Shown one piece after another: positions 1-64,000 of a DNA stretch of 64,000 nt. The translations under genes were made by a program, and so were the position numbers. Below the pieces are notes generated by a model, which ran no database searches, had not been told where the DNA came from, and saw only the letters and a program-made list of their open reading frames with translations. The stretch lies in NCBI GenBank assembly GCA_015231405.1, contig JADGBR010000009.1, positions 25,423 through 89,422 of the forward strand, given 5' to 3'. The DNA is from Candidatus Omnitrophota bacterium. GTDB taxonomy: Bacteria; Omnitrophota; Gorgyraeia; Tantalellales; Tantalellaceae. Positions within the stretch are counted from its first letter, which is position 1. Each line of letters starts with the position of its first letter.

Positions 1-210
1 AGCCATCTTCATCTCCAGAAGCGACCCTGCCCTTATTACCATAATATCTCCTGGATGAGATGTTCTGGCGTATTCCAGCGCTGTTTCACCGATATTCTCA
101 TCGGTCATCATGTTGTCCTTCGTGAGCTCGGAGATATTCATATTGTAAAGGCTGAGGTCACGTATCACCGGGACCATCACCGGCAGATCTATCCGGCTGA
201 GAAAATCCCC
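1..210 (-). other. Start of the shared C-terminal domain in D (the remainder lies beyond the window start)
   Basis: Translation of 300-1 gives IRRISANTSRPVTALTPRKIREIKAGMSDLGDFLSRIDLPVMVPVIRDLSLYNMNISELTKDNMMTDENIGETALEYARTSHPGDIMVIRAGSLLEMKMA. This matches the C-terminal domains of A (FLPVIMPLINDLGLYNMNFSEI), B (LPALPDVSGLKDNGMYYNLEM) and C (LPVMMAEINDLSMYNFNLCDI). Confidence 0.6.
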
Positions 211-3200
211 GAGATCGCTCATTCCGGCTTTGATCTCTCTGATCTTACGTGGGGTCAGCGCCGTGACGGGACGGGAAGTGTTAGCGGAGATACGTCTTAT
301 ACGATCGGCATTATTTTTCATGAATCTCTGGGTTTCCATGCTTTCGAGTTTCTGGATCAGGGCTATCACCGCCTCCATGTGATCTCCACTGTTCTTGTCC
401 AGATCTTCGGCCTTCAATATTCCTATAGAAAAGGTGTTAACCGAACGCGCGCATCCCAAAAGACTTTCCATATTCCTTAGCCTTGCCCTTTCATTTTCCG
501 GGACCGGCAATGGAACAAATAACACACTCGGGACCATATTTAGTTTTTCCGCGGCGTCCGTTGTGAGGAGATCATACCCTTCGACGCCTATGACCATATC
601 CTTTTCAAAAAACACTTCGGGAGTCTCGCTACCCGGAACCTCAGGGCGCCTTTCATCTTTTTCCTCAGGTTTTACCACTCGTTCTCCCGCGAACCGTTTA
701 CCGACAATGATCACCAAAACGGCCAAACTCAAAGCTACGCACAATATCACTAGGGGAAGATGGTTCGAGGCCAGGTTCGCGAATAATCCCGCCGCGTTAT
801 CACTTGCCGCCTGTTTCAGTCCCGCATCCTGGCCAAATAGGAGTGTTGTGAAAGCGTCGGCTACAGGCCCTGCTTTAGTTGCCGATAGCCCGAAATATTT
901 CTCGGCGTAATACAGCGGCATCAGGAAGCATAGATACAGTATGGTAAAGAAAGCTACCCCATATGTCCATAATTGCCTGAACCCGGAATGCCTCATGTAT
1001 AAATACGCCTTATCCCATTTTTCAGCCAGAAAATGCCTGAGCTCATTAAGCGGTTTCAATTCCTGCCGGGCGTATATTCTCTGAGGCAGACGGTCCAACC
1101 CGACCGGAAGTACCTTTTCGGTATATGGCCAGACATTATCGAGCCGCCACCTGATCTGGAACCACATTATTCGCGCCGCCGCGTTCAGGTTAACGAAATA
1201 AAGCGGCATATAGAACGATTTTGACAGATGGTACACGTAATAATATGGGATCAGCCCTATGCGGAGGTGTACTTTAAGCATATTTGACACAAGGACCGTG
1301 GCCATGAGCAATATACCAGAGAGCATCACCGGCAGAAAGACCGATGTTTCGATCATGAAAAAAGCCGTTAACGCTAAAGCGAAGCCAATGACAAAAGTGA
1401 GAAGACCGGGGCGGAAATATCCGTACAGGAATTTATCCCTCTCGGCTTTCAGTGTCTCTATACGGACCTTTATCGCCTCGGCGATAAGGATCCTTCCCCT
1501 GGTGACGGCCCCGTCCAACGGCCGAGACGGGTCCCCATAGTAGTCGGATAACAGGTCCGCGAAGAATACCGGCCTCCCGCCGTCATTTTTTTGTTTATCA
1601 TAATCCCTGTCACCGTGAATAAGCCATTCCCTGAACCTGGATATTACCTCACGGCTCATCCTATCTTTCTCGCGGGGTCCTATGATAGCCGCGTCGGCCC
1701 TTATGGCGTTGATCTCATTTACGGCGTCCTCCAGGTACTTCAAATCCTTGGTTACCCAGTTCGAAACGTCATCCTGTTGGAAATTTCCGGTCGCGCCGGA
1801 TCCTACTTTCAGAAGATCGGCTTCGAATTCATCGATCCTGTCGCCGTAAAAATCCCTTATACCCCTTGTGATCTTCTCGCGGCCTCCTAGCTTATTCTTG
1901 AAAAGCGCGGTCACATTGTGGTAGACCTGATAGAAATAGAACGTCATCATTATGGAAACTCCCACCGAGGCGGCGGCTATGAACCAGATATCCCACGGCA
2001 GCCATGTTTTCATGCTCTCGCTGAAAACGTGTACCATCCCGGATAGCCCCGACGGGTCTCGCGCCAACATGCTCGAAAGAGGCTTTCCGGCCCACAACGC
2101 GGCCCTTTGAAGTATCTCAGCGCCTACAAAAGCCAGGAAGTAGAAAAATGTCACGGCGAAACTGAGTGCCGTAAAAATAGTCGAAGTGAAACCCGAATCC
2201 AGCATTATGTTTATGAAGAAATTCCCCCAGCCGATCTGTTTTATCCTGTCCTCGACCTTTTCGGGCTGTTCTATGAAACCCCGGCGGGCGAGGAATAAGG
2301 TGAACGAACGGCTCAGCCGGTAGCTTAGCAATGCCCCTAGTACGGCGCCAATGGATGTCCCAATGAGCCCCAGGACGATCCCGTTCCTTAATCCCAGTAA
2401 ACCGCCCGCAATGCCCGCTAAGCCGAACGTAAAGAGAGGGATACAGATACTTAGAGACGCGCCGAGTATTGCAGAAGAGGAGACTATCATTATCCACCTT
2501 GACCGCTGCCCGTGCCAAGCGAAACCCATAGGACCTGCCTGTTCCAGTACTGAGGCACCCATGTCTGTATAATAATAGACTCTCTTCCCTCTCTGGCTGA
2601 CTCTCATACCCAGGGCCTTATCCTCGGTAGTATCGTCCCTGGGATGCATACCTAAAGGCTTGAGAATATTCAATTCCGCCATGATCTCCAGCATACGGCC
2701 CTTTGTTTCACCATCCAGATCCTCATGGACGTTTATCCTCGCTTCTTCGAGTATGTCCTCAACCTTACCACGCGCTGTCCTCGTTCCGTCATGTTCATAC
2801 CCTGTCATCGACCTCGACTCGAACCAGTTCGAAAGTCCGTCCAGATGGAATACCGTATGTGTCTTGGATAAACGCATTATCGCTCCCCACCCTCTTTCCC
2901 TCCCCATTCTCACCAGGGACGACGAAAGGATGAAAGCGCCGTAATACCCTATGACCGGCATGAGGATCGTAGTGGCCATCACTATAACGCTCGGGCTGAA
3001 CGCCATAATGGTCTCAACTGAACCCGCTATACCCAGGACCATGCCCACTAATGTCGCGACAAGCGCGATAGGGCTTCTCGGAGCCACCAGGCCGAATTTT
3101 ACCGGTCCCCAGCCGTTATAATCCAGATGAAAGGACTTATTGAGCCCGTAAGGGAGCTGAACCGGCATGCCCTGCATCACGGACGGTCCTTCTCTTTCTC

Positions 3201-6200
3201 TCATCTCCTCTATTATGTATTCCTCCCTCGTGGGATAAACCCCGGCACCCGGCTTAAAGATCTTTTTCATCATATCGCCTACAGGGTCACCGTCCTCGGC
3301 CAGAAATGCCATCTCAACATACCTGTCATATTCTTCCGATATTCTCACGCCCGCGTACAGGTCAATGTTCCACCTTATAGCCTCGTTGTAAAGAGTTCTG
3401 TTCCTCCTTATAAGATTCTCCGGAAGTATATTCTCGGGACGCGCCGTATATGTACCATCATCGTTCCTCTCCATTATCTCACGGGTAAGGCATCCGACCA
3501 GGTTCTTAACGCGTTCATATCCGGCTGAAACCGTCCAATAATGGAAGAGCTGGGGTTCATTGTCCTCGTCAAGTATCTCCCAGATCTCCGGCATGGCCTT
3601 AAGCCCTTCCTGGAAATCGACCAGCATATCCGTGTAAGCCATATTCGTCCCGCTGGGTTTTGATAAAGGCTGGTTCTGCTGGCCCGGCTGGTTCGGTATA
3701 GGCACAGGCTCTGGATGCGTCCTCACGCGCATTGGGTCCATGCCTATTGCCCTGGCCGCCTGCTCTCCGGACGGCACTATATTCATCGCGCCAAGCGTTA
3801 ACGGTATTATGGTCGCGAGCGAAACATTGAACCTGTCGGGCGGGTAATGCCCCTTGGTCACCGCGTGGTCTATACTCCGGGCGGCGCAGCTGGCGGCCGT
3901 CGGCCCGGGCATGGTAGGACGCATGACGTCGATATCCGTAGCCAGTTTCCTGGCCAGGTCCACCACCCCGTTATGTCCCAATTCGTCGTGAATGGCCCGG
4001 AGAATAGCCCTGTTATCAACAACCCCAGGGTCAGCGACAAAACCTGAATAATCAGGCATGCCATCCGCGCCGTTAAGGATACCCGTGCCCGCGAGCAGCC
4101 TCAGGGTCTCTTCCCTTAAAGGAGTGGGCGAAGTTCTGGTTCCTCTTAACCGCCTTATCACGCTGGCCAGAACGGCCGGACCCAGCGAAGAGTTCTTGTC
4201 CGCCCAGGTCGGGTTGTTGAAGAACTGCGGCGGTGTATCCAAAAGATTGAACAGGCTCATCACAAGTTTCACCTGATCGATCCCGTTCAGGTATACGTAA
4301 TGGTAATTCCTTATGGTCCTCCCTTCCGCCCCGGTCTCAGCCTCTTCCGGGGTCTGCGCTTCCACTCCGGCTATTGATTCCGCCACCTGATACTCGCTGT
4401 CGGTAACGAAAGTACGTGTCTCTTTCCAGAAGAACCCGTTCGATTTCAACCAGGGCTTGAGGAACATCGTCGAGATCATGAACGCCGTGCCGCCCGTCAC
4501 AAGGAACATCTTGAAACCCATATTGAGCCATGTCGCGCTTTTGTCTATACCTATCGACAACGGGCCCAGCGTCAGGACCTCAGGCAATAAAGGTATCACA
4601 AACCAGTATAAAGCATGGCTGATAGCCACCAGTATGCCTACCGCGACCAATACCGTCCTCCCATGCCTTTTCAGAACGGTCTCGAGCGCTGACAATGAAC
4701 CAAGCCTACCGTGCTCCACGCTTTCCCTGGCAGCTACATGAGCCCTGTTCCTTTTAGCGTCAAGCGGATCAACGAAACCCTTGATGTTCTCCAAGAGCAC
4801 CGCTGTCTCCCATAATTCGTACGGCACAGTATGGGCGAACAACTCCTTGCTCTCTCTTTTAGTACCAGAAGGCCAGGTCATAACCCTGCCCATCCGGTCT
4901 GTCTCGAGCCCTCCGGCATAGACACCCGACCCCGGCACAATGGCGTCATCGCCGAAGCCTGACAATACGAACCCCCCGGATGTTCCGGCGTTAACGTTAT
5001 TATCATCCTGATTGAACGACAGTTTCCGCCATCCGCCGCCGTTCTTTTCAGGGTACATGTCTTGCACGAGTATCCGCTTATACCGCATCTCGTCAACCAC
5101 CCATACACGCCATCTAAAGTCTGTTTCCCCGCCAGAATCGATCACATGCTCGGCGTCGCCTTTTAGAGCTTGTGCCTCTATTCTGGAGATCGTTATCGTA
5201 TCGAAAATAGCCTGGTACGCCGACAGGTCCGTGGTCAGGCTGTTCACGTCCGGGAGGGGCACTCGCATCGGGATGCCGACTATACTATCGGCCACAAGCT
5301 GTCTCATCCTCGATGTCACGGCGTCATCAGCGGCGTCGGGAGCGATAAGCTTTTTTAACGTTTTTTCGGCTTCGTCAAGATTGTCCAATACCATCTGCAT
5401 GGCCTCGGATTGCGCGCGAGCGTATATTAGCCTTTTCCGGGATACAGACCGGAGAACCTCGTCCCTCAGCCAGAAAAACATGGGAAACCACCGGCGTTCC
5501 AGAGACTTCCATTCTTTTTTGTTGACCGTAATCGTCTTTCTCTCGATCTTCGCCGGCCAGATAAGGCTTATCCCCATTATTATTATCCCTGTAAGCCATA
5601 GATTATTGTTCGGAAAATTCAGGATACCGGCTAACCCCATTGCCCATAACCCAAGAGCGGCTAGCCCCGTGACCATCACACAAAAAGCGGTCCCGGGCCT
5701 GGTGGATTTTCCGGTTTCCCACAAGAGCCAAATGGGTTTGGCCATATTTCCCATATCGGTGGCTTTCTTTGACCGCCTCCCGACATATTTATCTATTATT
5801 TTCACGACCTCGCCTACTCCTTTTTTCCGGGCCTCAAGATCTATCCCGGCCGCTCCAGGGACAGGTGCCGGAGCGGGTGCAGGTGCCCGTGCCGGCGGAA
5901 CTACGGGAGGCACAGGGTCACTATAGGGATGATCTTTACTCCACCGCCATTCGGTTATCTTACGTTTAATAAGCCCCACGCTGAATATTAAAAGCGCCGC
6001 GGCCAGACCGTAAATCGTCATATTCATCATGAAAACTTTCCTCGAGTTGACCTCGTCGGAAATATATGTCAAAGCACCCGGGCTATGGAGGTTAACCATC
6101 GTCACCGCCTGGTCAATTGCCTGGTCCCTCCTCAGGCTTTTCACCTTTTTCGCGTAAACTGTGTCTCCCTTCTCTACCGATACCGCCAGCTCGTAGAGTA

Positions 6201-9200
6201 TCGAATAGATCCTGTCAACGCTTTCTTCCGTTTTCCCGTCAAGATCGTACTTTTTCATTAAGACTTTCACCGCCGATTTAATTCTGTCGTTCCCGGCTAT
6301 TGCCCTTACCTCGCCCTTCAGATCCCCGTATCTCGAATTCGCGGTCTGATCGCCCCAGGCCAGAAGCTTGTATATGACCCGATCCACTTTGACATCCTTT
6401 TGATCCAGCCCCGCCAAGCTGGCTATCATCTCCCTGACAAAGAACACCGTCTCCAGCGCTTTCCTTATTTCGGGACTTTCGCTTGGATCAACTACCCCCT
6501 TGGCCATCATCATCTCATGAACGGCCGCCAACAGATCCTTATTATCATGGCGACCAAGATCGTTATCCGGGTCCATGCCGTTAAGAAAAGCCTGTATCAT
6601 AGAGCCGGCGGCTTCTTCCGGCATGACCTCGAACATGGTCTTTTTATTATCTCCGGGCACTAGCGCCGTTACTCCGTCGGGTACCTCTCCAAGTCTGATC
6701 CTTCTCCCTCCAACGACCATATCGACCCATCTCTCGGCGCTATCCACAAGAACCGTCCTTTCCACTCCTTCCGCTATCCTCTGGAGCGCCATCCCTTTTA
6801 TGAAAACGTCCCCGTCGAACGTGCTGGATGAGCCCCTGCCGATCGATATCCTTATACCGAGTTCGGATATCTTCCGCGGATCGACCTTTTTCTGGAACCC
6901 GGGCCTCACCCTCACCGTTATCCAATTCTCTCGGTTGTTCTCGCGGTTCCCCTCAGTTATGTTTATGGTGAATCCCGTACTCAGCTCGCTCTCTCCGGTC
7001 TTTATGTTCACCCAATTCCCTTCATGTCTCGCTTGATCGCCATACCAGCCTTTATTAGCGCATGACGCCTCCAGACCGTTGGATATTATCCTGTTTTCTC
7101 CCAGAAAGTCGACATCCCCCTCTTTGCCGTCGAACCTCAACTGATAAACGAATTCCCAGTTCCTCAGGTCAAGCGTCCCGTCAGGGTCTACTTTTAGTTC
7201 ATCGTGCGTATTTTCGGCGCCGGCTAATAATTCCGACAACGGCATGTACAACGAGGCGCAGCGGGTCTTCTCGCTCCCACCTATCCGCACATGATATCTC
7301 AGCACGCCTCGGTTCGCCTGGGGATCCCACCCCGGGACCTGTTCCATATTGTCCATGTTTCCGGGTCCGGCTTCGCTAAAACCCTTTAATTCGGTCCGGT
7401 CCGTATATACCGCCGAATCGAAATATGGTATGGGGGTCTTAATACCGCGCCACGCGACGAGACTGGCGAGTTCGCTGTTTATCTGATAGTATTTATCGTC
7501 GGCTATTTCCCTGCTTATTTTGCCTTCCTTGACAGCCTCATCCAGTATATTCCCTATGGCGATCATCTTCGCCGTCACTATGAACGGCGCGGAAAGTTTC
7601 ACTTTGCGCCATTGCTTCATGACGTAGTCCTCGCTCTCCCCTTCGTACATCGCCCTGAAAGCTCCGTCCGGTTCTTCCCTGCCCATCATATTTATCTCTT
7701 CGCTCACCCATCCCTTGAGATAATCGACATCCCAGTTATTCTTCAGCTGCTCGATAAGGTAGTTCAATACCGCGGCGTACGAATGCCCTTCAGCATACTG
7801 AACGAGGCCAAGAAGAGCCAGGGGAGCCCTTACCAGATACTGGATCTCGGTCCGTTTCACCCCTTCGGACACCTCCGAGCTTATGATCTTATATATCTCT
7901 ACTACTTCGTAACGGTCGATCTCGGTCACCTTCCTCCCATCCCTTTCCGTATCCCTCGTCGACCCCTTTATTTTTATCCGGATGTCCGGAGAGATCAGGG
8001 AAACCCCGTAAAAATATCCGGATCTCCCCGGAACACAGTCTCCGGGAACGCTTATACTGAATTTTTTCCCGTCATGCTCAATAACGCAGAAATACTTAAC
8101 CACTATCTCTCGCGATGTATCTGCGGCCAACCCGTTAAAGTCAACACCCTCAACCTCACATTCCGGATCGGCTTCCATTTTCCCTCTGGCGACCCTTATC
8201 CTGAAAATTTTCCCTTTATCGGGCGAATTGTCGTCGTCGATACGCATGTACGCCGTTTTTGGGTCGTTAGGATCATCGTAAGCGAATGTCTCCAGCCATC
8301 TCTCTTCACCCTGAGAGAGCCCTTCCGGCGAATACGTGATGCCGAAAATACCTCCCAGTATCTTCTTATCTCCTCCGGGAACGGGCGTCATTACATCCCG
8401 GAACTTCTTGAGAGGGGTAATTCCTTCTATATCGGTGCCTTTAAGCACCGCCCTTACTTTCATTTTCACCCCGGGTTCGTTGACACTCGAGCCAAAGAAC
8501 TCGCTCTCCCTGTCGTGAGGGGCATCGGCAGGAATTACGAACCTATACTTTTTTCCCGCGACCGTGTGCGGCTTAAAATATCTGACCGCCTTTTCACCCG
8601 AAGCGTCAACCTCACCGTTACCTTTAAATACAACTCCCGTGACCTCTCTTTCGGCCTCCGGCTCCATTTTCCTGCCCAGGACATCAATGCGGAATATCTT
8701 ACCTTTATCGGGGGATAACTCATCGCTGACAATGACATATGCTTTGGAAGGATCCGCCGTATTGTCATAACCGAATTTCCTGAGCTCCTTAGCCGTGCCG
8801 GAGACACTGCCGTCGAGCGCGTATGTCAATCCCGAGAATTCCCCTATCGTGAGGGTCTTCTCATCGCCTTCTTTTTCCGGGAAGAACAGAGCGGCGAAAG
8901 TGGTCTTACCCGCCTCCATGGTGTACTGGATCTTCGGGTCCCTGATATCGTCATACCCGATCCATTTAATGACCGCGTCCTTATCGGGCGTGCCTTTAAC
9001 CATGCTTGTCACGCCGTCCGTCTCAAAAAGAGACAGCTCTCTTATGACAAGCCCCGTCTTACCGGCATTCATATCGTAAAATGCGAGATAATAACTCCCG
9101 GTCTCCTTGTCCTCTATGAACTGGAGGGTAAGATCGGCGTTATAGCCGTAGTTGACAAGAACATCCCCCTCGTCTTTCACCTCACCCTCTTCCAGCTCGG

Positions 9201-12200
9201 CTGAGGCGAGTTTTTTTATGGTTATTGGCTTACCGTCCACGAGGATATACACGAACACCTCGCCGGCCTTCACCTTATTCGCTTCGACCTCGGGGGAACC
9301 CGTTCCGTATTTTTTGTAGTAGTGTATTACCTCCAAGCCGTCCTTGGCCATTTTCTTCGCCGCGAATTGATAGATCACCTTCCTGTCAACGTCCTTGACC
9401 CCGCCTTTCCCGTCAAGCTCAACGCCTTTTAACTGGGCGATCACCGGCCCGCCGAAGGAAGACGACAGAAAAACGTCTCCGGCGGCATTCTTCCCCTGGA
9501 TAACCTCGGGAGAATTCGCCGTCATTTCCTTGTAATAACCGGATGCGTCCCATCCATAAAGGTATATTGTCTTCTCAACCGACTCCACGGTCCCGTCAGG
9601 TTTGATCTTCACGCCCGCGCATTTCCTTATAAGTGAACTCTCGTCGTCCTTGTCCAGATATACGAAAGCTTCTCCTTCCCGGATCGAAGCGTCCGGCCCG
9701 AGGACATACGGGGATCGCGCGCCGTGGACAACTAAGAACAGTTTTCCGTCCGGGCTCTTCGCGAAAAGATACATCGTCTCTTCATTTATCCCTATACATT
9801 CCTTCCAGTCCTTTGTCGGGTCGTAATACACCTCGGCTATTGTCCGGCCGGGGACCAACACGTCCGGCTGGTACATTTTATAGATGGGCCTCGCCTCCGG
9901 CTTATGTTCCCGATCGGTCTTTTTGTCGATGAACTCATGCCTGTATATGTAAGGCGAAGCTTCGGCCTGTCTATATTCGGCTACAAGTACGCCGAGCCCG
10001 TCGGGAAGGACCCTATTGACGCTGTTCATCTTCATGTTGTATCTTTCCGCGGATAGTTTCGTGAATTTTTCGTCCACCATAAGGAGGTTGTCGTGTTCCT
10101 TTACGACGATATCATAAACGTACCAGACTTTGTCTCCGCTCATACGTTCACAGCGTTTAACGGGTATCCCGCTCGGGCCGTTTATGTACGTGACCTCTAT
10201 CTTCTTCGCCTCTTTTGTACCGTCGGCGTAGGTTATTTCTACCTTTCTGTTATGGACAAGGCCCGTCACGACGTCTTCCTCATAATCAACAAGAGTTATT
10301 CTTCTTATCTCTTTTGCCGCGGCGCCTCTTCGTACGGCAGGGATACCCGCCGCTCCACCGGCGGGAGGGACCCCTATGACCGGTGTTCCCGGCACCCTGA
10401 CCGCTCCCGGAGCCGGCTTCAGCGCGGGAGCCGGCGCTCTACCCCCGGTGGCTTGTCTTAAAACCGCCCGGAGCGATCCCAGCCACGCCTCCCTTTCGTC
10501 TTCGTTCCTCCACGTACGGTCATCGAGCCCGGTGTTCCAATTCCATACCGCTATCCCTTCGATACCGTTATCCGATGCGAGGCTCAAATACTCATCTATT
10601 CCGGTCGGATCCGAACCCGCCGCGGTCGAAAGCTCCTCGATCCTTACGGGAACTCCCTCGTCCTTGAATGTTTTTATCGTCGCCAGGAGCGCCGCCCTCG
10701 CCTCCCTCCCGAACCTGTCGGCGTAATGGTGTATGGCCGCGTAATCCAGCATCCTCACTTCCTCGCCGTTCACCGTTCCCGTCCGTTTAAAAAGTGCGGC
10801 GATAAGGTCGATATATTCCGAGGTCCCTTCCTTTTCGGTATTAACGCTCATCGTAATAAGCTTGCCGGGGGCCAGTTCTCTGATGGTTGCGGCCACTTTC
10901 CCGGCGTATCTCTCAAAAAGGTTTACAGGAAGCTTCGTTTGTTCTATCTCGTTGAACAGGTCGAACCCTTTAAGGGCTTTATGCCCGCCAAACTCACGAA
11001 GGAACGGTTCAAGGAAATCCGAGACAAAAGCGTCAAGCGTCGCCTCGTCCTTCAAAAGCGCGTCCCTGCCGAAAATACGCACTCCTTTGTCGTTCTTCCC
11101 CGGGAACGCCGATTGGTGGTCCAGCACACAGAATTCTATTCGCATACCCAGGCTATCGGCAATGTCCAGGAGCGCTTTCATGTCTTCCTTGAACCTGATA
11201 TTCAGCCCATACGGTACCTTGAGCTTCCCGTTCTCGTCCAACAAAGCGCGCCCGTCGGCGACAAGGTTCATACGCACAAAAGTCATCCCGCTCTCTTTCA
11301 TCGCGGCGAGGTCCCTCCTTACTTCGACTGTATGCCTTGATATCCCGTTCCCGTTCTTATACCAGAGGGTCGTTCCGAAATTCTGGCCGTACCCCGCCGG
11401 CCCGTTATAATTCACCCCTACTTCAGGAAGAGCGGCGCCGGAAGCGGCGGGGGCCTGTAGCATAGCAACGGACATCTGGGGCATAAAGAGCCCTATGAGA
11501 CCCATCCCGAGGTTAACTCCGTTATCGAATTCCCTCCTAATAGAAGAGCGCCTAGCCTCCGACAGCATTTCCTCCGGGACATTTTCCGAAACACCTCTTC
11601 TCCCCGGGAAAGCCCTCATATCGAGGCCGGCACTCTTGTTCCAGAGATCCTCGATCCACGTGTTCCTGGCGGGCGACACCTCATGGCACCTGTCCCTGAA
11701 ATCATCTTTCCACGGCTTTTTAGTCACTTTCCCGGGAACAGACGGGTCATATTCGAGATCAACGGTCTCTACTACAATGAATTTTCCTTTATATACTATG
11801 CCGGTCGATATCTTCATGGGTTTACCTTTGAACCGGCTGGTCTTCGAATACTCGAATTTTTTGTATTCATACACCGTTGTCCCGTCCGGAAGCGTTACGG
11901 GTATCTTCTCGAGGTCCGTAACAACACTCCCGGTCTCCGCGTCTTTATGTTTGAAGAACTCATGAAGCCGGTTGGATTCAATGGTGTGGAACCTTGTGAA
12001 AAGAGTATGTATCTCGGCCGGAGACCCGGAACCGAGTATTATCTCCCGTTCATCCTTATCTCCCTCGTAATCGAACGAAGTGGTCTCGGTTTCGTCCACC
12101 CAGTTCATATCGTATTTGTGTTCTTTTTTGTTCACATGGTCGGGAATAATGTGCTGGCTGAGATATTCTATGGCGTAATCTATCGGGTTCTTCCCGTTCT

Positions 12201-15200
12201 CGTAATATCTCGGCAGGAAACCGTCATGGTCTCTCATGGCGTCGGCTATCTCGCCGAGTTTGGCTATGCCTTTGGCGACCTTAGCGTCAAATTCGCGTTT
12301 TTGGTCTTCGGTAGCGTTGTTATTAAGAATAGCCTTCCCCATCGTCTCCTCGCGTTTATAAACGTCCCGGACGAGAAAAATCGCCTTGTAAAGCATCTTT
12401 TCGTACATGCGGCGCCTTAAAAGCATCTCCTCGCGTTTATGTTTTGCGTCCCAGAACTCCTGGTCGGATCCCACGCCTTCCGCTTCGACGGCCCTCATCC
12501 CCTCGCCGTCGGGCATATACCTCAAATACTCATCGTATGGCAGCCCGAATTTATCCTCGGCCAATTTCGCCGCTTCGAGCATGTGTTTCCTGAACAGTTC
12601 GAGGAGTTTAATGTCGATCTGGTTGCTTGTCATGAAAGCCTTCAGACCCATAAGGGTATAAAGGTCGTCCTCGTAAGCGACCCTTTTCTGTTTCGTGTAC
12701 ATACCGCTATCTTTGAAAGCCGCGGAAAAAGGCTGGGTTCCGTCAAGGTTAAGGGGCGCCGCTGTGACAGGGGGCCTGAAATTATTGATATCCTCGAGAT
12801 GCTCGGTACCGAAACTCGCGTCCCACTTTACCGCGTTCGGGCTGTACTGCCTGAAAAGTCTCATCCCTATGTTATACCAGCCTTCTTCGACGAATCCGTC
12901 TATGGTCCTCACATAATGAGCCCCGATATGCTCGCGCCTCAATAACCCCTTCATAGTCGGCGTCAGTTCCCCTATCCCCTCCATAGCCACAAGAGCGTCT
13001 ATGAACTTCCTGGAAAGACTCCTCGGCATGGCGGCTTCCATCTCTTTCTGCCATCTCATATAATCTTCTCTGTTCCTGACCTTTAAAAGATCGTTCTCGC
13101 ATTTTTTCTCCCATTCCCTCATCTCCCGTTCATCAGTGGTCTGCCACTTGCGGTCCATGGCGATATTTACCCTAAAAAGGAGGGTTTTCCTAGCCGAAGC
13201 GAGCATCTCTAGCCTCTTCTGGAGCTCGCCGGCGAGTTTCTCGTTCTTTTCATCCACCGCTTTCTTTATTCGGACCTTTAGTTCTTCTATATCCGCCTTC
13301 AATTTCTCGGCCTCCTTCCTCTCCTTTAAACCCCCGAAATACGCCGAGAATTTTTTTACTTCTTCCCAATCCCTGGAAGTCATGACACCGGGCTTTAAAC
13401 CCTTCACCCGGTAATATTCGTTCCGTGACTGGAGGTATAAAAGCTCTCCAAGTTTGTTCCCGAAATCCTTGTCGATGGCCGATAGCTCGGCGTTCTCGGC
13501 GCTTGAAAGGAGACCCGAGGCGAAAGTCCCGAGATAATGATGCGGCGGAACTATCTCAGCCGCTATTGTAGTTGCCATTTCGGCCATTTTCCTCGTATTG
13601 AAACCTCTCGACGGATTCATCTTTATATAATCCGAAAGGAACCTGTTCCACCTTTCTCTCGAAAGTTTGGACGCCGCGTCCTTGTTGAATACCTGCATCG
13701 CGGCGATCAGATAATCGACGTCCTCGGCGTTGACAGGAACATTCGGGAGTTTCGGAACTATTTTTCCCCCGGCCGCCATGACCCCTAGCTCCCTTGCTTT
13801 TTTCACCTGAAGCGCCGTCAGTTGTTCCTTCCTATCCGCCGGAAGCGAAGCTATCTTACCCCGAAGGTATTCAGTCACCGCAGCCAGCCATTTTTCGTTC
13901 ATCCTATTGTCCTTAACTTGAAGCATCTTCTCGAGCTCCTCCAGCCTGAAGGCTTTTTTCGTGGCGGCATCAAGAAACTCATTCATCGCGGCCATGGCCG
14001 CCTCTATCTTTCCTATCGCCTCCTTGGCTCGCTCCTCCTGGTTTATTTTTTTGGCGTTAAGCTCGGTTATTACCGCCTTGAGCCATGGGATATTAAGCTT
14101 GTTAGCGCCAAGAGCGTTCCTCCTTGCCTCGACAATGTCCCTGTCTACACCGGCCGGAAGCGTTTTTTCCAGATGGGCTATAAGTTCTTCGGCCTTTTTC
14201 TGGACTGCTTCAAGCTCTTTTTTAGCGAGTTCGTCCGAAAGCATCTTAACTGCTTTTTCCATCTCATCCCTTTTACCCTTAAGGCCCCTTATCCACTCGG
14301 TCCATGTATCAGTCTGTTCCTTGGGATAAAATTTTTTCAGACCTGAGATCAGACGGGCGGCGTCGGCTACCAGCCCTTTTGTATCGTCTACCCCAAGTTT
14401 GTCCTCGGCTTTGACTTTCGCCGCTTGAGTCGCTTGGACCTTATCTTTAAGGGCGAGACTTGAAAGAGTCCCTTCAAGCCTTATTTTTATGGTATCTATG
14501 GGAGTTTTGCCCACGGCGTCCTCTAGTGCCGCTATTTCGGACGCCGAATAGGGCCGCCCCGCGAGTTCCCTCTCCTTTTTCATTGCAGCCACATAGGCCC
14601 GCCTTATTCCCTCCTGCGAACTCGCGAAACTCAGTCTCTTTTCCCTAATTATCGCCTCAGCGTCGAGAAGGGCCTTATCCGACGTTCTAATGAATTCCCG
14701 GATAGCTTCATCGTCCTCATGTTTTACCCAGTCCTCTATCTTCCTGCCGCGTCCGATTATCCCGCCGACACCCTCTGCTCCAAGCTTATTGCCGCTAACT
14801 ACGGCTTTTTTCTCCAGGTCCAGCCTCTGCCTGACGGCGTTCTCAGCTACCGTAACCGCCACTTTCAGCTTGTCCTTATCCGTGAATTTTCCGGCTTCCG
14901 TTTCCAGGGCCAGCCGTGCCTCATCCGTGCATCCGGGGATAAGAGCGGCTCTTGCTTCTACCCATCGCCTGACTAGCGGCCTCATCTCCGCCTCAAATTG
15001 TTTCTGGGGGAGGCTCTCCTCGAGAGCTTTCGTCTCAGCCCTTCCTTTAATGAGCGTTTCTAATCCATTAACAGCCTCACGAAGCCTGTCATAGGTCATC
15101 TCGTCAGCTATTTTCTCAAGATCTTCCCGGCTCTTATCGCCGTAAAGATCATTAGCGTCGGGGGCAAGCTCGACGAATTTCTTAGCGAGAAAGGTTTTCC

Positions 15201-18200
15201 ACTGAACATTTGTCCGGAGCTTTCCGATCAATTCGTCCAGGAACGACGTCTCTTCGACCGGAGTTCTTGTCCTGGCGTTTTCGGCAAGGTATTTCATATA
15301 CTGTTCCACAGGTATTTTATGGATTTTCTCTACAAGAGCCGCCGCTTCATCCCGTTTAGCCTGGATCCCATTCATTATTCTTATTTCTTCTAAAAGCTCA
15401 TCCAGGCTCATGTTCAGAGATACGTCATAAACGGCACCGAACTCCTTGCCATATAGCCGTTCCTGTTTATCACGGTACTCTACTCTCGCCGCTTCCGCTC
15501 GCTCGACATTTTTTGCCAGTTCCCTTTCTTTATCCCGAAGGGACTTAAGGTCACGAAGCTCTCTGAATATTTTTTCCCCCAGTGCCTCATGTCCTTTCGG
15601 ATCCGTCTTTTTCAGGGATCCGGTTATGGATCTCTTGACCCTTTCCACAGAAAAATAATAAGTAATACCTTCTTCCAGTTCTTTCTTATCGAACCCCGCC
15701 GCTTTCTCTTCCAATTTCTCTTTTGTCGTATCGGGAAAAGCCGCCAGACCGCCTCTCACGAATGAGTGCCTGGCGATATCAGTTTCATGCTCGGTTATGG
15801 ACCTTTCCAGGCCATCCTTGTCCATTGTTTCATATACTCCCAGATCGGTCATCTTGAAATCGGCATGAGCTCTTACATGTTTATTCCTGGCGTCAGCCCT
15901 CAAGGCCTTCATCTCCTCGGTATCAGGAACGGCCTCTTTGACCCCTTCATCCGGCGGTCCCGCTCCCCCGGCGCCCTCAGGCTCCGGAGCAGCTTCTCCC
16001 AAGTCCGCCATAGCTAACATTTCATCGAAGACATCCTCTTCGACGCTGTCCGCCAGTTCCGTCGCCGCTTCCCGAGTTCCGTCGAGTGGAGCTAACGGGT
16101 CGGCCTCCGTGCTGACCGGTGTCACTACCGGCACAGCCAGTATGTCCGCGACCGTTACCTCTTTACCCTCCCATATCCTCCTAAAATTATCCCGGACCTG
16201 AGCCACCGCCCCTTCTTCATAAACGTGGCTCACATATCTCGAACTCGCCTGTTCCACCATACTCCCGGAGGCGATCGACGGGATAGCCATTATTATGCCG
16301 GCTTGCATTACAAGCTGGGTCATTTTCCGCGAATCCGCTATTACCCCCGCTATCTTCCCCGAAAATCCGGTCAACTCTTCGCCGCTGGCAAGGCGCCTTA
16401 CAAGCCCTTTCCTGTACGAAATGATGGCCATGACAATTCCGGCCACGGTAAGGATGAAAGCGCCAACGCTCCCGGCCAAAACCGCGATCGAAGTCCCCAG
16501 GGCCATTGTTTTAGCGACCCCTGTGACCGTTCCGAGAATAGCCGCTAAGCCTAAAGCCCCGAGAACCAGCATCCTCACGTCAACCGCTCCTGACCACACC
16601 ATGCGTTTCCCGACGCCCAACAATTTGCTCCCGCCGAAAGTTTTGTGCTCAATTTCAGAAAAACGCGCCGAAACATAGGGTAGGCCGACGAGATAGAGAA
16701 GCGCGAGAGTGAACGTCACTATAGAACCCAAAAGCATTACGAGGCTTACAGCGCCGATGAACTGTCCGGTATAAATGGCCGTGCCGTAGAGAAGGGCTAC
16801 AGCTACGCCTGAAGCGAGGAGCCCCTCGGCCCTTTTCAGCCTGGCCGCGCTTGAATCCTCGAGCACTCTGTCGTACTGGCTCCTTTCCAACTCCCTTATC
16901 CCTATTCCGATCAAAGTTATCGCGCCGGCGCCGATCATAAGGCCGGGAACATTCGTGAACATAAAGAGAAGCGCTATCCCCGAGATGACCGTCATACCTG
17001 TCGTAAGAGCGGAAAAGAACCTTTTCATATCATCCGTTTTAACTAGTTTCGGAGTTATGACTTCGCGCCGTGATATCATCCTCGCCTTGGCAACGGCCAA
17101 AATGATGGATGATATTACACCGGCACCGGCCATAAGCGCGATTAGAGGTAAAAGCACCGGGACCGCTCTCGGAAGTGCTACCGCCGATATCATGGCAAGG
17201 ACAGACCCTACGGGGGCGAACGACGACACCATAATTAAAGCCATAGCCGGGACCGCTTTCACCGCTCCCAGCCAATCCTTTGCATCCAGAGAGCCTTTCA
17301 AAACAAGCTCAATATTTTCTTTACCTTTATATATCTCGCCAAACTTGGCCACATGACTCCGGTAAATAGAAAAAGCCAGGAATATCAACCCTACAGCCGC
17401 CACCACCCACAGACAGGCAGGCATCACGGTGTATATATCCGTTATCAGGAATTTTACATGCCCGCTCATCGCAGTTTCGCCTATCCCACTACCATCCGAA
17501 ACAAAGCTCATGACGCTTGTGAGCTTCATGGCTAAATTCATTACCTGCCATGAAAGGGCTATTATCACGCCGCCGAAAACTAAGCCCGGAAGGACTTTAA
17601 GCACTCTTTTCCCTCTTTCAGCGGCCGTCTTTGGCTCGAGTTCGCGTTTCAACATATCGGATATACTCAGATCCTCTCCCCTCACTCCGGCCCCTATCAA
17701 TATTTCCCTTGAAAGATCGGCGTTCATATAAGCCACGGCATATTTGAAAGCTTTTTCCGAAGCGCTACTGAACTCCCCGAAGACCTTTTCCTGGGACCTT
17801 GCGGCAACAGCCCTCCATCGGGCGTTCCTTACCTCAAGGCTGAGTCTGTGCTTGACCTCGGAAACCTTATCGAAATAATAGCTCGAAAAAGCGTTGTCCA
17901 TTATCTGTAAAAGCCCTTTACGAAAATCTGCCATATTGTTTTTCGCAACTTTAGCGGCTATAAGGTCTAAATCCTTTATTAAACTCTTTAGTTTCTGGTC
18001 GTTAAAACGCCCCTCGACTACCGCGGCCCGAATATCCAGAAATGCAGCTTTTCTGGCCTCAACCTCGGCCTCAAAACGCGCTTCCTCGCCGAACCCTCGT
18101 ATCCTTGAATCCATTATCGCCCTTCTTATCGAGCCGATAAGGCTTTCGACCTGGCCGGGCCTTATCCCTACCTTCGATGCTATGAACCCTGACTCAGGTT

Positions 18201-21200
18201 GACCGTTGAACAATTTCCCGAGCGACGCTCGCGCGGTCTTTACGCCGCTATCTTCTTTGTATTTCGCGAATATCGGATCGCCAAGCGACCAGTACGCCGT
18301 CCACCTGCCCATTTCTCCCGGTCGCCTCGCGACACGGCGCCTGAACTGAAGGTCGGTAGCCATAACCTCGTCAATATAGGTCGAGTACGCCGAGATGCCT
18401 TCCCTCGCGGATATGACGCCCCTTAGCGCGATATCCATGCCGCGGCTTCCGCGGTTGGACACGATCGTTATCATCCCGTCGTTTCCGCCTGTATCCTCTA
18501 TCCTTTTAATATCCGCGTCCGAACCGGACGCAAAAATATTTATCCGCTCCTTTGCGATAGCCGCGCCTAAAGCCTTCTCGATGCCTTTAATTATGACCTC
18601 TATCTCCCCGTCCATAGCCTTTATAAGGATAGGCGCGTTGCTATTGACCTTTTCCGCTATATCCCGTAACATGGCCTTTTCTTTTTCTTTTTCGTTACGG
18701 AATAACATTATTGTATCCTCGCCAAGGCTCATATATCTGTCCGGTATGACAGGCTCGACGACTTCCTTATTATGTACCCTCATCATGAACTCTTTGTCCA
18801 TAGTGCCGCTAGCGCCCGCAAAATCGGCGATAATGTCCCTATTTTGTAGAAATGACTGAAGCATGCTGACGTTCCGCGTGGCGTGTTCGAGGTTCACTTC
18901 AACATTCTCTTTAGCCTCTATCGCCGCGTGAAGGCCGAAAGACCATCTTCTTCCTTCCATTTCTTTTCCTTCGGTCGCGTCGATAAGCACAACCTCGCCG
19001 TTTTTTACCATGTAATCCCTGCCGCGTTTGTAACAAACGGCCGCGGTTAAAGCCTGCTCCACGAGATATTTCCAGCCGAGGAGATCATTATGATCAAGAT
19101 CGGTCTCGCCCACTTCCCCGGGGTTGGCCCTGAGTACATTCCTCAGGCATTCCTCGCCATCACCCGTCAACGTCACTGTTTGAGACGCGGCTTTGGAGAG
19201 ATCCACTAGTCCGGGCACGGTCTTGGCCCGCTTTATGATAAACTGGGCCATCTGTCGGGCCACGATAAAACTCTTTCTTATCTTTTCGGCTTCCTTTTTA
19301 TCCCCACCGGAAATGACAAAAGGCGTCATGATCTGGTATATGAGCGCGGAGTCCGCCTCGTCGAAAAGCGCGAACCATTTCCTGGCGGAGAAAGCTATTT
19401 CCCCTTTTTCGACAGCCAGTTCTTCGGATTGGCGCCTGTGCACGAATTTGTCGATCTTTCCGTAAATAATATTGGCTTTCCGATAAAGCTCCGTAGCCGG
19501 CACGGGATCCTTGCCCATTTTTCCCGTTAATGGATCATATAAATACCCTATATCCCGCCCTTCCTTATTCCGGCCCGCGGCGTACCCGCATACAAGCCCG
19601 AACGGCTCGAGCATCTTCGCCGCCGATTCCGCGTCCCTAGCCGCAAGGTCGTCGCTTGAGGTAACGACAAGAACGCCCTTGTCCATCGCGCTATATCCTT
19701 TTTTAACGGCCAGCATATAAGCACAGAGCCTGAGAGCAAGTGTCTTCCCGAATCCCATCGGTATCTGGTACATCTTCCCTTCCGCCATGTTTCTGGCCGC
19801 ATCCGCCTGTATGGCGAGTTTACCTATATCGGGAGTGCCGCCCGTAGCTTGAAACATGTCTATTTCCCGTTCGAGCATGATCCTCAGGTCTTTTTCCCTG
19901 CTTAACAGCTCGGTTTTAGTTATGTCAGCGTTCAATGGAATTATCGGGCTTCTCCCTAGGAGAGGATTAATAAAGGCTGACAGAAGGGTTGCGACCAGTA
20001 TAAGCCTGGCCACGATCCAGTTCTTTCTCGGAGCGGGCGCTTTCGTCAGATCCTGAGCCGGCTCTTCTTCCGGTACGGCGATCTCGAAGGTTTCGGCCAT
20101 AACGGGTTCCTCTATCGCGGCGGGGACAGCTCCATCGGAAGTATTCGGCTCAGGCGATATGGCCGCGACGGTCCCACTTTCGATTAGACTTGCATCCGGT
20201 ATATCCGCCGTAACAGGGGCCGGTGATCCTATCTCGGGATAGACCACGGCTTTAGCCTTTTCCGCTATGATCTCGCCGGCTCTATCGATCTTCCGCTGTC
20301 TTAAAGCGGCCAGCTCTTCCCTTATCGAATCCGGATCTTTAGCCATCCAGGCTTTAAGCTCAGTCACTCCGGGTTCTTCGACCTTTGGATGATCAGCGCC
20401 GAGTTCCGCGCCGTAGGTTCTTTCCATATGATCGTTGATCCCCTGTATCGTCCGAGCTGCAAGAAGCATCCTTTCGAACCTGGGCTTCCAGTTCCTGCCG
20501 AAAGACATGAGAGACCTACCCCTCCCCTTATAGATGTCTACCCCGGCATCGGAGAGCATATTTATCTGTTCCTTAAGGAATTCCAGGTCGAAATCCGAAG
20601 ATATGATCTTTTTGATCGCGGCCGTTTCTTTTATACCCAGCGCCCTGAATACGTCTTGTTTGGTCAGGGCTTCGGCAACCCAAAGTTTACGGACCATCAC
20701 AGTAATATCCTCTGTTACGTTCCCTGTGACTAGAAGTTTAGGGTGTTTCCTTATAATATACGCCTCGTCGGTCTTTGTGACATACCATTTGAGGCTGCTT
20801 TGTATCGACCGCGAGAACACCGTGCCCGAAGCCAATTCCTCTCGGGTAACAGTTGTTCCAAGCTTTTCACCCGCGTCCTCGACCGCTTTCAGGAAAAGCC
20901 CGAGAGCTTTCCTTAAAACGCCGTCAAAATTGGCGATATCGACGACATTGCCATGCCTTGTCCTCATTAAAGACAGCAAGGCGTCCTGATGGATCTTTCT
21001 CATGAGAAGAAAGTTATACACATCCTTGGTAGAAACGGCCGTCTCTTCGACTCGCGGATCGGCCATCCCCGAAGCTAAAACCAGGTGCCCGATCTCATGC
21101 CGTAGGGCCCATGCCACCGCCGGAGCGACGCACATGTACACATCTTTCCTTTTAAACCTGGTTATATTTTCAGCGACATATATCGCCTTCTCAAGGAACC

Positions 21201-23538
21201 TGGCGTCTATTTCGACAACACCCCTCACGGAGTCTATGCTCATAACTTTCTGTTTGACCGTTCCATATTTGATCTCTAAGGCCTTACCGGCGAGGAACAT
21301 CTTTTCTTCCGCGCTTAATAGGCCCATCATATCCCCGACAACGGCGATCATTTTAGCGTCGAGCCCTGTTCCGGACAGCGAGATCCGTCCTCTGTCGTCG
21401 AACCGGCCGCTAAAAACACTTGTGCCGGCTCCCTTAGCCATTGCTACAGCGTTACCCTGGCCGGCCGCCCGCGCTTTTAATTGCCCGTGCCTTTCTTTTT
21501 CTTTAGTCGCCATTGTCCTGAATATATATTCGTTCCCCTCCTTATCCAAAGCTATTTCATCGGGCGAACCCTTGTCATCGTTCGATATCGTAGCGGTGCG
21601 GCCGAGCGCGAAAACACTTATGCCCCCGAGATAAGCTGCGAAAATCTCCGGAGTTACCCGGGCCATTGCACCTTCCTCGCTATAGGCACGTTCATAAGCG
21701 CGGGCCCACTCCGCCTTGGCCTCTTTTATATCCTTTCCTTCCAGCACCGCCGCGCCAAGCGCGCGGTATATCGCCCTATTAATTTTTGCGAATTCCCCGT
21801 CCCACTGGTCGAAGAACGCCGCTAGCGCCAGTTGATACTTTCCCGACTCAAGCACCTTCTCATAATCGCTTTTTTTCTTAGTCAATATCGCGATGTACGG
21901 CCTTTCCTTTCCGGGACCGTATTTGGGAACGACAACGAGATACGACAACCCGTTCTTTTTCATCAGCGACGTAAGCCCTTCCGAATGGAACCCGCCGCTT
22001 ACAAGCGCCGCTATCTTTTCACCTTTCGACCTCATTTCCTTCAAAGTGTTATTGAAGAGGACCTTGTTCCTCTTTTCGGCGTCGATGTAGAACTTCATCG
22101 CTGTCCCGAGAGCGCCGAATATTTCGGCGAGGTCATAACCCTGAACTATTCCCGCTCCAAGCTCCCGGCAATTCCTGTTTATATACTCCGCCCATTCTTC
22201 GGGCTTTAACCTTCCGAGTGAGGCGTTAATGCGCCTGAACTCGGGCTCGCTTATCTCCATCTCATACAGCTGCAAGAGGAGCCTCGCGAGCTCAAGCTTC
22301 TCGAACACCTCGCGTTCCCTGGCGCTCTTCATCAGCTTATCCCCGAGACCCGATTCAAGGCCGGCTATCTCGGAGTAAAGCCCCAGAAAATTAATCGATT
22401 CGTAAACGCCGATGTACTCGTTGAATTTCATCATATTCGCGTACCCGCAGAGCGAAATGCCCGACCTATTCGAGAGGTCGACGAGATAACCATGGAATTC
22501 GCTTTGCGCAATTTTTTTCTGTTTAAAAGCGACGGACTTAAGGACCAGCGTCTCGAGGTCCGTCCGCCCTATGGCCTTTGAAAGCGCATTGATAAGGGCC
22601 AGACGTTCGATATTCGCCTTTTCAAAATTTATTAGCTCTTCAAGCTCTACTGCCCTTATCAATTTTGATATCTGGACATACGGTGAAATGTCATATCCTG
22701 ACTTTTCGATGACGGGATATAACGCCTTCCAATACTCCTTGAAGCCCATATCTCCTTTTCTGTGAAGGAAGGCGGCATTATCGACCGTACTCATGTCAGC
22801 CGATAATATCCTTTCCCCGATCCCGGATATCTGCTCAACCAGTTTTTCCAGCTGAAAGCTCAATTTTGCCCTTTCCTCGACGACAGCACGGAAACTTTCC
22901 ACATTCTCCATATACAGCTCATTATCTTCGATGCCGTATAGAGCGATCTTCTTATCGCTGATTATCTGATAGAACTCGCAAGCGCTCATTAACCCTTCAT
23001 TCATGAGATGAGCGGCGGTCTCCTCTTTGATCTTCTCGTCCGGGAAAGTTCTCAGTATAGATGTATCGATATATCCCGTTGATCCCTCGATGGCGACCAG
23101 TGAAAGGTCATAATCCGTAACCAGCTTATCGACGAGAGCCGCTATTGAATACTGGGCCTCTATAGATGAATGAGCGTCCTGAATATTGACTATCGTCTCG
23201 CCGCCAGCATTAAGCGCCCTTTCCTTTATACTAGAGAGATCGTCAGGCAGGGATATGTCATATTTTTCGCGCCTGTCGATCTCTCCCGTCACTTTCGACC
23301 CTGATACTACCCACACGGGTTTACCATTCTCTGTCCAGCCGATCTCATTTTCAACGAATATTACCGATAAAATAATGGATACGATCTTAATAAATTTTTG
23401 ATTCCGGGCTTTCCATGTGCTGATAAGTATATTGTCGTTCTCCTCATCTCTACCTTCGATAGGTTTATCATGGAAGGGAATATTGATCTTTGAAAAAAAG
23501 ATCTTCAGAAGCCCTTTCTTTTCACAAATTGTTTTCAT
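1..23538 (-). CDS. Giant multidomain membrane protein (gene D). At least 7846 codons lie in the window and the 3' end lies beyond the window start
   Basis: The start is ATG at 23536-23538 on the minus strand. An AAGGAAG Shine-Dalgarno sits 7 nt upstream and an in-frame TGA lies at 23566-23568. The frame (codon first bases at coordinates divisible by 3) stays open down to position 1. The ORF track omits it, presumably because there is no stop in the window; only short antisense plus-strand ORFs cover this span. Hand translation was checked at more than 15 sites. Motifs recovered include [22 protein letters not shown] (start), [10 protein letters not shown] at 23190-23160, [13 protein letters not shown] at 22002-21961, [91 protein letters not shown] and [21 protein letters not shown] at 186-121. 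Confidence 0.85.
   Translation of the reverse strand, partial: [7846 protein letters not shown]
7900..9300 (-). repeat. Tandem ~160-aa protein repeats in D (motif YD(D/N)xxDPxxAY...[10 protein letters not shown]). The same repeat begins the visible part of C
   Basis: Translation of 8760-8701 gives [20 protein letters not shown] and of 8280-8221 gives [20 protein letters not shown]. C residues 7-35 read YDDLRAPSFAYVRIRDPLSRDTGKIFRVDV. Confidence 0.55.
10550..11400 (-). other. Domain in D: clan GH-A (GH5-like) glycoside hydrolase (beta/alpha)8-barrel-like domain
   Basis: [40 protein letters not shown] (11340-11221) matches the GH5 strand-1/2 signature GFNxVR(I/L)P. [11 protein letters not shown] was found in translation of 11160-11101 (about 11145-11113). 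[11 protein letters not shown] at 10968-10936 matches the GH5 acid/base region (L/F)ELxNEP. AIHHY and IAVWNWN follow downstream as expected for the family. Confidence 0.5.
12900..16000 (-). other. Long Lys/Glu/Ala/Arg-rich alpha-helical region in D, a predicted coiled coil of about 1000 aa
   Basis: Translation of 14220-14161 gives [20 protein letters not shown] and of 13620-13561 gives [20 protein letters not shown]. There is heptad-like charge periodicity and almost no Gly/Pro runs. Confidence 0.45.
16300..17850 (-). other. Polytopic transmembrane block in D, about 515 aa with roughly 10-12 hydrophobic helices, immediately after the SecA-like core
   Basis: Translation of 17160-17101 gives [20 protein letters not shown]. 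The surrounding translation is dominated by 18-25-residue hydrophobic stretches separated by short charged loops. Confidence 0.5.
17660..20060 (-). other. Domain in D: SecA-like preprotein-translocase ATPase core (NBF1, NBF2 and helical scaffold-like region)
   Basis: Direct translation gives Walker A PMGFGKT (19761-19741), [24 protein letters not shown] (19374-19300) and [40 protein letters not shown] (19020-18901). It also gives [24 protein letters not shown] (18480-18421) and an arginine-finger segment [12 protein letters not shown]. These match in order the SecA signatures [85 protein letters not shown] and RGRSGRQGDPG. Confidence 0.7.
21085..21099 (-). other. HEIGH (HExGH) zinc-metalloprotease-type motif in D, in a hydrophobic context
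   Basis: Direct translation of 21120-21061 gives [20 protein letters not shown]. The motif fits the HExGH of M50/S2P-type or M48-type intramembrane zinc proteases. A carries HELAEH (not canonical) at a roughly comparable position. Confidence 0.3.
21979..23331 (-). other. Domain in D: conserved N-terminal domain shared with A and B. It is tentatively TIKI/TraB/GumN-like and follows a signal-anchor helix
   Basis: D residues ~70-520. The stretch [45 protein letters not shown] is about 75% identical to A residues 86-130. The second His motif GGFHSEG (D) corresponds to GGYHADG (A) and GGFHTGG (B), matching the G-x-x-H-x-x-G pattern described for the TIKI/TraB/GumN superfamily. The family assignment is tentative. 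Confidence 0.45.
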
Positions 23539-23639
23539 ATGACACTTCCTTTTTATTACCTTTATTCATTAAATGTTTTAATAAGTTTTTAATTATTTTT
23601 AGCCTTAATTTTTCCTTATTATTGGAATTTATAAGGTCA

Positions 23640-23668
23640 TTATACTCCTTAGGCGATAAAAAAGTCAA
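23640..23668 (-). promoter_or_regulatory. Candidate sigma70-type promoter for gene D, TTGACT-17 bp-TATAAT
   Basis: On the minus strand the -35 TTGACT is the reverse complement of 23663-23668 and the -10 TATAAT is the reverse complement of 23640-23645, with a 17 bp spacer. The predicted start site near 23633 would give a ~95 nt 5' UTR to the ATG at 23538. The region 23539-23740 is strongly AT-rich. Confidence 0.4.
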
Positions 23669-23741
23669 AATAAATATTTCAACTTTTTTATTTTTTACTT
23701 CAACACGCCGATTATTAAAATACCTCAGTTCTTTTCTGAGT

Positions 23742-23769
23742 AGCGTCAAGAGACTAAGCCTGTCATTTT
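23742..23769. repeat. Left terminal inverted repeat (IR-L)
   Basis: gtcAAGAGACTAAGCCTGTCATTTTTCC. The core 25 nt are the perfect reverse complement of 25663-25687. Confidence 0.7.
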
Positions 23770-23845
23770 TCCCTGTGCTGCACGTCTGCACCGAGCGGGG
23801 TACGGACATCCTCTCCAAGCCTTCCCCCGGGAATTTCTTAACGCA

Positions 23846-24010
23846 TTTCACATGCCGTTTTTAGACCTTGCAAATTCACCCTCCTCCGTCTTCGGCTTCG
23901 GAGGGCGAGCTGCAAGCAAGGAGGTTGTCATAAAAACGGCATGCGAAATGCTAAAATTCCCGAAGGGGCCCCTTTGCTCTCCGAGGCTGTCCGCACCCCG
24001 TTTGATGCGT
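23846..24010. repeat. Nested-palindrome element, copy 1 (about 165 bp)
   Basis: A 13-bp perfect inner inverted repeat CATGCCGTTTTTA / TAAAAACGGCATG flanks a central hairpin CCCTCCGTCTTCGGCTTCGGAGGG, followed by TAAAATTCCCGAAGGGGCCCCTTTGC. The element is about 85% identical to the reverse complement of copy 2. Confidence 0.6.
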
Positions 24011-24065
24011 TTGAGAAGTTCGGTAAGGATCGCGTTAAGACCCTCTGGGATCCGCTATGTTCGTT

Positions 24066-25427
24066 TTACGAAGAGTCTACTATCCCCGCAAATGGATTAT
24101 CATTGCAAAGTAATATCGTTTTCAGCGTATCAAGTACATCCATCCCGTTCAGTTTGGCCGTCTGGATCACGCTCATAAGAACGCTATGGTATCTAGCTCC
24201 CTGTTCCGATCTGTTGCCGTATGTTATCTTTCTCCGGATAACTCCCGGCCTTATTTCCCGTTCCGCACGATTATTGTGAGATTCGATATCTTTCACGTAA
24301 AAAATGGTGAATATCTCGTTCTTGTGCCTCTCCAGCCTTTTAGCGATTCTATTTAATATTTTCTTATTCGGGTCAGGGAACCTGAAATCCTCAAGACTTT
24401 CTACGATCCGTTTTCGTCTCCTTATATACTCCTCATCCCATTCCTTATTTCGATGTTCGTCGTATAATTTAATACCATCCTTCAGTATCTTTACTAGCCG
24501 CCTGGCGTATCTTATAACCCCCTTATCCTCCCTGTCCCAGAATTCTAGTACCTTTGACAGGTCCCTTAATAAGTGTAATAAACACCGCTGCTTCTTCGCG
24601 GCTATCTTGTTATATGCCGATAAAAAGTCCGTTATCAATACCCCCGTCATAGTGGTCTCCAAGGATACTTTGAACGACCTTTTGCCCCCGGCTAAGGTCT
24701 ATGTGTATCACACTGACGAACCTGGTAACGAATTTCCATAACCACCCCGTCTTTCCGTTTATCTTCCAGCCCGTCTCATCACCGTTGTTAAACGGGCTTT
24801 TTCTTAATTCCGTCATCAGTAGGGAGTATATCCTTTCAGCCTTAGCAGCTGCTTGTCTCCTGAAATCCGTAATAGCCGAATGACATAGCTTAAGTCCAAA
24901 GATCTTATCAAATACTTTACGTATATCCCCGTCGGAGACTTTAACGTCATATTTCATGTATATGGCCAGAGCCTTGGCGATGGGTCCGATGCGACTGTTG
25001 TCCAGCTCGTCCTTACCCCGGCCGGTGACCGTATCCCGGCACACGGGACAATAGTATTTCTTCTTGTCAAACCTGGTCGTTATTATCCCGGGCATGATTA
25101 TGTCCTATGAGTGTGCTGGATGGTTCCCTGGCATTGTCGCAAGTCGCTTGAACCGCAGACCGGACATTCAGTTATCCGGACCTCTACGATCTTGTCTATT
25201 TTGTCTGGTGTTTGCCTGAACCAGCCGATGTGACCGAACAATCCGCCTATTTTAGACTTGGATCTTTTAGATGTTTTCTTCTTTGATTTGGATCTCGGTT
25301 TTTTCTTTCGGTTGAAGAAGTCCGATTTGAATTTATTAAGTTCGAATCGCAAGCAGACTATTTCACCGCGTAATTCCTTAACGGTCTTTTCATAGTCAGA
25401 GCAATCTTTACAACCGGTAATTTGCAT
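24066..25427 (-). pseudogene. IS66-family (single-ORF, ISBst12-like) transposase broken into three frames
   Basis: ORF 25427-25098 ends CPVCGSSDLRQCQGTIQHTHRT. Two bases later, in a different frame, ORF 25095-24610 begins MPGIITTRFDKKKYYCPVCRDTV, so the N-terminal zinc finger is split. That ORF contains DETGWKINGKTGWLW, matching the IS66 DETPxxVxGKxGYLW motif. ORF 24662-24066 overlaps in a third frame and contains HNNRAEREIRPGVIRRKITYGNRSEQGARYHSVLMSVIQTAKLNGMD, matching the IS66 DNNxAERxIRP...GRKNxLF...TAKxNGxDP motif. The two frameshifts indicate a pseudogene or a sequencing error. Confidence 0.65.
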
Positions 25428-25662
25428 AAAGTTTATTGACGATTTATGATATTGCGAGTTTTCATACTTGTTTTCGTGTGACGGGTAAGATTCGCGAGCG
25501 GACGGGGGCGGGCGAGCACTGCAGCAACTCGCCGCCGGAAGGATAACAATAATTTACACATCTCTGTGAATCAAACAACTGCAGTTTAAAAATAACAGGC
25601 GAATTGTGAAGCGCTCGAGAACGCATGCGGTCGATCGCGAATCTCGGTTGTCGGACGGTTAA

Positions 25663-25690
25663 GGAAAAATGACAGGCTTAGTCTCTTAGC
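25663..25690. repeat. Right terminal inverted repeat (IR-R)
   Basis: GGAAAAATGACAGGCTTAGTCTCTTagc. The core 25 nt are the perfect reverse complement of 23745-23769. Confidence 0.7.
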
Positions 25691-25835
25691 TAACGTCTGA
25701 AAATGTCTGAGGTGTTACTTATTCTTTGGATCTGTCTGCCAACTGTTGGTCGCGTGGCATGCTTAGGTATGCCATCGTAATATTACACGTACAAATATTT
25801 TGTAATAACTACTATAAGCGTGAGGTTACCGGGAT

Positions 25836-26060
25836 CGGACGGGGTGTGGACGCACTCTTCAAGCAAAGGGGCCCCTTAGGGAATTTTAGTCTTCCACATG
25901 CCGTTTTTATGACAACCACATTACTTGCGACTGAGCCCTCCGAAGCCGAAGGCGGAGGATGGGTGAATTCGCAAGGTCCAAAAACGGCATGTGGAAGGCG
26001 TTGTTAAATTCCCGTGGGGAATGCTTGAAGAGTGCGTCCGCACCCCGTCCGGCACCCCAT
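25836..26060. repeat. Nested-palindrome element, copy 2 (about 225 bp), inverted relative to copy 1 and carrying an extra outer stem
   Basis: The outer arms GACGGGGTGTGGACGCACTCTTCAAGC (25837-25863) and GCTTGAAGAGTGCGTCCGCACCCCGTCC (26023-26050) pair with 2 mismatches. The inner stem is CACATGCCGTTTTT / AAAAACGGCATGTGG and the core hairpin is CCCTCCGAAGCCGAAGGCGGAGG. Confidence 0.6.
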
Positions 26061-26150
26061 TGACGAGAGGAAATTGTAAAATACTTGAGTCATTATTTCT
26101 GGGATTTTCCGCAACGTGTCTGGTACCAGCTAAACATTTACGGGAAAATA

Positions 26151-29100
26151 TCATGCGGAGATCAGAGCGCGCCTGTAACCTTCTATGGCTTCCCGAAGTT
26201 CCAAGTAGTCGATCTTAATGATCCTAGGAATGTATTTAAGAAGACCGCCCGCTATATTGAACCCGAAAAGCTTTTTATCTTTTAAATATGCCATGAATCT
26301 GTCGTTATCGAATTCGGAGTGTCCGATCGACGCCCAGTACGCGATAAAATTCAAAGCGGCGTCGTAGATCTCGCCGGTAGCGATGGCGGACGAATCATCT
26401 CCGTTCTTATACGCTATGACCCTTATATTTTCAGGAAGGGCATCTTCGGAACACATGGCGTCCGGGTCGAATACCGTTATGTATGTTTCAGCCGGAAATA
26501 GCTCTACGGCTATTGCAGCGGCAGTTCTGGCCTTAGCCTCATCAATTGTTAAAAGCTCTATATTCTCCTCTTTCAGATATTTTATTCCCATTTCCTTGAG
26601 GAGCTTCGCCTTCCCGGTTCTCCGCGATACCCGAACGAGCTGTTCTTCCCCGGCAGTTACCGGAGCGAGAACTATCCTGATATCATGTTTCGCTCCTCTT
26701 TTTCTATATGCCTCGGCTATCATTTTCAACTCTCCGAAGGTCCTTACTTTAACCATCAAAGCGTCCTTTCTTCCATCGGCCGTTTTTATCTCCCCGGCCA
26801 TATAATTTACGGCGTCTTTTGTAAGCGAATCCTGCGGCGTCGAGTCCGAACTTATTTCAGAGAAATTCATATTGTAAAGCCCGAGATCGTTAATGAGCGG
26901 CATTATTACCGGAAGGAACATCTTTTCCATTATTGAACTGACGCCCGCATATACTTCTTTGTATTTACCCAGCCGAAGGCTCGTGAACGGGGCGGTTCCA
27001 CCGTCTTTACCCCGCATTAGGGCGTCTAACGCCTCGCTTTTATCCAGGACTTCCATCCGCGCCTCATGTGTTTCCAACTGAGAGACGATCGCCTTTACCT
27101 GTTCGGACACTCCTCCCTTTACGCCGCTGAGCGCCTCAGCCTTGACTATGCCTGTCAAAGCTATTCCTCTGGCTTCGGCGATCTTCGAGATCGTATCGAT
27201 ATTCTTACTCGCGTCAAACGCATTCTGCGTCTCCGGAAGAACAATGAATACGAACTCATCCCTTGGGAACTTTGCCAGCTCCGCGTCTATATCGGCTTCC
27301 TCGAACCCCTGGAATTCCTCTATGCCTATCACGAACCTTTCCCTGACCGGTTTTATATCACCGATCTTTCCCGTTTCGGCCGCAAACCTGGCGTTAGCGA
27401 TGAACCTGGCCCATTGCCTCACGCTGAAAAAAGGATGTTCTCCGCCGGGAGTAAGAGCCGCGGCGAGCTTTTCGGGAAAGCCCGCTATCCTGGCGTCCCC
27501 GGCCGTAGCCTCCTCATCCTCCTCAATAAAGAAAATTATTTTTTCGCCGTCTTCCAGGTCAAGCTTGTTCCAGTTCGAAACAATTCCCGCATTACCTATA
27601 AATGTTTTTGACTTGATCCCTACCCTGATGAACAGCTTAGTATCGCCTTTACAATACCCGGCGCATAAATTTGCCAATGCCCTGCAATTACTTATGTCCC
27701 CGAAATCCAGTTTATTGCTCAACACGAACTTATACGAGATCTTTTTCATACCCAGGACCATATATGGCTTGATCTCATCAAGCAGCGCCCCGGCTCTTTC
27801 ACCCTCGGTCAGGATGAGCATTTCCCTGGATAAGCCCGTATTAATTTCCGAAACGCCGCCTTTATCGTATTTTTTTCCGTCATTTATGATCGCGAACCTC
27901 ACATCCGGATACTTTGGCAATATTTCCTCGACCGCTGCCGCAATATCCTTCCAATCGATCCCTTGGGGAGTAACGATCTTATCTGTCCCGGCTCCAACGG
28001 TAAAACCGTGTATGACCCTGATATCGCTTGCCTGTATCGTGGCTTCGGCGATAGGCGCGCCTTTTTCGCCGTAGACTCTCGGCTGATCCTCACCCTTCAC
28101 CCTGACCTCGAACGCCCTGGCATCGGTAGGTTCCGCCCCGGGATGTTCGCCAAGATACCCGTCATCAAGAACGCCGGCCAAAAAATCTATGAATTTCTCG
28201 ACGTCCGTCTTTGCGCCTTTGACATCAAACCCGACTTTACTGCCGCATTCCATGGCGTATTCCAATAGAACGAGCATGCTGTCGCATTCCATCGAAAGAC
28301 TAGTTCCGTCCTTTAATATCCCGTTCACTTTCATTTTTAATTTCAGCTCCATCAGCTTCCTTATTATAAGATCGCTCACTCGCATGTGCACTCCGTTAGG
28401 GGTCACTACCAAAAGTTCCAGCGGCACTTCGACCTCTCGTTCGTCACGGATCTCGGGCATTATAGGGCCAGCCGTCTCTTTCATCCCGCTGGCTTTGGCC
28501 GGGGAAGGCTCTTCCGCCCGAACATCCTCTACGGGTCTTCCCTCCAGTTTTCTTGAAACATTAGTCATGGATTCGGCCATCAGCCTGTTAAATTCGGGAG
28601 ATCCTCTCATCCTATCGAACCGCACACGGACTTTTTCAAGGATCTTCGCCTCTATTTCTTTATCGGGGATCCCCTCCCATCCTTTAAGAAGCTCAAAAAC
28701 ATTTTCGGCGCTGGTGAACCCTATGTTGGTCTTGACCTTAGTGATAAGTTCCGGGAGCACGCCCTGAAAGAGCGGTATCCCGTATTTCTTAAGGAAATAC
28801 ATGCTGAAAAAGAGCGTTTTGTCCAGTCTCGCGTAATCCCCGCATATCGAAACGGAAACGCCGTTTTCGGAAGCGGCCGCCATGACCTGATCGATCTTCT
28901 CCAACACGGTTTTATTGAAATCGGCGTCAGAAATATCCGTCCTGGGCTTACCGGAAACGGCGGAGGTCAGATCGTTAGATCCTACGCTAAGGAATTTCAG
29001 ACGTTTTCCTTCACCAAGGTCAAAAGTTAATATGTCACGTATGTCAGCCGCAGCTTCAAGCGTTTCTACCATTATACCTATCGCAAGCCCATCTATCCTG

Positions 29101-32100
29101 GCGACGTCGAGATCGCTGATCTTATCAAGGAGCTCCCTCCGGCATTCGGCGAGAACGCTCTTTATGAACTCCATATCTTTTATGGTCTTGACCATCGGGA
29201 ACATCATCCTTATGTTCCCGTATCGGGAACGGACATTAGCCGTCATTATAGCTTTGACCTGGTTCTTAAGCGCCCACCGGCCCGGCTCCGTCCGGTAATA
29301 ATCAAAACTGTTTATCTCTCTTCCCTCATCATCTTTTACGGAAGGGAGAGCGGAACAGATCTTGTCATTCTCCCTGTCGAAAGTCCTTAATGTCACGGGT
29401 TTATCCGCGACGTCGGCAATGGACCTGAAAAGCTCAGACATACTGGCTATACCGGGTTCGACTCCCTTGACGCCGTACATATATTCCGTCCGCCCGAGAG
29501 CGATGCCCGAAGCGCCGTACCGTTCGTACATCTCGCGGACAGCTCTCACCGCTTCTTCCTTGTTCCCGTAAAGGTTTATGTTGCCGTAAACCTTGACGTC
29601 GGCTCCGTCCATTGTTTTCGCCGAATCATCCGCTTTGCGTGAGGCCGCTTCCATCGACGCATAGAAACCCGACATGACCCTTCCTTCCATGTAATCCTGG
29701 AATATCTCCGTCGTGGGCTCCCCTAAATGGACCTTGGCGACGTCGGTCTCGCTGCCCGTGACTTCCTTGTAAATTATCGAGACCTTCTCGCCCATTCTTA
29801 TTTTTTCGTCGAAAAATATCTCGGGTATACCCAGGACGAGAAGAGCTCCCATACCTGTGGCGATTATGGCCACATGCTCGGTCGTGGAACCGTGGGAACT
29901 CACGTAAAATTTTACCCCGTATTTCTCTGTGAGCGCCCTTAAAAGCAGGTCGTCCCTTATGAGCGTCCTTGTCATAACCACCGGCGGACGGGATAAAGCT
30001 TCCGCTTTCTTCATCTCGGCCTCTACTTCGCCCAGAACAACGTCCTCGAGGTCCATCTCCTCCAGAAGAAGGTCGATTATTCCGCTTATTATCGCTTTGA
30101 TCGCAAGCGCTTTGAACATGAGCTCTTCCGAATGCAGTTGCGCTACGGCGTCGACCGAAAAATTCATCTCATACCACAGGCGCAAAGCGAACCGCGCGGT
30201 ATAGCCCTTATCTCTCATAATATCCGAAACTCCGGCAAAAACTATCTCCGCGTGTTTTATCGTTCCGGGGCCTAACGCTTCCAGCTTATCACCATTTTTA
30301 GCCCTTTCGAAACAGGAAGATAATTTAGCCTGTTCCAGCTCCTTTTCGCGTTCCCCGGCAATGTATCCGCGGTCCAAAGTCCGTACCAAGTTAACCATAA
30401 GGTTATTGGTGCTGTCGCCGTTGTCGACCCCGAGCCGGTTATTCCTGTACAAACGGTAGACTTTCGAGAAAACCTGGCGGGCGGCGCTGGGCTTTGGCGT
30501 CCCTTCTTCCTTGAGATCCACCTCCCGATAAATTTCCATGAGAGCGCCGTACATCCCCTGGGCTATGCTCCTTTCTCTTTCATCATGGGCCATATCCATT
30601 GCTTTGTCATAATATTTGATCCTTGAACCCAGGACGCTTTGAAGATGCATCCTTTCCTTGTCAAGATCGTCCTCGGGCACCACGGCCTTGCCGGTAAGTT
30701 CGTTCTCTTCTATCGTTTCCCTGCCAACGTCAAGGACCACGGCATACCCGTCGAGAATAGCTCCCGGGATACCGTTAGAACGGCATATTACGGCTCCATC
30801 CATCAGAGCGCGGTATTTGCGGATCGTTCCGGCATATGCCTCTCTTTCTTTTTCCAAAGAACCCACTATCTCAAACACGCCTTCGGAAGCCGTTGGGCCC
30901 GTTTTCCTGTATGAATCATAGAGTCCGGATAATTGTTCGTCGCTAAGCTCCTCTTTTTCCGATAATGATCTCTGGAACTGGAACAAAGAAAGGAATATTT
31001 CGGCCTGGTTCCCGCTTTCTAGCGGCCTCGCGGGATAAATATGATGGTACATGCCTCTTGTCTCGATCAAAGGCAGGATACCTGATGATGATATCCTGTC
31101 GCTTATGGCTCTAAAATCTCCGGCCCTGTCGGTCGTCGAGATCATTATCTGCGTCATTGGCCCGGCCCCTTCGAGCCCCTTTTCGACGTCAGAGGGTATG
31201 TACCTCCTTCTGTCGTTCAAGACCACAAAATACTTTTTCACGCCTTCCGAAGCGGCCTTCTCAGACATCCGGTAAGCCGTCCAGAGGTCGAATATCTCAT
31301 CGTAGAGATAGTCCGCGTGCCTGACTATGTGGTAAGGTACGAACATCCTCTCCATAACGGCCCTGGCGAACTCGAACGGTATGGGTTCGGCCGCTTTAAG
31401 CTCCTCGGGCAGGTCGGACAAACTCTTTAGCGAATTTATCAGGTCAGCTTCTTTTGATATCCGATCAAGGACGGCTCCCGAGGCGCCCTCATAAAGTCCC
31501 GCCGGAACCACGGGCGCGCCTGTCTTTTGAGGTTGCCGCTGGGGAGTGACTTCCTCCCGCACAAACTCCTTTGGTATACCCACAAAGAGATTTATCGCGG
31601 GCAATAATACCAGCATCCCCAGAAAATGAGCTATGCCCGCTCTCACACCGGGATCGGACGGAATATTCAGGCGCTTCATGAGTTTAAGAGCCCTGTGCTC
31701 GGCGAGCTCGTGACTGAGGATATTTCGCCGTACCCATTGTTTATTTATCAGCCAGAAAGCCGCGTGCGGCCTTTGTACGCCTTTTAGAGTCACGCCTGCG
31801 AGATGAACGCCCTTAAGCCCCTCTTTCTCTTCTGATGTAAGATAAGATCTCCCCTCGGAGGCCTCTATCTCCGAGAGTTTCCAGCGGGTAAGCGCTCTGT
31901 AAGCCTCCCCTTTTATCAGGTAAAATCGGATGGAAGCGTATCCCGCGTAAAACCCGGCTCCCATTATAGCGGCTGAGCACCAGGTTAAACCATGTGCGGC
32001 CGCCATATTGCTCAACCCGAAATAAACAAGCGCCCAGGCCGTAACCAGGCTAATACCGTACCACCTGACGCCGGAAATGACGCGGAACGAGTGAGCCGGC

Positions 32101-34625
32101 TCACCCGGAATGTCCCCACCAGTAGCGGATGTCTTAATGACCGGTACGGGCACGGCTTCCGGAACGGCGGACGGCGCTGCCACATAGACAGCTTGTCTGG
32201 CTGCTATTTCCCCGTAAGCGCTCCTTACCCTCACGAAAAACGCGTTTAAACGTTCCGCTATAGTATCGCCGTTCGATCCTTGTAAAGTTCCATAGAGCGC
32301 CGCGTAATCGTAGGGTATCTTTATTCCCTTGATGTCCCTGATCAGCCCGATGATATTCCGGTCGGAAGGCTCGGCCTTATCGTGATAGATCTTTTCGGCC
32401 ATCTGCTTTACCACAGCATCGTTGTCAGCCAGTCCGTCAAGAACCGGCTCAAGTTCCATACCGGCAACTACGGAACGCTGTATGAGAGCGCGTATCTCAG
32501 GCATGGCATGGCCTTCATCCGTCACGCCATCTAAAGTCCTTAACGCTTCTGCGAAATCATCCGGAGTTCCGGGCTTAGACGGTTCCATGGGCACTTTCAT
32601 TCTGGCGTTAAAAGCCCTTCTCTCGGCCGGGGAAGTTATCCTGAACTCATATTTAAGAGGCTGACCGTTCTTAACGGCCTCCCGCACTATGGTAACGAAA
32701 GTCACGACCGGAGAATTACCGTCATATATCACCGCGCATCCGCTGACCTTTCTGACGGTGATATTGTCGATGAACCGCCCGAAGGTTTCCGCAGCGATAA
32801 CCGGCCTTCCGGGCCCGGCAGAATGAGCGTCATAGTGAACGGCATAATCGGCTTTCCATTTTGCCTTTAACGACACGGTATCAGCTCCGCGAAGCGATGC
32901 TTCACCGAGAGAATAGAAAACAACGGGCCTTACGATATCAAAAGCATACTCGGGATCTTTAGACAGTCTTTCGGGGGTCAGTTCGTCAAAAAAGCCTTTT
33001 AATGCCAGCTGATACCTGCCGGCATCAAGCACTTTTTCGTACCGGCTCTTTTTATTAGTGAGCACCGCGATATACGGTCTTTCATTCCCTTCCGCGTATT
33101 TAGGTATAACTATGAGATACGATAAGCCTTTCTTACGCATGAGCTCGGAGAGACCGTCGGCGTGATATCCACCGGTAATAAGGGCAGCGACGTTCCTTCC
33201 CTCCTCCCTCATCCTCTTTACCGTGTTATCGATGATAGACCTGTTCCTTATCTCCGCGTCAAGATAGAACCGCATCGCCGGGTCTATCCCGCTCTCGATC
33301 GCGTTAAGATCGTACGCTCCGGCTGCCGGCACGCCGTATTTGGCGCTCCACTTCCTTAAAAGACGCGCCCATTTGCCCGCTCCAAAGTCCCTCCTCCTCT
33401 CTTCTATCGCCTGGAACTCTCCGCTTGAAAGCTCCATGGAATACAGCTGCTTTAACATCCTGACGTCGTTCATCATCGAGTATAGCTCGCGCTCGTCAGA
33501 GTTCCTGTAAAGTCCTTCCATGACCCTTGACTCGGCGAGCGCCGCGTCACGGTAAAGCCCGGCCACATTGATAGAGTTGTATATCGAGACATATCTCGTG
33601 TATTTTATGAGATCGCCGAACCCTTCGCTATCTATCCCGTTCGATCCCGCGAGTTTTAGCAGATATCCGTGGAACTCCGCCTCGGCTATGCGCCTATTCT
33701 TAAACGATACTGATCTAGAGACGAGCTCTTCAAGCGACCTTTTATCCAGTACTCCGGCAAGGCTGTCTATGAGCCTTTTCCGCTGGGCGTTCGCGAGTGA
33801 AAAATCTATGGAATCCTCAAGCGTGACGGATTCCACCAGTTTATCAAGCTCCTTGTATTCCCCGATATCCACGCCGGACCGCCTGAGCATAGGCCCGGTT
33901 TTTCGCCAATAGCCCTTAAAGCTTTTTTCGCCCGAACGGTGCGCTATGCAGTTCGCGTGAAATTCCCTGAGTTCCTCCGACGAACACTTAGCCTCGAACG
34001 CTTCCAGCTGAGCTAGAAGCGAATCGATATTAGAGCGTTCCTCCGACATCATGCCGGCGAGTTTTCCGAAACTCTCAACGTTCTTCGCGTATAGATCCTC
34101 ATCCTCTATACCGTATAGCGCTATATCCTTAGAGGAAGTCACGTCGAAGAACTCTCCGGCGCTCATCCTGCCTTCACTCATAAAATGACCTGCCGTATCC
34201 CGCCTTATATCCTTATCCGGAAATGTTTTCAAAACGGAAGTATCGATATACCCGGTAGAACCCTCTACCGCCACCAGAGACAATTCGTAATCATTGGCCA
34301 GCGAATCGAGAAGTTCAGCTATGGAATACTGCGCGGATAGCGACGAATGGGCGTCCTGGATATTGACTATGAGCTCTTTTCCGCCGGTCGAATTCACTTC
34401 GCTTACACCCGCTAGGTCGTAAGGGATCGCAATATTTCCCCGTTCAGGATTATCCCCCGGAAAGGTTGTCCTTTGTATTTCGGCATATTCCCACGATGAC
34501 GAGACATCGGCCGTAAAGCCGCTTTCCTGCCAGAAGAAAACGAAGGCAACGAGAAGTGCAATCGTTCGGATAAATAACGGATAAGAGCTGTTCTCTTTCT
34601 TACCGCGTGAGAAGTTTTTTGACAT
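26151..34625 (-). CDS. Giant multidomain membrane protein (gene A), 2824 aa. Domains are the N-terminal conserved domain, a PTS Enzyme-I-like phosphoHis domain, a PEP-utilizing TIM barrel, an HPr-like domain and the shared C-terminal domain
   Basis: Complete ORF from the track, ATG at 34623-34625 and TGA at 26151-26153. Hydrophobic signal-anchor at residues 20-32, further helices at 857-905 and 996-1018. It shares N- and C-terminal domains with B, C and D. Confidence 0.9.
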   Translation of the reverse strand: MSKNFSRGKKENSSYPLFIRTIALLVAFVFFWQESGFTADVSSSWEYAEIQRTTFPGDNPERGNIAIPYDLAGVSEVNSTGGKELIVNIQDAHSSLSAQYSIAELLDSLANDYELSLVAVEGSTGYIDTSVLKTFPDKDIRRDTAGHFMSEGRMSAGEFFDVTSSKDIALYGIEDEDLYAKNVESFGKLAGMMSEERSNIDSLLAQLEAFEAKCSSEELREFHANCIAHRSGEKSFKGYWRKTGPMLRRSGVDIGEYKELDKLVESVTLEDSIDFSLANAQRKRLIDSLAGVLDKRSLEELVSRSVSFKNRRIAEAEFHGYLLKLAGSNGIDSEGFGDLIKYTRYVSIYNSINVAGLYRDAALAESRVMEGLYRNSDERELYSMMNDVRMLKQLYSMELSSGEFQAIEERRRDFGAGKWARLLRKWSAKYGVPAAGAYDLNAIESGIDPAMRFYLDAEIRNRSIIDNTVKRMREEGRNVAALITGGYHADGLSELMRKKGLSYLIVIPKYAEGNERPYIAVLTNKKSRYEKVLDAGRYQLALKGFFDELTPERLSKDPEYAFDIVRPVVFYSLGEASLRGADTVSLKAKWKADYAVHYDAHSAGPGRPVIAAETFGRFIDNITVRKVSGCAVIYDGNSPVVTFVTIVREAVKNGQPLKYEFRITSPAERRAFNARMKVPMEPSKPGTPDDFAEALRTLDGVTDEGHAMPEIRALIQRSVVAGMELEPVLDGLADNDAVVKQMAEKIYHDKAEPSDRNIIGLIRDIKGIKIPYDYAALYGTLQGSNGDTIAERLNAFFVRVRSAYGEIAARQAVYVAAPSAVPEAVPVPVIKTSATGGDIPGEPAHSFRVISGVRWYGISLVTAWALVYFGLSNMAAAHGLTWCSAAIMGAGFYAGYASIRFYLIKGEAYRALTRWKLSEIEASEGRSYLTSEEKEGLKGVHLAGVTLKGVQRPHAAFWLINKQWVRRNILSHELAEHRALKLMKRLNIPSDPGVRAGIAHFLGMLVLLPAINLFVGIPKEFVREEVTPQRQPQKTGAPVVPAGLYEGASGAVLDRISKEADLINSLKSLSDLPEELKAAEPIPFEFARAVMERMFVPYHIVRHADYLYDEIFDLWTAYRMSEKAASEGVKKYFVVLNDRRRYIPSDVEKGLEGAGPMTQIMISTTDRAGDFRAISDRISSSGILPLIETRGMYHHIYPARPLESGNQAEIFLSLFQFQRSLSEKEELSDEQLSGLYDSYRKTGPTASEGVFEIVGSLEKEREAYAGTIRKYRALMDGAVICRSNGIPGAILDGYAVVLDVGRETIEENELTGKAVVPEDDLDKERMHLQSVLGSRIKYYDKAMDMAHDERERSIAQGMYGALMEIYREVDLKEEGTPKPSAARQVFSKVYRLYRNNRLGVDNGDSTNNLMVNLVRTLDRGYIAGEREKELEQAKLSSCFERAKNGDKLEALGPGTIKHAEIVFAGVSDIMRDKGYTARFALRLWYEMNFSVDAVAQLHSEELMFKALAIKAIISGIIDLLLEEMDLEDVVLGEVEAEMKKAEALSRPPVVMTRTLIRDDLLLRALTEKYGVKFYVSSHGSTTEHVAIIATGMGALLVLGIPEIFFDEKIRMGEKVSIIYKEVTGSETDVAKVHLGEPTTEIFQDYMEGRVMSGFYASMEAASRKADDSAKTMDGADVKVYGNINLYGNKEEAVRAVREMYERYGASGIALGRTEYMYGVKGVEPGIASMSELFRSIADVADKPVTLRTFDRENDKICSALPSVKDDEGREINSFDYYRTEPGRWALKNQVKAIMTANVRSRYGNIRMMFPMVKTIKDMEFIKSVLAECRRELLDKISDLDVARIDGLAIGIMVETLEAAADIRDILTFDLGEGKRLKFLSVGSNDLTSAVSGKPRTDISDADFNKTVLEKIDQVMAAASENGVSVSICGDYARLDKTLFFSMYFLKKYGIPLFQGVLPELITKVKTNIGFTSAENVFELLKGWEGIPDKEIEAKILEKVRVRFDRMRGSPEFNRLMAESMTNVSRKLEGRPVEDVRAEEPSPAKASGMKETAGPIMPEIRDEREVEVPLELLVVTPNGVHMRVSDLIIRKLMELKLKMKVNGILKDGTSLSMECDSMLVLLEYAMECGSKVGFDVKGAKTDVEKFIDFLAGVLDDGYLGEHPGAEPTDARAFEVRVKGEDQPRVYGEKGAPIAEATIQASDIRVIHGFTVGAGTDKIVTPQGIDWKDIAAAVEEILPKYPDVRFAIINDGKKYDKGGVSEINTGLSREMLILTEGERAGALLDEIKPYMVLGMKKISYKFVLSNKLDFGDISNCRALANLCAGYCKGDTKLFIRVGIKSKTFIGNAGIVSNWNKLDLEDGEKIIFFIEEDEEATAGDARIAGFPEKLAAALTPGGEHPFFSVRQWARFIANARFAAETGKIGDIKPVRERFVIGIEEFQGFEEADIDAELAKFPRDEFVFIVLPETQNAFDASKNIDTISKIAEARGIALTGIVKAEALSGVKGGVSEQVKAIVSQLETHEARMEVLDKSEALDALMRGKDGGTAPFTSLRLGKYKEVYAGVSSIMEKMFLPVIMPLINDLGLYNMNFSEISSDSTPQDSLTKDAVNYMAGEIKTADGRKDALMVKVRTFGELKMIAEAYRKRGAKHDIRIVLAPVTAGEEQLVRVSRRTGKAKLLKEMGIKYLKEENIELLTIDEAKARTAAAIAVELFPAETYITVFDPDAMCSEDALPENIRVIAYKNGDDSSAIATGEIYDAALNFIAYWASIGHSEFDNDRFMAYLKDKKLFGFNIAGGLLKYIPRIIKIDYLELREAIEGYRRALISA
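26154..26918 (-). other. Domain in A: shared C-terminal domain
   Basis: KMFLPVIMPLINDLGLYNMNFSEI ... ending YLELREAIEGYRRALISA. It is homologous to the C-termini of B (ELESRRQALWSA), C (NEFKRYQEILTRA) and D. Confidence 0.6.
28146..28418 (-). other. Domain in A: HPr-like phosphocarrier domain
   Basis: VVTPNGVHMRVSDLIIRKLMELKLKMKVNGILKDGTSLSMECDSMLVLLEYAMECGSKVGFDVKGAKTDVEKFIDFLAGVL aligns with HPr (APNGLHTRPAAQFVKEA ... SNGKSASAKSLFKLQTLGL ... EGEDEQKAVEHLVKLMAEL), including the active-site His. Confidence 0.55.
28776..29528 (-). other. Domain in A: PEP-utilizing enzyme C-terminal TIM-barrel domain (Enzyme-I-like)
   Basis: IALGRTEYMYG matches RTEFLFM. VTLRTFDRENDK matches IRTLDIGGDK. YGNIRMMFPMVKTIKDMEF matches GNLRIMFPMI. 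IGIMVETLEAAADIRD...FLSVGSNDLTSAV matches IGIMVETPAA...FSIGTNDLTQY. Confidence 0.7.
29751..29903 (-). other. Domain in A: PEP-utilizing enzyme mobile (phospho-histidine) domain
   Basis: SSHGSTTEHVAIIATGMGALLVLGIPEI (residues 1576-1603) matches the GGRTSHAAIIARELGIPAVVG signature of PTS Enzyme I, PPDK and PEP synthase, including the catalytic His. Confidence 0.6.
33096..34373 (-). other. Domain in A: conserved N-terminal domain (tentatively TIKI/TraB/GumN-like)
   Basis: IVNIQDAHSSLSAQYSIAELLDSLANDYELSLVAVEGSTGYIDTS at residues 86-130 and ALITGGYHADGLSELMRKKGLSYLIVIPKY at residues 482-510 are closely similar to D and recognisably similar to B. Confidence 0.45.
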
Positions 34626-34697
34626 TATCTTATATCTATCCTGTGAACAGCGGCTTCTAACTCCGCCATTGAAATCCTAATTTCATACATCAAAACA

Positions 34698-37600
34698 TTA
34701 CGCTGACCATAGAGCCTGACGTCGGCTCTCAAGTTCCGCCCGGGCGTCAACCGGCATAGCCGGCATGTTCATGAGCAGTCCCTTTATGAAATTGACCACG
34801 GCCTGTATCGACCGTTGGTCCGCGGGAAGAAGGTTGGTATCCTTGACCTCGTCGAAGCTCATCATAAAATATATATCGGACGGGGACACCCTTCTGCCGG
34901 TGAACTGCGTGAACAACACTTCCAATTGGTCCAGGTCTTTTTTATCCACTTGTTTATCGACAACCCGTACCGCCGAGAGGACCGATCCGGCGGCCAGCAT
35001 CTCAAGATTGTAATACATACCGTTATCCTTGAGGCCTGACACATCGGGCAATGCCGGGAGTTTGACGGCTTTTGAAAGGATCGCGCTTTCAACGCCGGTT
35101 TCGGTATCAGCGTTCTCATAATTTGCCACTGTTCCGAGTAAAACCTGGCGCGCGTCAGCCCTTAAAGAGCCGGCCCTGATCTCCGAGAAACCGACTTCCG
35201 AGTTGAACGTGATTATTCTGGCATCTATCCCAAGTTTCGTCCTGAGTACCTGCTCCAGCTCCCTTTTCTCATCGCCCGTGAAGGCTTCTTTGGGCATTAT
35301 ATAATCTATCTTTTCACCGTTGAGTTTAGCCGAGTAGGCCTTGGCTGTCTGGAACGCCTTAACTATGGTTTTTTCAGGACCCATAGGGATATGCCCGGTA
35401 TATACCCTGGTATCCTCGTCGGCTGACACGAGAGTATATTCCCCTAAACCCGCTGATACCATTTTTCTATCTCCGGATTTCAGGGTAATGATATTCCCAT
35501 CCCCGTCCCTGAGAAGTTTTCCCGTACGGTCCACTATTCTGATCGCTCCTTTCTCAACGGAAAGGATATGGTCAGAACGACTCGCCAACGCGTCAACTTT
35601 CACTGACCCGCCCATAGTCATTGTATACCCGGTCCTCATAAAATTGTCGCCGATCCCGATGATCTCGACCTTCGCGTCCCGCGCGTCAGAAGTGATAAGC
35701 GGCACCGGTGCCGCTTCAAGGGTTTCCACAGTGCGATCGCCCGCGGCGAGCTCACCGGAGGCGTCAATATCCAGAAGATACTTAGTTCCGTCGAGCGCCT
35801 CACCGCTATCGTCAGCCATGACCGCCTGGGGGAAAACCTCTCCCGGAGTTAATTCGCCCTCGCCGGGCATAGCCGCGTCATCGCCGAAGCGCGCCGCGTC
35901 CTGTACGGGAAGTCCGGCCAGGCGTGACCAGTTCTTAGCGACAATACCGCTAAGCCCTTTCGGGTCACCGACTTCAGGCCCTGGGTGGCTATCGCTAAAA
36001 ACGGAAATAGTCCCGTCGCTCATGATACCGAACCCTAATTCTTTGAACTGGTTAAGCTGCAAAAGCGCCCTTATGAGGGGAGGTGCCAGATATCTGCCCT
36101 TTGACGACATCTTCGGGTCCTCGACGTCGAGACCGACGGCTGAAACCCTGTCGCCCGTCCTCTCCCTGACACCTGCCCTGTCGGCCGGTATATAGTGCGA
36201 TTCATAAGCGGTGTAAAGAGAAGGCTCCCTTAAAAGCACGTACGTCATGTAATCCGCTACCATCTCCCAATCGGGTTCCGGTGATCCCTTCTCAGCCTGC
36301 AGATCCGCCCTGTGCTGCACCGACATGAACCTGTAAAGGTCTTCCATCATTGTCGCGGCGGTCGTTCCCGGAGGATCGTTCTCGAAAAGGGCGTTGTGGA
36401 TATAGATCATTAGAGCTACCTTATTATCCCTGATGGCGGCCCCTATCTCCGGTGTTATTATCGCCGAACCGATATTCGATACCAGCGTCGTTGGGAACAT
36501 AAGAAGAAGCCTGGAGTTCCTTATCGCCATTTCCGCGAGCGGATTAGAGGCTACTTTTTCGCTCGGCACAAGGACTTTTATCACTCCCTGGATGTCGCCT
36601 TCGTTTATTGCTTTTCTCAACGCCTCTTTTTGAGCCGCGTCAAGTACCGGGCGTTCCCTTATGACCGTCTTCTGGAACGGCCCCACCTTGGAGATCTCAT
36701 TGAAAGCGTCTTCGGATGGAAGGAACTGTATCCTTGTCGTGGGAACACCGTTTTCGTCTGTCTGGTAAGCCAGACCCGCGAGATGATATCTCCTTAACGT
36801 CACCGGATGTACCCGTCCCTGAACGTCAAGGAAAGTCTCCATTTCCCTTATGGTAAGATACCACGCGATATCGGCGCTGGTAGATCCCGCCTCGATCAGT
36901 ATCGATATTTCACCGTCTATCGCCGCCCTTTCCTCCGTCGAGAGAAAACCGTCCGGGTGGTCAGGAGCGGGTTTCGAAAGAGTAAGGAGCGCCGAACTTG
37001 GCACTGTCCCGCCAGGAAGCGCGTCTATCGCTTCATTGAAACATATCTGTGCGCCCACAAGGGTCATACTCCTCAAAGGCATGTCATATTTCGGGATCTC
37101 CACATTGGCGCAGAACTCCGCGTAAAGAAGGTCCCTAACTATCTGATCTTTCCCGTCCCTGATCAATTGATTGAGGACATGCTCGAGTTTTTCCTCAAGC
37201 GCGAGCACCCTCTCCTCGGGGTCGAGTTTAAGATCGCATAAAAGATGTCCCTGGTTTCGGGTAGGGTTCAGCATCTCCCAGAGCGTATTATCGGTAAGGC
37301 CGATTATGGCGCCCTCGGCGTCCCTCTTCGTCATTTCCGGGTGGGACTTCGCGAAATAAGCGAGTATATTTCCGACGAACGCCCCCCACACCTTTTCAGG
37401 TTCAGCCTTGGTCTTATCCTGTAATATACATTCCCTAAGTTCCGTAAGCGTATGTACCAATATCTCCTTGGCTTCGGCTACGGCCATACCGCCTCTCCTC
37501 ATATCATCCAGACGGCGATTGAACGCGGCTACATAGCCGTTAATAGCTTTAACCTTGGGAGCGTTCTTCGGCGAGACCTGCCCATACTGGGCCATGCGTA

Positions 37601-40600
37601 TCGCCGACGGCACCACCTCACCCTGGGCAGCTTGGCCCGCGAAAGTCTTATTGAAATTGGAGAGCGAAGCGATATTGCTGAACCTCGTGCCTCCGAGTAT
37701 AGCGGCCAATTCCCCGTCAAGAGCGCCGTCCATGAGACATTTACCTATGTCAGGCATGCCCGGAGAGTGGAACATAAGACTGGCCAGAAGCCAGCTCCTG
37801 CCGTCGTCCGTCGCTCCCGGGAACATGTTCATGGCAAGATCATGCCCCCCTATCCCCATAAGCCCCAGCTGTCGCCTGACTTCCTTCAGGAACCAGTTCG
37901 CGCCGCGGCCGCCTCTAAAACATCCCAGGTCAAAAGGCATCTGGTTGCGTAAAGTAACGCCTATGTACGATTCGGGTCCGAAAGCGGCAACGTACAGCGC
38001 CACTATCTCCTCGTCCGATAACCCCTCGCCTCTTTCCGGGGCGATTAGCGCGCCTAAAGCGGCTTTCTTATCGTCAAGATCTCCGCGTCCCAGGGCCGGG
38101 TTCTTGACATAATTCACATACTCGCCGTAAGCGCCCAATAGCGCGAGTATCTGGTCAGGCGCCTTTAACAGAGAATAACGCTGTATCGCCATACCCATCT
38201 CGAACCAATCTCCGTAATCCGAAAGAGCTACCATTTGCCTTGTGTAATTCTTACTTTTTCTGTCGTACGTACTTCCGTCGGTGTTATGCATCTCGACTAC
38301 CGGCCGCTTTACGACCATCAGTTGAGGTTTGATACCTTCGGCCGCGAGAGAAGCTACCTTGTTATAAAGCTCTCTATACCGGCTTTCCTGGCCGCGCACC
38401 GTAACTTTAAGCTGCGCGTAACTGGTCTGATTGGCGGTTGGAGGCCTCGCGCTTATACCCGACTTGACGAACCAATCCCTATACACGGTTTCCGGATCGA
38501 CCACCATGGATATAACTTCTGTCCTATTAATGAGCGCGGTATATAATTTAAGATCAGCTTCGGCATCTTTGGTCCTTTCTCCCACGGCGTCTTTTCTATC
38601 CGAATCGACCTTTAGCATGTCTATGAGAGTCTTGGCTCTTTCGGGCTGTCCATCCTGAACCAGGATACAAAGCGCCGTAGCTACGCTCGTGAACCTGCCG
38701 GCCATAGTAAGGCCCGCTTTTTCTACCGCTGCTTCATCTCCGGATAAAATACTCTTCATCTGCTTATAAGCATGCCCCTCACTATACATGATCAAAGACT
38801 CTGACAAAGTCTCCTCTTCATCCCTTATACCCTGGAAAGTCCCTTCCTTTATATCAGCCCCTTCAGGAATAATAGCCGCCTTTCCTTTTATTTTAACGTT
38901 CTTCAGTATCTTACCGCGTTCCGTGTGTTTCCCATCTTCCAGCCACTGCCCCGCACCGGCCCCGATATATGCTCTATCAGCCAATATCGTACAGTTCCTC
39001 ACCAAAGTCAGCGAATTGATCTGACCGTCCTGGGCCGGCTCATAACTCGTTACCCTACGGGCCATGACAAGTTTATGGTCGCCGAGGATCACCGCCGAAT
39101 CCTTTCTGGGCACAACCAACCCCTGCACACCCCAGCCGTTGCCGATATACAGGCGCCCTTCGGTATTTACCCCGTCGAGATATGTTCCGTTGCCGATCCT
39201 CGTGAATTTGTTCTTGATATCGATCTTACCGGCAAGCACTATCTGGTCTATTATGCGCAGTATCTGTTTCTTTTCCATGTCATACTGTTTCTTTCCGAAC
39301 ATGGAAAGAACATCCTGAACCGTACTTTCGGTAGCCTCTTTAAGGGTCCCGTCAGGGTTATAGCTCAATTTGATGTCTCCCGGCGCGAGCGGAAGAGTGA
39401 GCGGCTGACCGACTATCGCTGGATCCGCGTCAAGAAGGGTGATCAATAAACCCATATTCGCGACGAGCTGCCTTATGACATACTGCGGTTCTTTCGCCCT
39501 GGCGAGGTCTATCGTCTTATCCTCCTCACCGGTATCCTGCTCCCGAAGCTCTTTGAGGTCGCTTAATATCCTTTCCCCGTTCCTGACCTCCTGCAAAAGC
39601 ACTGATTCTATCTGCGATAACTCCTCTCCAAGCAGCACCTCTTTCATTTCCCCGTAAGAGCCGGCATTATCATAGCCTTCATCCTCGCCGGACTTACGAT
39701 AAACATACTCCATGACCTCTTTTCTTTTCTTACGGGCTTCTACGCTGCCCGCGTCCTTCGGCATCCTTTTTTCGGCGACGAATCTGGAATTATTCGAAAG
39801 AGGCAAATTATCCATGAGAAAACTGTCAAAGATCTCGGAATCCCGTCCTATGGTCCTAAGGGAGTTGTTCGCGCCTTTCACTCCCCGTATCGTGGAACCA
39901 TATACCTTACAGTTCCTTCCTACGTGACAGTATCCCAGTATGGCGCTGTTCTTTATTTCGGTAAATTTATTGTCGCTCCCGGAACGTATCTTTGACGTGA
40001 GATCAAGATGCACTTTACCCGAAAGTTTTATCCCGCGCGCCCTACCTTCCGCGGCGTCCTGGAAAACACCACCCGGACCGAATAAACTCTCTTTCACGGA
40101 GGCCAAAGTGAACACCTTCGCCTCAGGCCCGGGATTAAGAGAGATATAGTCCAACCCGCTTATATCCACCCCTCCTTCTTCAAGTATCTTTCTCAGCTCG
40201 AGCTGCCAGAACCTGTTGAACTCGTTCTGGCGCCATGTGTTCTTTATACCGTCCGGAGCGGCCGCGAAACGGGTATAGCCTACGGGTATACGAGCTCCCG
40301 GCTTATTAATGGCGTACCAGTCCCATAACGGGACTATCGGATCGGCCGGAGTACTTTCAAGTATCCCTTTCTTGCTGTCTACCTGTCCCTGCAGGTCCGG
40401 ATGATCATCCACCATCTCTATGAACGTCGACTCGGCCTGCGCTGTCCCGTTCGCCGCCTTTCTCCACGGATTGGAATGTTTTATTGTAGCCATGTCCCTG
40501 TGCATAACGACCACATTGGCGTTTATCGGCACGGTATGTCTCTGCCCGGCCGTAGTATCGGTATGTATGGTCTCGATGAGCGCGTCAACTTCCTCCTCAG

Positions 40601-43600
40601 CCAGATGTTCTATCTTGGAGACAAGGTCCCTCAACTCTTTATTTTCAGGAAGATCCCTGAGAAGCATTAAAAGCGCGCGTTTTTTTGCGTCGATGGGTTT
40701 ATTCCGCCAGTCCTGCAGATGCCTGACGCCACCTCCGAAAAGTGTAAGATCCGCCGGAACTCCCTTATCCGCGACGGCTATCTCATCCTTAAGACCTATC
40801 GTCATTAGATTGTTCTCAGCGACTGCCTCCATCCATGTGACAAGAACCACATCCGCTACCGACTGGTCCTGTATGCCGCAAGCCTCAACGTCGAACCTGA
40901 TATGGTAAGGCACATCGGGCATCTCGCCCGCTCTCTGCATCTCGATATTCTTTTCGACCTGACCGGTAAAACCGCCGCCATAGCCGTGCACGTTCTGGCC
41001 CTCGAGAACGGAATTGGGAGGAAGATTACGCTCCACCCTTCCTTCCGACAAATGTGCGGGGTCCAGAACTTTCGTTATGGGCGACTCTTTATCCGGAGGC
41101 CTTAAGTCCTGAAGGTCCCTGTCATATTTTACCGCCCCGGTCATCAGCCCGTATCTAACCTCATCCGAAAGGTTCTGAAAAACCGAAAAATCGCTTACGC
41201 TTATGCTTACAGGCGCGTCGGCAAGAGTTTCCGTAGCCCCCAGCAAAGTTGTAGCGGTGTTCGATATACCCGTACCCATAGGGCTGACATGCCCTTTGTG
41301 GTTAAGCCCCATCGGGGAATAACGCGCCCCGAACCCGCCGCCAAGGCTGACTATGATGAAACCGAAATGTTTATTGAACACACTGTAAAAACCTCTCTCG
41401 TCATATTCAGATAACGGTTTCTTATCTTCTCTGGCCAGCTTATTCGCCACGGCCCTGAGAAATCTCAAAGAGAGTTCTTCGGCTCTGTCCGAGTCGGTCC
41501 TCTGCCCAGCGATGATATCTTTCTTGATCACTTTCTCTGTCTCTGAACGAAGCGACGGTCTCCCGTTAACGGTTTTGGCTAAAAGCAGGTTCTTAATGGC
41601 CATTTCCTCGGCTTGGCCTTTATCCGCTATCGAGTCTGACACTCTCTGGACCTCGGCGCTGACGACATCCGCGCCGTAAAGAATGTTCAGGCTTTTCAGC
41701 GTCCACGCCCTGTCGGTCGCCGCTTTTCTCGGAGCGAGATAATTCCTCGCCTCGTTGTATTCCCTGTCAAGAAGCCCCTTGGCTTTCTTAAGGTCCCTGT
41801 GTGATTTCCAGTCTATATCCACAACGGGAGGCCTCTGCATGAAAGCTATGTGCTGATTGACGAGCGACGAGAAATACCCGAACATAATATCGTCTTTCGT
41901 CATCTGAGCGGGATTCGTGTCAGGGTGCGACAATGCCTGCCTTACCGCGTCCATGCGGATGGCCACAAGGAGCGGGTCTACAATGGCGTCTTTATCAAGC
42001 CTTTGGAGATCTTTTTCGGTTCCCGCCATAGGCCTGAATATCTTGGATATTATCCTGTCAAGGCTGTCCTGTTTAGCCTGGATCAGCTCATCCGCTATCT
42101 CAAGCCCCTGCTTAAAGGCAACAAGCGGCCTGGGGTCGATCCGGTCCTGGTGAGGTATCACAAAATCCCAGGCAGCTTTCGCGCAGTCGAGACATTCTTT
42201 GAGGTCGCGGCCTTCCACCATGCTTATCATCTGCGGATCGGTAAGAGAAGCCCTGAAAAGCACCCAGGCTCTGTCGGCGCCATGCGAGGGTTCGGTAAAC
42301 CCAAGCCTTACCCCGGACCTCTCATCGAGCCCGCCGTTCGCATTATCCTCCGCCATGAAGATATCGCAGGTGCCTTCGCCGAACCCGGACTCTTTTCTTT
42401 CTGCTTTTCCGAGCGCGCTGTCCCGCATGACTTTTGGGATAACGGCTTTATCTCCGTCGACGAGGTCCATATCAGCCCTATCGACCGGTTTTTTACCTAT
42501 TTCTCCCGGGAGGCCCATCTCGTTACGCACCTCAGAGCATATCGTACGCCGGTATAAACCGACTATCTCGTCAAGCGTCTTGCCGCTGGCCGCCACGGCT
42601 TTTAAGACCTGGCTGGCCGTATACATGCCGTCATCTATGAAAGCATTGTCCCTGAACATGATATGCCCGGATTCTTCTCCGGCTATGATCACGTTCTCGC
42701 CTCTTCCAACCCGTTTTAAGGCCTCGTTGCGGACATAGACGTATCCGGTATTAGCCATGGCGAATTTCGCCCCTTTGGAAACTATACCTTCGCGGACTAT
42801 CATAGAGCTCTTGTTGTTACCTATTATAGTGACGTTCGCCAGATCCGCCGCGTTGGCGCCATCTGTGATCATCTGATCCAGAGCCGCCTCACCCAGAAGC
42901 CTGAGTAAGGCCTGCCCGTTAAGCCTGTTGCCGAACTTGTCAATGAACGCCACCCTGTCCCCGTCTGAATCGAAAGCTATTCCAAGATCGGCTCCTGTCT
43001 GGCGGACCCTGGAGACAAGATCGTTTACAGCTTCTTCCTTGTTAGGGTCCGCGATATGGTTCGGGAAACGCCCGTCTGGATCGCAATAAAGGCGGTCCAC
43101 CGTCACTCCAAGGGCTTCAAGCACATCCGCGTAAAATCCGGCGGTACCGTTACCCGGGTCCACCACGACCTTTTTGCCCCTTAGCGATCCGGCCAGGGGC
43201 TGGAGATCATCTAACAGGAATTGTTTGTAATCTGTAAGACATTTCTTCTCGATGACGCGTTCACCGGCGGGAAGAGGTTCGGCTTTTGTTATGTCGCCGT
43301 CATAAAATTCCCTTTTATTGGCTCTTCTCAGAACCGTCAATAGTTCGCCGCGGGTTATGTCCTCACCCTTGATCGTGAATTTTAGCCCGTTGAACTGCGA
43401 TGCGAGATGACTGGCCGTTATCATGATGGTCGCGTGGATAGGCATCTCCTCTGTCGCGTAATTGTGGTATGCCCATGAAACCATCGGCGTAGTATTGTAT
43501 TTAACGCCCAGGTTCTCCTCTCCTATATATACGACCTTCGCGCCGTTGTCCGTAAGCGCTTTCTCGACCGTCGCCCTTATACGGGGGGAAGTAAGCCTTA

Positions 43601-46600
43601 TATCGTTACCAAGGACTATTGTCGGGTTCGGTACATCAGTGCCGGTAGAGGCCTTCAGCTTTTCCCTTATCACCCTGAGGAACGCCAGAGACATATCGTA
43701 CACGACATCATAGGGAAGCTCCGTCGCGACTTCACCTCTCAGATCCTGCCCGGCGAATATCATCGACCCTTTCCCTTGCGACTCGTCACCGAAGGCCCTG
43801 ACCCTCGCCTTTTTCACTCTCCCTTCCGCTTTTTTAGCGGCGTCCTGGATAACAGCGTTGGGATGAAGTTTTAACTCGCCTAACTCTGCCAGAGATCTGG
43901 TCGAATAAAAGAGTTCCTGCAAAGAGTCTATCTGCTGTTCCGGAGTTCCCTGGAGGATAGCGTTCTCCTCAGGCGTAAGCTCCAAAGTCGACGCGGCCAG
44001 GGTTTGACGCCCGGATTGCCCGTATATGCTCTTACCTTTATACACCGGGGTCGGAGCATCCGGCACGTTCCGGTCAAGGAAGAACTTCCTGTTAATATTA
44101 AGCGCTAGCCCTACTATAAGCGCCCTCATCCTCGGGTCTGTCGTCACAAGGCGCGGGAACTCATACCCGGCGACTTCGCTGTCCAGGACCGTTTCAAGAT
44201 ATCTCGCTAAACGGAGCTGATCCATCCTGATAGATCTGTCCGGGTACGCGTACGACGCCTTGTACCACAACATGACAACATCATCGATGAACCTCGCCGC
44301 CTCGCTCTTGCCAGTTTCCGTCGAGTCTAAAATGAGGCTTCCCTTCTCTGGGGCATAGGCGTGCCCCGGGCTCCTTCCGGCCCAGTGCATCTCGTGAAGG
44401 GCCAGTTTGAAAGCGAGCGAATCCGCCAGATTAACGGTCCGCGTTCGTGGTTCGCCCCTGTCATTCGTATAACTCAGGTCAAAAACCACATTATTTTCCG
44501 ATATATGATCGAAATCACGGTCAAAAGATCCGTTGAACTCGACTACAAGCTGTCCGGGATTATCCTCGTCTCTTCCGGGAAATATCTGGCAGGTCGGAAC
44601 GGTATTAGGTTTGTGCTCATAATCGACATTGTGCCTGATATTAAGATTCGGACGTCCCCCTTCGTCAGCTATGCCGGCTTTTATGGCTACAAAAGCGAAA
44701 ACGTCGTCTATCGACGTCATCCCGCCTGAAAGCCCCACTTGCGCGGAAGGAGATCCCAACCTTATACTGCCAGGAGCTATGCCTGAGGCGACGGTCCGTT
44801 CGAGCGTTTCTGCACCGGCGGCGTCTATCATGCTCCTTTTGGGGACCTGTCCCGCTTCCGGCATCGCTGCCTCAGCCCCAAAACTGGCTACTTCGGCTGA
44901 TCGCCTGATGGCTAGAGCGGCCGCGGCCGAGATCGCATCAAAACCAGCCGGGTCCGACAACTGTGCGACTATAAAATCAGCGCCTTCCCGAGTCCTGGGG
45001 TCACGGCTATTCGCCCTGAACCTGTCAAGAACCGCTTTCTGTAAACGCGCGCGTCCTTCCGCGGTGTCGAGATCATATTGTCCCTCAGAGGCGAAAGCCG
45101 TCACTAAAGCCACCGCCAACTCCTGTAGGAACGTTAAACCCGATGCTCTTATTTCAACATTCCGTATCTGCGGGTCCAGGCACATACCGCTTATCATGTT
45201 GGCCACCTGCAGCGAAGCCGTCTCTACAATAGGAATGAACGGCTGATAAGGCGTCTTTATGCCTGTCAATACCGACATGTACCTGTCATCGCCTTCGATC
45301 GCCATGGATGGAACGATAACGGCATATGAGATATCCCTTTCCTTAAGATATTTCGTCATACCGCCCGTGTGAAAACCCCCGGTGATCAAAACTCCGGTCC
45401 TGGTCTTTTTCCCGGCCATGCCTTTGAAAGTGTTCTCAAGGAGTATCTTGTCGCGTTTCACGGCGATCGAGTAAAAATCGAGCAGTTTACCGAACGCGCG
45501 CCCAAGCTCGGCACCCGGCAGGTCTGCCGTCAACGCCAGGCCGTACTTTTCGCTCTGGGCGTTTATGAACCCCGTGTAAACCTCCGCGGAGAATTCAGCC
45601 TTGTTGTCGTTATAGTATTCGTATTCCCGGTTCGTTATCCTGAGGGCCATGAAATCCAGTGTTATACCTGAATTTTTCCATAGTCTGTCGAGCCGCCTCT
45701 GGTCATCCCCGGCGAACATCCTCGCCTTTATCTCCGATATGAGAGAATCTATTTCCGTAAAAAGACGTTCGTTATCGACCCCGGAATAAGTTGTCAAATA
45801 GGCCATATACCTGAAAAGGTCAGGATAAGAACGCTCGAGGGATATACCGCTTTTTTTCGCCAATTCCGAAAGAAAAACATAGAAGCTGTAATTGGATATC
45901 CTGCCGTTCTTGAAATCCGAGCTTTTGGCGACTAGCGACGCCAGTAATTTCTGGTCTACCTTCCCGCTCAGCTCCTCGATAATAGCCGATCTCTCCTTGT
46001 TCACCGTTTCGAAATTGATCCCCTTTTCAAGGGCCAGCGTCGACAAAAGGAGTGAATAGCTGGGATATTTATCCAGAGATATCCCTTTCGCCCAAGCGAG
46101 TCCATTAAGGTAGGACGCATGGTCCTCCAGCTTTATCTTATTGTCCCCGTAATTCGATATGTGTTCGTCAAGGTCCCTGAGTTCCTGGCTGTAAATAACC
46201 GATTTTAATCTGCCGAGCGACTGTCGGATATTAGCGTAATATTCACCGAACTGACCTCTGTACGCGTATCCCTCAAGAAAAGCGTTAAGGTTCTCTATAT
46301 ACTCCTTCCTGTTCTCCGCTCCATAGAGGGTAAAAGGCTCGCTACCGGTAATTGATAAATACTCGGGTCCCGTTAAATTCCCTTTTCTTAGAAAATGGTC
46401 GGCAGCCTGTTCTCTGAGGCTGTCGTTGGGGAAGGCATTGAACCACGTCGTCTCTATGGTCGAATCCGCTCCCTCGACCGCCACGAAATTGACGTCATAT
46501 TTTTTTATGAGCTCATCGATTATCCGGGCTATATTCATCTCGGCGCTGTAATTACAATGCGCGTCCTGAATATGAATGATAGAAATATCCCCTTTGCCGG

Positions 46601-46808
46601 AAAACTTTTCTTTGATAGTTCCGCAGTTAAGCGGTATATCGAGTTTGTCTATGGAGACCTTTCGAGACACAGGCTCGAATGTCTGTTGAAAACTCCTGCC
46701 TATATCGGCATTCGCGAAACTTATGTTAGATATTAAAAAGATCTGGGCAATTGATAGACTAACTATTCGATGGAAAAATTTCCATTCTCTTATCAACTTA
46801 ATACTCAT
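34698..46808 (-). CDS. Giant multidomain membrane protein (gene B), 4036 aa. Domains are the N-terminal conserved domain, an alpha-D-phosphohexomutase (PGM/PMM), a sugar-nucleotide pyrophosphorylase-like region, left-handed beta-helix repeats and the shared C-terminal domain
   Basis: Complete ORF from the track. ATG at 46806-46808 with an AGGAG Shine-Dalgarno 6 nt upstream, TAA at 34698-34700. Signal-anchor at residues 13-32. Confidence 0.9.
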   Translation of the reverse strand: MSIKLIREWKFFHRIVSLSIAQIFLISNISFANADIGRSFQQTFEPVSRKVSIDKLDIPLNCGTIKEKFSGKGDISIIHIQDAHCNYSAEMNIARIIDELIKKYDVNFVAVEGADSTIETTWFNAFPNDSLREQAADHFLRKGNLTGPEYLSITGSEPFTLYGAENRKEYIENLNAFLEGYAYRGQFGEYYANIRQSLGRLKSVIYSQELRDLDEHISNYGDNKIKLEDHASYLNGLAWAKGISLDKYPSYSLLLSTLALEKGINFETVNKERSAIIEELSGKVDQKLLASLVAKSSDFKNGRISNYSFYVFLSELAKKSGISLERSYPDLFRYMAYLTTYSGVDNERLFTEIDSLISEIKARMFAGDDQRRLDRLWKNSGITLDFMALRITNREYEYYNDNKAEFSAEVYTGFINAQSEKYGLALTADLPGAELGRAFGKLLDFYSIAVKRDKILLENTFKGMAGKKTRTGVLITGGFHTGGMTKYLKERDISYAVIVPSMAIEGDDRYMSVLTGIKTPYQPFIPIVETASLQVANMISGMCLDPQIRNVEIRASGLTFLQELAVALVTAFASEGQYDLDTAEGRARLQKAVLDRFRANSRDPRTREGADFIVAQLSDPAGFDAISAAAALAIRRSAEVASFGAEAAMPEAGQVPKRSMIDAAGAETLERTVASGIAPGSIRLGSPSAQVGLSGGMTSIDDVFAFVAIKAGIADEGGRPNLNIRHNVDYEHKPNTVPTCQIFPGRDEDNPGQLVVEFNGSFDRDFDHISENNVVFDLSYTNDRGEPRTRTVNLADSLAFKLALHEMHWAGRSPGHAYAPEKGSLILDSTETGKSEAARFIDDVVMLWYKASYAYPDRSIRMDQLRLARYLETVLDSEVAGYEFPRLVTTDPRMRALIVGLALNINRKFFLDRNVPDAPTPVYKGKSIYGQSGRQTLAASTLELTPEENAILQGTPEQQIDSLQELFYSTRSLAELGELKLHPNAVIQDAAKKAEGRVKKARVRAFGDESQGKGSMIFAGQDLRGEVATELPYDVVYDMSLAFLRVIREKLKASTGTDVPNPTIVLGNDIRLTSPRIRATVEKALTDNGAKVVYIGEENLGVKYNTTPMVSWAYHNYATEEMPIHATIMITASHLASQFNGLKFTIKGEDITRGELLTVLRRANKREFYDGDITKAEPLPAGERVIEKKCLTDYKQFLLDDLQPLAGSLRGKKVVVDPGNGTAGFYADVLEALGVTVDRLYCDPDGRFPNHIADPNKEEAVNDLVSRVRQTGADLGIAFDSDGDRVAFIDKFGNRLNGQALLRLLGEAALDQMITDGANAADLANVTIIGNNKSSMIVREGIVSKGAKFAMANTGYVYVRNEALKRVGRGENVIIAGEESGHIMFRDNAFIDDGMYTASQVLKAVAASGKTLDEIVGLYRRTICSEVRNEMGLPGEIGKKPVDRADMDLVDGDKAVIPKVMRDSALGKAERKESGFGEGTCDIFMAEDNANGGLDERSGVRLGFTEPSHGADRAWVLFRASLTDPQMISMVEGRDLKECLDCAKAAWDFVIPHQDRIDPRPLVAFKQGLEIADELIQAKQDSLDRIISKIFRPMAGTEKDLQRLDKDAIVDPLLVAIRMDAVRQALSHPDTNPAQMTKDDIMFGYFSSLVNQHIAFMQRPPVVDIDWKSHRDLKKAKGLLDREYNEARNYLAPRKAATDRAWTLKSLNILYGADVVSAEVQRVSDSIADKGQAEEMAIKNLLLAKTVNGRPSLRSETEKVIKKDIIAGQRTDSDRAEELSLRFLRAVANKLAREDKKPLSEYDERGFYSVFNKHFGFIIVSLGGGFGARYSPMGLNHKGHVSPMGTGISNTATTLLGATETLADAPVSISVSDFSVFQNLSDEVRYGLMTGAVKYDRDLQDLRPPDKESPITKVLDPAHLSEGRVERNLPPNSVLEGQNVHGYGGGFTGQVEKNIEMQRAGEMPDVPYHIRFDVEACGIQDQSVADVVLVTWMEAVAENNLMTIGLKDEIAVADKGVPADLTLFGGGVRHLQDWRNKPIDAKKRALLMLLRDLPENKELRDLVSKIEHLAEEEVDALIETIHTDTTAGQRHTVPINANVVVMHRDMATIKHSNPWRKAANGTAQAESTFIEMVDDHPDLQGQVDSKKGILESTPADPIVPLWDWYAINKPGARIPVGYTRFAAAPDGIKNTWRQNEFNRFWQLELRKILEEGGVDISGLDYISLNPGPEAKVFTLASVKESLFGPGGVFQDAAEGRARGIKLSGKVHLDLTSKIRSGSDNKFTEIKNSAILGYCHVGRNCKVYGSTIRGVKGANNSLRTIGRDSEIFDSFLMDNLPLSNNSRFVAEKRMPKDAGSVEARKKRKEVMEYVYRKSGEDEGYDNAGSYGEMKEVLLGEELSQIESVLLQEVRNGERILSDLKELREQDTGEEDKTIDLARAKEPQYVIRQLVANMGLLITLLDADPAIVGQPLTLPLAPGDIKLSYNPDGTLKEATESTVQDVLSMFGKKQYDMEKKQILRIIDQIVLAGKIDIKNKFTRIGNGTYLDGVNTEGRLYIGNGWGVQGLVVPRKDSAVILGDHKLVMARRVTSYEPAQDGQINSLTLVRNCTILADRAYIGAGAGQWLEDGKHTERGKILKNVKIKGKAAIIPEGADIKEGTFQGIRDEEETLSESLIMYSEGHAYKQMKSILSGDEAAVEKAGLTMAGRFTSVATALCILVQDGQPERAKTLIDMLKVDSDRKDAVGERTKDAEADLKLYTALINRTEVISMVVDPETVYRDWFVKSGISARPPTANQTSYAQLKVTVRGQESRYRELYNKVASLAAEGIKPQLMVVKRPVVEMHNTDGSTYDRKSKNYTRQMVALSDYGDWFEMGMAIQRYSLLKAPDQILALLGAYGEYVNYVKNPALGRGDLDDKKAALGALIAPERGEGLSDEEIVALYVAAFGPESYIGVTLRNQMPFDLGCFRGGRGANWFLKEVRRQLGLMGIGGHDLAMNMFPGATDDGRSWLLASLMFHSPGMPDIGKCLMDGALDGELAAILGGTRFSNIASLSNFNKTFAGQAAQGEVVPSAIRMAQYGQVSPKNAPKVKAINGYVAAFNRRLDDMRRGGMAVAEAKEILVHTLTELRECILQDKTKAEPEKVWGAFVGNILAYFAKSHPEMTKRDAEGAIIGLTDNTLWEMLNPTRNQGHLLCDLKLDPEERVLALEEKLEHVLNQLIRDGKDQIVRDLLYAEFCANVEIPKYDMPLRSMTLVGAQICFNEAIDALPGGTVPSSALLTLSKPAPDHPDGFLSTEERAAIDGEISILIEAGSTSADIAWYLTIREMETFLDVQGRVHPVTLRRYHLAGLAYQTDENGVPTTRIQFLPSEDAFNEISKVGPFQKTVIRERPVLDAAQKEALRKAINEGDIQGVIKVLVPSEKVASNPLAEMAIRNSRLLLMFPTTLVSNIGSAIITPEIGAAIRDNKVALMIYIHNALFENDPPGTTAATMMEDLYRFMSVQHRADLQAEKGSPEPDWEMVADYMTYVLLREPSLYTAYESHYIPADRAGVRERTGDRVSAVGLDVEDPKMSSKGRYLAPPLIRALLQLNQFKELGFGIMSDGTISVFSDSHPGPEVGDPKGLSGIVAKNWSRLAGLPVQDAARFGDDAAMPGEGELTPGEVFPQAVMADDSGEALDGTKYLLDIDASGELAAGDRTVETLEAAPVPLITSDARDAKVEIIGIGDNFMRTGYTMTMGGSVKVDALASRSDHILSVEKGAIRIVDRTGKLLRDGDGNIITLKSGDRKMVSAGLGEYTLVSADEDTRVYTGHIPMGPEKTIVKAFQTAKAYSAKLNGEKIDYIMPKEAFTGDEKRELEQVLRTKLGIDARIITFNSEVGFSEIRAGSLRADARQVLLGTVANYENADTETGVESAILSKAVKLPALPDVSGLKDNGMYYNLEMLAAGSVLSAVRVVDKQVDKKDLDQLEVLFTQFTGRRVSPSDIYFMMSFDEVKDTNLLPADQRSIQAVVNFIKGLLMNMPAMPVDARAELESRRQALWSA
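34701..35321 (-). other. Domain in B: shared C-terminal domain (short variant)
   Basis: AVKLPALPDVSGLKDNGMYYNLEMLAAG ... GLLMNMPAMPVDARAELESRRQALWSA. Confidence 0.5.
38829..39971 (-). other. Region in B: hexapeptide-repeat (left-handed beta-helix) segments
   Basis: LGYCHVGRNCKVYGSTIRGVKGAN (2292-2315) and IGNGTYLDGVNTEGRLYIGNGWGVQGLVV ... VRNCTILADRAYIGAGAGQ ... LKNVKIKGKAAIIPEGADIKEG (2538-2656) show the [LIV]-G-x-x-x-x periodicity typical of GlmU or acyltransferase left-handed beta-helix domains. Confidence 0.4.
40704..41360 (-). other. Region in B: putative sugar-1-phosphate nucleotidylyltransferase-like (UDP-sugar pyrophosphorylase-type) fold
   Basis: FIIVSLGGGFGARYSPMG (1817-1834) resembles the L(N/A)GG(L/Q)GT(R/S)(L/M)G loop of UGPase, UAP and GlmU-type enzymes. 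FGGGVRHLQD lies at 2024-2033. Weak evidence; a profile search is needed. Confidence 0.3.
42549..43631 (-). other. Domain in B: alpha-D-phosphohexomutase (phosphoglucomutase/phosphomannomutase) domain
   Basis: MIFAGQDLRGEV is GTDGIRG-like. The active-site Ser loop is TIMITASHLASQFNGLK (TASHNP-type, Ser 1133). The metal-binding loop is GIAFDSDGDRVAFID (1276-1290). The sugar-binding loop is IIAGEESGHIMF (1374-1385). Confidence 0.7.
45294..46586 (-). other. Domain in B: conserved N-terminal domain (a more divergent copy)
   Basis: ISIIHIQDAHCNYSAEMNIARIIDELIKKYDVNFVAVEGADSTIET (residues 75-120) and VLITGGFHTGGMTKYLKERDISYAVIVPS (residues 473-501). Confidence 0.4.
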
Positions 46809-46893
46809 GTCATTCTCCTGTTTTTAAATAGATGTAGTGATTTATTCACCTATCAGGAACATATTGCCTTTTTAAAACTTTACATTAGTCTCT

Positions 46894-46921
46894 ATTATAT
46901 CACAATTGCTAAAAAAAACAA
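46894..46921 (-). promoter_or_regulatory. Candidate promoter for gene B, TTGTTT-16 bp-TGaTATAAT (extended -10)
   Basis: In the 162-bp AT-rich C-B intergenic region the -10 TATAAT is the reverse complement of 46894-46899, with TGA immediately upstream (reverse complement of 46900-46902). The -35 TTGTTT is the reverse complement of 46916-46921. The 5' UTR would be about 75 nt. Confidence 0.4.
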
Positions 46922-46970
46922 CAGTTACATGTTAAAATTTAAACACCTAACATTCATCCTATATGTTATT

Positions 46971-49900
46971 TTACGCTCTTGTCAAGATCTCCTGATACCT
47001 TTTGAACTCATTTTTGAGTTCCTCAATATTTATGGCCTCTATCTTTCTGACAAAGATAAAGTGTCCAAAAGCGTTCATGGTCAACCCCTTGATCGTCACC
47101 TTAGCCTTATCCCCTTTGACCGAAAGGAGTTTAAGCGTGGCGTCAAGCACTTCGCTTGTCGCGATATCGTTATATTCCATGTATATCGCGCCTTCGGGCA
47201 TACGCCTTTCGCGCCTTGTTTTTGATATCATATCCACAACAGCCACATTACCTTTTCCGTATTGCTGAACCCTCTCGATCATTTTATTTTCGACCGCCTG
47301 ATCGTGTTCACTTCGCTTAATGATAGTCAGGTCATCCTTACGGAGAATGCTGTCTATTCCCATTTTCTTGAGTATAGCGTCTTTATCCGAGTTCAGCTTC
47401 GCTATATCCGCGTCAAGTGCCGCCGCGTCGACGGGGCTAAGACCGCTGTCTTCCATGGCTACCGTGAGGACCAGCTTGAGCTTCTTCGGATTTCTCAGCC
47501 TGAATGACTCTGCCTGTATCCTGGCTTCACCAAGGGAGCCGACCGTCATTTCAACGATACCCGGTTGCTTATTGACGTCGTCAATATAATTCATCGTCCC
47601 GGTATCCAGTTTTGTCAGGGTCTTATCGGCGATATCACAGAGGTTGAAATTATACATACTGAGATCGTTTATCTCAGCCATCATGACGGGAAGTTTTATC
47701 TCCCCGAGTATTTCTTTCCACACTCCCTTAGCCCGGGCTATCTCCTCCACGGTCTCGGGTGTCATAATGGTAAGGGCTTTAATATCCTCAGCCCGTTTTT
47801 TGAGGAAAAGCCTGGTCTCATTTATCTCTATCTGGCGCACAAGAGCACCTATGGCCTGCCGGAGCTTCCTCCTGCCCCCTATCTCCTGCTGGTCCGCCAT
47901 ACCCGCCCATAACAGATTATGCTGTCTCCTGTACGTGTCCAATATTCCCATGTTCTCTTCTTTCTCGTTCCCTTTCGGGAGCGCGAGCACTTTAACGCTG
48001 CCCAATCCGGTCGAAGCCATATACTTATCCAATTCCGCCTGAGTGCTGTCAGTCTCCACCCCTATGACCATGCTCTCTACGCTCGTTCCAGCGAGACCCT
48101 GAGCCTGCTCAGCGTTGCGAAGCCGCGTCACTTCCTGGTTCGCCAGATATGCCGCGCCCATGGCCTGAGCGAAAGCGTTGACCGACGGGTCGTTCCCCGC
48201 AAGCTCCTCCGCAAGCATGATCTCGAGATCCGCTATTTCCGGATAGGAATCGTTAAGCACCCGGTGGATCCTGCCCTTATCGCGTCCGTTCCCAAGCATT
48301 ATGCGGTTGCCCTCAGGGCTTTCAAAACACCGCCCGGTCACGACAACAGTACGTATGAGGTCCCTGTGGTCGTAATAATCGCTTATCTCCGCGAGAAAGG
48401 AAGCCATATACAAACCCATTTCGTCATATATCTCCCTGACGATGTCGGCGCCCGGGAGATTCTCGTTCAGGATCTTCTGCACGTATTTCAGCTGCTGCGC
48501 CCTTCCCGCGCTCTTAACGGGTCCGAGGTCCAACCCTTTTTCCTTGGCCAGTATCATTATATTTTTCTGCGATAGATACAACGCCGCTATGCCGGTCGGC
48601 GTGCCTGGAAATTTCTCATACGAAACCTCGTTATCTTTACGCATATCTATTATCATCCTGCTCGCGTAAGTCCGGAGGTTCCCCAGAACACCCGAATGAG
48701 GCACATATCCCCCGGCAAGCGAAGTCCCGAGAGCCAGCGCCAGGACATTGCCGCGGTTGAGTTCCACGGAAGCCCAGAAAGCCCCGACATCTCCGTCATT
48801 CTTGATCACTACGGGAACTCCTCCCAGAGAAATTTTTAGAGTATCCGCCATAGGCGTAACTATTTCGTTGAATTCCTCCTTCGTAAGTCCTTTGGTCTTA
48901 GCTGTGTCGCCACCTACGATGAGATTATCGACTATTATGTCCGGCCAGCTTATCCCAACTCCCGCCAATATCTTCTGTTTCTCTCCCGATGCCGAATACA
49001 GCCTGCTCTTTATGTACTCGTTCTCCCCGGCCCGTTCTATGATGCTTCTGATCTTCACGATCGACGCTTCGGAAGCGGCTTCATTCTCAGCCGATGACAC
49101 ATCGGAACGGTAGCTTACGCTGTCTATCTCTTTTTCAAGAACATCCAGCTCCTGGTCAGGCTGGGTCCGCTGGCTAAGTATGGCCTTTAGTTCCATGATA
49201 TAGATCAGATCTCTCATGGTATCGACGTGCTCGGTGCTGCCTTTCGTGAAATTTTCCGGAGCCCAGTTGTATTTTTTATAGAATATGATGTCCTTACCTT
49301 TGTAAAGGAGAAGTTTCACATCCGATCCTCCGACATCAACTCCGGCCATGAAATCGCCGGGGGCGATATTTTTTAAACCTTTGAGGTTCAGGTCGCGCGC
49401 TTCCTGCATATTCTCCCTGCGTACCTTTATTCCTTTAGCCTTGATACTATCCATCCTGGACAGTTCTTCCCGGGTGACGGCGCGTATGAACTGGAACTCA
49501 TACCCGCCCAGGTTGATCTCGGCCTGGGCCTTCAGATTATCGCTCTCATCCTTCGTCAATTCGCCCTTCGAGGCTCGGTCGCCCGACAGGTATTCTCTCT
49601 CCAGCCTTTTGTACTCCTCGGATATGAATATTTGAAGCTCTTCCTCGCTATTTATGCCCATTGCCTTCCTGCGAACCACCCTATACGTGTTATTTATGGC
49701 GTCTATCGTCGGGAAGAAATCGTCCGTATACATGGCGTCTCTCGCTTCTTTGACCATGTCCGCCACAGAGTCATCGTATTTAAGGTAAACGTACTGCGGC
49801 CCTATAGCCTCCATCCTGTTCCTGAGAACTATTGTAAGATATCGGACAAGAAGTTCCCGGATTTCGGGCATTTCGTTCGAATTCACGGGTAAAGGGACAA

Positions 49901-52900
49901 CGAACCGCTGAGAACCATCCTTGCCCATATCAAAAACTATCTCGACATCTTTCATATATTCCCGATAACGTCCTCTGGCCTCGCGCATGACCGAATGCCA
50001 GTACGTTACCGGCTTGAAACCCTTGCCGTATCTCTGATCGTAAGTTCTCAACCTGTCGCTAAAGAATTGCCGCATATTGGCCTCGCTTGAAAGCTCTATG
50101 CTGAGATGCAGAGCCTTGACATAATCCCATATCATGGTGTACATCGCCTTGATATGGGTGAGCAATCCCATACCCATGAAAGAAGGAGCCATTTCATGCG
50201 CCAAAATGGACCTGGCGAGCGAATTATGAGTGTTTGTCATATCGACGAGCGCGAATATCTGGTCATCGCTGAGAAGAGAGGTCGTTCCGACCTCTGCGGG
50301 CTGGCCCAGATACGCTCTTCCCGAGGCGGCCGTCCGGAGCATATTGACCTTCTCCGCCCTGTCTTTCGAGTTACCGACAAGATCATTTATTTGTTCATGG
50401 GTCAGTTTCAGTTTCGACGTCATTATGGGCGTGACCATCGCGTCCTTTAAATGGGTCATCCATCGTACTTTGCCGCCGGAGAACTCGCGGTCATGCTCCC
50501 ACATCTTTGCAAATACGATAATTGCCGCGTACGCGTGGAATAAGGCGGGAAGCACGAAAACCGGTATCCCGCCCCATAGAGCTATATTAACAAGAGTGTC
50601 GTCCTTAGCGGCTATGGCCCCCAATATCAGCAGAATATACGCCGTTATCCCGGCCGCCGCGTGGACAAAAGCCCCGAGCGCCCTGAACGGATGTACTGCG
50701 GACGCCGGACCCTTTCTTCCATCGGACATATTTTCTATCGCCCGGTCCAGATAGCTTCCAATTTCGTCGAATTCCCCTCCGAGATAATATAGGCCTTCGA
50801 TCTTATCAGGAGCCATTCCGCCGCGCGCCAGATCGGCATACAAGACTTCCGCTTCACGATACGCCGCTTTTCCGTGCATACCGCCGCCGATATATCTTTC
50901 GGCGACTATCGTGGCTTTAGCCAACTCCTCGGGTTTATTCAGATCGGCGGCCACGACTTTCAGATCTATCCCTGGAATGGGATTTTGCATCAGGCGCTGA
51001 GTTACCGCCAGGCCATTACCTGCCAACGCCTCGTTGTCATGATACGTTATATCGACATACCCCTCTCTGGCCTGGTGTTCTATGGCGCGGTCTTTCTGTA
51101 TCCGCTGGTAAGTCCCTATCTCGAGCGGAGCGAACGGTTCATGTCTCATCGCAACGGGATACGGGGTCCGTCCGAGGACCTGTACCATATTGAGGTCTAT
51201 CGCGTTCTTACCCGCCACTACGGGTATTATCGAGATATCGCCAAGCTCGTTCCTTTCATGCATTCCCTCGAACAATTTGACGAGAACTTTCTCGACCTCT
51301 TTACGCGCCTCCAGAACAGCCTCGTATTCTGGAGTTTTCTTTTCAGGCTTGGGTTTGTATCCAAACGGCCGGTAAAGCAGCTTGGTTATGACCCGCGGCC
51401 CGCATTTAGCCCTGAGAGGATGCCCCTCGGGCAAATCCATGGCGTAAATATTCATCTCCGGAAGGTTGGCGTATCCGCCGAAACCTTTCGCCGTTAATAT
51501 TTCCCGCTGTCTGGCAAGTGCGTGATTTAGCTCCATATACGGCTCGTGTGCCCCGTGATATGTAAGCAGATCCATGATCTTAGCAGAGACATCCGACGAA
51601 AAGCCGGCCTGAAAAGAGGGCTCGATATCCAGCTCGTATTGGCTCCTCGCGCCGCGTTTCGGCACAAGCTTTGTCGCGCTTGTATCCAGAAAGAGGTCAA
51701 AAAGGTCCGTGAGGATGTCGTCGGCGACATCCTCAATGGACGCGTCCCAATTCTCGGTCGAAACATTGGCTATCATGGCGTCCCTTAAAGGGGTGTACAG
51801 CTCAAGGCCCGTTTCGCCCGTGAGCGAATTTTTTACCGTCCTTAATTCTTCAAGAGCTTTGGCGGTATTAATGCCGACTTTCCTGCCAAGCGCTATCATC
51901 GCGGCTAGCCGCCTTGCCGAATCATCGCTAAGGCTGGTTTCGCCTTTATCGAGAGTATCGTCCTTGTCAAAATCAAAAACAGGCGTCGCGGCGTTGATAA
52001 GCTTACCCCGTTTCCCGTCCTCTTTAACGAACGGGACACGGCCATAATAGGTCTTCTTACCATCTCTATTCTGGCGGAGGTCCGGAGCCCCCGTGAGCCT
52101 AATGATACGCGAATAGAACCAGTGGTCCTCTTCGTCTTTCAGCCCCTTACCGAGTTCTTCCAGAATAGCACTGATCGTCTCTGGATAGGTCCCTAAGCCC
52201 TCAAAACGGCCGCTTATCAAATCCAGATCTTTTTCCGCAAAACGGAACACACCGGAAACGGACCTCGATCTCGGCGTCTTAGGTTTTTCCGCGAACAGAC
52301 TGGTAGCGGCTGACCACCCTTTGCCTCCTTCGTGAAGATACCTAAAGCTCTTGACACCGAGGACCTCCATCCCGGAATCCTCGACAAACTCCTGAAAGCG
52401 CGGCCCGCTGACATGCTGGACAACGGTCTGTATGCTAACGATCCCGGCGTCAAGCGCTTCCATGAACTGATCAGCCGTATAGGATTTTTCGGTAAAGAAC
52501 TCATCATATGTCATATCCCTTATTACGTCCGGCACGGCGGCTTTTGTCTTGGAAAATTCCCAGTCCTGCCGGCTATAGTTCCTTTTCTGGAGGATTATCA
52601 AAGCGTCCTCGTTGCGTGATAGATCGGCTGAGGCGACAAAGTTCCGCATTACCGTATCCGCGTTTAAATATTCCGGTAAAGTGCCTCTTTCATTCATCCT
52701 TCTCAGGACTTCGGCGTGTACCGCGTATCGTCTTGATATCGCCAGGTTCCTCAATTTCACATTCTCGTCCTTTTCGGATAACTCAGGAGCTATCTTAAGA
52801 AAATCCAGGCCTGAAAAATATCCGCCCGGCTTAAGTACCCTGTATATCTCGCTGAGAACCTTTCTTTTCATGTTGTCATCAAGGAGAGTGCTGTATACCC

Positions 52901-55900
52901 TGTGAATAGTGACACCGTCGACGCTGTTATCTTCCAACGGTATACGCCCGTCTTCCTTTATAAGGCTGTATACCACGAACGGCTTTTTTGTTTTGCTAGC
53001 AATGGCTTTCGCCTGGTCGATCCATTGTTTAGTTATGTTCTCGACACCGGTCGCTAAGCTCCTCAATCCGTAAATTTTTGCCATTTCGGAAGCTTTAGCC
53101 AGATACCTGACTGAAATGTCGACCCCGATGCAGTTCACACCCTTTGAGACGAGCCAGTTGCTTTGTTCACCCGAACCGCAGCCGAATTCGAGAACGACAT
53201 TGGAAGCGCCTTTTTCACGGCCAAAAAGCCGCCTAAAGAACCTTTCAATAGGATCGCCAGCCAACCTGCTAAGCATTTCAAACGGCCTTGCCTGGACGGC
53301 GTCCTGTATCCCCGCCTTGTCCTCTCCCACGGCGGCAAGTTCCATTTCTCTTCCCTTTAATGTCATGTCAGGCTCAGGCCTTTCAGGACGGAAAGAACGA
53401 TTGGTGGTCTTTTTTATCCAGCGCTTAATGTCCCTCGCGGCGCCTTTCGGATCACTTTGTATTTTTTCCCACATCCGAGGAGAAGAACAAATGCCATTAC
53501 CATAGTGATATGACACCGCCCCGGATTGCTTTACTCCAAGGACGGTCATGGTGCTGTTATCCGTCACGGGCTTGAAAAATACCTCGTATTTCCCATCCCC
53601 CTTTACCCTGAAACTTATTATGTAAGGCTTGACAGATTCGTTAAGTTCGTCGATCCAATATGAGAGGATACCGGCGATCTGGGTCTTGCTCCAGCCCGTC
53701 AGTAACACACCTGCGTTCCAGTTATCAAGTTCGCTCACCTCGACGTCGCCTATCTCCCGGATATTCTTCTTCCTTATCTTCCCCGCGGCTCCGTCTTCCG
53801 CATCAAGTCCTTCCCAAATGGACGAGCTTTTTCGGTAATAATGCGCGTGAAAATGCCCCACTGAGCCGTGAGGCCGTGTATTGAAGAAGCCCTCGAATTC
53901 GGGACCAAGATTATCAGCGAACGTGAGTGAATCCACCAGCTTATCCCTGTTAAGGGTCTGGGGTGAAGCCTCTTCCGTGGCAAGCAGGATATGGTCCCGG
54001 AAGGTCACGTTCATATTTATCCAACTGACGTATTTTCTCGGAGTAGGGACCCCGTCCTCGCTGAAACTTGACTTAAAAAGCGCGTAATCGCTGAATTTTT
54101 TCAACTGGCAGGCCCAGCATCTTCTTGCGCCTTTCTGGGTAAAAGTAAATTCCTGGTGATCACGGAACATTTCTTCCGTCATTTCGGTGGGCCGGGCCGG
54201 TTTATATTGTCCTCTCCCGGGAATATATGTTATTGACGTTTTCGCCCCGTTACCCATATCCAGCTGGATAGTTTCGGGATCATAAGGGTATGGCATGACT
54301 CCCGAATCGTAAACTTGTTTCACCCTCATTGACACGAAATCGGCTAAGGCATTATCCGGCGGGCCTCTTGAATCCACCCCAAAATTGAATTCTTTAAGGC
54401 TTCTGGTGATCTTCTCCCGGCGGTAGTATTCGCTGACCTCGTTGACCGCGGCATCTTCATTCCCGTTGATATTCGCTACCAGGTAATGGAAGTCTTTCCA
54501 TCTTCTCAATTCCCTGACACCGCGGCTCATCCTTTCTTGGATGCCGCGATTAGCGGCTATGACAGCTTCTCCGGGCTCTGCGCCACCGTATTCTTCTCTC
54601 ACCAACCTTTCTTTAAGGACCCTTGTCGCTTCTTCAAGTGCTGCCGGCTCAATACGACCGGTATCGGGCATCCTTCTTGTCAGGCGATCTATAGCTATGG
54701 GCGATACATACACGTCGACGATATTTCCCGGGTACGTTTCCCTGACGACCTTGGCGCCTTCCACATCGATATCCACGATCACGTCTTTACCGGAGCTGAT
54801 CGCGCTGTCTATTTCATCCTTAACTATACCGTATCTCATGTCCCCGAACTTGACCGTATGGAAGAATTTATTTGTGTCCGCCATTTTCTCGAACTCGGCT
54901 TCCGAAATAAATTTATGGTCTCGACCTTCGACCTCGCCTTCCCGCGGCGCCCTTGTGGTGTACGAAACGACCCTAACGGCGTTTGGATGAGTTTCGGCGA
55001 ACCTGTTAAGCATCCTCCTTTTTCCTACTCCTGATGGTCCGGAAAAAACGAGTATTATAGGGTTACTTTTTATCTGCTCTTCGGTTGGCGTGGCCAAGGC
55101 GCGTTCAAGCTCAGGCGCTATTGTAATTTCTTTAGGCTCAGGTTTTGCCGGGACCTTCTTCAAAGGGAAAGCCACCCTTATGAACTTATAAACGACCAGT
55201 ACGACGATGACCAGTAATATTCCCGTCAATAAACCGGACCCGAAAAATGGGATCACACTGCCGGATAAGATCTCCCCGCTTGTCTTTTTCATTGATAATT
55301 CAGCTATTTGAGAGATCACCTCTCTCCTACCGCCCCCTCTTGCCACGCCGGCGGCGAAATATACGCCCAGGCCGGCCAATAAACCTATCAGCCGCCTTAT
55401 GATCCTTGTCCTCCAGGCGGCCCTGTTCATGTCCCTCTCCTTAAGCTCGGCTTTTTTAGCTTTGATCTCAGAGATAAGACGGTCTATTATAGCGGCCTGG
55501 TCCCAGAATACGTTCGACATGACTATCGAGAACTCGCCGAACTTTTTTGTCTCGTTTATTACGGAATCAAGCCTGGCCCCGATATTATCGTCCACGAGGG
55601 GCCTTATCGCTTCCGGCAGAGCGCCTGTTTCGTTAAGGGCTTTCTCTATTACTTCCGGCTCTGGGATGTCTTGATTATCAGGAAACGTTCTGGTCAATAT
55701 CCTGTAAATAAGCACTGCCCTGACAGCGTTCTCCGACTCTTTGGACAAGGTGCCGGCCGTATCTCCTTCCTCGAGTCTATCAGTCGCTATCGGAGATATG
55801 AAAAGGTCAACTATCCTGTCAGAATAGGTATTCCTTACCGCTGCGGCGCCTGCGGCGTCAAGGTCGATAAGCGCGTCCTTGCCCTCGGCAAGTATCTCAT

Positions 55901-58900
55901 CGATAGAGTCACGGGTAACACCGTAAAAGTTCCCTCCGAAATCGATCCACTGGAGGAATTTTCCCTCATCTCTCATCTTCTCGAACTCGGCCCTATCTAT
56001 GAAACGATGTTCGCGGCCGTCTTGTTCGGTTGGTCTTACGGTACGGGTCGTATAGCTGACCACCCTTTGAGCGTTAGGATACCTTTCAAAAATGCCCTTT
56101 ATGCCCCTCCCCGGGTGCCCATCGATGACAGTGCCTTTTCCTACGCCTGAAGGGCCGGATACCGTTATCACAACAGGGCAGTCCGGATCGCCTTGGATTT
56201 TAGAGTGCCTGCGGGTGCGTTCCCCCGAGAATCTCTTGTTAACAAGGACGAGGACCAGAGCGAACAATACGGCTCCTCCTAATATCACGAGCGGCAGATG
56301 GTTTTGGGCTATTTGTGCCAGCAATCCCGAGGATCCGCCGGATGCGGCCTGTACGGCGCTCATGTCCTGGCCTGTAATAAGCGTCCTGAACGCGTCAGCC
56401 ACCGGCGCGGCTTTTACGGCGGAAAGCCCGAAATATTTTTTCGCGTAATACGCAGGCATCAAAAAGCACAGGTACAGTATAGTGAAGAATGCGAAACCGT
56501 ATGTCCATAACTGCCGGAACCCGGAATGCCTCATGTACAGGTAGAACTTATCCCACTTCTCGGAATAGAAGTGCCATAACTCCTTATCGGGTCTCAGCTG
56601 CTGCTGGGCATATATCCGCTGAGGTAAGCGGTCAAGCCCGACTGGAAGGACCTTTTCGGTATACGGCCAGACATTATCGAGCCTGTTCCTTATCTGATAC
56701 CAGACCAGGCGCGCCGCGGCGTTCAGGTTGACAAAATACAGCGGCATGTAGAACGCTTTTGAAATGTAATAAATATAGAAATACGGCATTCGCCCTACAG
56801 GCAGATACCACTTGAAAAGCTGGAACAGTATTACGGTGCCAATAAGCATAACGCCGGGTACCATGAGCGTTAAGAACATATATGTCTGGACCATAAAAAC
56901 CGCGTTAAGCACGAGGACCGCGCCCAGGACGAAAGTCAGGAGCCCGGGACGGAACTGGCCTCTAGAGAATTTATTCATCTCGGCTTCAAGAGTTCCTATC
57001 CTGGTCCTGATAGACTCGGCGATAAGCGCCCTCCCCCTCTGAACGGCGCCGTTCACGTTAAGGGCCGGACTTGAATAATAGTCGGAGAGAAGGTCAGCGA
57101 AGAAGGTAGACCTTCCTCCGTCCCTTTTTTGTTTGTCAAAATCCCTGTCGCCATGTAAAAGCCACTTTCTCAGCATGGTAATTACCTGCCGGCTCGATCT
57201 TTTCTTCTCGGCGGGGGTAATATCACCTCTCAGGTTAATTGCCGTTATCTCAAGAGCTGCGTCTTCCAGGTATTTCAGGTCTTTAGTGACCCAGTTGGTC
57301 ACATCGTCCTGTTGAAACCCACCGGTCGCGCCGGACTCCACCTTTGCCAGGTCGTTTCTAAACTCTTCCAGCCGGTCGCTGTAGAAATCGGATATACCTT
57401 TCGATATCTTCTCGGTCCCTCCCAGCTTATTCTTAAAAAGCGCCGTCACGTTGTGGTATACCTGATAAAAATAGAACGTCATCATTATCGTGACACCTAC
57501 GGACGCGGAGGCTATGAACCATATATCCCACGGAAGCCACGTCTTCATGGTTTCCGAGAAGACATGCACAAGCCCGGACAACCCCGACGAATCGCGCGCG
57601 AGCATGCTTGAAAGCGGCATACCGCTGAATACCGCGACTTTCCCGAGTATTTCAGCGCCTACAAAAGCCAGAAAGTAGAAAAATGTAACGGCGAAACTGA
57701 GCGCCGTGAAGATCGTTGATGTAAATCCCGAATCGAGGAGGATATTGATGAAGAAGTTCCCCCATCCTATCTGTTTTATCCTATTCTCGACCTGTTCAGG
57801 CTGTTCTATGAATCCCAGTCTGCAGAGTAACAGAGTAAATCCCCTCGACGCCGCATAACCCAGTAATAGCCCCGCTATGGCTCCCAGCAATGTCCCCGTT
57901 AGACCTACCGCGATACCCGTTCTTAAGCCCAGTATGCCTCCGACTATACCCGCGAAACCATACGTGAAAATAGGTATTGTCAAACTGAAAGAAGCCCCAA
58001 GGATAGCCGCGGAAGACACGATCATGATCCACCTGGACCTCTGTCCATGCCACGCGAATCCCATAGGCCCGGCCTGTTCCAGGACGGATGAACCCATATC
58101 GGTGTAGTAGTATACCCTCTTCCCCCTCTGGGTCACTCTCATGCCCAGAGCCTTGTCCTCGGTAGTATCGTCGCGCGGATGCATCCCCAGGGGTTTAAGC
58201 CCGGAGAGTTCGGCCATCATGATAAGCATGCGCCCTTTTTCAGCCGTCGCAAGGTTCTCGTGCACGTCAACCCTTGCCGCTTCGAGTATATCCTCCACCT
58301 TTCCCCTGGCCGTCCTGGTACCGTCATTCTCATATCCAAGCATCGACCTCGACTCGAACCAGTTGGAAAGCCCGTCCAGGTGGAACACGGTATGGGTCTG
58401 TGCCATACGCATGATAAAATCCCATCCTCTTTCCCTGGCTACACGAACAAGCGACGATGAGAAAATAAAAGCGCCATAGTATCCTATTATCGGCAGAAAC
58501 ACGGCGTTCGCCAGCACTATGACGCTGAGGCTGAACGCGGATATCGTCAGGGTCGATCCGATAAGACCCAGGACTATGCCAAGGATCGTGGCGATGATCG
58601 CGATCGGCGTTCTGGGCGCCACTAGTCCGAATTTAACCGGGCCCCAGCCGTTATAGTCCAGAAAGAAGGATTTGTTAAGGCCGTAAGGCATCTGTATCGG
58701 GATCCCCTGCATGACGGACGGACCCTCCCTTTCCCTCATTTCCTCAAATATGTATTCCTCTTTGCTTTTGTAAACTCCCGTTTCGCGGTCAAATATCTTA
58801 ACCATCATATCGCCGACAGGGTCGCCTGGCCTCGCTTTCTCCGCCATCTTCGAATATTTATCATACTCTTTTGAGATCTTCATGCCGGCGTACAGATCTA

Positions 58901-61900
58901 TGTTCCAGCGTATGGCCTCGTCATATAGAGCCTTGTTCCTCCTTATCAGGTTCGAAGGGAGAATATTCTCAGGATGCGCGACCACTTCTCCTTCTTCCGT
59001 CTCGTCGAGCATTTCGCGGGTCAGGCATGCAACCACGCTTTTTACGCGTTCATATCCCGTGGTAACGGTCCAGTAATGGAATTTCTGGGGCTCATTATCC
59101 TCGTCGAGTATCTCCCATATCTCCGGCAGAGCTCTCCTTCCTTCTATAAAATCCACATCGATCTCGCTGTAAGCCATATTCGTGCCGCTCGGTTTTGACA
59201 AAGGCTGGTTCTGCTGGCCAGGCTGGTTCGGTATAGGCACCGGCTCGGGATGGGTCATTACCCTCATAGGGTCCATGCCGACGGCTCTCGCCGCCGCCTC
59301 GCCCGCGGGGACTATATTCATCCCGCCCAGCGTCAGCGGTATGATGGTAGCCAACGACACATTGAACCGGTCCGCCGGATACTCACCGTTGGTCACGCCA
59401 TGAGCTATGCTCCGTTCCGCGCAGCTCCCGGCCGTAGGGCCCGGCATACACGGCCTCATCACGTCGAGATCGGTGGCGAGTATCCTCGCGTATCCGACAA
59501 CTCCTTCATGTCCCAGCTCGGCATGAAGAGCCTCTAGTATTTCTCTATTGTCGATAACTCCCCTGTCAGCGGCGAATCCTGAAAGGTCAGGTTGACCAGC
59601 CGCGTCGTTGAGTATCCCTGTCGCCGCGATGAAATCCAGGGCTTCAGGCCGGAGCCGCGCGGGATGGGCCTCTGTTCCCCTTAACCTTTCAATTATCCTT
59701 TTTAGGAGGGCAGCGTCAAAGCCGGAATTCTTATCCGCCCAGGTCGGATTCCCGGCGAACTGCGGCGGAGTGGGTACGGCGTTGAACATGCTCCTTAAGA
59801 GTTCTATCTGGTCATAGCCGTTGATATACACATAATGATAGTTCCGCATCGTCCTGCCGACCGCGCCTGTTTGGGCCTCTTCGGCTGACTGCTGATCCTC
59901 GCCCGCTATCGATTCCGCGACCTTGTACTCATCGTCCGTAACGAACGTCCTCGTCTCTTTCCAGAAGAACCCGTTCGATTTCAGCCACGGTTTGAGGAAC
60001 ATTGTGCAGATCATGAACGCCGTACCGCCTGTCACGATGAACATCTTGATGCCCATATTCACCCATGTTGCGCTTTTGTCTATCCCTATCTCTAAAGACC
60101 CCAGGCTCAAGACTTCAGGGAGCGCCGGAAGACCGAAGAAATATATAGCGTGGCTGACAGCGACCAGGATGCCGACGAGGACCAGCATCGTCCTGGCGTG
60201 CCGTTTCAGCACGGTCTGGAGCGCGGCCATAGACCCTAATCTGCCGTGTTCCTTGCTTTCCCTGGCGGCGATATGCGCCCTGTTCTTTTTGGCTGCCAGA
60301 GGATCGGTATACCCTTTAAGGTTCTCGATAAGTACCGTGGTTTCCCATAACTCATAAGGCACGGTATGCGCGAAAAGCTCTTTGCTCTCTTTTTTCGTTC
60401 TGGAGCTCACCACCTTAAGAGCCCCGTTCGGCTTTGTCTCGAGCCTTTCGGCGTACGCGCCTGAGCCCTGGACAATACCCTCGTCCCCGAAACCGGGGAG
60501 CACGAACCCGCCGGATGTACCGGCGTTAATGTTGTTATCGTCCTGGTTGAACTTTATCTTGCGCCATCCCAGGCCTTCGAGATCCTGTACAAGCATCCTC
60601 TTATACCTCATCTCATCCACTACCCATACGCGCCACCTCAACCGTTCCCGGCCTTTGGAATCCAGGACCCTAAGAGCGTCATTCATAAGCGCGGTCGTTT
60701 CTATCCTGGCTATCCTGATGGTGTCGAATATGTCCTGGTATGCCTGGAGATCCAGGGTTAAGCTGTTAACGTCCGGAAGCGGCACCCTCATGGGAATGCC
60801 CTTGATATTTTCGGCGACGAGCTTCCTCATTAACGCCGTTTCCGGGTCGTCTTCTCCGCGAGCGGCAATAAGCTGGCGAAGTCCCGTCTCCACTTCGTTC
60901 AGATTATCATTGACCAGTTTCATCGCCTCGGCCTGCGCCCTGGCGTATTTCGCCCTTTTGGAGACGGGGCTGGCCAACAATTCCTTAACGAACCATCTCA
61001 GCATCGGGAACCATTGCCGTTCGATAGCTTTCCACTGTTTGTTGTTTACGGATATTGTCCTTATCTCTTTCCTCTCGGGCCAGATCAGACTTATAGCGAT
61101 GATGACAATCCCGCTTATCCAAAGGTTATTGTTCGGGAAGACCATTATCCCCGTAAAACCGGCAAGCCATATCCCGAGGGACGCCATACCGATGACCGTT
61201 ATACCGAATGCGGTCGAAGGCCGTATCGACCTTTGAGCTTCCCATAATATCTCTATAGGTTTTGCCATATTGCCCATATCTGTCGCTTTTTTCGCGCGCC
61301 TGCCAACGTACTTGTCTATCAATTTTATGACTTCGCCCACTCCTTTATTGCGCGCTGTTTTTTCAACGCCCGGACCTGGCGCGGCCGCCGGAGCCGACGG
61401 ACCTTTCGTCGGTCCGACCGGTTTAGCTTCCCCAGATCCCCCTAAAGGAAGGACCGGTTCCGTATACGGCTTGGCCCTCCACTTTCTTAGCGTCCCGACA
61501 TTCTTCCTCAAAATGTTAGCGCCGAACAGCAATAACGCCAAAGCCAGACCGTACATGCTTATGTCCATTATGAATGTTTTCCACTCGTCGACGTCGTCAG
61601 CCATGTAGGTAAGCGTCCCGGGCTTATGGAGGTTGACCATGGTCACCACCTGGTCGACCGCCTGGTCACGCCTCACGCTCTTGGCTTTTGTCGCGAACAC
61701 AGTATCCCCTCTCGCGACCGATACGGCCTGTTCGTATATGACCGAATATATCTTGTCTATACTTTCTTCGGTCACCCCTTCCAGAGCGTATTTTCCCATA
61801 AGCACTTCTATGGCCGCCTTGATCTTGGGGTTATCTGAAATAGCTTTCACCTCATCGCTGATGTCCCCATATTTGGAATTGACCGTCTGATCGGCCCAGG

Positions 61901-63980
61901 ACACAAGCTTAGCGATAAATTCGTCCGTATTGACCGACCCGGGCTCGACACCCGCGAGAGTCGATATGACCTCTTTTACGAGAGTCACCGCCTTCAATGT
62001 CCTCATGATCTCCGGGCTTACTAGAGGATCTCGTACATTCCTTTCCTTCATCAGCGTATATACCGCCGTTAATAGCTCCTTATTATCGTGCGCCCCGAGT
62101 TTGTTATCCGGGTCTATCCCGTCGAGGAACTCCGTCAGCCTCTTACCCATGGCCCCTTCGGGAAAAACCTCGTATATTGTGCTTCTATCCGAGCCGAATT
62201 TAAGTAGGGACCTCTGATCCGGGACCTTCCCTGCGCTGACCCTCATAGCACCGTTGATCACATCAACACCGCCCAGCGAGTTATCGCTGAAAACGGTCTG
62301 CTCCGGATCCTCAACGATCCTTTGCAGCATCATCCCCCGGATGAATACGTCCCCTTCGAACGATTCCGAACTTCCGCGTCCTATGGATATCCTCATTCCA
62401 AGTTCCGCTATCCTCGTGGGGTCGACTTTTTTCTGAAAACCCGGCCGTACCCTTACAGTTATCCAGCCTTCGGTATTGTTCTCTCGGTTGCCCCTGGTGA
62501 TATTTATCGTGAACCCCGTGCTTTCCTCCCCGTTTCCCGTCTTTATGTTCACCCAGTTGCCCTCATGCCTGCCGACATCCCCGGACCATCCCTTGTTCGC
62601 GCAGGACGCCTCGACACCGTTCGCGATTATCCTGTTCTCACCCAGGAACGCCGATCTGCCCTCTTCCCCGTCGAACTTCACCTGGTAAACGAATTCCCAG
62701 TTCCTCAGGTCCACCGTGCCGTCCTGGCCGACCTTAAGTTCATCCTCTTTTACGCCTTCTAAAAGCTCTTCAACCGGCATATATATTGAAGCGCATCTGC
62801 CTTCATCGTTCCCCCCCAGCTGTCTGCCCCGGATACTGATATGATATTTGAGAACGCCTTTCTGTGTGGCTGCGTCCCATCCAAGTACAGGCACCATGTT
62901 GGTCAAATTCCTTCCTGTCGCCCTGCTGAATCCGGGTAAAGCCGTATGACGCTCGTAAACTACGGAATTAAAGTAGGGTATGGGCGTTTTTATCCCGTTC
63001 CAGGCCACAAGACTGGCCAGCTCACTGTTTATCTGGTAGTACTTGTCGTCGGCGATCTCTCTGCTTATCTTCCCGTCCCTGACCGACTGGTCAAGTATGC
63101 GTCCGATGGCTATCAGTTTGGCCGTTATTATGTACGGGGCGGCCTGTTTCATTTTCTTCCATTGTTCCTGTATGTATTTCTCGCTCGCGCCCTCGTACAT
63201 CGCCCTGAATCCCTCGACCGGTTCCTTACTTCCTAGCATATTTATATCGTCGGTCACCCATCCCTTTAGATAATCCACATCCCAGTTGTTCTTGAGCTGA
63301 TCGATGAGATAATCCAGTATCTCGGAATAGGAATGTCCTTCCGCGAACTGGGCAAGACCCAAGAGCGATAAAGGCGGCCTTAACAGATACTCGATCTTAA
63401 TGGTCTTCGCCCCCTCGATCATTTCCTCGCTCAATACCTTGTATATCTCTATGACTTCGGGCTGGCTTACCTCAAGGTCTCTGGCGCCGTTCCTCTCTAT
63501 CTCATTAACGGTACCCCTGATCTTCATCCGCACATTGGGGTCTTTGGCCGAAACCCCGTAGAAGTATTTGAACACCCCGGGCTGTGAATCCACTGGAACA
63601 GTGAAAACATAATCTTCCCCGGCCTCTGCCGTCTCACCTTCCGGGCCCATCTGACCCGCTTGTCCGGACTCTCCTTTGGCACCTTGGGCTCCTTCTTTTC
63701 CCTCTTCCGCTTTAGTGACCTTAGCCTGGCCGCGATCCCGGGACGGCACAACGATCTTTTTTACGCGGAAGAAAAGTACCGGTTTCTCGCCGCTATTATC
63801 GATACGTCCGTTGCCAAGAAATTTCACGTCTTTGACCTCGCGCTCCGCTCTTGACGCCATACGCTCGTCGACCACATCGACGCGAAAGATCTTACCGGTA
63901 TCCCTGGACAGGGGGTCCCGTATCCTCACATATGCGAATGACGGGGCCCTCAGATCATCGTACCCTATATCGGCCAGCAC
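46971..63980 (-). CDS. Giant multidomain polytopic membrane protein (gene C). At least 5669 codons lie in the window and the 5' end lies beyond the window end. Domains are tandem repeats, transmembrane-rich modules, two guanylate-kinase domains, a HIT-like region, a SAM methyltransferase, a ROK-like sugar kinase domain and the shared C-terminal domain
   Basis: ORF from the track, open to the window edge. TAA at 46971-46973. Multiple hydrophobic helices at residues 806-822, 925-970, 1262-1330, 1785-1845, 1985-2170, 2345-2400, 2480-2510, 2560-2582, 2860-2940 and 4430-4490. Confidence 0.9.
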   Translation of the reverse strand: MLADIGYDDLRAPSFAYVRIRDPLSRDTGKIFRVDVVDERMASRAEREVKDVKFLGNGRIDNSGEKPVLFFRVKKIVVPSRDRGQAKVTKAEEGKEGAQGAKGESGQAGQMGPEGETAEAGEDYVFTVPVDSQPGVFKYFYGVSAKDPNVRMKIRGTVNEIERNGARDLEVSQPEVIEIYKVLSEEMIEGAKTIKIEYLLRPPLSLLGLAQFAEGHSYSEILDYLIDQLKNNWDVDYLKGWVTDDINMLGSKEPVEGFRAMYEGASEKYIQEQWKKMKQAAPYIITAKLIAIGRILDQSVRDGKISREIADDKYYQINSELASLVAWNGIKTPIPYFNSVVYERHTALPGFSRATGRNLTNMVPVLGWDAATQKGVLKYHISIRGRQLGGNDEGRCASIYMPVEELLEGVKEDELKVGQDGTVDLRNWEFVYQVKFDGEEGRSAFLGENRIIANGVEASCANKGWSGDVGRHEGNWVNIKTGNGEESTGFTINITRGNRENNTEGWITVRVRPGFQKKVDPTRIAELGMRISIGRGSSESFEGDVFIRGMMLQRIVEDPEQTVFSDNSLGGVDVINGAMRVSAGKVPDQRSLLKFGSDRSTIYEVFPEGAMGKRLTEFLDGIDPDNKLGAHDNKELLTAVYTLMKERNVRDPLVSPEIMRTLKAVTLVKEVISTLAGVEPGSVNTDEFIAKLVSWADQTVNSKYGDISDEVKAISDNPKIKAAIEVLMGKYALEGVTEESIDKIYSVIYEQAVSVARGDTVFATKAKSVRRDQAVDQVVTMVNLHKPGTLTYMADDVDEWKTFIMDISMYGLALALLLFGANILRKNVGTLRKWRAKPYTEPVLPLGGSGEAKPVGPTKGPSAPAAAPGPGVEKTARNKGVGEVIKLIDKYVGRRAKKATDMGNMAKPIEILWEAQRSIRPSTAFGITVIGMASLGIWLAGFTGIMVFPNNNLWISGIVIIAISLIWPERKEIRTISVNNKQWKAIERQWFPMLRWFVKELLASPVSKRAKYARAQAEAMKLVNDNLNEVETGLRQLIAARGEDDPETALMRKLVAENIKGIPMRVPLPDVNSLTLDLQAYQDIFDTIRIARIETTALMNDALRVLDSKGRERLRWRVWVVDEMRYKRMLVQDLEGLGWRKIKFNQDDNNINAGTSGGFVLPGFGDEGIVQGSGAYAERLETKPNGALKVVSSRTKKESKELFAHTVPYELWETTVLIENLKGYTDPLAAKKNRAHIAARESKEHGRLGSMAALQTVLKRHARTMLVLVGILVAVSHAIYFFGLPALPEVLSLGSLEIGIDKSATWVNMGIKMFIVTGGTAFMICTMFLKPWLKSNGFFWKETRTFVTDDEYKVAESIAGEDQQSAEEAQTGAVGRTMRNYHYVYINGYDQIELLRSMFNAVPTPPQFAGNPTWADKNSGFDAALLKRIIERLRGTEAHPARLRPEALDFIAATGILNDAAGQPDLSGFAADRGVIDNREILEALHAELGHEGVVGYARILATDLDVMRPCMPGPTAGSCAERSIAHGVTNGEYPADRFNVSLATIIPLTLGGMNIVPAGEAAARAVGMDPMRVMTHPEPVPIPNQPGQQNQPLSKPSGTNMAYSEIDVDFIEGRRALPEIWEILDEDNEPQKFHYWTVTTGYERVKSVVACLTREMLDETEEGEVVAHPENILPSNLIRRNKALYDEAIRWNIDLYAGMKISKEYDKYSKMAEKARPGDPVGDMMVKIFDRETGVYKSKEEYIFEEMREREGPSVMQGIPIQMPYGLNKSFFLDYNGWGPVKFGLVAPRTPIAIIATILGIVLGLIGSTLTISAFSLSVIVLANAVFLPIIGYYGAFIFSSSLVRVARERGWDFIMRMAQTHTVFHLDGLSNWFESRSMLGYENDGTRTARGKVEDILEAARVDVHENLATAEKGRMLIMMAELSGLKPLGMHPRDDTTEDKALGMRVTQRGKRVYYYTDMGSSVLEQAGPMGFAWHGQRSRWIMIVSSAAILGASFSLTIPIFTYGFAGIVGGILGLRTGIAVGLTGTLLGAIAGLLLGYAASRGFTLLLCRLGFIEQPEQVENRIKQIGWGNFFINILLDSGFTSTIFTALSFAVTFFYFLAFVGAEILGKVAVFSGMPLSSMLARDSSGLSGLVHVFSETMKTWLPWDIWFIASASVGVTIMMTFYFYQVYHNVTALFKNKLGGTEKISKGISDFYSDRLEEFRNDLAKVESGATGGFQQDDVTNWVTKDLKYLEDAALEITAINLRGDITPAEKKRSSRQVITMLRKWLLHGDRDFDKQKRDGGRSTFFADLLSDYYSSPALNVNGAVQRGRALIAESIRTRIGTLEAEMNKFSRGQFRPGLLTFVLGAVLVLNAVFMVQTYMFLTLMVPGVMLIGTVILFQLFKWYLPVGRMPYFYIYYISKAFYMPLYFVNLNAAARLVWYQIRNRLDNVWPYTEKVLPVGLDRLPQRIYAQQQLRPDKELWHFYSEKWDKFYLYMRHSGFRQLWTYGFAFFTILYLCFLMPAYYAKKYFGLSAVKAAPVADAFRTLITGQDMSAVQAASGGSSGLLAQIAQNHLPLVILGGAVLFALVLVLVNKRFSGERTRRHSKIQGDPDCPVVITVSGPSGVGKGTVIDGHPGRGIKGIFERYPNAQRVVSYTTRTVRPTEQDGREHRFIDRAEFEKMRDEGKFLQWIDFGGNFYGVTRDSIDEILAEGKDALIDLDAAGAAAVRNTYSDRIVDLFISPIATDRLEEGDTAGTLSKESENAVRAVLIYRILTRTFPDNQDIPEPEVIEKALNETGALPEAIRPLVDDNIGARLDSVINETKKFGEFSIVMSNVFWDQAAIIDRLISEIKAKKAELKERDMNRAAWRTRIIRRLIGLLAGLGVYFAAGVARGGGRREVISQIAELSMKKTSGEILSGSVIPFFGSGLLTGILLVIVVLVVYKFIRVAFPLKKVPAKPEPKEITIAPELERALATPTEEQIKSNPIILVFSGPSGVGKRRMLNRFAETHPNAVRVVSYTTRAPREGEVEGRDHKFISEAEFEKMADTNKFFHTVKFGDMRYGIVKDEIDSAISSGKDVIVDIDVEGAKVVRETYPGNIVDVYVSPIAIDRLTRRMPDTGRIEPAALEEATRVLKERLVREEYGGAEPGEAVIAANRGIQERMSRGVRELRRWKDFHYLVANINGNEDAAVNEVSEYYRREKITRSLKEFNFGVDSRGPPDNALADFVSMRVKQVYDSGVMPYPYDPETIQLDMGNGAKTSITYIPGRGQYKPARPTEMTEEMFRDHQEFTFTQKGARRCWACQLKKFSDYALFKSSFSEDGVPTPRKYVSWINMNVTFRDHILLATEEASPQTLNRDKLVDSLTFADNLGPEFEGFFNTRPHGSVGHFHAHYYRKSSSIWEGLDAEDGAAGKIRKKNIREIGDVEVSELDNWNAGVLLTGWSKTQIAGILSYWIDELNESVKPYIISFRVKGDGKYEVFFKPVTDNSTMTVLGVKQSGAVSYHYGNGICSSPRMWEKIQSDPKGAARDIKRWIKKTTNRSFRPERPEPDMTLKGREMELAAVGEDKAGIQDAVQARPFEMLSRLAGDPIERFFRRLFGREKGASNVVLEFGCGSGEQSNWLVSKGVNCIGVDISVRYLAKASEMAKIYGLRSLATGVENITKQWIDQAKAIASKTKKPFVVYSLIKEDGRIPLEDNSVDGVTIHRVYSTLLDDNMKRKVLSEIYRVLKPGGYFSGLDFLKIAPELSEKDENVKLRNLAISRRYAVHAEVLRRMNERGTLPEYLNADTVMRNFVASADLSRNEDALIILQKRNYSRQDWEFSKTKAAVPDVIRDMTYDEFFTEKSYTADQFMEALDAGIVSIQTVVQHVSGPRFQEFVEDSGMEVLGVKSFRYLHEGGKGWSAATSLFAEKPKTPRSRSVSGVFRFAEKDLDLISGRFEGLGTYPETISAILEELGKGLKDEEDHWFYSRIIRLTGAPDLRQNRDGKKTYYGRVPFVKEDGKRGKLINAATPVFDFDKDDTLDKGETSLSDDSARRLAAMIALGRKVGINTAKALEELRTVKNSLTGETGLELYTPLRDAMIANVSTENWDASIEDVADDILTDLFDLFLDTSATKLVPKRGARSQYELDIEPSFQAGFSSDVSAKIMDLLTYHGAHEPYMELNHALARQREILTAKGFGGYANLPEMNIYAMDLPEGHPLRAKCGPRVITKLLYRPFGYKPKPEKKTPEYEAVLEARKEVEKVLVKLFEGMHERNELGDISIIPVVAGKNAIDLNMVQVLGRTPYPVAMRHEPFAPLEIGTYQRIQKDRAIEHQAREGYVDITYHDNEALAGNGLAVTQRLMQNPIPGIDLKVVAADLNKPEELAKATIVAERYIGGGMHGKAAYREAEVLYADLARGGMAPDKIEGLYYLGGEFDEIGSYLDRAIENMSDGRKGPASAVHPFRALGAFVHAAAGITAYILLILGAIAAKDDTLVNIALWGGIPVFVLPALFHAYAAIIVFAKMWEHDREFSGGKVRWMTHLKDAMVTPIMTSKLKLTHEQINDLVGNSKDRAEKVNMLRTAASGRAYLGQPAEVGTTSLLSDDQIFALVDMTNTHNSLARSILAHEMAPSFMGMGLLTHIKAMYTMIWDYVKALHLSIELSSEANMRQFFSDRLRTYDQRYGKGFKPVTYWHSVMREARGRYREYMKDVEIVFDMGKDGSQRFVVPLPVNSNEMPEIRELLVRYLTIVLRNRMEAIGPQYVYLKYDDSVADMVKEARDAMYTDDFFPTIDAINNTYRVVRRKAMGINSEEELQIFISEEYKRLEREYLSGDRASKGELTKDESDNLKAQAEINLGGYEFQFIRAVTREELSRMDSIKAKGIKVRRENMQEARDLNLKGLKNIAPGDFMAGVDVGGSDVKLLLYKGKDIIFYKKYNWAPENFTKGSTEHVDTMRDLIYIMELKAILSQRTQPDQELDVLEKEIDSVSYRSDVSSAENEAASEASIVKIRSIIERAGENEYIKSRLYSASGEKQKILAGVGISWPDIIVDNLIVGGDTAKTKGLTKEEFNEIVTPMADTLKISLGGVPVVIKNDGDVGAFWASVELNRGNVLALALGTSLAGGYVPHSGVLGNLRTYASRMIIDMRKDNEVSYEKFPGTPTGIAALYLSQKNIMILAKEKGLDLGPVKSAGRAQQLKYVQKILNENLPGADIVREIYDEMGLYMASFLAEISDYYDHRDLIRTVVVTGRCFESPEGNRIMLGNGRDKGRIHRVLNDSYPEIADLEIMLAEELAGNDPSVNAFAQAMGAAYLANQEVTRLRNAEQAQGLAGTSVESMVIGVETDSTQAELDKYMASTGLGSVKVLALPKGNEKEENMGILDTYRRQHNLLWAGMADQQEIGGRRKLRQAIGALVRQIEINETRLFLKKRAEDIKALTIMTPETVEEIARAKGVWKEILGEIKLPVMMAEINDLSMYNFNLCDIADKTLTKLDTGTMNYIDDVNKQPGIVEMTVGSLGEARIQAESFRLRNPKKLKLVLTVAMEDSGLSPVDAAALDADIAKLNSDKDAILKKMGIDSILRKDDLTIIKRSEHDQAVENKMIERVQQYGKGNVAVVDMISKTRRERRMPEGAIYMEYNDIATSEVLDATLKLLSVKGDKAKVTIKGLTMNAFGHFIFVRKIEAINIEELKNEFKRYQEILTRA
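46974..47723 (-). other. Domain in C: shared C-terminal domain
   Basis: IKLPVMMAEINDLSMYNFNLCDIADK ... NEFKRYQEILTRA. Confidence 0.6.
48231..49373 (-). other. Domain in C: ROK/glucokinase-like ASKHA sugar kinase domain
   Basis: PGDFMAGVDVGGSDVKLLLY (4874-4893) is the phosphate-1 loop, cf. GIDIGGTKI. VLALALGTSLAGGYVPHSG (5079-5097) is the phosphate-2/adenosine loop, cf. LTLGTGIGGGIV. The ROK CxCGxxGCxE zinc motif is absent. Confidence 0.45.
52701..53303 (-). other. Domain in C: class I SAM-dependent methyltransferase fold
   Basis: Motif I is NVVLEFGCGSGEQSNWL (3594-3610), followed by an acidic motif II loop. Motif post-III is VLSEIYRVLKPGGYFSGLD (3708-3726). Confidence 0.6.
53781..54383 (-). 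other. Region in C: HIT-like (histidine-triad) nucleotide hydrolase/transferase-like motif region
   Basis: RPHGSVGHFHAHYY (3370-3382) fits the H-phi-H-phi-H-phi-phi triad. The assignment is tentative. Confidence 0.3.
54561..55073 (-). other. Domain in C: guanylate kinase-like domain 2, preceded by a transmembrane helix
   Basis: GSGLLTGILLVIVVLVVYKF (transmembrane), then PIILVFSGPSGVGKRRML ... RVVSYTTRAPREGEVEGRDHKFISEAEFEKMADTNKFFHTVKFGDMRYGIVKDEIDSAISSGKDVIVDIDVEG. Confidence 0.7.
55641..56183 (-). other. Domain in C: guanylate kinase-like domain 1, preceded by a transmembrane helix
   Basis: HLPLVILGGAVLFALVLVLV (transmembrane), then VITVSGPSGVGKGTV ... RVVSYTTRTVRPTEQDGREHRFIDRAEFEKMRDEGKFLQWIDFGGNFYGVTRDSIDEILAEGKDALIDLD. 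These are the Gmk P-loop and TTR...E.G..Y.F signatures. Confidence 0.7.
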
Positions 63981-64000
63981 CGTGAAATTGTCCTCGCCAA

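Follow-up and report, generated by a model that had tools for sequence, protein, structure and literature searches.

Four consecutive giant genes from a Candidatus Omnitrophota contig probably encode membrane-anchored multi-enzyme proteins, built as head, cargo and tail, which form a smaller-sized branch of the giant or 'Archaeovorin-like' proteins of this phylum. As part of that reading, the genes are probably a tandem array of anciently diverged paralogues of phylum-wide large modular proteins. The class is already known, as publications on giant multi-enzyme, SecA-bearing membrane proteins from this phylum go back to 2022. As far as we found, the new elements are a conserved protease-like head, a conserved tail and the tandem arrangement. 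Term searches of West-Roberts 2023 and Nielsen & Lui 2026 found no TIKI-like head, conserved tail or tandem head-to-tail layout in either paper.

Four giant genes in tandem

The window, meaning the whole stretch of 64,000 nt that was analyzed, holds four genes, g1 to g4, which are consecutive and co-directional on the minus strand, each being a separate cistron. It is part of a 93,998-bp contig. Coordinates below are on the minus strand, except for an insertion element to which no strand was assigned. An earlier note on this DNA had described four consecutive minus-strand giant ORFs covering more than 95% of the 64 kb, and this was borne out on both points. The frames comprise at least 5,675, 4,036, 2,824 and at least 7,846 codons and, with their stop codons, fill 95.55% of the window (61,152 of 64,000 nt). 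The C-terminal 5,675 codons and the stop of g1 lie at 46971..63998 (coding 46974..63998; MBF0216447.1), and the gene runs off the right window edge. The deposited g1 has 7,175 aa (21.5 kb), and the part in the window is 100% identical to its residues 1501-7175 (P0034); the N-terminal 1,500 aa are outside the window, past the right edge. Two genes are complete and start with ATG: g2, with 4,036 aa (12.1 kb) at 34698..46808 (coding 34701..46808; MBF0216446.1, HQL30_05575), and g3, with 2,824 aa (8.5 kb) at 26151..34625 (coding 26154..34625; MBF0216445.1, HQL30_05570). The N-terminal 7,846 codons of g4 (at least 23.5 kb) run from an ATG at 23538 off the left window edge (1..23538). By alignment with g3, an estimated 190 aa or so lie beyond that edge, making g4 the largest gene of the array at about 8,000 aa. 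The products of g1, g2 and g3 match proteins of a Candidatus Omnitrophica/Omnitrophota MAG at NCBI exactly.

Each gene had also been credited with its own ribosome-binding site and start codon and with a real in-frame stop. The first part stands for g2 (GGAG, 9 nt before the ATG), for g4 (AGGAAG) and for g3, where the site is weaker (AGGA), while the GTG at 63980 is not the real start of g1. The stops of g1, g2 and g3 are in the window and that of g4 is outside it. Promoter-like sites were seen upstream of g2 (46985..46956) and of g4 (TTGACT-18-TATAAT, 23668..23639), but these are at most suggestive, given that promoter- and terminator-like counts in the window do not exceed the shuffled expectation. 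The spacer between g3 and g4 contains an IS66-family insertion element (23719..26051; Pfam DDE_Tnp_IS66, E=8e-17 and 3e-11) with long imperfect terminal inverted repeats (I1-I5), whose transposase is broken into three minus-strand ORFs (24066..25427). No counterpart of this region was found in the plasmid collection searched. Neither tRNA genes nor tandem DNA repeats occur in the window.

Among 100 base shuffles, stop-free runs reached 298 codons at most. With a per-codon stop probability of 0.050, the log10 probability of meeting no stop ranges from -63 to -176 for the four frames. Stop-free frames of 8-23 kb cannot have arisen or persisted by chance.

A conserved head and a conserved tail

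A head module of about 600 aa is common to g2, g3 and g4 at 27-41% identity, and a tail module is common to g1, g3 and g4. The earlier note had taken all four genes to be paralogous at both termini. This holds for the genes just named but not throughout, because the deposited g1 lacks a head and the tail module is missing from g2, of which just the last 15 or so residues are alike in pattern; the head-cargo-tail layout is thus not universal even within this array. By hydropathy, a hydrophobic signal-anchor helix with basic residues ahead of it opens each of g2, g3 and g4. Tiki and PrgY, to both of which the head is likened, are membrane-tethered. The g3 head (32706..34625) has its signal-anchor helix at aa 13-31, followed by a TIKI/TraB/Ere-fold core with D91, H93, E121 and H488 as candidate catalytic residues. 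The g4 head (21562..23538), a hydrophobic anchor and a TIKI-like module, is 40.7% identical to it by blastp. The g2 head (45189..46808), with a hydrophobic anchor or signal at aa 15-33 and the TIKI-like module, is the most divergent of the three at 27% to the g3 and g4 heads by blastp, although its D-x-H, E and H columns are invariant in the head alignment.

An AF2 model of the head (pLDDT 80.5, pTM 0.74) has an alpha/beta core in which helices flank a central parallel beta-sheet, and in this model the core matches the TIKI/TraB/ChaN/erythromycin-esterase fold. The core of the g3 head is interrupted by a helical insert of about 300 aa. D91, H93, E121 and H488 are invariant across 24 aligned head sequences, so the head is predicted to keep a catalytic tetrad of D-x-H, E and H. 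The head is absent from Pfam, where all 24 sequences at E up to 5 gave no consistent match and none that was significant to the TraB_PrgY_gumN, Cofac_haem_bdg or Erythro_esteras profiles. One of the 24 matched Cofac_haem_bdg (ChaN) marginally (E=0.064), and the g3 head did not match at all. Chance matches such as troponin C were all that a head profile returned from PDB sequences. Members of the TIKI/TraB/PrgY/ChaN/erythromycin-esterase superfamily include RRSP of MARTX toxins, HopBA1, Bcr135/136, EreB/C and ChaN. Compared with this superfamily and its catalytic 2His/2Glu (GxxH-type) motif, the head has the same order of acidic-x-His, Glu and His, and its His-to-Glu spacing of 28 is that of RRSP, with the tetrad E3900/H3902/E3930/H4030, and of Bcr135, with H85/E113 (PMC6254334). 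It differs in that its first acidic residue is Asp instead of Glu, in the helical insert and in being fused to thousands of cargo residues.

Searches of species-representative genomes gave 489 copies of the head confirmed by tblastn, which head large ORFs and are often in tandem. Named homologues come nearly all from Omnitrophota assemblies. The 78 head loci that we kept are all from Omnitrophota assemblies, some of whose records are titled 'uncultured Planctomycetia'. The ORF led by the head exceeds the fetched DNA in 65 of these 78 loci, reaching more than 4,000 aa. In 21 of 50 loci, the head lies just downstream of the end of a co-directional ORF that has 1,500 aa or more. Pairs of heads, 29-42 kb apart on the same strand, were seen on at least four contigs. 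With blastn, the window had no match at the nucleotide level among the 78 loci, and there was no close relative among the species representatives.

The g1 tail, about 390 aa long (46974..48158), ends in ...EELKNEFKRYQEILTRA and was recognized by blastp to the g3 tail, by alignments and by exhaustive HMMER searching. The g3 tail (26154..27338), recognized in the same ways, ends in ...LELREAIEGYRRALISA and is 74% identical to a JGI fragment (P0033). The window edge cuts the g4 tail after the start of the module (1..597), where g4 residues 7657-7854 align with g3 residues 2431-2635 at 29% identity (E=1.5e-15). The tail closes on a near-invariant amphipathic motif, ...ELRxEIExYxxxLIAA. Word-indexed searches with the tail, as a single sequence or as a 10-sequence profile, found just fragment P0033, and the exhaustive HMMER search found it in 62 of 1.84 billion cluster representatives. 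The matches reach within a few residues of the C-terminus in nearly all 62, with a few partial ones stopping up to about 30 residues short. A recognizable tail directly precedes the next head in six loci, as in the window. P0057, P0062, P0050, P0081 and P0085 each combine a head and a tail in a single protein and carry other metabolic cargo, for example enolase and phosphorylase.

Enzyme cargo and the shared membrane block

At the level of sequence, the cargo was shown to be made of divergent enzyme domains that keep their predicted catalytic motifs. Two guanylate-kinase-like domains are present in g1. One (55764..56168; Pfam PF00625, E=8e-20; also NCBIfam) has the P-loop GPSGVGKGT; the other (54648..55052; PF00625, E=2e-24; PDB 1gky, E=2e-20) has the degenerate P-loop GPSGVGKRR, in which the Lys is not followed by Ser or Thr. 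The same gene carries a class-I SAM-dependent methyltransferase (52815..53192; Pfam Methyltransf_11, E=8e-15). In g2, phosphoglucomutase/phosphomannomutase (PGM/PMM) domains I-III (42552..43760; PF02878, PF02879 and PF02880; PDB 2fkf, E=4e-35) keep the motifs TASH, with the active Ser, DSDGDR and GEESGH. A CofD/YvcK-like region of g2 (36306..36854) is sub-threshold, scoring 26.4 bits with PF01933 (E=5e-6) where the cut-off is 30. The phospho-His and PEP-utilizer part of a PTS enzyme-I-like protein is found in g3 (28827..29927; PF02896, E=5e-31; TIGR01417, E=2e-32), with the His in TEHVAI, the NDL motif and the Cys in ICGD. The same gene has a weak HPr-like match (28206..28415; PF00381, E=0.004, under the cut-off), with a His in GVHMRV.

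The SecA-like ATPase of g4 (18109..19815) comprises NBD1, the preprotein cross-linking domain and NBD2 (SecA_DEAD, E=7e-20; SecA_PP_bind, E=2e-17; P-loop_SecA). It has GFGKT and DEAD motifs and matches SecA in the PDB with E=2e-35, spanning chain residues of about 91-643; neither Pfam nor the PDB sequence search matched a helical scaffold or wing domain. A GH5-like region of g4, of the clan GH-A TIM-barrel type (10444..11457; DUF4434, E=0.003; mannanase 3vup, E=7e-4), is paralogous to residues 6-338 of the deposited g1 at 41% identity. That N-terminus of g1, which is outside the window, scores 29.3 bits with Pfam Cellulase/GH5 against a cut-off of 23.5.

The earlier note had listed PTS, sugar-nucleotide, kinase, glycoside hydrolase and SecA-like domains as cargo. 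Three of these are well founded, with the PEP-utilizer clear in g3 by Pfam and NCBIfam (the HPr-like part being weak), two guanylate kinases in g1 by Pfam, NCBIfam and PDB, and NBD1-PPXD-NBD2 of SecA in g4 by Pfam and PDB. The glycoside hydrolase is sub-threshold within the window and gains indirect support from the g1 paralogous stretch that passes the Pfam GH5 cut-off. No sugar-nucleotide cargo was found as such, the nearest content being the sugar-phosphate mutase and the sub-threshold CofD-like match. Enzyme families are distinct within each gene, and the guanylate kinase is the only one present twice. All cargo enzyme domains score beneath the NCBIfam full-length cut-offs; given these scores and the one degenerate guanylate-kinase P-loop, catalytic activity of the cargo is not assured. 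Cargo seen so far comprises PGM, PTS enzyme I/HPr, guanylate kinase, enolase, phosphorylase, GH5 and the SecA motor. In a Pfam scan of about 20,000 residues, more than 85% of residues were domain-free and recognizable enzymes made up less than 15%.

The internal cargo of the four genes had been called unrelated, which is wrong for g1 and g4. Residues 8-2608 of g1, counted within the window, pair with residues 5091-7644 of g4 at 65-67% identity (64.9% over 2,611 aa by blastp). The g1 copy of this multi-TM block, about 2,600 aa long (56175..63977), has some 15 hydrophobic helices by hydropathy scan, and the g4 copy (634..8295) was defined by blastp, dN/pS and hydropathy. Over 2,550 codons, the two copies are 67% identical in DNA and 75/82/44% identical by codon position, with a dN of 0.25, a pS of 0.73, a saturated dS and a dN/dS of about 0.1. 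This purifying selection indicates that the unannotated membrane-rich regions are functional and not filler. Invariant TED and QxxRW motifs are present in the g1 block, which also contains a sub-threshold GT2 match (57930..58193; Pfam Glyco_trans_2_3, E=0.0087). A profile-versus-PDB search with this region returned no match. As a lead, the motifs and the sub-threshold Pfam score point to a putative GT2 glycosyltransferase.

A crude Kyte-Doolittle scan gave 17 hydrophobic helices for g1, 25-31 for g4 and 1-4 for g2 and g3. A cluster of about 10 helices in g4 (16255..17604; hydropathy scans) is directly downstream of the SecA-like domain. The same crude hydropathy gave g2 a single N-terminal hydrophobic segment and none later. 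If this segment is a signal anchor, the PGM/PMM domain would be extracytoplasmic, which is biochemically odd.

Known giant proteins, rival explanations and proposed function

Giant multi-TM, SecA-DEAD-bearing multi-enzyme proteins with PGM/PMM, methyltransferase, GH and GT domains have been described from Omnitrophota (West-Roberts 2023, 10.1101/2023.11.21.568195; Seymour 2023, PMC10066038; Nielsen & Lui 2026, 10.64898/2026.06.07.730766). The likeness to Omnitrophota giant-gene clusters that the earlier note had drawn was right, with exact matches to the MAG proteins and head homologues nearly all in Omnitrophota. Its view that the array matches no known gene family and is an undescribed system went too far in light of these publications. 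Seymour et al. 2023 considered ORFs longer than 20 kb in Omnitrophota genomes; the present genome is from Omnitrophota, and g1 and g4 exceed 20 kb while g2 and g3 do not. The Archaeovorin type protein is a 39,678-aa ORF of Velamenicoccus archaeovorus LiM, in a set of genes longer than 90 kb, or about 30,000 aa (10.1101/2023.11.21.568195). With that type, g1-g4 share the phylum, many TM helices (g1 and g4), mostly unannotatable sequence, a divergent SecA DEAD and preprotein-binding unit with no scaffold or wing matched (here in g4 only), and clear methyltransferase content. Of the other contents of that type, which are glycosyl transferase, glycosyl hydrolase, peptidase and NUDIX domains, GH5 is weak in the window and clear in the g1 paralogue, and GT2 is putative, with a sub-threshold score and a QxxRW motif. 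The four genes are 4-30 times shorter (2.8-8 kaa compared to more than 30 kaa) and form an array of separate genes. Archaeovorin-type N-termini have no identifiable domains save C39 and S8 peptidases, whereas g2-g4 have the conserved TIKI-like head, and the Archaeovorin paper does not mention a conserved tail, which is present in g1, g3 and g4. No NUDIX, C39 or S8 domain was found in g1-g4 with Pfam, and the putative TIKI-like head is their whole peptidase content.

The class of Nielsen & Lui is similar in having many distinct enzyme Pfams tiling one polypeptide, among them PGM/PMM I-III, Methyltransf_11 and SecA_DEAD, in membrane-anchored predictions (SP+TM or TM) and in transposase-rich neighborhoods. 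Here too, each gene combines distinct enzyme families, and tandem repeats are missing from the DNA. Flanks with type II/IV secretion genes and GH2 are reported for that class; the window is taken up by the four genes. The catalogue of Nielsen & Lui begins at 10 kaa and all four genes are shorter; no common head, common tail or tandem paralogue array is described in it. Membership of both preprint classes is by resemblance, with genes of 2.8-8 kaa standing against thresholds of 10-30 kaa. Giant1-5 of Apilactobacillus kunkeei (PMC12863079) are described as five consecutive genes for extracellular proteins of 3,000-8,000 aa, alike in being a tandem co-directional array of similar size range that takes up a large share of a small genome. 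They are reported to be surface proteins of a Firmicute, whereas g1-g4 have enzymes, TM bundles and an Omnitrophota-specific head and tail.

With MARTX toxins, g1-g4 share lengths of several thousand residues, conserved ends, swappable internal enzyme modules and a TIKI-family protease module, here the predicted TIKI-like head, but they differ in their metabolic-looking cargo, many TM helices, phylum and genomic organization. We consider it unlikely that they are MARTX-like or polymorphic toxins, that is, giant delivery vehicles whose ends serve export, whose modules are freed by the head or another protease, and whose cargo acts as effectors that are injected into or displayed to host or prey and divert sugar-phosphate, PEP and nucleotide pools. 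Interchangeable cargo bracketed by conserved termini would suit such vehicles, as would the presence of a SecA-like motor and TM bundles and the host-dependent or predatory lifestyle inferred for Omnitrophota. The predicted fold and tetrad of the head are as in RRSP, a MARTX effector protease, and HopBA1, a type III effector. The acidic-then-hydrophobic tail end, which may loosely resemble type I secretion signals, was counted on the same side. However, Pfam found no RTX or glycine-rich repeats, CPD autoprocessing domain or toxin-type effector domains in about 20,000 residues; there are no tandem repeats, and no type I secretion ABC or MFP genes lie within the window. Whole secretion is unlikely for proteins with 17-30 TM helices, and the head is a conserved N-terminal module, not one cargo among many. 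RTX toxin identity was rejected because the defining domains are missing. It is quite unlikely that g1-g4 are polyprotein precursors, in which many ordinary enzymes would be expressed from one message and then released by the head protease as separate housekeeping enzymes. Most of the cargo is of central-metabolic enzyme types whose catalytic motifs are intact, g2, g3 and g4 each bear a protease-like head, and peptidase cleavage has been raised for other giant proteins by West-Roberts et al. (10.1101/2023.11.21.568195). Nevertheless, recognizable enzymes occupy less than 15% of residues and are far from housekeeping equivalogs, well under NCBIfam cut-offs, and the purifying selection on the TM-rich block suggests that the non-enzyme parts are functional and not linkers.

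Surface adhesins or 'coat' proteins serving solely for host attachment have been proposed for Omnitrophota giant ORFs generally and for the V. archaeovorus protein, and the N-terminal signal-anchor helices fit them. For the present genes this is very unlikely, as the cargo consists of enzymes of typically cytoplasmic kinds; Pfam found no Ig-like, cadherin, discoidin, laminin-G, dockerin or TSP3 repeats, and the DNA has no tandem repeats. A repeat adhesin was rejected because its defining domains are missing. An assembly line of the PKS/NRPS type, with the termini as docking domains that order the subunits, would explain tandem co-directional giant genes with conserved termini and a tail immediately followed by the next head, both in the window and at six other loci. 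It is extremely improbable and already refuted by domain content, since Pfam found no KS, AT, ACP/PCP, condensation, adenylation or thioesterase domains in about 20,000 residues, and the head is a membrane-anchored hydrolase-fold module of about 600 aa instead of a short docking helix. There is hardly any likelihood that the array is an assembly artefact, a chimera or a set of decayed pseudogenes read through by chance, even though the contig was binned from a metagenome, the array contains an IS66 element whose transposase is broken, and the block repeated in g1 and g4 might in principle confuse assembly. Frames of 8-23 kb without stops are beyond chance, the g1 and g4 copies at 67% DNA identity are too diverged to collapse and are under purifying selection, and the head-then-giant-ORF and tail-then-head layouts recur across dozens of independent assemblies. 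An artefact was rejected on the purifying selection and the recurrence.

Our preferred reading is that of membrane-anchored head-cargo-tail multi-enzyme proteins, and from the modules present we infer the following function for g1-g4. Each product would be one polypeptide inserted into the cytoplasmic membrane. The head may be an active hydrolase, a protease or esterase, at the membrane surface, where it would mature the giant protein or a partner, or attack envelope or host material. The SecA-like motor would help to thread the protein's own extracytoplasmic segments, as proposed by West-Roberts et al. 2023 (10.1101/2023.11.21.568195). The cargo would act as a membrane-tethered platform for host- or prey-derived carbohydrate, whose likely chemistry would be cleavage by GH5, interconversion of sugar phosphates and phosphotransfer that depends on PEP and nucleotides. 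The tail would be a family-wide assembly, sorting or quality-control signal.

Omnitrophota giant genes are a recognized open problem. They occupy much of very small genomes, have been described as poorly conserved and almost unannotatable, and are presumed to form the basis of a predatory or episymbiotic way of life. The array offers two conserved handles on them, the head, with a hydrolase fold, four invariant catalytic candidates and about 490 copies, and the tail, which occurs almost only at the protein end. Each lends itself to mutation, to separate expression, to processing or docking assays and, as an HMM, to a catalogue of the family. Lengths of 2.8-4 kaa put g3 and g2 within reach of heterologous expression, unlike giants of 40-150 kaa. 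A bolder and rather doubtful idea is that the head and the ...ELRxEIExYxxxLIAA tail define an unrecognized, Omnitrophota-specific processing and sorting machinery for almost any enzyme cargo, which would be mounted on the membrane or delivered in ordered, tandem-encoded sets. In that view, the tail may dock the end of one subunit on the next head, or it may be a secretion or degradation signal. If this is true, the giant genes of the phylum would share a testable mechanistic core and would not be assorted, unrelated long ORFs.

Layout and coding reality of the array

Four giant minus-strand genes, numbered g1 to g4 from the right edge leftwards, fill almost the whole window. The stop-free frame of g1 spans 46974..63998 (5,675 codons up to the right window edge, where it is still open), that of g2 34701..46808 (4,036 aa), that of g3 26154..34625 (2,824 aa) and that of g4 1..23538 (7,846 codons between its ATG and the left window edge, likewise still open). 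Counting stop codons, the four frames take up 95.55% of the 64-kb window, which bears out the earlier note's claim of four consecutive giant minus-strand ORFs covering more than 95% of it. From the base composition of the strand, stop codons are expected once in 20 codons, and 100 shuffles produced no stop-free run longer than 298 codons. Frames this long are impossible by chance.

The genes g1 to g4 are separate cistrons, divided by spacers of 162 nt (g1-g2), 72 nt (g2-g3) and 2.6 kb (g3-g4). The earlier note had given each its own ribosome-binding site, start codon and in-frame stop. Good Shine-Dalgarno sequences were found at g2 and g4 and a weaker ribosome-binding site at g3, but the GTG at 63980 is no true start for g1, which is 7,175 aa in full as called. 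The stops of g1, g2 and g3 are real, but the g4 frame remains open; alignment with the g3 C-terminus showed that about 190 residues are missing at the window edge, and the g4 total is therefore about 8,000 aa. Sigma-70-like hexamer pairs on the minus strand 5' of g2 (TTGACA-18-TAGGAT, 46956..46985) and of g4 (TTGACT-18-TATAAT, 23639..23668) suggest that these two genes may have separate promoters; promoter-like counts over the whole window showed no excess over the shuffled expectation. The g3-g4 spacer holds an IS66-family element (about 23719..26051) with imperfect, unusually long terminal inverted repeats (~100-300 nt) and a transposase broken into three minus-strand ORFs (25098..25427, 24610..25095 and 24066..24662). 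The element had no match in a plasmid collection, and no tRNA genes or tandem DNA repeats were found in the window.

A second line of evidence came from a comparison of g1 with g4. Residues 8-2608 of g1 are paralogous to residues 5091-7644 of g4 over 2,550 aligned codons, with 67% amino-acid identity, so the cargo between the termini is not all unrelated, contrary to what had been claimed. Identity at codon positions 1, 2 and 3 is 75, 82 and 44%. Since dN is 0.25 and pS is saturated (0.73), dN/dS is roughly 0.1 or less. Both copies of this unannotated block, which is rich in transmembrane (TM) helices, have been maintained by purifying selection since an old duplication. The copies share only 67% DNA identity and are thus too diverged to confuse an assembler. 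The giant-gene architecture was found again in dozens of independent assemblies.

Conserved head and tail modules

The N-termini of g2, g3 and g4 consist of basic residues and one hydrophobic helix followed by a common module of ~600 aa (the head), with 27-41% identity among the three. Named homologues from protein searches were almost all from Omnitrophota MAGs, at no more than 49% identity. Scanning one genome for each GTDB species gave 489 tblastn-confirmed head copies, from which 78 loci were kept, all in Omnitrophota assemblies. Many of these assemblies (L003-L005, L007, L008, L017, L019 and others) carry the record title 'uncultured Planctomycetia bacterium', probably through taxonomic mislabelling of Omnitrophota bins. 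The ORF that starts with the head exceeded the fetched DNA in 65 of the 78 loci, with lengths of up to more than 4,000 aa; in the other 13 loci it was complete and measured 598-3,589 aa.

Genomes often have several heads, sometimes two on one contig, on the same strand and 29-42 kb apart. The heads of g3 and g4 match heads elsewhere at 45-48% (about 580 bits) compared to 41% (about 475 bits) for their array neighbours, and the g2 head shows 33% versus 27%. The heads in the window are nearer to those of other genomes than to their neighbours, which makes the array a set of ancient paralogues rather than the outcome of a recent local amplification. The best database match to the g3 head (48% identity) is HQL30_09460, an 855-aa protein on a different, 47-kb contig of the MAG that holds the array (locus-tag prefix HQL30); this MAG thus has at least one further head.

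Tandem arrangement was counted in the 50 related loci whose DNA reached far enough 5' of the head gene. Of these, 21 had an ORF of 1,500 aa or more, in the same direction, that stopped no further than 1.5 kb from the head gene; most of these ORFs were longer than 3,000 aa and extended past the locus edge. In about 15 of the 50, the upstream neighbour was a same-strand gene of ~1,080 aa for an AcrB/AcrD/AcrF-family RND transporter (L002:5734-8997, L009:6016-9261, L036:6077-9310, L067:6224-9610 and about 11 others), which may reflect conserved synteny or a functional tie to export.

Searches against Pfam and PDB sequences did not recognise the head and gave no significant match. An AlphaFold2 model built on a 24-sequence alignment was confident (pLDDT 80.5, pTM 0.74), and D91, H93, E121 and H488 are invariant. 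The TIKI superfamily groups HopBA1, a Bcr-type protein, ChaN, RRSP and PMT, with a catalytic 2His/2Glu motif formed by E3900, H3902, E3930 and H4030 in RRSP and including H85/E113 in Bcr135 (PMC6254334). The residue order is equal in the head and the His-to-Glu spacing is 28 in each protein; a helical insert of ~300 aa precedes the second His of the head (H488). Predicted structure and motif logic thus point to a TIKI/TraB/Ere-type hydrolase that has probably kept its activity, placed behind an N-terminal anchor with its tetrad intact.

A C-terminal module of ~390 aa (the tail) is common to g1, g3 and the truncated g4 at 21-30% identity. Its last residues form an amphipathic stretch of striking conservation, P.I..ID.EELR.EIE.Y..vLIAA-COOH, which also closes giant ORFs that stop just 5' of head genes elsewhere in Omnitrophota; the module itself was recognisable immediately 5' of the next head in six loci. 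HMMER, run exhaustively against 1.84 billion cluster representatives, found only 62 tail-bearing proteins, the longest of 7,175 aa. The tail is almost always terminal: in all but a handful the match stops no more than a few residues before the C-terminus, and the remaining matches are partial and fall up to ~30 residues short of it. Five of the 62 have both modules (999, 2,114, 2,459, 4,972 and 5,080 aa), with cargo such as enolase (P0057) or glycogen-phosphorylase-like and HD domains (P0062). The 999-aa protein (P0085) has a head, part of the tail and almost no cargo, and may be a minimal or incomplete version. Others, g1 among them, have a tail without a head. Structure prediction of the tail gave a poor model. 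The claim that the four genes are paralogous at both termini therefore stood for the heads of g2, g3 and g4 and the tails of g1, g3 and g4, but the deposited g1 is headless and g2 has no detectable tail module, only its last ~15 residues being similar.

Cargo domains and membrane segments

Less than 15% of the residues of g1-g4 match any Pfam or NCBIfam model. The cargo of g1 comprises two guanylate-kinase domains and a class-I SAM methyltransferase; beyond the window, the deposited protein also has a domain of the GH5 cellulase family. That protein begins MALTAQ..., with neither anchor nor head, and has APAKAPEAVP-type Pro/Ala-rich repeats after the GH5 domain (residues ~470-540). In g2 we found domains I-III of PGM/PMM, as well as a CofD/YvcK-like stretch that stayed below threshold. 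The phospho-His and PEP-binding domains of g3 resemble PTS enzyme I, and a weakly matched HPr-like domain comes after them. The SecA-like region of g4 lacks the C-terminal scaffold and wing domains and consists of NBD1, the preprotein cross-linking domain and NBD2; ~10 hydrophobic helices cluster directly after it, so that a putative motor adjoins a TM bundle. A GH5-like stretch of g4, sub-threshold within the window, is 41% identical to the g1 domain.

Catalytic signatures were mostly kept, as judged by motif: TASH, DSDGDR and GEESGH in g2, the enzyme-I-like His and Cys and the HPr-like His in g3, and GFGKT and DEAD in g4. The second guanylate-kinase domain of g1 (54648..55052) retains the GMP-binding SYTTR, but its P-loop, GPSGVGKRR, has no Ser/Thr after the Lys; the domain may serve as a MAGUK-like module for binding without catalysis. 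A crude hydropathy scan counted 17 hydrophobic helices in g1, 25-31 in g4, about four in g3 and the N-terminal one alone in g2. The block common to g1 and g4 has invariant DDTTEDKAL (TED) and GQRSRW (QxxRW) motifs and sub-threshold minus-strand matches to Pfam Glyco_trans_2_3 (g1 57930..58193; g4 about 2300..2700). These hint at what may be left of a processive GT2 synthase embedded in the membrane; the putative GT2 region, run as a profile against PDB sequences, gave no match.

Possible function and relation to published giant proteins

Each product would be a single giant polypeptide tethered in the cytoplasmic membrane, with the head working at the membrane surface, as a protease or an esterase, on its own protein, a partner, or envelope or host material. 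The SecA-like domain might assist translocation of the protein's own external segments, as proposed by West-Roberts et al. The cargo could form a membrane-bound platform processing host- or prey-derived carbohydrate, and the tail may be an assembly, sorting or turnover signal across the family. Topology is the weakest point: g2 has no second TM segment, so that its PGM/PMM would be extracytoplasmic if the first one acts as a signal anchor. Among other explanations, MARTX-like effector delivery is unlikely, though the least unlikely of them. Polyprotein precursors are a somewhat poorer candidate, and adhesin or coat proteins seem improbable. We give very little credence to an artefact, and equally little to a megasynthase with docking termini.

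ORFs over 20 kb, poorly conserved and with no clear function, occur in most Omnitrophota classes (Seymour et al. 2023, PMC10066038). West-Roberts et al. (2023, bioRxiv 10.1101/2023.11.21.568195) defined 'Archaeovorin' and dockerin types among genes >90 kb and described numerous TM helices, divergent SecA DEAD/PPXD domains that lack scaffold and wing, and N-terminal regions generally without identifiable domains save C39 or S8 peptidases. Nielsen & Lui (2026, bioRxiv 10.64898/2026.06.07.730766) catalogued 916 proteins of at least 10 kaa, with membrane anchoring in 94%, transposase-rich flanks and a 'multi-enzyme metabolic' class that includes PGM/PMM, Methyltransf_11 and a SecA_DEAD architecture cluster. 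These very families recur in the array, and g1-g3 match Candidatus Omnitrophica MAG proteins, in agreement with the suggested likeness to Omnitrophota giant-gene clusters.

The array sequence is already public: g2 and g3 match MBF0216446.1 (HQL30_05575) and MBF0216445.1 (HQL30_05570) exactly, and residues 1501-7175 of MBF0216447.1 are 100% identical to g1. All three are annotated 'MAG: ... [Candidatus Omnitrophica bacterium]', as 'hypothetical' or 'methyltransferase domain-containing' proteins, and lie on one 93,998-bp contig. The array is real and striking, but with the phenomenon published and the sequences deposited, the earlier note went too far in proposing a candidate undescribed system. 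The genes g1-g4 fall under the size thresholds of both surveys and are best regarded as small members of the published Omnitrophota giant-protein phenomenon. Searching the two surveys by term gave no description of a TIKI/TraB-like head, a conserved tail or tandem paralogue arrays. The present analysis adds a TIKI-like head spread across the phylum, a tail that is rare and terminal, and the finding that head-bearing giant genes commonly stand in tandem.

What the first reader, a model, noticed from the sequence alone, without database searches (positions are those of the whole stretch)
670..8790. Segmental paralogy: D 670-8790 is a diverged duplicate of C 56229-63980 (about 2600 aa) with different downstream fates
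The antisense ORFs from the two regions in the supplied track are near-identical in pairs, for example 2351-2572 versus 57877-58107 and 5012-5926 versus 60382-61236. In my D translation and the C ORF the polytopic-transmembrane module aligns end to end. After the final shared helix (HLPLVILCVALSLAVLVIIV in D, HLPLVILGGAVLFALVLVLV in C) D goes to the C-terminal domain within about 170 aa. C continues for another ~3000 aa of enzyme cargo. This shows module shuffling among the giant genes.
Basis: seen in the sequence. Interest (0 to 1): 0.6.

Follow-up and report, generated by a model that had tools for sequence, protein, structure and literature searches.

The report
Shared membrane module in two giant genes
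Two neighbouring giant genes of an uncultured Omnitrophota bacterium carry old, selectively maintained copies of the same ~2,600-residue membrane module, one followed almost at once by the family's C-terminal domain and the other by 2,700 residues of extra enzymes first, which shows how these giant genes are built from interchangeable blocks.

Summary
On the minus strand, D (open frame 1-23565, cut by the left edge) residues 5091-7644 align with C (46971 to the right edge) residues 2-2602. Identity is 65% at protein level and 67-70% at DNA level, on one colinear diagonal. Synonymous sites are near saturation and dN/dS is about 0.1, so this is an old duplicate under purifying selection.

The source is an Omnitrophota MAG. 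C is GenBank MBF0216447.1, 7,175 aa, with 1,506 aa beyond the window.

After the last shared helix D has a 27-aa linker, then a C-terminal cap also found in B1 and C. C has 2,715 aa of cargo (two guanylate-kinase-like domains, a methyltransferase) before the same cap.

The paralogy is wider than reported: a GH-like domain lies upstream of the module in both genes. The flanks are 3-5 times more diverged, relative to outgroups, than the module. That suggests the module was copied or homogenised later.

The module recurs in about 25 other Omnitrophota giant proteins with different neighbours. Its core carries glycosyltransferase-2-like motifs (ED, QRxRW), but that link is unproven.

This is a new member of a known kind: Omnitrophota multi-enzyme giant genes.

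The parts
1..23538 (-). Giant gene D. The frame is open over 1-23565, the first ATG is at 23538, and the ORF is at least 7,855 codons. It runs off the left edge with no stop. All D residue numbers in this report are open-frame numbering (residue 1 = 23565).
679..8313 (-). Module M, D copy (D aa 5085-7629). It begins with a ~140-aa 'GYDD' domain, has large soluble inserts and ~14-17 hydrophobic helices at positions conserved with C, and ends ...HLPLVILCVALSLAVLVIIVGKRFAGER.
56217..63998 (-). Module M, C copy (window C aa 1-2588, equal to residues 1507-4094 of the full 7,175-aa protein MBF0216447.1). It is 65% identical to the D copy at protein level and 66.8% at nucleotide level.
2494..2847 (-). 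GT2-like motif block in the D copy: HLDGLSN (aa 6907), DDTTEDK (6979) and QRSRW (7020), followed directly by a helix bundle.
58029..58382 (-). GT2-like motif block in the C copy: HLDGLSN (aa 1867), DDTTEDK (1939) and QRSRW (1980). ED and QRxRW are invariant in 14 family members.
8392..8802 (-). Extra upstream copy of the GYDD domain in D (aa 4922-5058). A degenerate third copy starts near aa 4860.
604..678 (-). D linker between module M and the C-terminal cap (aa 7630-7654; 27 residues counted up to MVIGVE).
1..603 (-). D C-terminal cap, first ~200 residues only (aa 7655-7855). It is homologous to B1 aa 2431-2635 and C aa 5375-5488. About 170-195 residues are expected beyond the window.
48072..56216 (-). 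C-specific cargo of 2,715 aa between M and the cap. It holds guanylate-kinase-like domains at 55881-56171 and 54645-55052 and a class-I SAM methyltransferase at 52815-53192. The rest has no Pfam match.
46971..48071 (-). C C-terminal cap (aa 5304-5669, plus the stop codon). It is homologous to the caps of B1 and D.
10426..11475 (-). GH-like (clan GH-A type, NE...EE motifs) domain in D (aa 4031-4380). It is 40% identical to residues 1-345 of full-length C, which lie outside the window.
21535..23427 (-). N-terminal cap of D (aa 47-677). It is shared with B1 (40%) and B2 (27%) and is absent from C as annotated.
26151..34625 (-). Giant gene B1 (2,824 aa): N-cap at 32676-34604, PEP-utilizers_C at 28827-29636, C-terminal cap at 26154-27341. 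It has no module M.
34698..46808 (-). Giant gene B2 (4,036 aa): N-cap at 45195-46808, phosphoglucomutase domains I-III at 42552-43760, CofD-like domain at 36306-36854. It has no module M.

Best explanation
Setting. The window is part of a ~94-kb contig of an Omnitrophota MAG. It carries a same-strand array of giant genes in the order C, B2, B1, an IS66 remnant, then D. These are of the membrane-anchored 'multi-enzyme' type already described for this phylum.

What is shown:
- D and C each contain a copy of a ~2,550-2,590-aa polytopic membrane module (M) with no Pfam family that reaches its cut-off.
- The two copies are each other's closest relatives. They are old (synonymous sites near saturation) and held under purifying selection.
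- The paralogy covers a larger C-like unit: GH-like domain, a variable spacer, GYDD plus M, a slot, then the C-terminal cap. The whole of C corresponds to D from residue 4031 onward.
- The slot between M and the cap holds 27 aa in D and 2,715 aa of enzyme cargo in C.

What is inferred:
- History. The C-like unit duplicated early. M was later copied or homogenised between the two genes by non-allelic recombination or gene conversion. Cargo was gained or lost in the slot by recombination between family members that share M and the cap.
- Function, from motifs and composition only. M is the membrane platform of these proteins. Its universal core (C aa ~1626-2460) resembles the catalytic-loop half (ED of TED, QRxRW) plus the helix bundle of processive GT2 glycan synthases. 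The K/R-rich tail after the last helix places the slot cargo and the cap in the cytoplasm.
For: Paralogy:
- 65% aa and ~70% nt identity on one diagonal.

Age and selection:
- pS 0.73, dN 0.25; wherever window-wise dS can be computed, dN/dS is 0.07-0.23.
- longest identical run is 31 nt; third-position identity is 0.44 against 0.27 expected at random.

Source:
- P0001 = MBF0216447.1, Candidatus Omnitrophota, 7,175 aa, on a 93,998-bp contig. It contains window C exactly.

Shared cap and slot:
-.

Upstream GH-like paralogy:
-.

C and D as sisters:
- 100% NJ bootstrap on the M core.

Unequal depth, C-D distance against distance to the outgroup:
- M: 0.36 against 2.0.
- GH-like domain: 1.10 against 1.23-1.37.
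- Cap: 1.53 against 1.9-2.0.

Shuffling in relatives:
- P0003 is M-core plus B1-like cargo. L007 and L010 have the slot at ~155 and ~1,450 aa, and the next gene in each starts with the N-cap.

GT2-like core:
- invariant ED and QRxRW.
- PF13632 matched by 8 of 9 members, best E 3.5e-7.
- TED-to-QxxRW spacing is ~40 aa.

Topology hint:
- 6 K/R in the 15 residues after the last helix.
Against: - The later-copy reading of M rests on distance ratios with few outgroups. P0007's M belongs to a different clade, so orthology of the outgroup is not assured. Faster evolution of the GH-like domain and the cap after one duplication would give the same numbers.
- There are no long identical tracts, so any conversion was itself ancient.
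- D's C-terminus and the DNA upstream of C were not seen.
- GT2 affinity is weak. The window sequences score 16.5-19.7 bits against a 27-bit Pfam cut-off. Only ~145 aa lie between the flanking helices, too few for a full GT-A domain.
- PDB profile searches, NCBIfam, two AlphaFold models (pLDDT 53 and 66) and Foldseek gave nothing.
Confidence: 0.8

Rival explanations
1. A single ancient duplication of the whole C-like unit, with no later transfer of M. The difference between 65% identity in M and 30-40% in the flanks reflects stronger constraint on M, or relaxed or adaptive evolution of the GH-like domain and the cap. C's cargo was inserted later, or D's was deleted.
For: C and D are the closest pair in all three segments. 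There are no conversion tracts. The identity profile along M is fairly even, 43-86%.
Against: Against P0007 the GH-like domain is more conserved than M (37% against 25%). Between C and D the order is reversed (40% against 71% on the same columns). The same reversal appears for the cap against P0005.
Confidence: 0.3
2. D is a fusion of an upstream N-cap/SecA-type gene (~4,030 aa) with a complete C-like gene. The paralogy would then be a whole-gene duplication of C followed by loss of a stop codon.
For: C's annotated Met1 aligns with a Met at D residue 4031, exactly where homology begins. C lacks the N-cap that D, B1 and B2 have. D's first part is about the size of B2.
Against: P0007 from another MAG also has N-cap, then GH-like domain, then M in one ORF, so the long architecture is not unique to D. 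No cap-like domain precedes D residue 4031. The start of C could not be checked against DNA.
Confidence: 0.2
3. Assembly or binning artefact: the two copies are strain variants or a chimeric join, not paralogues in one genome.
For: The source is a MAG contig, and giant repetitive genes are hard to assemble.
Against: The copies are only 67% identical at DNA level with near-saturated synonymous sites, far beyond strain variation. Both sit in uninterrupted ORFs of 17-23.6 kb in different contexts on one contig. Two other MAGs also hold two M copies.
Confidence: 0.02

Closest known systems
Omnitrophota giant genes of the Archaeovorin / 'multi-enzyme metabolic' type (West-Roberts et al. 2023, bioRxiv 10.1101/2023.11.21.568195; Nielsen & Lui 2026, bioRxiv 10.64898/2026.06.07.730766)
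   Same: Same phylum. ORFs of 7-8 kaa with many transmembrane helices. D has a divergent SecA_DEAD/PP_bind domain without the scaffold and wing domains. The cargo includes methyltransferase, phosphoglucomutase, PEP-utilising and GH-like domains.
   Different: These genes are far below the >30-kaa proteins those papers focus on. The papers describe Pfam repeats within a protein and clusters of Pfam architectures. In the passages I searched, neither describes a 2,600-aa module without a Pfam family shared between neighbouring genes, the conserved N- and C-terminal caps, or a variable slot before the cap.
Processive family-2 glycosyltransferases (cellulose, chitin and hyaluronan synthases; Pfam PF13632 Glyco_trans_2_3)
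   Same: The motifs occur in the right order and spacing: LDG, then ~70 aa, then (T)ED, then ~38 aa, then QRxRW, followed directly by membrane helices. There are sub-threshold PF13632 matches in 8 of 9 members. The comparison of spacing with BcsA is from my own knowledge.
   Different: No N-terminal nucleotide-binding half of the GT-A fold was found. Only ~145 aa lie between the helices. The window sequences score below the Pfam cut-off. There is no PDB or fold match.
Modular multi-gene families with conserved ends and exchangeable middles (Rhs/CdiA polymorphic toxins; PKS/NRPS assembly lines with docking domains)
   Same: Conserved terminal domains (N-cap, C-cap) frame variable internal cargo. 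Family members lie in tandem, and blocks recombine among paralogues.
   Different: There is no sequence relationship. The variable part here is housekeeping-type enzymes, not toxins or carrier-protein modules. A docking function for the caps is speculation.

Membership tests
Omnitrophota giant genes (Archaeovorin-type / multi-enzyme class) | Encoded in an Omnitrophota genome | tested here: met
   C is MBF0216447.1, 'Candidatus Omnitrophota bacterium'. All 12 related loci are Omnitrophota MAGs or TPA bins that group with them.
Omnitrophota giant genes (Archaeovorin-type / multi-enzyme class) | Very long single ORF (>=20 kb / >=7,000 aa per Seymour, as cited by West-Roberts; >30,000 aa for West-Roberts' 'giant') | tested here: inconclusive
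   D is at least 7,855 aa and C is 7,175 aa, which meets the 7,000-aa criterion. None reaches 30,000 aa.
Omnitrophota giant genes (Archaeovorin-type / multi-enzyme class) | Numerous transmembrane helices | tested here: met
   Hydropathy scan: 25 segments in D and 15 in window C; 14-17 at conserved positions in M. This was a Kyte-Doolittle scan only; no dedicated topology predictor was run.
Omnitrophota giant genes (Archaeovorin-type / multi-enzyme class) | Divergent SecA DEAD / preprotein-binding domain | tested here: met
   D aa 1251-1720: PF07517 E 7.6e-20, PF01043 E 2.8e-17. Not present in C, B1 or B2.
GT2 processive glycosyltransferase | Catalytic (T)ED and QxxRW motifs ahead of membrane helices | tested here: met
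   ED and Q-R-x-R-W are invariant in 14 family sequences. The positions are given.
GT2 processive glycosyltransferase | Significant match to a GT2 profile (Pfam gathering score) | tested here: not met
   Window sequences score 16.5-19.7 bits against a cut-off of 27. The best relative reaches E 3.5e-7. NCBIfam and PDB profile searches were negative.
GT2 processive glycosyltransferase | Complete GT-A fold with the nucleotide-binding N-terminal half and DxD | tested here: inconclusive
   Only ~145 aa lie between the flanking helices. An LDG motif stands where DxD would be. The AlphaFold models were too poor (pLDDT 53 and 66) and Foldseek found nothing.
Recent segmental duplication / ongoing gene conversion | High DNA identity with long identical tracts and low dS | tested here: not met
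   Nucleotide identity is 66.8%, pS is 0.73 (near saturation) and the longest identical run is 31 nt.
Functional paralogues (not pseudogene copies) | Intact frames and purifying selection | tested here: met
   No stop codon in either copy. dN is 0.25 against dS above 2. Window-wise dN/dS is 0.07-0.23.

The most novel reading that the evidence does not exclude
The tandem giant genes would be subunits of one membrane-anchored glycan-building machine. Module M would be a highly diverged GT2-type synthase or translocon. The slot between M and the C-terminal cap would accept interchangeable enzymes that supply nucleotide-sugar precursors: guanylate kinase, phosphoglucomutase, a PEP-utilising enzyme and, in relatives, an epimerase/dehydratase. 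The conserved N- and C-terminal caps would act as docking or boundary domains that let cargo blocks recombine between genes, with M kept uniform within a genome by gene conversion.
Probability: 0.15. Interest if true: 0.7.

Novelty: new member of a known kind. Interest (0 to 1): 0.4.

Why it matters
Omnitrophota giant genes are among the longest known, and most of their sequence has no annotation. How they are assembled and what they do are open questions.

This locus gives a concrete, testable grammar for one family: N-cap, cargo, GH-like domain, module M, a variable slot, then a C-terminal cap. It also defines a conserved 2,600-aa membrane module that current domain databases miss, with an ~830-aa universal core found in about 25 proteins.

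The unequal divergence of adjacent segments points to recombination between paralogous giant genes as a way they diversify.

It does not change the general picture of these genes, and the protein is already deposited, annotated only as 'methyltransferase domain-containing protein'.

Tried and rejected
Searches that returned nothing:
- The search for homologous proteins with the whole module and with D's tail found no hits. Yet the full C protein is in the same collection, so the word-indexed search appears blind to these proteins.
- The look-up of encoding contigs for B1, B2 and P0001: not on record. The missing ends of the contig could therefore not be read.
- The search for related loci with the C+D alignment in genome, metagenome and viral collections: no relatives. 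The patterns chosen were too specific, and the source contig is in none of the three collections. The 9-sequence core alignment then found 12 loci.
- The first representative search failed because the profile had more than 1,200 positions; it was repeated.

Function of M, the N-cap and the cap:
- PDB profile searches were negative.
- NCBIfam was negative.
- AlphaFold models of the core had pLDDT 53 and 66, with the motif regions below 50.
- Foldseek against the PDB had no hit below E = 5.

Other negative checks:
- No shared k-mer of 9 nt or more between the two junctions of C's cargo.
- No similarity between the spacers C 340-1510 and D 4375-5095.
- No further copy of M in B1, B2 or the front of D.
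- No tandem repeats and no Rfam families in the window.

Readings rejected:
- The antisense ORFs as genes or as independent evidence.
- A recent duplication.
- An assembly artefact.
- Similarity arising from transmembrane composition alone, because the soluble stretches are equally conserved.
Full report
**1. What is in the window**

The minus strand carries four very long open frames:
- D: frame open over 1-23565, at least 7,855 codons, no stop before the left edge, first ATG at 23538.
- B1: 26151-34625, 2,824 aa.
- B2: 34698-46808, 4,036 aa.
- C: 46971 to the right edge. The frame is open to 63998, so the GTG at 63980 is only the first start codon inside the window.

GC skew is negative throughout. 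Residue numbers for D are open-frame numbers (residue 1 = 23565). Numbers for C are window numbers (residue 1 = 63980) unless marked 'full'.

**2. The observation**

- blastp aligns C 2-2602 with D 5091-7644 at 65.0% identity over 2,611 columns.
- MAFFT gives 67% identity with only 12 small gaps. The largest is a 43-aa collagen-like insert in C.
- blastn gives one colinear diagonal at 67-70% identity from D 827-7909 to C 56365-63459.
- A profile of the pair finds no further copy in B1, B2 or the front of D. The only exception is a second copy of the first ~140-aa 'GYDD' domain at D 4922-5058.
They are shadows of the conserved coding frame.

**3. Age and selection**

- Nei-Gojobori counts over 2,541 aligned codons give pS 0.73 (dS ~2.9, near saturation) and dN 0.25.
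- Identity by codon position is 75%, 82% and 44%.
- Wherever dS can be computed in 100-codon windows, dN/dS is 0.07-0.23.
- The longest identical nucleotide run is 31 nt. Third-position identity is flat along the module at 0.35-0.51, against 0.27 expected from composition.
- Both copies are therefore old, intact and under purifying selection, and there is no recent conversion tract.

**4. Source**

A full HMMER search of 1.84 billion cluster representatives with the last 1,150 residues of the module found 16 proteins.
- The best hit, P0001, contains window C exactly from its residue 1508 onward.
- P0001 is GenBank MBF0216447.1, 'MAG: methyltransferase domain-containing protein [Candidatus Omnitrophica bacterium]', 7,175 aa, on a 93,998-bp contig.
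- The locus fits the giant-gene class described for this phylum. That class is rich in transmembrane helices and carries a divergent SecA_DEAD domain plus methyltransferase, phosphoglucomutase and PPDK-type domains (West-Roberts 2023; Nielsen & Lui 2026).
- Pfam finds in this window: SecA_DEAD/PP_bind in D, PGM I-III and a CofD-like domain in B2, PEP-utilizers_C in B1, and two guanylate-kinase-like domains and a methyltransferase in C.

**5. Breakpoints and 'different fates'**

- Strong similarity ends at ...KRF(A/S)GER after the last helix: D nt 679, C nt 56217.
- D's next residues are not unrelated sequence. D 7657-7854 aligns with B1 2431-2635 (E 2.5e-18) and with C 5375-5488 (E 5e-11).
- C 5302-5669 aligns with B1 2429-2824. 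A profile of the three confirms a ~370-395-aa C-terminal cap that starts MVIGVE.
- So D is M, 27 aa, then the cap, which is cut by the window with ~170-195 aa missing. C is M, 2,715 aa of cargo, then the cap.
It also explains why C has ~3,080 residues after the module.
- The two junctions of C's cargo share no k-mer of 9 nt or more.

**6. The paralogy is larger than reported**

- Full-length C starts with a GH-like domain (NE...EE motifs, weak DUF4434 match) that is 40% identical to D 4031-4380.
- C's Met1 aligns with a Met at D 4031.
- Between this domain and M the two proteins have unrelated spacers: ~1,160 aa in C, with PEAxPAKA repeats, and ~540 aa in D.
- C lacks the ~630-aa N-terminal cap that D, B1 and B2 share at 27-40% identity.
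- Hence C as a whole corresponds to D from residue 4031 to its end.

**7. Unequal depth**

The table gives Kimura distances.

| Segment | C-D | To the outgroup |
|---|---|---|
| M (1,882 ungapped columns) | 0.36 | 2.0 (P0007); 1.2 (P0002) |
| GH-like domain | 1.10 | 1.23-1.37 (P0007) |
| C-terminal cap | 1.53 | 1.9-2.0 (P0005) |

- Relative to outgroups, the C-D split in M is therefore 3-5 times shallower than in the flanks.
- Over the long term M is not the slower-evolving segment: D against P0007 is 25% identical in M and 37% in the GH-like domain.
- The simplest reading is that M was copied or homogenised between two paralogues that had already diverged. Rate heterogeneity after a single duplication is the main rival.

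**8. The module elsewhere**

- BLAST and profile maps of the hits and of 12 loci from GTDB representative genomes show M in many contexts:
  - near the N-terminus of 5.7-6.1-kaa proteins (P0002, P0006);
  - behind an N-cap and a GH-like domain (P0007);
  - as its last third only, fused to B1-like PEP-utilising cargo (P0003);
  - followed by C-like cargo and the cap (P0005).
- The slot between M and the cap varies: 27 aa (D), ~155 aa (L007), ~1,450 aa (L010), ~2,700 aa (C, P0005).
- In L007 and L010 the next gene starts with the N-cap, as in this window.
- The universal core is C aa ~1626-2460.
- In an NJ tree of the core, C and D are sisters with 100% bootstrap support. Three clades appear.
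- Two other MAGs carry two copies each. In one MAG the copies come from different clades (27% identity). In Candidatus Tantalella remota they are 66% identical.

**9. What M may do**

- M has ~14-17 hydrophobic segments at positions conserved between the copies.
- The core has an invariant ED (in HPxDDTTEDK) and an invariant QRxRW. LDGxxN is invariant in the nine- and 15-sequence alignments but only its G and N are nearly invariant in the 14-sequence set.
- ED lies ~70 aa after LDG, QRxRW lies ~38 aa after ED, and a helix bundle follows directly.
- This is the motif order of processive GT2 synthases. PF13632 is matched by 8 of 9 members, best E 3.5e-7.
- The evidence is weak, however:
  - the window sequences score below the Pfam cut-off;
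  - the soluble loop is too short for a full GT-A domain;
  - PDB profile searches, NCBIfam, two AlphaFold models (pLDDT 53 and 66) and Foldseek gave nothing.
- The K/R-rich stretch after the last helix and the ATP- and SAM-dependent cargo suggest that the slot and the cap face the cytoplasm.

**10. Verdict**

- This is a well-defined case of block-wise evolution in a known class of genes. It also defines a conserved membrane module and two terminal domains that have not been annotated before.
- Not established: the ends of D and C outside the window, the direction of the cargo gain or loss, the conversion hypothesis, and the biochemical role of M.

Noticed in passing
window 24066-25427 (-): Three consecutive, overlapping minus-strand ORFs (109, 161 and 198 aa). 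The 161-aa and 198-aa ones match successive parts of the IS66-family transposase model NF033517 (E 2e-23 and 1e-33); the 109-aa one matched no NCBIfam model. This is a frameshifted IS66 remnant in the low-GC (45%) gap between the end of B1 and the start of D. It may mark a rearrangement that placed D next to the C-B2-B1 array.
   Followed up: partly
window 21535-23427, 32676-34604, 45195-46808 (-): A ~540-630-aa N-terminal 'cap' shared by D, B1 and B2 (27-40% identity). It has a hydrophobic helix near the start and an I(V/H)IQDAH motif. It is also found at the start of giant genes in other Omnitrophota (P0007, and the genes downstream in L007 and L010). There is no Pfam, NCBIfam or PDB match.
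   Followed up: partly
window 26154-27341, 46974-48071, 1-603 (-): A C-terminal 'cap' of ~370-395 aa shared by B1, C and D, with MVIGVE and LPVMxPxIxDLSLYNMN motifs. B1, C and B2 all end ...(R/Q)xxLxxA-stop, so B2 may carry a very diverged version. Whether the caps dock consecutive proteins is untested.
   Followed up: partly
window 63633-63761 (-): A 43-aa collagen-like, Gly-X-Y-rich insert (GKEGAQGAKGESGQAGQMGPEGE...) inside the first domain of the C copy. It is absent from D and gives weak Collagen and Scl-adhesin matches.
   Followed up: no
window 18406-19815 (-): D carries a divergent SecA DEAD / preprotein-binding / P-loop region (aa 1251-1720), followed by a cluster of nine hydrophobic helices (aa 1988-2378). 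This is the SecA-like feature reported for Omnitrophota giant proteins.
   Followed up: no
window 42552-43760 and 36306-36854 (-); 28827-29636 (-): B2 holds a complete phosphoglucomutase/phosphomannomutase domain set (I-III) and a CofD-like domain. B1 holds a PEP-utilising (PEP-binding) domain. Relatives that carry module M are named by their sources as PEP/pyruvate-binding, NAD-dependent epimerase/dehydratase and methyltransferase proteins. Together these suggest a sugar-nucleotide theme.
   Followed up: no
P0001 residues ~445-520 (outside the window, upstream of 64000): Full-length C has about ten tandem PEAxPAKA repeats after its GH-like domain, and ~1,000 residues of beta-rich sequence with no counterpart in D.
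   Followed up: no
L004 and L006 (MAG JBDRSA01); L010 and L012 (Candidatus Tantalella remota JAVCCB01): Two other Omnitrophota genomes each carry two genes with the module core. In one genome the copies belong to different ancient clades (27% identity); in the other they are 66% identical. More than one copy per genome is therefore recurrent.
   Followed up: partly

What the first reader, a model, noticed from the sequence alone, without database searches (positions are those of the whole stretch)
10550..11400. GH5-like glycoside hydrolase domain in D, a candidate cell-wall or polysaccharide-degrading module
GMTFVRMNL (GFNxVR(I/L)P-type), FDLFNEIE (the NEP acid/base region with Ile in place of Pro), AIHHY and WNWN are spaced as in clan GH-A (beta/alpha)8 barrels. 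This is the only clearly extracytoplasmic-type catalytic domain seen. It fits the idea that such giant proteins act on a partner or prey cell surface or on the cell's own envelope.
Basis: partly seen in the sequence, partly recalled or inferred. Interest (0 to 1): 0.65.

Follow-up and report, generated by a model that had tools for sequence, protein, structure and literature searches.

The report
GH5 glycanase domain in giant protein
The flagged stretch encodes an intact family-5 glycoside hydrolase domain, most similar to beta-mannanases, inside a giant membrane protein (at least 7,855 aa) of an Omnitrophota-type bacterium; such sugar-cutting modules are already reported in these giant proteins.

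Summary
All four motifs lie at the stated coordinates on the minus strand, inside a 23.5-kb stop-free frame (D, at least 7,855 aa, cut by the window edge).

- **Family:** the isolated domain (D aa 4045-4368, window 10462-11433) passes Pfam PF00150 (GH5) at 40.5 bits against a cut-off of 23.5.
- **Homologues:** 224 representative homologues were found.
- **Fold:** the AlphaFold2 model (pLDDT 93.4) is a (beta/alpha)8 barrel with these residues at the strand ends.
- **Nearest structures:** the best matches by sequence profile and by fold are the four animal beta-mannanase structures, one of which (2C0H) is the GH5_10 reference.
- **Origin and host protein:** the closest relatives come from Omnitrophota MAGs. 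D also has a divergent SecA-like ATPase and transmembrane clusters, the known Omnitrophota giant-protein pattern.
- **Location:** most free-standing homologues have signal peptides, and D has a signal-peptide-like segment just before the domain. Both suggest extracytoplasmic display.

Substrate, target (prey or own envelope) and topology are inferred, not shown. Verdict: correct and solid, but a new member of a known kind; moderate interest.

The parts
1..23538 (-). Giant ORF D. The stop-free frame is 1..23565 and the first Met is codon 10. It is at least 7,846 aa from that Met and its C-terminus lies beyond the window's left edge.
   Evidence: D aa 5091-7644 are 65% identical to aa 1508-4108 of the 7,175-aa Omnitrophota MAG protein MBF0216447.1. 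If D keeps that protein's length, roughly 3,000 more residues lie outside the window.
10462..11433 (-). GH5-like (beta/alpha)8 glycoside hydrolase domain, D aa 4045-4368
   Evidence: PF00150 at 40.5 bits. The family HMM matches D here at E = 3.4e-97 and nowhere else in the four giants. AlphaFold2 pLDDT 93.4, eight beta/alpha units. Foldseek and profile hits to beta-mannanase structures.
11272..11274 (-). R4098, the conserved beta2 Arg (in GMTFVRMNL)
   Evidence: 93% conserved in 74 homologues, invariant in A1. Lies in model strand 56-62.
10948..10953 (-). N4205-E4206, the Asn plus predicted acid/base Glu (NEIE; family consensus NEPEW)
   Evidence: Each 96% conserved. They sit directly after model strand beta4, residues 158-164. 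They align with the NEPE motif of 5Y6T, 2C0H and 3VUP.
10723..10731 (-). H4279-H-Y4281, the beta6 His-x-Tyr pair (AIHHY)
   Evidence: H is 99% and Y 97% conserved. End of model strand 235-239. Aligns with the H-t-Y motif of the mannanases.
10633..10635 (-). E4311, the predicted catalytic nucleophile (second Glu of VRIEELS)
   Evidence: 99% conserved. Lies inside model strand beta7, residues 267-273. Aligns with the Glu of the G-E-F motif in 2C0H, 5Y6T and 3VUP.
10543..10545 (-). W4341, the beta8 Trp (first W of WNWN)
   Evidence: 100% conserved in 74 homologues. End of model strand 297-301.
11422..11568 (-). Signal-peptide-like segment directly upstream of the domain (aa 4000-4048: MLSEARRSSIRREFDNGVNLGMGLIGLFMPQMSVAMLQAPAASGAALPE). 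A candidate internal signal-anchor, or a relic of a captured secreted-enzyme gene.
   Evidence: It is one of only two 17-aa windows with Kyte-Doolittle mean of 1.4 or more between aa 2490 and 5848. Four Arg lie on the N-side and no Lys or Arg on the C-side. Analogous internal segments precede the GH5 domain in the large proteins P0003 (lipobox-like FSGC) and P0020 (SRRKFIK, resembling a twin-arginine export motif). The function is inferred.
10315..10446 (-). Pro/Ala/Gly-rich linker after the domain (aa about 4374-4417: GGRAPAPALKPAPGAVRVPGTPVIGVPPAGGAAGIPAVRRGAAA)
   Evidence: Read directly from the translation. Such linkers are typical of modular secreted glycoside hydrolases (my own knowledge).
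18409..19815 (-). Divergent SecA-like ATPase region of D (aa about 1251-1719): SecA_DEAD, SecA_PP_bind, P-loop_SecA
   Evidence: PF07517 at 74.3 bits, PF01043 at 66.3 bits, PF21090 at 29.8 bits.
16432..17604 (-). Cluster of about 8-9 hydrophobic (transmembrane-type) segments, aa 1988-2378. A second cluster lies at aa 5848-7621 (window about 703-6024).
   Evidence: Kyte-Doolittle scan, 19-aa windows with mean of 1.6 or more. The parity, and therefore the sidedness, is not resolved.

Best explanation
Window 10462-11433 (minus strand) encodes an intact family-5 glycoside hydrolase module (clan GH-A, a (beta/alpha)8 barrel).

**Predicted mechanism.** It should work as a retaining beta-glycanase by double displacement. 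E4311 on strand 7 attacks the anomeric carbon and E4206 (NEIE, end of strand 4) acts as acid/base. R4098, H4279, Y4281 and W4341 form the -1 subsite.

[quoted passage not shown] A beta-1,4-mannan or glucomannan-type glycan is therefore the single most likely substrate class.

**Setting.** The module is embedded at about residue 4,045 of an Omnitrophota giant membrane protein of at least 7,855 aa. That protein also carries a divergent SecA-like ATPase and two transmembrane clusters.

**Location.** A signal-peptide-like hydrophobic segment with Arg residues on its N-side immediately precedes the module, and a Pro/Ala/Gly linker follows it. I infer that the segment acts as an internal signal-anchor, so the glycanase is displayed outside the cytoplasmic membrane. 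There it would cut polysaccharide of a host, prey or matrix surface.

**Shown:** fold, family, conserved catalytic residues, taxonomic affinity, secreted nature of the free-standing homologues.
**Inferred:** activity, substrate, sidedness, biological target.
For: **Family and catalytic residues**
- PF00150 hit at 40.5 bits against a cut-off of 23.5; 12 of 27 family members also hit PF00150.
- 224 homologues at E of 1e-3 or better among 1.84 billion representatives.
- In a 74-domain alignment: R4098 93%, N4205 96%, E4206 96%, H4279 99%, Y4281 97%, E4311 99%, W4341 100%.
- The AlphaFold2 model (pLDDT 93.4, pTM 0.92) has eight strand-helix units with these residues at the C-terminal strand ends.
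- Foldseek top hits are 4OOZ, 2C0H, 4OOU, 3VUP and 5Y6T. The family profile hits the same four proteins at 9e-26 to 2e-22, against 2.4e-7 for the next GH5.
- Characterised GH5_10 enzymes are extracellular endo-beta-1,4-mannanases, with one xylanase exception (PMC3526467, PMC5576741).

**Taxonomy and host protein**
- The four closest homologues are all Omnitrophota MAG proteins. One of them is named 'cellulase family glycosylhydrolase' in its NCBI record.
- D is 65% identical over 2,600 aa to an Omnitrophota giant.
- SecA_DEAD and SecA_PP_bind domains are present.
- Giant Omnitrophota proteins with divergent SecA domains, many transmembrane helices and glycosyl hydrolases are described in bioRxiv 10.1101/2023.11.21.568195.

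**Extracytoplasmic location**
- 56 of 78 complete-looking medium-size homologues (300-1,100 aa) have a signal-peptide-like N-terminus, and 17 of those a lipobox-like motif.
- Partner domains in homologues are dockerin, FN3, FG-GAP and BACON. One homologue is fused after a 10-segment PMT_2-type membrane glycosyltransferase (segments).
- Internal signal-like segments precede the GH5 domain in D, P0003 and P0020.
Against: - No enzymatic or topological data exist.
- Identity to the mannanase structures is only 16-19%. GH5 spans many specificities and one GH5_10 enzyme is a xylanase, so the substrate call is weak.
- The canonical beta3 His of GH5 is not conserved in this clade; an invariant Asp (D4149) sits there instead.
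- The D subclade lacks the beta4-alpha4 loop of about 25 aa that the other members and the mannanases have.
- The hydrophobic segment before the domain is only borderline for a membrane helix (Kyte-Doolittle 17-aa mean 1.48). The number of helices in the 1988-2378 cluster (8 or 9, plus possible ones at 2418 and 2470) leaves the side ambiguous.
- The other domains in this locus's giants are cytoplasmic-type enzymes. Published topology predictions for such giants are admitted to be unreliable.
- Only 3 of 13 large proteins with this domain show an upstream signal-like segment.
- The Pfam hit disappears when the domain is scanned inside 860-aa or 4,657-aa pieces.
Confidence: 0.7

Rival explanations
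1. The GH5 module is the 'processing' hydrolase of the cell's own exopolysaccharide or envelope-glycan synthesis machinery. It would be analogous to the endoglucanases BcsZ and CcsZ that accompany cellulose synthases, trimming or releasing a self-made beta-glycan rather than attacking another cell.
For: - The same protein has a GT2-like hit within its C-terminal transmembrane cluster (PF13632, 20-23 bits).
- The neighbouring giants carry phosphoglucomutase/phosphomannomutase, guanylate kinase and methyltransferase domains, which is sugar-nucleotide-type chemistry.
- The GH5 endoglucanase CcsZ, a cellulose-synthase subunit (6UJE), is among the Foldseek hits at rank 24, E = 2.3e-9.
- One homologue is fused to a PMT_2-type membrane glycosyltransferase.
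- A 2026 preprint finds a 'sugar metabolism' domain module recurring in long Omnitrophota proteins.
Against: - The GT2 hit is below Pfam's cut-off (23 against 27 bits) and covers only half of the profile.
- CcsZ is a much weaker match than the mannanases.
- Most homologues are free-standing secreted proteins or lipoproteins, with dockerin or BACON modules typical of degradative enzymes.
- No synthase operon was seen next to the one free-standing homologue whose neighbourhood was scanned.
Confidence: 0.2
2. The domain stays on the cytoplasmic face of the membrane, like the metabolic enzyme domains of the neighbouring giants. It would act on intracellular or imported oligosaccharides.
For: - No strong transmembrane helix lies between the 1988-2378 cluster and the domain.
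- If that cluster has an even number of helices and the 4020 segment is not membrane-inserted, the domain is on the same side as the SecA-like ATPase.
- The other domains in the locus are cytoplasmic-type.
- Nearly half of the long Omnitrophota proteins surveyed are predicted to have transmembrane helices but no signal peptide, which that study reads as cytoplasmic-facing enzyme content.
Against: - The family is overwhelmingly secreted.
- The signal-like segment with Arg residues on its N-side sits exactly at the domain's N-terminus.
- A Pro/Ala/Gly linker follows the domain.
- Characterised GH5_10 enzymes are all extracellular.
Confidence: 0.08
3. The module is a catalytically dead, lectin-like carbohydrate-binding relic, or the motif matches are chance resemblance.
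For: - The canonical beta3 His is missing in the clade, and Pro of NEP is replaced by Ile in D.
- The Pfam hit is lost in long query pieces.
Against: - Both catalytic Glu residues and the Arg, His, Tyr and Trp are conserved at 93-100% across 74 homologues.
- The model is confident and matches GH5 structures with probability 1.0.
- Profile E-values reach 1e-25.
Confidence: 0.02

Closest known systems
GH5 subfamily 10 (GH5_10) endo-beta-1,4-mannanases: Mytilus edulis MeMan5A (2C0H, the GH5_10 reference structure in PMC3526467). I also take Aplysia kurodai AkMan (3VUP), Cryptopygus antarcticus (4OOU/4OOZ) and Eisenia fetida (5Y6T) to be GH5_10, from my own knowledge.
   Same: - Same (beta/alpha)8 fold, TM-score about 0.70.
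- Best profile matches by about 15 orders of magnitude over any other solved GH5.
- The NEPE acid/base motif, H-x-Y, the nucleophile Glu on strand 7 and the strand-8 Trp all align.
- Both groups are secreted enzymes.
   Different: - Only 16-19% identity.
- This clade has its own invariant D-G-R motif after strand 2, plus D4128 and D4149.
- The D subclade lacks the beta4-alpha4 loop.
- Here the domain is a module inside a giant membrane protein, not a free enzyme of about 350 aa.
- Subfamily membership was not tested and no activity is known.
Giant Omnitrophota proteins with divergent SecA DEAD domains, transmembrane helices and glycosyl hydrolase domains ('Archaeovorin-type'; West-Roberts et al., bioRxiv 10.1101/2023.11.21.568195). 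The type example is the 39,678-aa protein of Velamenicoccus archaeovorus.
   Same: - Omnitrophota affinity.
- SecA_DEAD plus SecA_PP_bind domains.
- Many hydrophobic segments.
- A glycoside hydrolase among largely unannotated sequence.
- Methyltransferase and sugar-metabolism domains in the same locus.
   Different: - D is at least 7,855 aa and truncated by the window, and the four genes here are 2.8-7.9 thousand aa, well below the 30,000-aa class of that study.
- That paper's main text highlights a GH76-like fold and contains no 'GH5' or 'cellulase'.
- The internal signal-like segment before the hydrolase did not appear in the passages of that paper I read.
MFH1304811.1, 'cellulase family glycosylhydrolase, partial' [Candidatus Omnitrophota bacterium], together with RKY41049.1, MBF0216447.1 and KJJ83357.1
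   Same: These are the four closest homologues of the domain, at 40-47% identity. MFH1304811.1 also shares D's N-terminal module (42% over 645 aa), and MBF0216447.1 shares 65% identity over 2,600 aa downstream.
   Different: All are unstudied MAG predictions. Three of the four are named after other domains or simply 'membrane protein', so the GH5 module is mostly unannotated in them.
CcsZ and BcsZ, endoglucanase subunits of bacterial cellulose synthase systems (CcsZ is GH5, PDB 6UJE)
   Same: A GH-A fold hydrolase that works together with a membrane glycan synthase. 6UJE is a Foldseek hit at E = 2.3e-9. D has a weak GT2-like hit.
   Different: A much more distant match than the mannanases. No bona fide synthase domain was confirmed in D.

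Membership tests
Glycoside hydrolase family 5 (CAZy GH5; Pfam PF00150; clan GH-A) | Sequence-profile membership: PF00150 score above the curated gathering cut-off | tested here: met
   40.5 bits against 23.5, E = 3.1e-10, profile positions 24-269 of 272. 28.1 bits in an offset 400-aa piece. Caveat: not reported when scanned inside 860-aa or 4,657-aa pieces. 12 of 27 clade members hit at E of 0.01 or better.
Glycoside hydrolase family 5 (CAZy GH5; Pfam PF00150; clan GH-A) | (beta/alpha)8 TIM-barrel fold | tested here: met
   AlphaFold2 pLDDT 93.4 and pTM 0.92, with eight strand/helix units. 549 PDB chains match at E of 0.001 or better. The 19 best are all GH5 structures and the other families in the top 50 are also (beta/alpha)8-barrel glycosidases.
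Glycoside hydrolase family 5 (CAZy GH5; Pfam PF00150; clan GH-A) | Acid/base Glu preceded by Asn (N-E-P motif) at the C-terminal end of strand 4 | tested here: met
   N4205-E4206, each 96% conserved. They follow model strand 158-164 and align with NEPE of 2C0H, 3VUP and 5Y6T. D has Ile in place of Pro.
Glycoside hydrolase family 5 (CAZy GH5; Pfam PF00150; clan GH-A) | Nucleophile Glu on strand 7 | tested here: met
   E4311, 99% conserved. Inside model strand 267-273. Aligns with the Glu of the G-E-F motif of the mannanase structures.
Glycoside hydrolase family 5 (CAZy GH5; Pfam PF00150; clan GH-A) | Remaining strictly conserved GH5 residues: Arg (beta2), His (beta3), His and Tyr (beta6), Trp (beta8) | tested here: inconclusive
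   Arg, His, Tyr and Trp are met at 93-100%. The beta3 His is not conserved in the clade: D4149 is invariant and the next residue is H in D but Y or F in most members. The aligned mannanases also lack it and have W-N there.
Glycoside hydrolase family 5 (CAZy GH5; Pfam PF00150; clan GH-A) | Retaining hydrolysis of a beta-glycosidic bond | not testable with these tools
   Needs an enzyme assay and stereochemical analysis by NMR or HPLC.
GH5 subfamily 10 (GH5_10) | Monophyly with GH5_10 in the GH5 subfamily phylogeny, or a dbCAN GH5_10 sub-HMM assignment | not tested
   No dbCAN or CAZy tool was available. Nearest by profile (9e-26 to 2e-22 against 2.4e-7 for the next) and by fold, but only 16-19% identical. 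It could be GH5_10, a neighbouring subfamily, or unassigned.
GH5 subfamily 10 (GH5_10) | [quoted passage not shown] | not testable with these tools
   Characterised members are mannanases, with one xylanase. No bacterial relative of this clade has been characterised.
Omnitrophota SecA-domain giant proteins (West-Roberts et al. 2023) | Divergent SecA DEAD-like and preprotein-binding domains in a very long ORF with many transmembrane helices | tested here: met
   PF07517 at 74.3 bits, PF01043 at 66.3 bits, PF21090 at 29.8 bits. About 25-30 hydrophobic segments.
Omnitrophota SecA-domain giant proteins (West-Roberts et al. 2023) | Omnitrophota origin | tested here: met
   Indirect. The four best homologues of the GH5 domain are all Omnitrophota, as are the best matches to D's N-terminal module and its C-terminal region. 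The source contig itself was not found in any collection.
Omnitrophota SecA-domain giant proteins (West-Roberts et al. 2023) | Length of 30,000 aa or more, as used for 'giant' in that study | tested here: inconclusive
   D is at least 7,855 aa and is cut by the window edge. The three complete neighbours are 2,824-5,669 aa.

The most novel reading that the evidence does not exclude
The giant gene grew by in-frame capture of a complete secreted-glycanase gene, signal peptide included. The retained internal signal sequence still works. Together with the SecA-like motor built into the same polypeptide, it would direct export of the downstream GH5-bearing segment. It might even be cleaved by signal peptidase (ASGA|A in D; lipobox-like FSGC in P0003; a twin-arginine-like SRRKFIK...TGC in P0020), releasing or lipid-anchoring a glycanase fragment. 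On this reading Omnitrophota giants are self-exporting polyproteins punctuated by internal signal peptides.
Probability: 0.2. Interest if true: 0.7.

Novelty: new member of a known kind. Interest (0 to 1): 0.35.

Why it matters
It gives one of these largely unannotated giant Omnitrophota proteins a concrete, testable catalytic module: a construct of about 330 aa with two named Glu residues to mutate, and beta-mannan or glucomannan as the first substrates to try.

It also brings to light a clade of at least 224 representative, mostly unnamed bacterial proteins. That clade is the nearest relative found here of the small GH5_10 mannanase subfamily, whose bacterial side is poorly sampled.

There is a practical lesson too. 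Pfam missed this domain when it was scanned inside long pieces of the protein. Giant proteins should therefore be scanned in pieces of about 300-400 aa.

The signal-like segment in front of the domain offers a handle for testing how parts of such proteins cross the membrane.

Tried and rejected
- **Word-indexed protein search.** With the domain alone it found nothing. With the family alignment it found one JGI hypothetical protein, whose neighbourhood was uninformative.
- **NCBIfam.** No hit.
- **Finding the source contig or close loci.** The genome collection gave only a weak 47-residue match in a Gammaproteobacteria MAG. An exact look-up of the 2,824-aa protein and of P0002 found nothing. 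The first metagenome scan found nothing. The second returned seven loci, mostly free-standing homologues. The neighbours in L007 (PASTA, HTH, RtcB) say nothing about substrate.
- **Other Pfam domains in the transmembrane-free region.** None in D aa 2380-5930 or in the flanks 3650-4000 and 4420-5100. No internal repeats there either.
- **Second copy of the domain.** None in any of the four giants.
- **GT2 domain.** It stays below threshold even when isolated, so I do not count it as established.
- **Internal start codon.** An in-frame ATG preceded by GGAGGAA lies at aa 4000. The spacer is only 2 nt, so I treat it as probably chance.
- **Sidedness from helix counting.** Rejected as unreliable, because there are 8 or 9 helices plus two borderline ones.
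Full report
**1. What is at the coordinates**

- GMTFVRMNL, aa 4093-4101 (window 11263-11289)
- FDLFNEIE, aa 4201-4208 (10942-10965)
- AIHHY, aa 4277-4281 (10723-10737)
- WNWN, aa 4341-4344 (10534-10545)

The plus-strand ORFs in the same stretch are antisense to this 23.5-kb frame, and I treat them as non-coding.

**2. Is it a GH5 domain?**

Yes.
- *Pfam.* Scanned on its own, the 329-aa stretch hits PF00150 (Cellulase, GH5) at E = 3.1e-10. The score is 40.5 bits against a curated cut-off of 23.5, over profile positions 24-269 of 272. An offset 400-aa piece still scores 28.1 bits.
- *Solved structures, single sequence.* The only PDB hits are beta-1,4-mannanases: 3VUP at 8.6e-6, then 2C0H, 5Y6T and 4OOU.
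- *Homologues.* An exhaustive HMMER search of 1.84 billion representative proteins gave 224 homologues at E of 1e-3 or better, 67 of them at 1e-10 or better.
- *Conserved positions.* In a 74-domain alignment, conservation is R4098 93%, N4205 96%, E4206 96%, H4279 99%, Y4281 97%, E4311 99% and W4341 100% (alignment A1). By my knowledge of the family, these are the positions that define GH5 and clan GH-A.
- *Clade-specific positions.* Also highly conserved are D4104-G-R, D4128 and D4149.

**3. Structure**

AlphaFold2 with alignment A1 gives pLDDT 93.4 and pTM 0.92, with eight strand-helix units. The conserved residues sit where a 4/7-superfamily enzyme needs them:
- R4098 lies in strand 2.
- N4205-E4206 come directly after strand 4.
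- H4279 ends strand 6, with Y4281 two residues on.
- E4311 lies inside strand 7.
- W4341 ends strand 8.

Foldseek against the PDB returns 4OOZ, 2C0H, 4OOU, 3VUP and 5Y6T first (E = 5e-15 to 7.5e-13, TM-score about 0.70, 16-19% identity). Fungal GH5 mannanases, an exo-mannosidase, GH5_18 and GH5_22 enzymes follow, and the cellulose-synthase subunit CcsZ is at rank 24.

The A1 profile hits 5Y6T, 2C0H, 3VUP and 4OOU over their full length at 9e-26 to 2e-22. The next GH5 structure scores only 2.4e-7. The NEPE, H-x-Y, G-E-F and Trp motifs are all in register.

2C0H is the GH5_10 reference structure. Characterised GH5_10 enzymes are extracellular endo-beta-1,4-mannanases, with one beetle xylanase exception, and the bacterial members are essentially uncharacterised (PMC3526467, PMC5576741).

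**4. Differences from canonical GH5 and GH5_10**

- The beta3 His is not conserved. An invariant Asp (D4149) occupies that region, and the aligned mannanases have W-N there.
- D and its closest relatives lack a beta4-alpha4 loop of about 25 aa that is present in the free-standing homologues and in the mannanases.
- D has NEIE where the family consensus is NEPEW.
- I could not run dbCAN, so subfamily membership is untested.

**5. Whose gene is it?**

The source contig was not found in any collection. The four closest homologues of the domain all come from Omnitrophota MAGs:
- RKY41049.1, Ca. Makaraimicrobium thalassicum
- MBF0216447.1, 7,175 aa
- MFH1304811.1, named "cellulase family glycosylhydrolase, partial" in its NCBI record
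- KJJ83357.1, Ca. Omnitrophus magneticus

D aa 5091-7644 are 65% identical to MBF0216447.1 aa 1508-4108. D's N-terminal module (aa 48-679) is 42% identical to MFH1304811.1.

D also carries SecA_DEAD (74.3 bits), SecA_PP_bind (66.3 bits) and P-loop_SecA (29.8 bits) domains at aa about 1251-1719. Two clusters of hydrophobic segments lie at aa 1988-2378 and 5848-7621.

This is the architecture described for giant Omnitrophota proteins: divergent SecA domains, many transmembrane helices, glycosyl hydrolases and transferases, and methyltransferases. [quoted passage not shown] A 2026 survey reports the same SecA-type architecture cluster and a sugar-metabolism domain module in long Omnitrophota proteins (bioRxiv 10.64898/2026.06.07.730766). 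Neither text contains GH5 or PF00150.

**6. Is it extracytoplasmic?**

The family clearly is.
- Of 78 complete-looking homologues of 300-1,100 aa, 56 have a signal-peptide-like N-terminus, and 17 of those a lipobox-like motif, by a crude heuristic.
- Their partner domains are dockerin, FN3, FG-GAP and BACON. One homologue is fused after a 10-segment PMT_2-type membrane glycosyltransferase (segments).

For D itself the evidence is indirect.
- The domain sits in a stretch of about 3,400 aa without strong hydrophobic segments.
- Immediately upstream (aa 4000-4048) lies MLSEARRSSIRREFDNGVNLGMGLIGLFMPQMSVAMLQAPAASGAALPE. It has an Arg-rich n-region, a moderately hydrophobic core (Kyte-Doolittle 17-aa mean 1.48) and a small-residue c-region.
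- That core is one of only two such windows between aa 2490 and 5848.
- Two other large proteins have an even clearer internal signal directly before their GH5 domain. These are P0003 (KWLGVLVVIAMAFSGC) and P0020 (SRRKFIKIAGAAGAVAVAAALG...TGC, resembling a twin-arginine export motif). The other ten do not.
- A Pro/Ala/Gly-rich linker follows the domain.

I read this as an internal signal-anchor, probably inherited from a captured secreted-enzyme gene, that places the GH5 module outside the membrane. This is an inference. Helix parity cannot be settled by hydropathy, and the literature itself calls topology predictions for these proteins unreliable.

**7. The rest of the locus**

At Pfam level the GH5 module is the only recognisable domain in D aa 2380-5930, and it is single-copy in the window.

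The other giants carry cytoplasmic-type enzyme domains:
- 2,824-aa protein: PEP-utilizers_C.
- 4,036-aa protein: phosphoglucomutase/phosphomannomutase domains I-III and a weak CofD-like hit.
- 5,669-aa protein: two guanylate kinase domains and a SAM methyltransferase.

D has a sub-threshold GT2-like hit (23 against 27 bits).

This content keeps a rival alive: the hydrolase may process the cell's own glycan, as BcsZ and CcsZ do, rather than attack another cell. I give that rival about 0.2.

**8. Verdict**

The observation and the family assignment are right and robust.

The most likely mechanism is a retaining beta-glycanase (E4206 acid/base, E4311 nucleophile), displayed outside the membrane by an Omnitrophota giant protein. 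A mannan-type beta-1,4-glycan is the best single guess for substrate.

My confidences are:
- domain identity, about 0.95
- extracytoplasmic location, about 0.65
- mannan-type substrate, about 0.35

Glycosyl hydrolase modules in SecA-bearing Omnitrophota giants are already published, so this is a new member of a known kind. The modestly new points are the clade's affinity to GH5_10, its near-total lack of annotation, the internal signal-like segment, and the loss of the Pfam hit in long query pieces (against 5, 42).

Noticed in passing
window 24066-25427 (minus strand): An IS66-family transposase is split into two overlapping ORFs (24066-24662 and 24610-25095, both PF03050). An upstream Cys-rich ORF lies at 25098-25427. 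This looks like a frameshifted or decayed insertion sequence, sitting between giant gene D and the 2,824-aa giant gene.
   Followed up: partly
window 26151-34625, 34698-46808, 46971-63980 (minus strand): The other three giant ORFs embed cytoplasmic-type enzyme domains:
- 2,824-aa protein: PEP-utilizers_C (7e-32).
- 4,036-aa protein: phosphoglucomutase/phosphomannomutase domains I-III and a weak CofD-like hit.
- 5,669-aa protein: two guanylate-kinase domains and a SAM methyltransferase.

A phosphomannomutase-type domain beside a mannanase-like GH5 is suggestive but untested.
   Followed up: partly
window about 21500-23440 (D aa 48-679) and the N-terminus of the 2,824-aa ORF (about 34200-34500): D and the 2,824-aa giant share a conserved N-terminal module (…IVNIQDAHSS…EGSTGYIDTS…). 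The same module recurs at the N-terminus of the large proteins P0003, P0005, P0051 and P0064 (27-42% identity). It has no Pfam match.
   Followed up: partly
window 18409-19815 (minus strand): Divergent SecA-like region in D (SecA_DEAD, SecA_PP_bind, P-loop_SecA), about 270 aa upstream of the first transmembrane cluster. This matches the 'self-export' idea in the literature.
   Followed up: partly
window 10456-11865 compared with longer pieces of D: PF00150 is reported for pieces of 329-400 aa. It is not reported when the same domain sits in an 860-aa or a 4,657-aa query. I attribute this to HMMER's speed filters on long targets. It means domain content of giant proteins is under-called unless they are scanned in short tiles.
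   Followed up: yes
window 11566-11583 (minus strand): An in-frame ATG at aa 4000 is immediately preceded by GGAGGAA, right at the start of the signal-peptide-like segment. The spacer is only 2 nt, so it is probably coincidental. It could also be a relic of the start of a once-separate secreted GH5 gene.
   Followed up: no
window 2341-2655 (D aa about 6972-7076): A GT2-like match (PF13632) lies within the C-terminal transmembrane cluster. It scores 20-23 bits, below the cut-off of 27, and covers only the second half of the profile.
   Followed up: partly
free-standing homologues P0008, P0010, P0011, P0014, P0024, P0026, P0031 and others (aa about 30-250): Most homologues of 550-800 aa share an N-terminal domain of about 230 aa after the signal peptide. 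It begins with a conserved D-W-x-P-Q-D-Y-x-D-S-x-G motif, has no Pfam match and is absent from D. It may be a carbohydrate-binding module.
   Followed up: no

Follow-up and report, generated by a model that had tools for sequence, protein, structure and literature searches.

How cells insert or export proteins of thousands to more than 100,000 residues is the question raised by this locus, and a SecA motor built into its substrate and fixed to the membrane is the leading clue to how giant proteins are exported. The window, which is the whole stretch of 64,000 nucleotides analysed, carries a tandem array of four giants with sizes of 2.8 to ~8 kaa. One of them, referred to here as D, lies in a single minus-strand frame without stops (window positions 1-23565, 7,855 codons) that is open at the left edge. 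The ATG at 23538 is its likely start, and D residues are numbered from nucleotide 23565. The C-terminal part of D shows 65% identity to giant A, and the N-terminal module of D is also present after the signal-anchor in the paralogous giants B and C, which have no SecA module. In D the SecA-like module is found in the N-terminal quarter. In the neighbouring giants there are domains of enzymes that are usually cytoplasmic (PEP-utilising, PGM/PMM and guanylate kinase, among others). A Pfam-level domain scan of the proteins in the window found no canonical secA. The identified features are listed in Table 1.

Table 1. Features of giant ORF D, with D residues, window positions and the basis of each assignment
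Feature	D residues	Window positions	Strand	Basis or remark
Giant ORF D		1..23538	-	At least 7,846 aa from ATG at 23538; C-terminus beyond left window edge
N-terminal signal-anchor TM helix	58-76	23338..23394	-	Kyte-Doolittle scan, flanking charges
TM helix 2	1184-1202	19960..20016	-	Kyte-Doolittle, charges; directly upstream of SecA-like module
Whole SecA-like module	1203-1987	17605..19959	-	Pfam, NCBIfam and PDB matches; AF2; Foldseek
NBD1, first part	1251-1421	19303..19815	-	Motif positions, conserved columns, family conservation
Walker A, GFGKT	1271-1275	19741-19755	-	PMGFGKT = 19741-19761
Walker B, DEAD	1402-1405	19351-19362	-	Within NBD1, first part
PPXD	1422-1540	18946..19302	-	Pfam SecA_PP_bind, 1.2e-17
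NBD1, second part	1541-1600	18766..18945	-	Contains SFGLHAAIEAKE and motif III equivalent GASGTM
NBD2	1601-1765	18271..18765	-	Pfam P-loop_SecA, conserved columns, family conservation
Helical scaffold-like region	1803-1958	17692..18159	-	phmmer, NCBIfam, hhalign, AF2
Polytopic bundle, ~10 TM helices	1988-2393	16387..17604	-	Directly downstream of SecA-like module

An earlier note on this DNA, made from the sequence alone, had proposed a near-complete SecA-like ATPase at 17660-20060, embedded within a giant membrane protein. The host is indeed a giant multi-pass membrane protein, judging by the length of its ORF and its Kyte-Doolittle TM helices. The proposed interval corresponds to residues 1169-1969; the module bounded by TM segments has the limits given in Table 1. 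We confirmed this module as a divergent, near-complete SecA homologue, with matches well above chance level. Two of the Pfam profiles suggested for checking it scored over their cut-offs, namely SecA_DEAD (PF07517; 73.5 bits against 24.6, E=2.2e-20) and SecA_PP_bind (PF01043; 64.9 bits against 23.5, E=1.2e-17), with the latter domain inserted in NBD1. P-loop_SecA (PF21090) reached 28.9 bits (cut-off 27, E=1.1e-6) with the excised piece and 25.6 bits, which is under the cut-off, within a 4,000-aa piece. Among the NCBIfam models, SecA PRK12904 matched with E=1.2e-52 (179 bits) without reaching its equivalog cut-off of 814, and TIGR00963 scored 156 bits against a cut-off of 800. The SecA2 models gave weaker matches (E=1e-44 to 1e-29) than the SecA models (1e-52) and also stayed below their cut-offs (TIGR04397, 150 against 1085; TIGR03714, 133 against 930; TIGR04221, 101 against 725). 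SecA chains from the PDB matched the module with E=1.4e-37, and its identity to SecA is 25-30%. Canonical SecA has 165 columns with a conservation of at least 90%, and D keeps only 77 of them, so that over half are changed; the FGFDYLRD motif is among the losses.

The structural comparison agreed with the profiles. The AF2 model of the module (pLDDT 69.8, pTM 0.71; C-terminal helices at pLDDT 35-70) had SecA as all of its best 36 Foldseek matches (E=4e-30 to 2e-11), with UvrB as the next family at 3.5e-7. The best TM-scores were to SecY-engaged SecA (5eul_A, 0.68/0.72; 6itc_A, 0.68/0.70; 3dl8_A, 0.66/0.67), although the SecA-like shape of the model is partly inherited, since its input alignment consisted of canonical SecAs.

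All of the hallmark motifs that had been quoted were located, and in SecA order, with start residues as follows: PMGFGKT 1269, FDEADS 1401, TPFVISGG 1414, RDYMVKNGEVV 1516, GRRW 1538, GASGTM 1584 and SNRGSRGMDI 1703. In addition, the first part of NBD1 contains motif Ia (SSDDLAARD), and NBD2 retains the arginines of motif V (SNRGSRGMDI, R1708) and of motif VI (QFRRRVARR, R1742, R1744 and R1747). The description of the module as near-complete SecA was upheld by the presence of the SecA-specific PPXD, of the GRRWSxGLHxAIEAKE motif and of a helical scaffold. We compared the domain sizes with those of 41 canonical SecAs. The PPXD, which had been thought to be shortened to about 110 aa, spans 119 aa from ISG to GRRW, where the canonical SecAs have a median of 107 (range 101-215, n=41), and is thus not shortened. 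NBD2 has almost exactly the canonical size (183 aa, median 184). On the other hand, the segment before Walker A has 68 aa against a median of 106, and relative to SecA the module is reduced at both ends and in the helical wing domain. About 40 aa are lacking at the N-terminus, where TM helix 2 and a 68-aa linker stand instead. The reduced C-terminal tail continues into a TM helix, and no Pfam match to the Zn-finger/SecB-binding tail (PF02810) was found in the module.

The scaffold required a closer comparison of profiles. Pfam SecA_SW gave no match in D or in nine relatives, even at E<=10; the scaffold was nevertheless seen by hhalign, where the C-terminus of the embedded family aligned with that of canonical SecA at E=2.5e-5 with a score of 40.8. 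None of 30 shuffles scored above 12.9, and the reversed control reached 17.1. The region begins with a long helix of 48 residues (1803-1850), covered by the phmmer and NCBIfam alignments. A connector of ~27 residues (1851-1877) stands where SecA has the bulk of its wing domain, and the helical hairpin 1878-1958 was aligned to the two-helix-finger segment of SecA. From the scaffold helix to the ID..W-type helix there are 64 residues against a median of 104, and in the AF2 model the place of the wing is taken by two short helices. Retention of the scaffold and the two-helix finger is detectable at the profile-profile level only.

A Lys/Arg-rich N-terminus precedes the first TM helix of D, which points to an N-in orientation of the signal-anchor. 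With the N-terminus in the cytoplasm, the segment 77-1183, which has a TM helix on either side, would be outside the cell, and D would require export capacity for it. In the bundle downstream of the module, Lys/Arg-rich loops follow every second helix, and by this positive-inside pattern the next 3,450 aa (2394-5847) are predicted to begin in the cytoplasm. A further TM cluster with loops occupies residues 5848-7621.

We consider it fairly likely that the D module is a permanently membrane-tethered translocation ATPase for giant proteins, working most simply via SecYEG. The analysis shows the homology, the domains present, the conserved motifs, the flanking TM segments and the family relationship; the cytoplasmic orientation, the ATPase activity and the translocation role, as well as the identities of substrate and channel, are what we infer in the following scheme. 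TM helix 2 on the N-terminal side and the bundle of ~10 TM helices on the C-terminal side would keep the module on the cytoplasmic side of the membrane. A polypeptide would be clamped between PPXD, NBD2 and scaffold and pushed through a channel, for which the housekeeping SecYEG is the simplest candidate. The cargo could be the large extracytoplasmic segments of D, such as the loops in the cluster 5848-7621, and/or those of the neighbouring paralogues B and C, which share the exported N-terminal module of D and have no SecA module of their own. Against this scheme speak the many changed SecA columns, the scores under the equivalog cut-offs, the partly inherited shape of the model and the topology. 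The 3,450 aa after the bundle would begin in the cytoplasm, and the segment most clearly exported, and the largest of this kind (77-1183), precedes the motor in the chain, so that any action in cis on it would have to be post-translational.

It is also conceivable, though unlikely, that the module is an ATPase that handles polypeptides without pushing them through a channel, with the SecA clamp binding, unfolding or holding those parts of the giant chains that lie in the cytoplasm, during assembly, quality control or regulation. The predicted cytoplasmic start of the long segment after the bundle, the typically cytoplasmic enzyme domains of the neighbouring giants and the strong divergence of the module from canonical SecA are all consistent with such a role. 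However, the scaffold and the two-helix-finger hairpin, which in SecA serve channel docking and pushing, appear to be kept, the module is placed strictly between TM segments, and the giants have large segments in need of export.

Another reading takes the bundle as more than an anchor: motor and bundle would form a self-contained translocon, in which the bundle would conduct the protein without SecYEG, comparable to the SecA2/SecY2 accessory systems but fused and with an unrelated membrane domain. The bundle does accompany the module, with 40% identity in the relative P0080 and detectable similarity in ten other relatives; it has about as many helices as SecY (~10), and its cytoplasmic loops carry conserved motifs such as VKKFSxxYKG. 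The module also lacks the membrane- and lipid-binding N-terminus of SecA. Yet sequence searches with the bundle against Pfam and the PDB matched no family, SecY included. Its AF2 model (pLDDT 61), too poor to exclude a SecY-like fold, gave a best Foldseek match of E=0.37 to MFS transporters and none to SecY. Plain anchoring accounts equally well for the co-occurrence, and SecYEG is kept in complete Omnitrophota genomes. We regard this reading as quite improbable, and as slightly less probable still its specific form, a single-chain, SecYEG-independent translocon dedicated to D's own chain and to the paralogues sharing its N-terminal module, which if true would be a protein-secretion machine of a previously unrecognised type.

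An exhaustive search against 1.84 billion proteins placed the module among its relatives. The eight best matches (E=6e-206 to 3e-53) are all large or truncated proteins, whereas from ~1e-37 downward the matches are mostly of SecA-like length (650-1,300 aa). Six of the eight best matches were looked up, of which 5 are labelled Candidatus Omnitrophota and 1 only 'bacterium'; overall, 9 of 10 looked-up relatives carry the Omnitrophota label. Judging by this ranking of sequence matches, the module belongs to a clade embedded in giant Omnitrophota proteins. Its closest database protein shows 47% identity, and the whole cassette of TM helix, module and TM bundle is conserved in P0080, P0230, P0083, P0081 and P0082. 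D and 13 embedded relatives share GxGKT, DEAD, GASGTM, the arginine of RG.D and those of motif VI at identities of only 24-47%, a pattern that speaks for selection to maintain ATPase function; the D module is probably ATPase-competent. A decayed relic, that is, a fossil SecA copy acting as a structural spacer without ATPase activity, is very unlikely: the long branches, the low identity to SecA and the many changed SecA columns would suit it, but motif conservation across these 14 members and the preserved sizes of PPXD and NBD2 speak against it. A generic SF2 helicase working on nucleic acid, the alternative raised at the outset, has in its favour a weak Pfam DEAD match under the cut-off (E=0.026) and UvrB, DinG and MDA5 among the Foldseek matches (E ~1e-7 to 1e-6), but was effectively refuted by the Pfam, NCBIfam and Foldseek results, as PPXD, GRRWSxGLH and scaffold are SecA-specific and all present, and the strong matches are all SecA, by at least 20 orders of magnitude.

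The D module, read here as a tethered translocation ATPase, is no new kind of system. The fusion had been called unprecedented, which is refuted by West-Roberts et al. 2023 (bioRxiv 10.1101/2023.11.21.568195), who described SecA_DEAD and preprotein-binding domains adjacent to TM regions in most giant Omnitrophota proteins and in some Actinobacteriota giants, and already proposed self-export. The functional idea of the earlier note, translocation of the protein's own distal domains or of partner giants, coincides with this published hypothesis. Since the arrangement was described in 2023, D is a new example and not the first. Nielsen and Lui 2026 reported an architecture cluster of 20 proteins with PF07517. 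Like the 'Archaeovorin'- and 'Dockerin'-type giants, D has SecA_DEAD and SecA_PP_bind beside TM regions in a very large multi-TM protein. As in the Omnitrophota giants, its module is highly divergent and without a Pfam SecA_SW match, its nearest relatives carry the label Candidatus Omnitrophota, and its neighbouring and paralogous giants have glycosyltransferase- and methyltransferase-type domains. It differs in that the published set was defined as >30 kaa (West-Roberts et al. 2023), far above the giants of this array, and in that its module is not near the C-terminus. The helical scaffold and two-helix finger were stated to be absent in that study, whereas by profile comparison and model D seems to keep the scaffold and a finger-like hairpin, with only wing and tail reduced. 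This runs contrary to a Pfam-based statement and sharpens the published picture, as does, secondly, the specific 10-TM bundle downstream of the motor in relatives. With its ~785 aa, clear TM boundaries, intact catalytic motifs and retained scaffold and finger, the module is tractable for ATPase and SecYEG-docking assays.

Compared with canonical SecA (3din, 5eul, 1m6n), the order NBD1, PPXD, NBD1, NBD2, scaffold and the ATPase motifs are the same, and the predicted fold is similar (TM 0.6-0.72 for the AF2 model). Unlike that free cytosolic protein, the D module is covalently flanked by TM helices, lacks ~40 residues at the N-terminus, the greater part of the wing and the Zn-finger/SecB-binding tail, and scores far under the equivalog cut-offs. 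Complete Omnitrophota genomes also encode canonical SecA, SecYEG, SecB and SecD (West-Roberts et al. 2023). The last comparison is with SecA2 of Gram-positive bacteria and mycobacteria. SecA2 is stand-alone and soluble, whereas the D module is one part of a giant ORF, and the window encodes neither SecY2 nor Asp as a partner. Mycobacterial SecA2 also has reduced wing domains, and the D module matches the PDB entries 4uaq, 6sxh and 6t4h. Like SecA2, it is a divergent second SecA paralogue that presumably coexists with a housekeeping SecA and is plausibly dedicated to a special set of substrates.

The earlier note had placed a near-complete SecA-like translocase ATPase at 17660-20060 of the window, which corresponds to residues 1169-1969 of the giant minus-strand ORF D when residues are numbered from nt 23565. 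All of the SecA hallmark motifs quoted there were found in D, in the order in which they occur in SecA, and tests based on Pfam, NCBIfam, PDB sequences and fold agreed that the module (D 1203-1987) is a SecA homologue. The excised piece scored above the Pfam gathering scores for SecA_DEAD (2.2e-20), SecA_PP_bind (1.2e-17) and P-loop_SecA (1.1e-6), while the generic DEAD model was below threshold (E=0.026). The NCBIfam SecA models PRK12904 (1.2e-52) and PRK09200 (4.1e-52, model positions 90-650 of 789) matched D, with the SecA2 models scoring lower and all SecA and SecA2 scores lying far under the equivalog cut-offs. The PDB chains matched in phmmer were SecA and SecA2 only (best 1.4e-37), and the alignment reached the start of the scaffold helix. 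D 1203-1987 was also modelled with AlphaFold2 using an alignment that included 41 canonical SecAs (pLDDT 69.8, pTM 0.71), and the first 36 Foldseek matches of the model were all SecA or SecA2. The top TM-scores belonged to SecY-engaged SecA (5eul_A 0.68/0.72, 6itc_A 0.68/0.70 and 3dl8_A 0.66/0.67), with UvrB being the next family (E=3.5e-7). Since SecA-specific evidence was obtained with Pfam, NCBIfam, PDB and Foldseek, we rejected a generic SF2 helicase devoid of SecA-specific regions. Membership of SecA2 was rejected on the basis of the NCBIfam SecA2 scores.

The alignment of the 41 canonical SecAs has 165 columns with a conservation of 90% or more, of which D keeps 77. These include the Walker A GxGKT (1271-1275), DEAD (1402-1405), motif Ia L..RD, TP..ISG, GRRW/GLH.AIEAKE, R1708 of the RG.D motif, and D1738, Q1740, R1742, R1744 and R1747 of motif VI. 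In D, GASGTM corresponds, with an offset, to GMTGTA, and the FGFDYLRD motif is gone. The preprotein cross-linking domain (PPXD), previously described as shortened, spans 119 aa against a canonical median of 107 aa, and thus is not shortened. The second nucleotide-binding domain (NBD2) is also of canonical length (183 aa vs a median of 184 aa). On the other hand, the segment before Walker A (68 vs 106 aa), the wing-domain span (64 vs 104 aa) and the tail after the finger hairpin (48 vs 95 aa) are shorter than the canonical medians, and what the module lacks of SecA is roughly 40 N-terminal amino acids, the greater part of the wing and the C-terminal tail.

SecA_SW, the Pfam scaffold/wing model which the earlier note had proposed as a check, failed to match the C-terminal parts of D and of nine relatives at thresholds as loose as E<=10. 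The C-terminal profile of the embedded family, however, aligned to that of canonical SecA in the correct register (hhalign probability 75%, E=2.5e-5, score 40.8), against scores of at most 12.9 for 30 column shuffles and 17.1 for the reversed template. The matched segment, L..ID..W..HL..MD.LR...QKDPL.EYK, is the two-helix-finger part of the scaffold. In the AlphaFold2 model of D, a 48-residue helix (1803-1850) is followed by two short helices and then by a hairpin of helices 1878-1918 and 1925-1958. From the profile alignment and the modelling, on which the scaffold homology rests, we conclude that the scaffold is kept in a divergent form and that the wing is vestigial.

ORFs C, B and A lie upstream of D, and the tandem of four giants on one strand occupies nearly the whole window (table below). 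They are mosaically paralogous: D 5091-7644 shows 65% identity to A residues 8-2608, C-terminal stretches of ~200 aa are related between A, C and D, and B, C and D have in common an N-terminal module of ~550-620 aa after a signal-anchor, with the motif IVNIQDAHSS..AQYSIA...LSLVA.EGSTGYIDTS. The latter module of D showed 41% identity to that of C over 624 aa and 27% to that of B over 541 aa, and had no match in Pfam, NCBIfam or PDB. No SecA module was found in B and C in the domain scan. The PEP-binding and HPr-like segments of C belong to a phosphotransfer chain of the PTS enzyme I/HPr type, here inside a membrane protein. Between D and C, a frameshift-broken IS66-family transposase was identified, in a region of lower GC (0.45).

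Features of the giant ORF array (TM, transmembrane; TM layout of D from a hydropathy scan)
Feature	Location	Strand	Size	Remarks
D	window 1-23565, stop-free; first ATG 23538	minus	7,855 codons	continues past left edge
C	window 26151-34625	minus	2,824 aa	
B	window 34698-46808	minus	4,036 aa	
A	window 46971 to at least 63998	minus	at least 5,675 aa	N-terminus beyond right edge
TM helix	D 58-76			
TM helix	D 1184-1202			directly before SecA-like module
~10-TM bundle	D 1988-2393			directly after SecA-like module
Long non-TM stretch	D 2394-5847			
Second TM cluster	D 5848-7621			
GT2-like match, weak	D about 6971-7076			within TM cluster; match shared by A and D
PEP-binding domain of PEP-utilising enzymes	C (window 26154-34625) 1664-1933			E=5e-31
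HPr-like segment, weak	C 2071-2140			after PEP-binding domain
Phosphoglucomutase/phosphomannomutase domains I-III	B (window 34701-46808) 1017-1419			complete set; E=1e-17 to 1e-20
CofD-like domain, weak	B 3319-3501			
Two guanylate-kinase-like domains; class I SAM methyltransferase domain	A (window 46974-63998) about 2611-2745, 2983-3117, 3600-3735			8e-20 and 2e-24; 8e-15
IS66-family transposase	window 24066-25427	minus		between D and C
IS66 ORF	window 24610-25095			NF033517 profile positions 57-205
IS66 ORF	window 24066-24662			NF033517 profile positions 203-384, consecutive
Third ORF of IS66 region	window 25098-25427			upstream; CxxC motif

As the N-terminus of D is Lys/Arg-rich, it was taken to be inside. 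D 77-1183 would then lie outside the cytoplasm and the SecA-like module within it, where an ATPase has to be. In the bundle, each second helix is followed by a loop rich in Lys/Arg, which suggests five hairpins, so that the chain after residue 2393 would begin in the cytoplasm. Among the conserved motifs of these loops, which would face the cytoplasm, are VKKFSxxYKG behind helix 2 and R.A.IESK..G behind helix 8. That the bundle is a SecY-like channel is unsupported: no homologues were found in the word-index search, its 10-member profile had no Pfam or PDB sequence match, and its AlphaFold2 model, which is too poor (pLDDT 61) to count against a SecY-like fold, gave no significant Foldseek match (best E 0.37, MFS transporters). 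No relative of the bundle was detectable outside the embedded SecA family.

The word-index search with the SecA module returned canonical SecAs only (25-30% identity), and the closer embedded clade surfaced only when 1.84 billion representatives were searched exhaustively with HMMER. The closest database relative, P0080, covers the whole module with 47% identity (E=6e-206), followed by P0081, P0082 and P0083 (38-41%). Modules were also found in proteins of 2,400-6,400 aa (P0084, P0085, P0087, P0095, P0111, P0116, P0118 and P0120), and from about E=1e-37 down most matches had a SecA-like length, with more large proteins among them. Nine of the ten matches whose source labels were checked are labelled Candidatus Omnitrophota, and the other 'bacterium' only. 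The search for related loci returned just an unrelated canonical SecA from an Oscillospiraceae MAG among genome contigs and nothing among metagenome contigs.

P0080, P0230 and P0083 are collinear with D over the cassette that comprises TM helix, SecA-like module and 10-TM bundle (D 1214-2530), and the N-terminal module of D is also present in P0230 and in the ORF upstream of P0083. Because the ATPase motifs are conserved in 14 family members at 24-47% identity, the sequences argue for a working ATPase rather than a relic. P0116 (NCBI MFH1846136.1, 4,930 aa, Candidatus Omnitrophota) has two SecA-like modules, at residues about 1312-1984 and 3054-3597. The start of P0083 (locus L004, 4314-18106; NCBI GCA_026387155.1, JAPLMF010000026.1) lies inside the first nucleotide-binding domain, and an overlapping upstream ORF of 1,923 aa carries a D-like N-terminal module and the beginning of a SecA module. 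Probably the two are a single gene of ~4,600 aa, broken by a frameshift or by an error in the assembly.

The SecA-like module is covalently tethered between TM segments in a conserved cassette. Judged from its sequence, the module in D probably acts as a permanently membrane-anchored translocation motor. Its cargo would be large extracytoplasmic parts of D itself, of its paralogues B and C, which have the exported N-terminal module of D, or of both. Free SecA has a lipid-binding N-terminus, for which the TM tether of D plausibly stands in. A weak point of this translocation model is that the motor lies downstream of the longest stretch of D that is clearly exported. For experiments on how a cell inserts and exports proteins of such size, the module offers a good handle.

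According to West-Roberts et al. 2023 (bioRxiv 10.1101/2023.11.21.568195), every full-length giant gene of Omnitrophota codes for many TM regions, and in most of these genes divergent SecA DEAD and preprotein-binding domains adjoin them. These SecA domains make up a clade of their own, on a long branch, apart from the normal-length SecA of the same complete genomes, which also have SecYEG, SecB and SecD; some Actinobacteriota giants carry the same domains. [quoted passage not shown] Among the 916 long proteins of Nielsen and Lui 2026, a PF07517 architecture cluster with 20 members is listed. In light of both reports the SecA fusion, which had been called unprecedented, is not so, and the module in D is a further example of the published giant-embedded arrangement. 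Overall, what the earlier note observed is confirmed, and its interpretation holds in part. The lack of a Pfam-level SecA_SW match in D agrees with West-Roberts et al. 2023. The retained scaffold and the conserved 10-TM partner bundle behind the motor are each a modest refinement of the published picture. Compared with canonical SecA, the module has the same ATPase motifs, all intact, a full PPXD and NBD2, and a scaffold with a finger-like hairpin, with a reduced N-terminus, wing and tail. Whereas the West-Roberts set comprised giants of >30 kaa, here a tandem array of proteins of 2.8 to about 8 kaa was found, with the SecA module in the N-terminal quarter of D.
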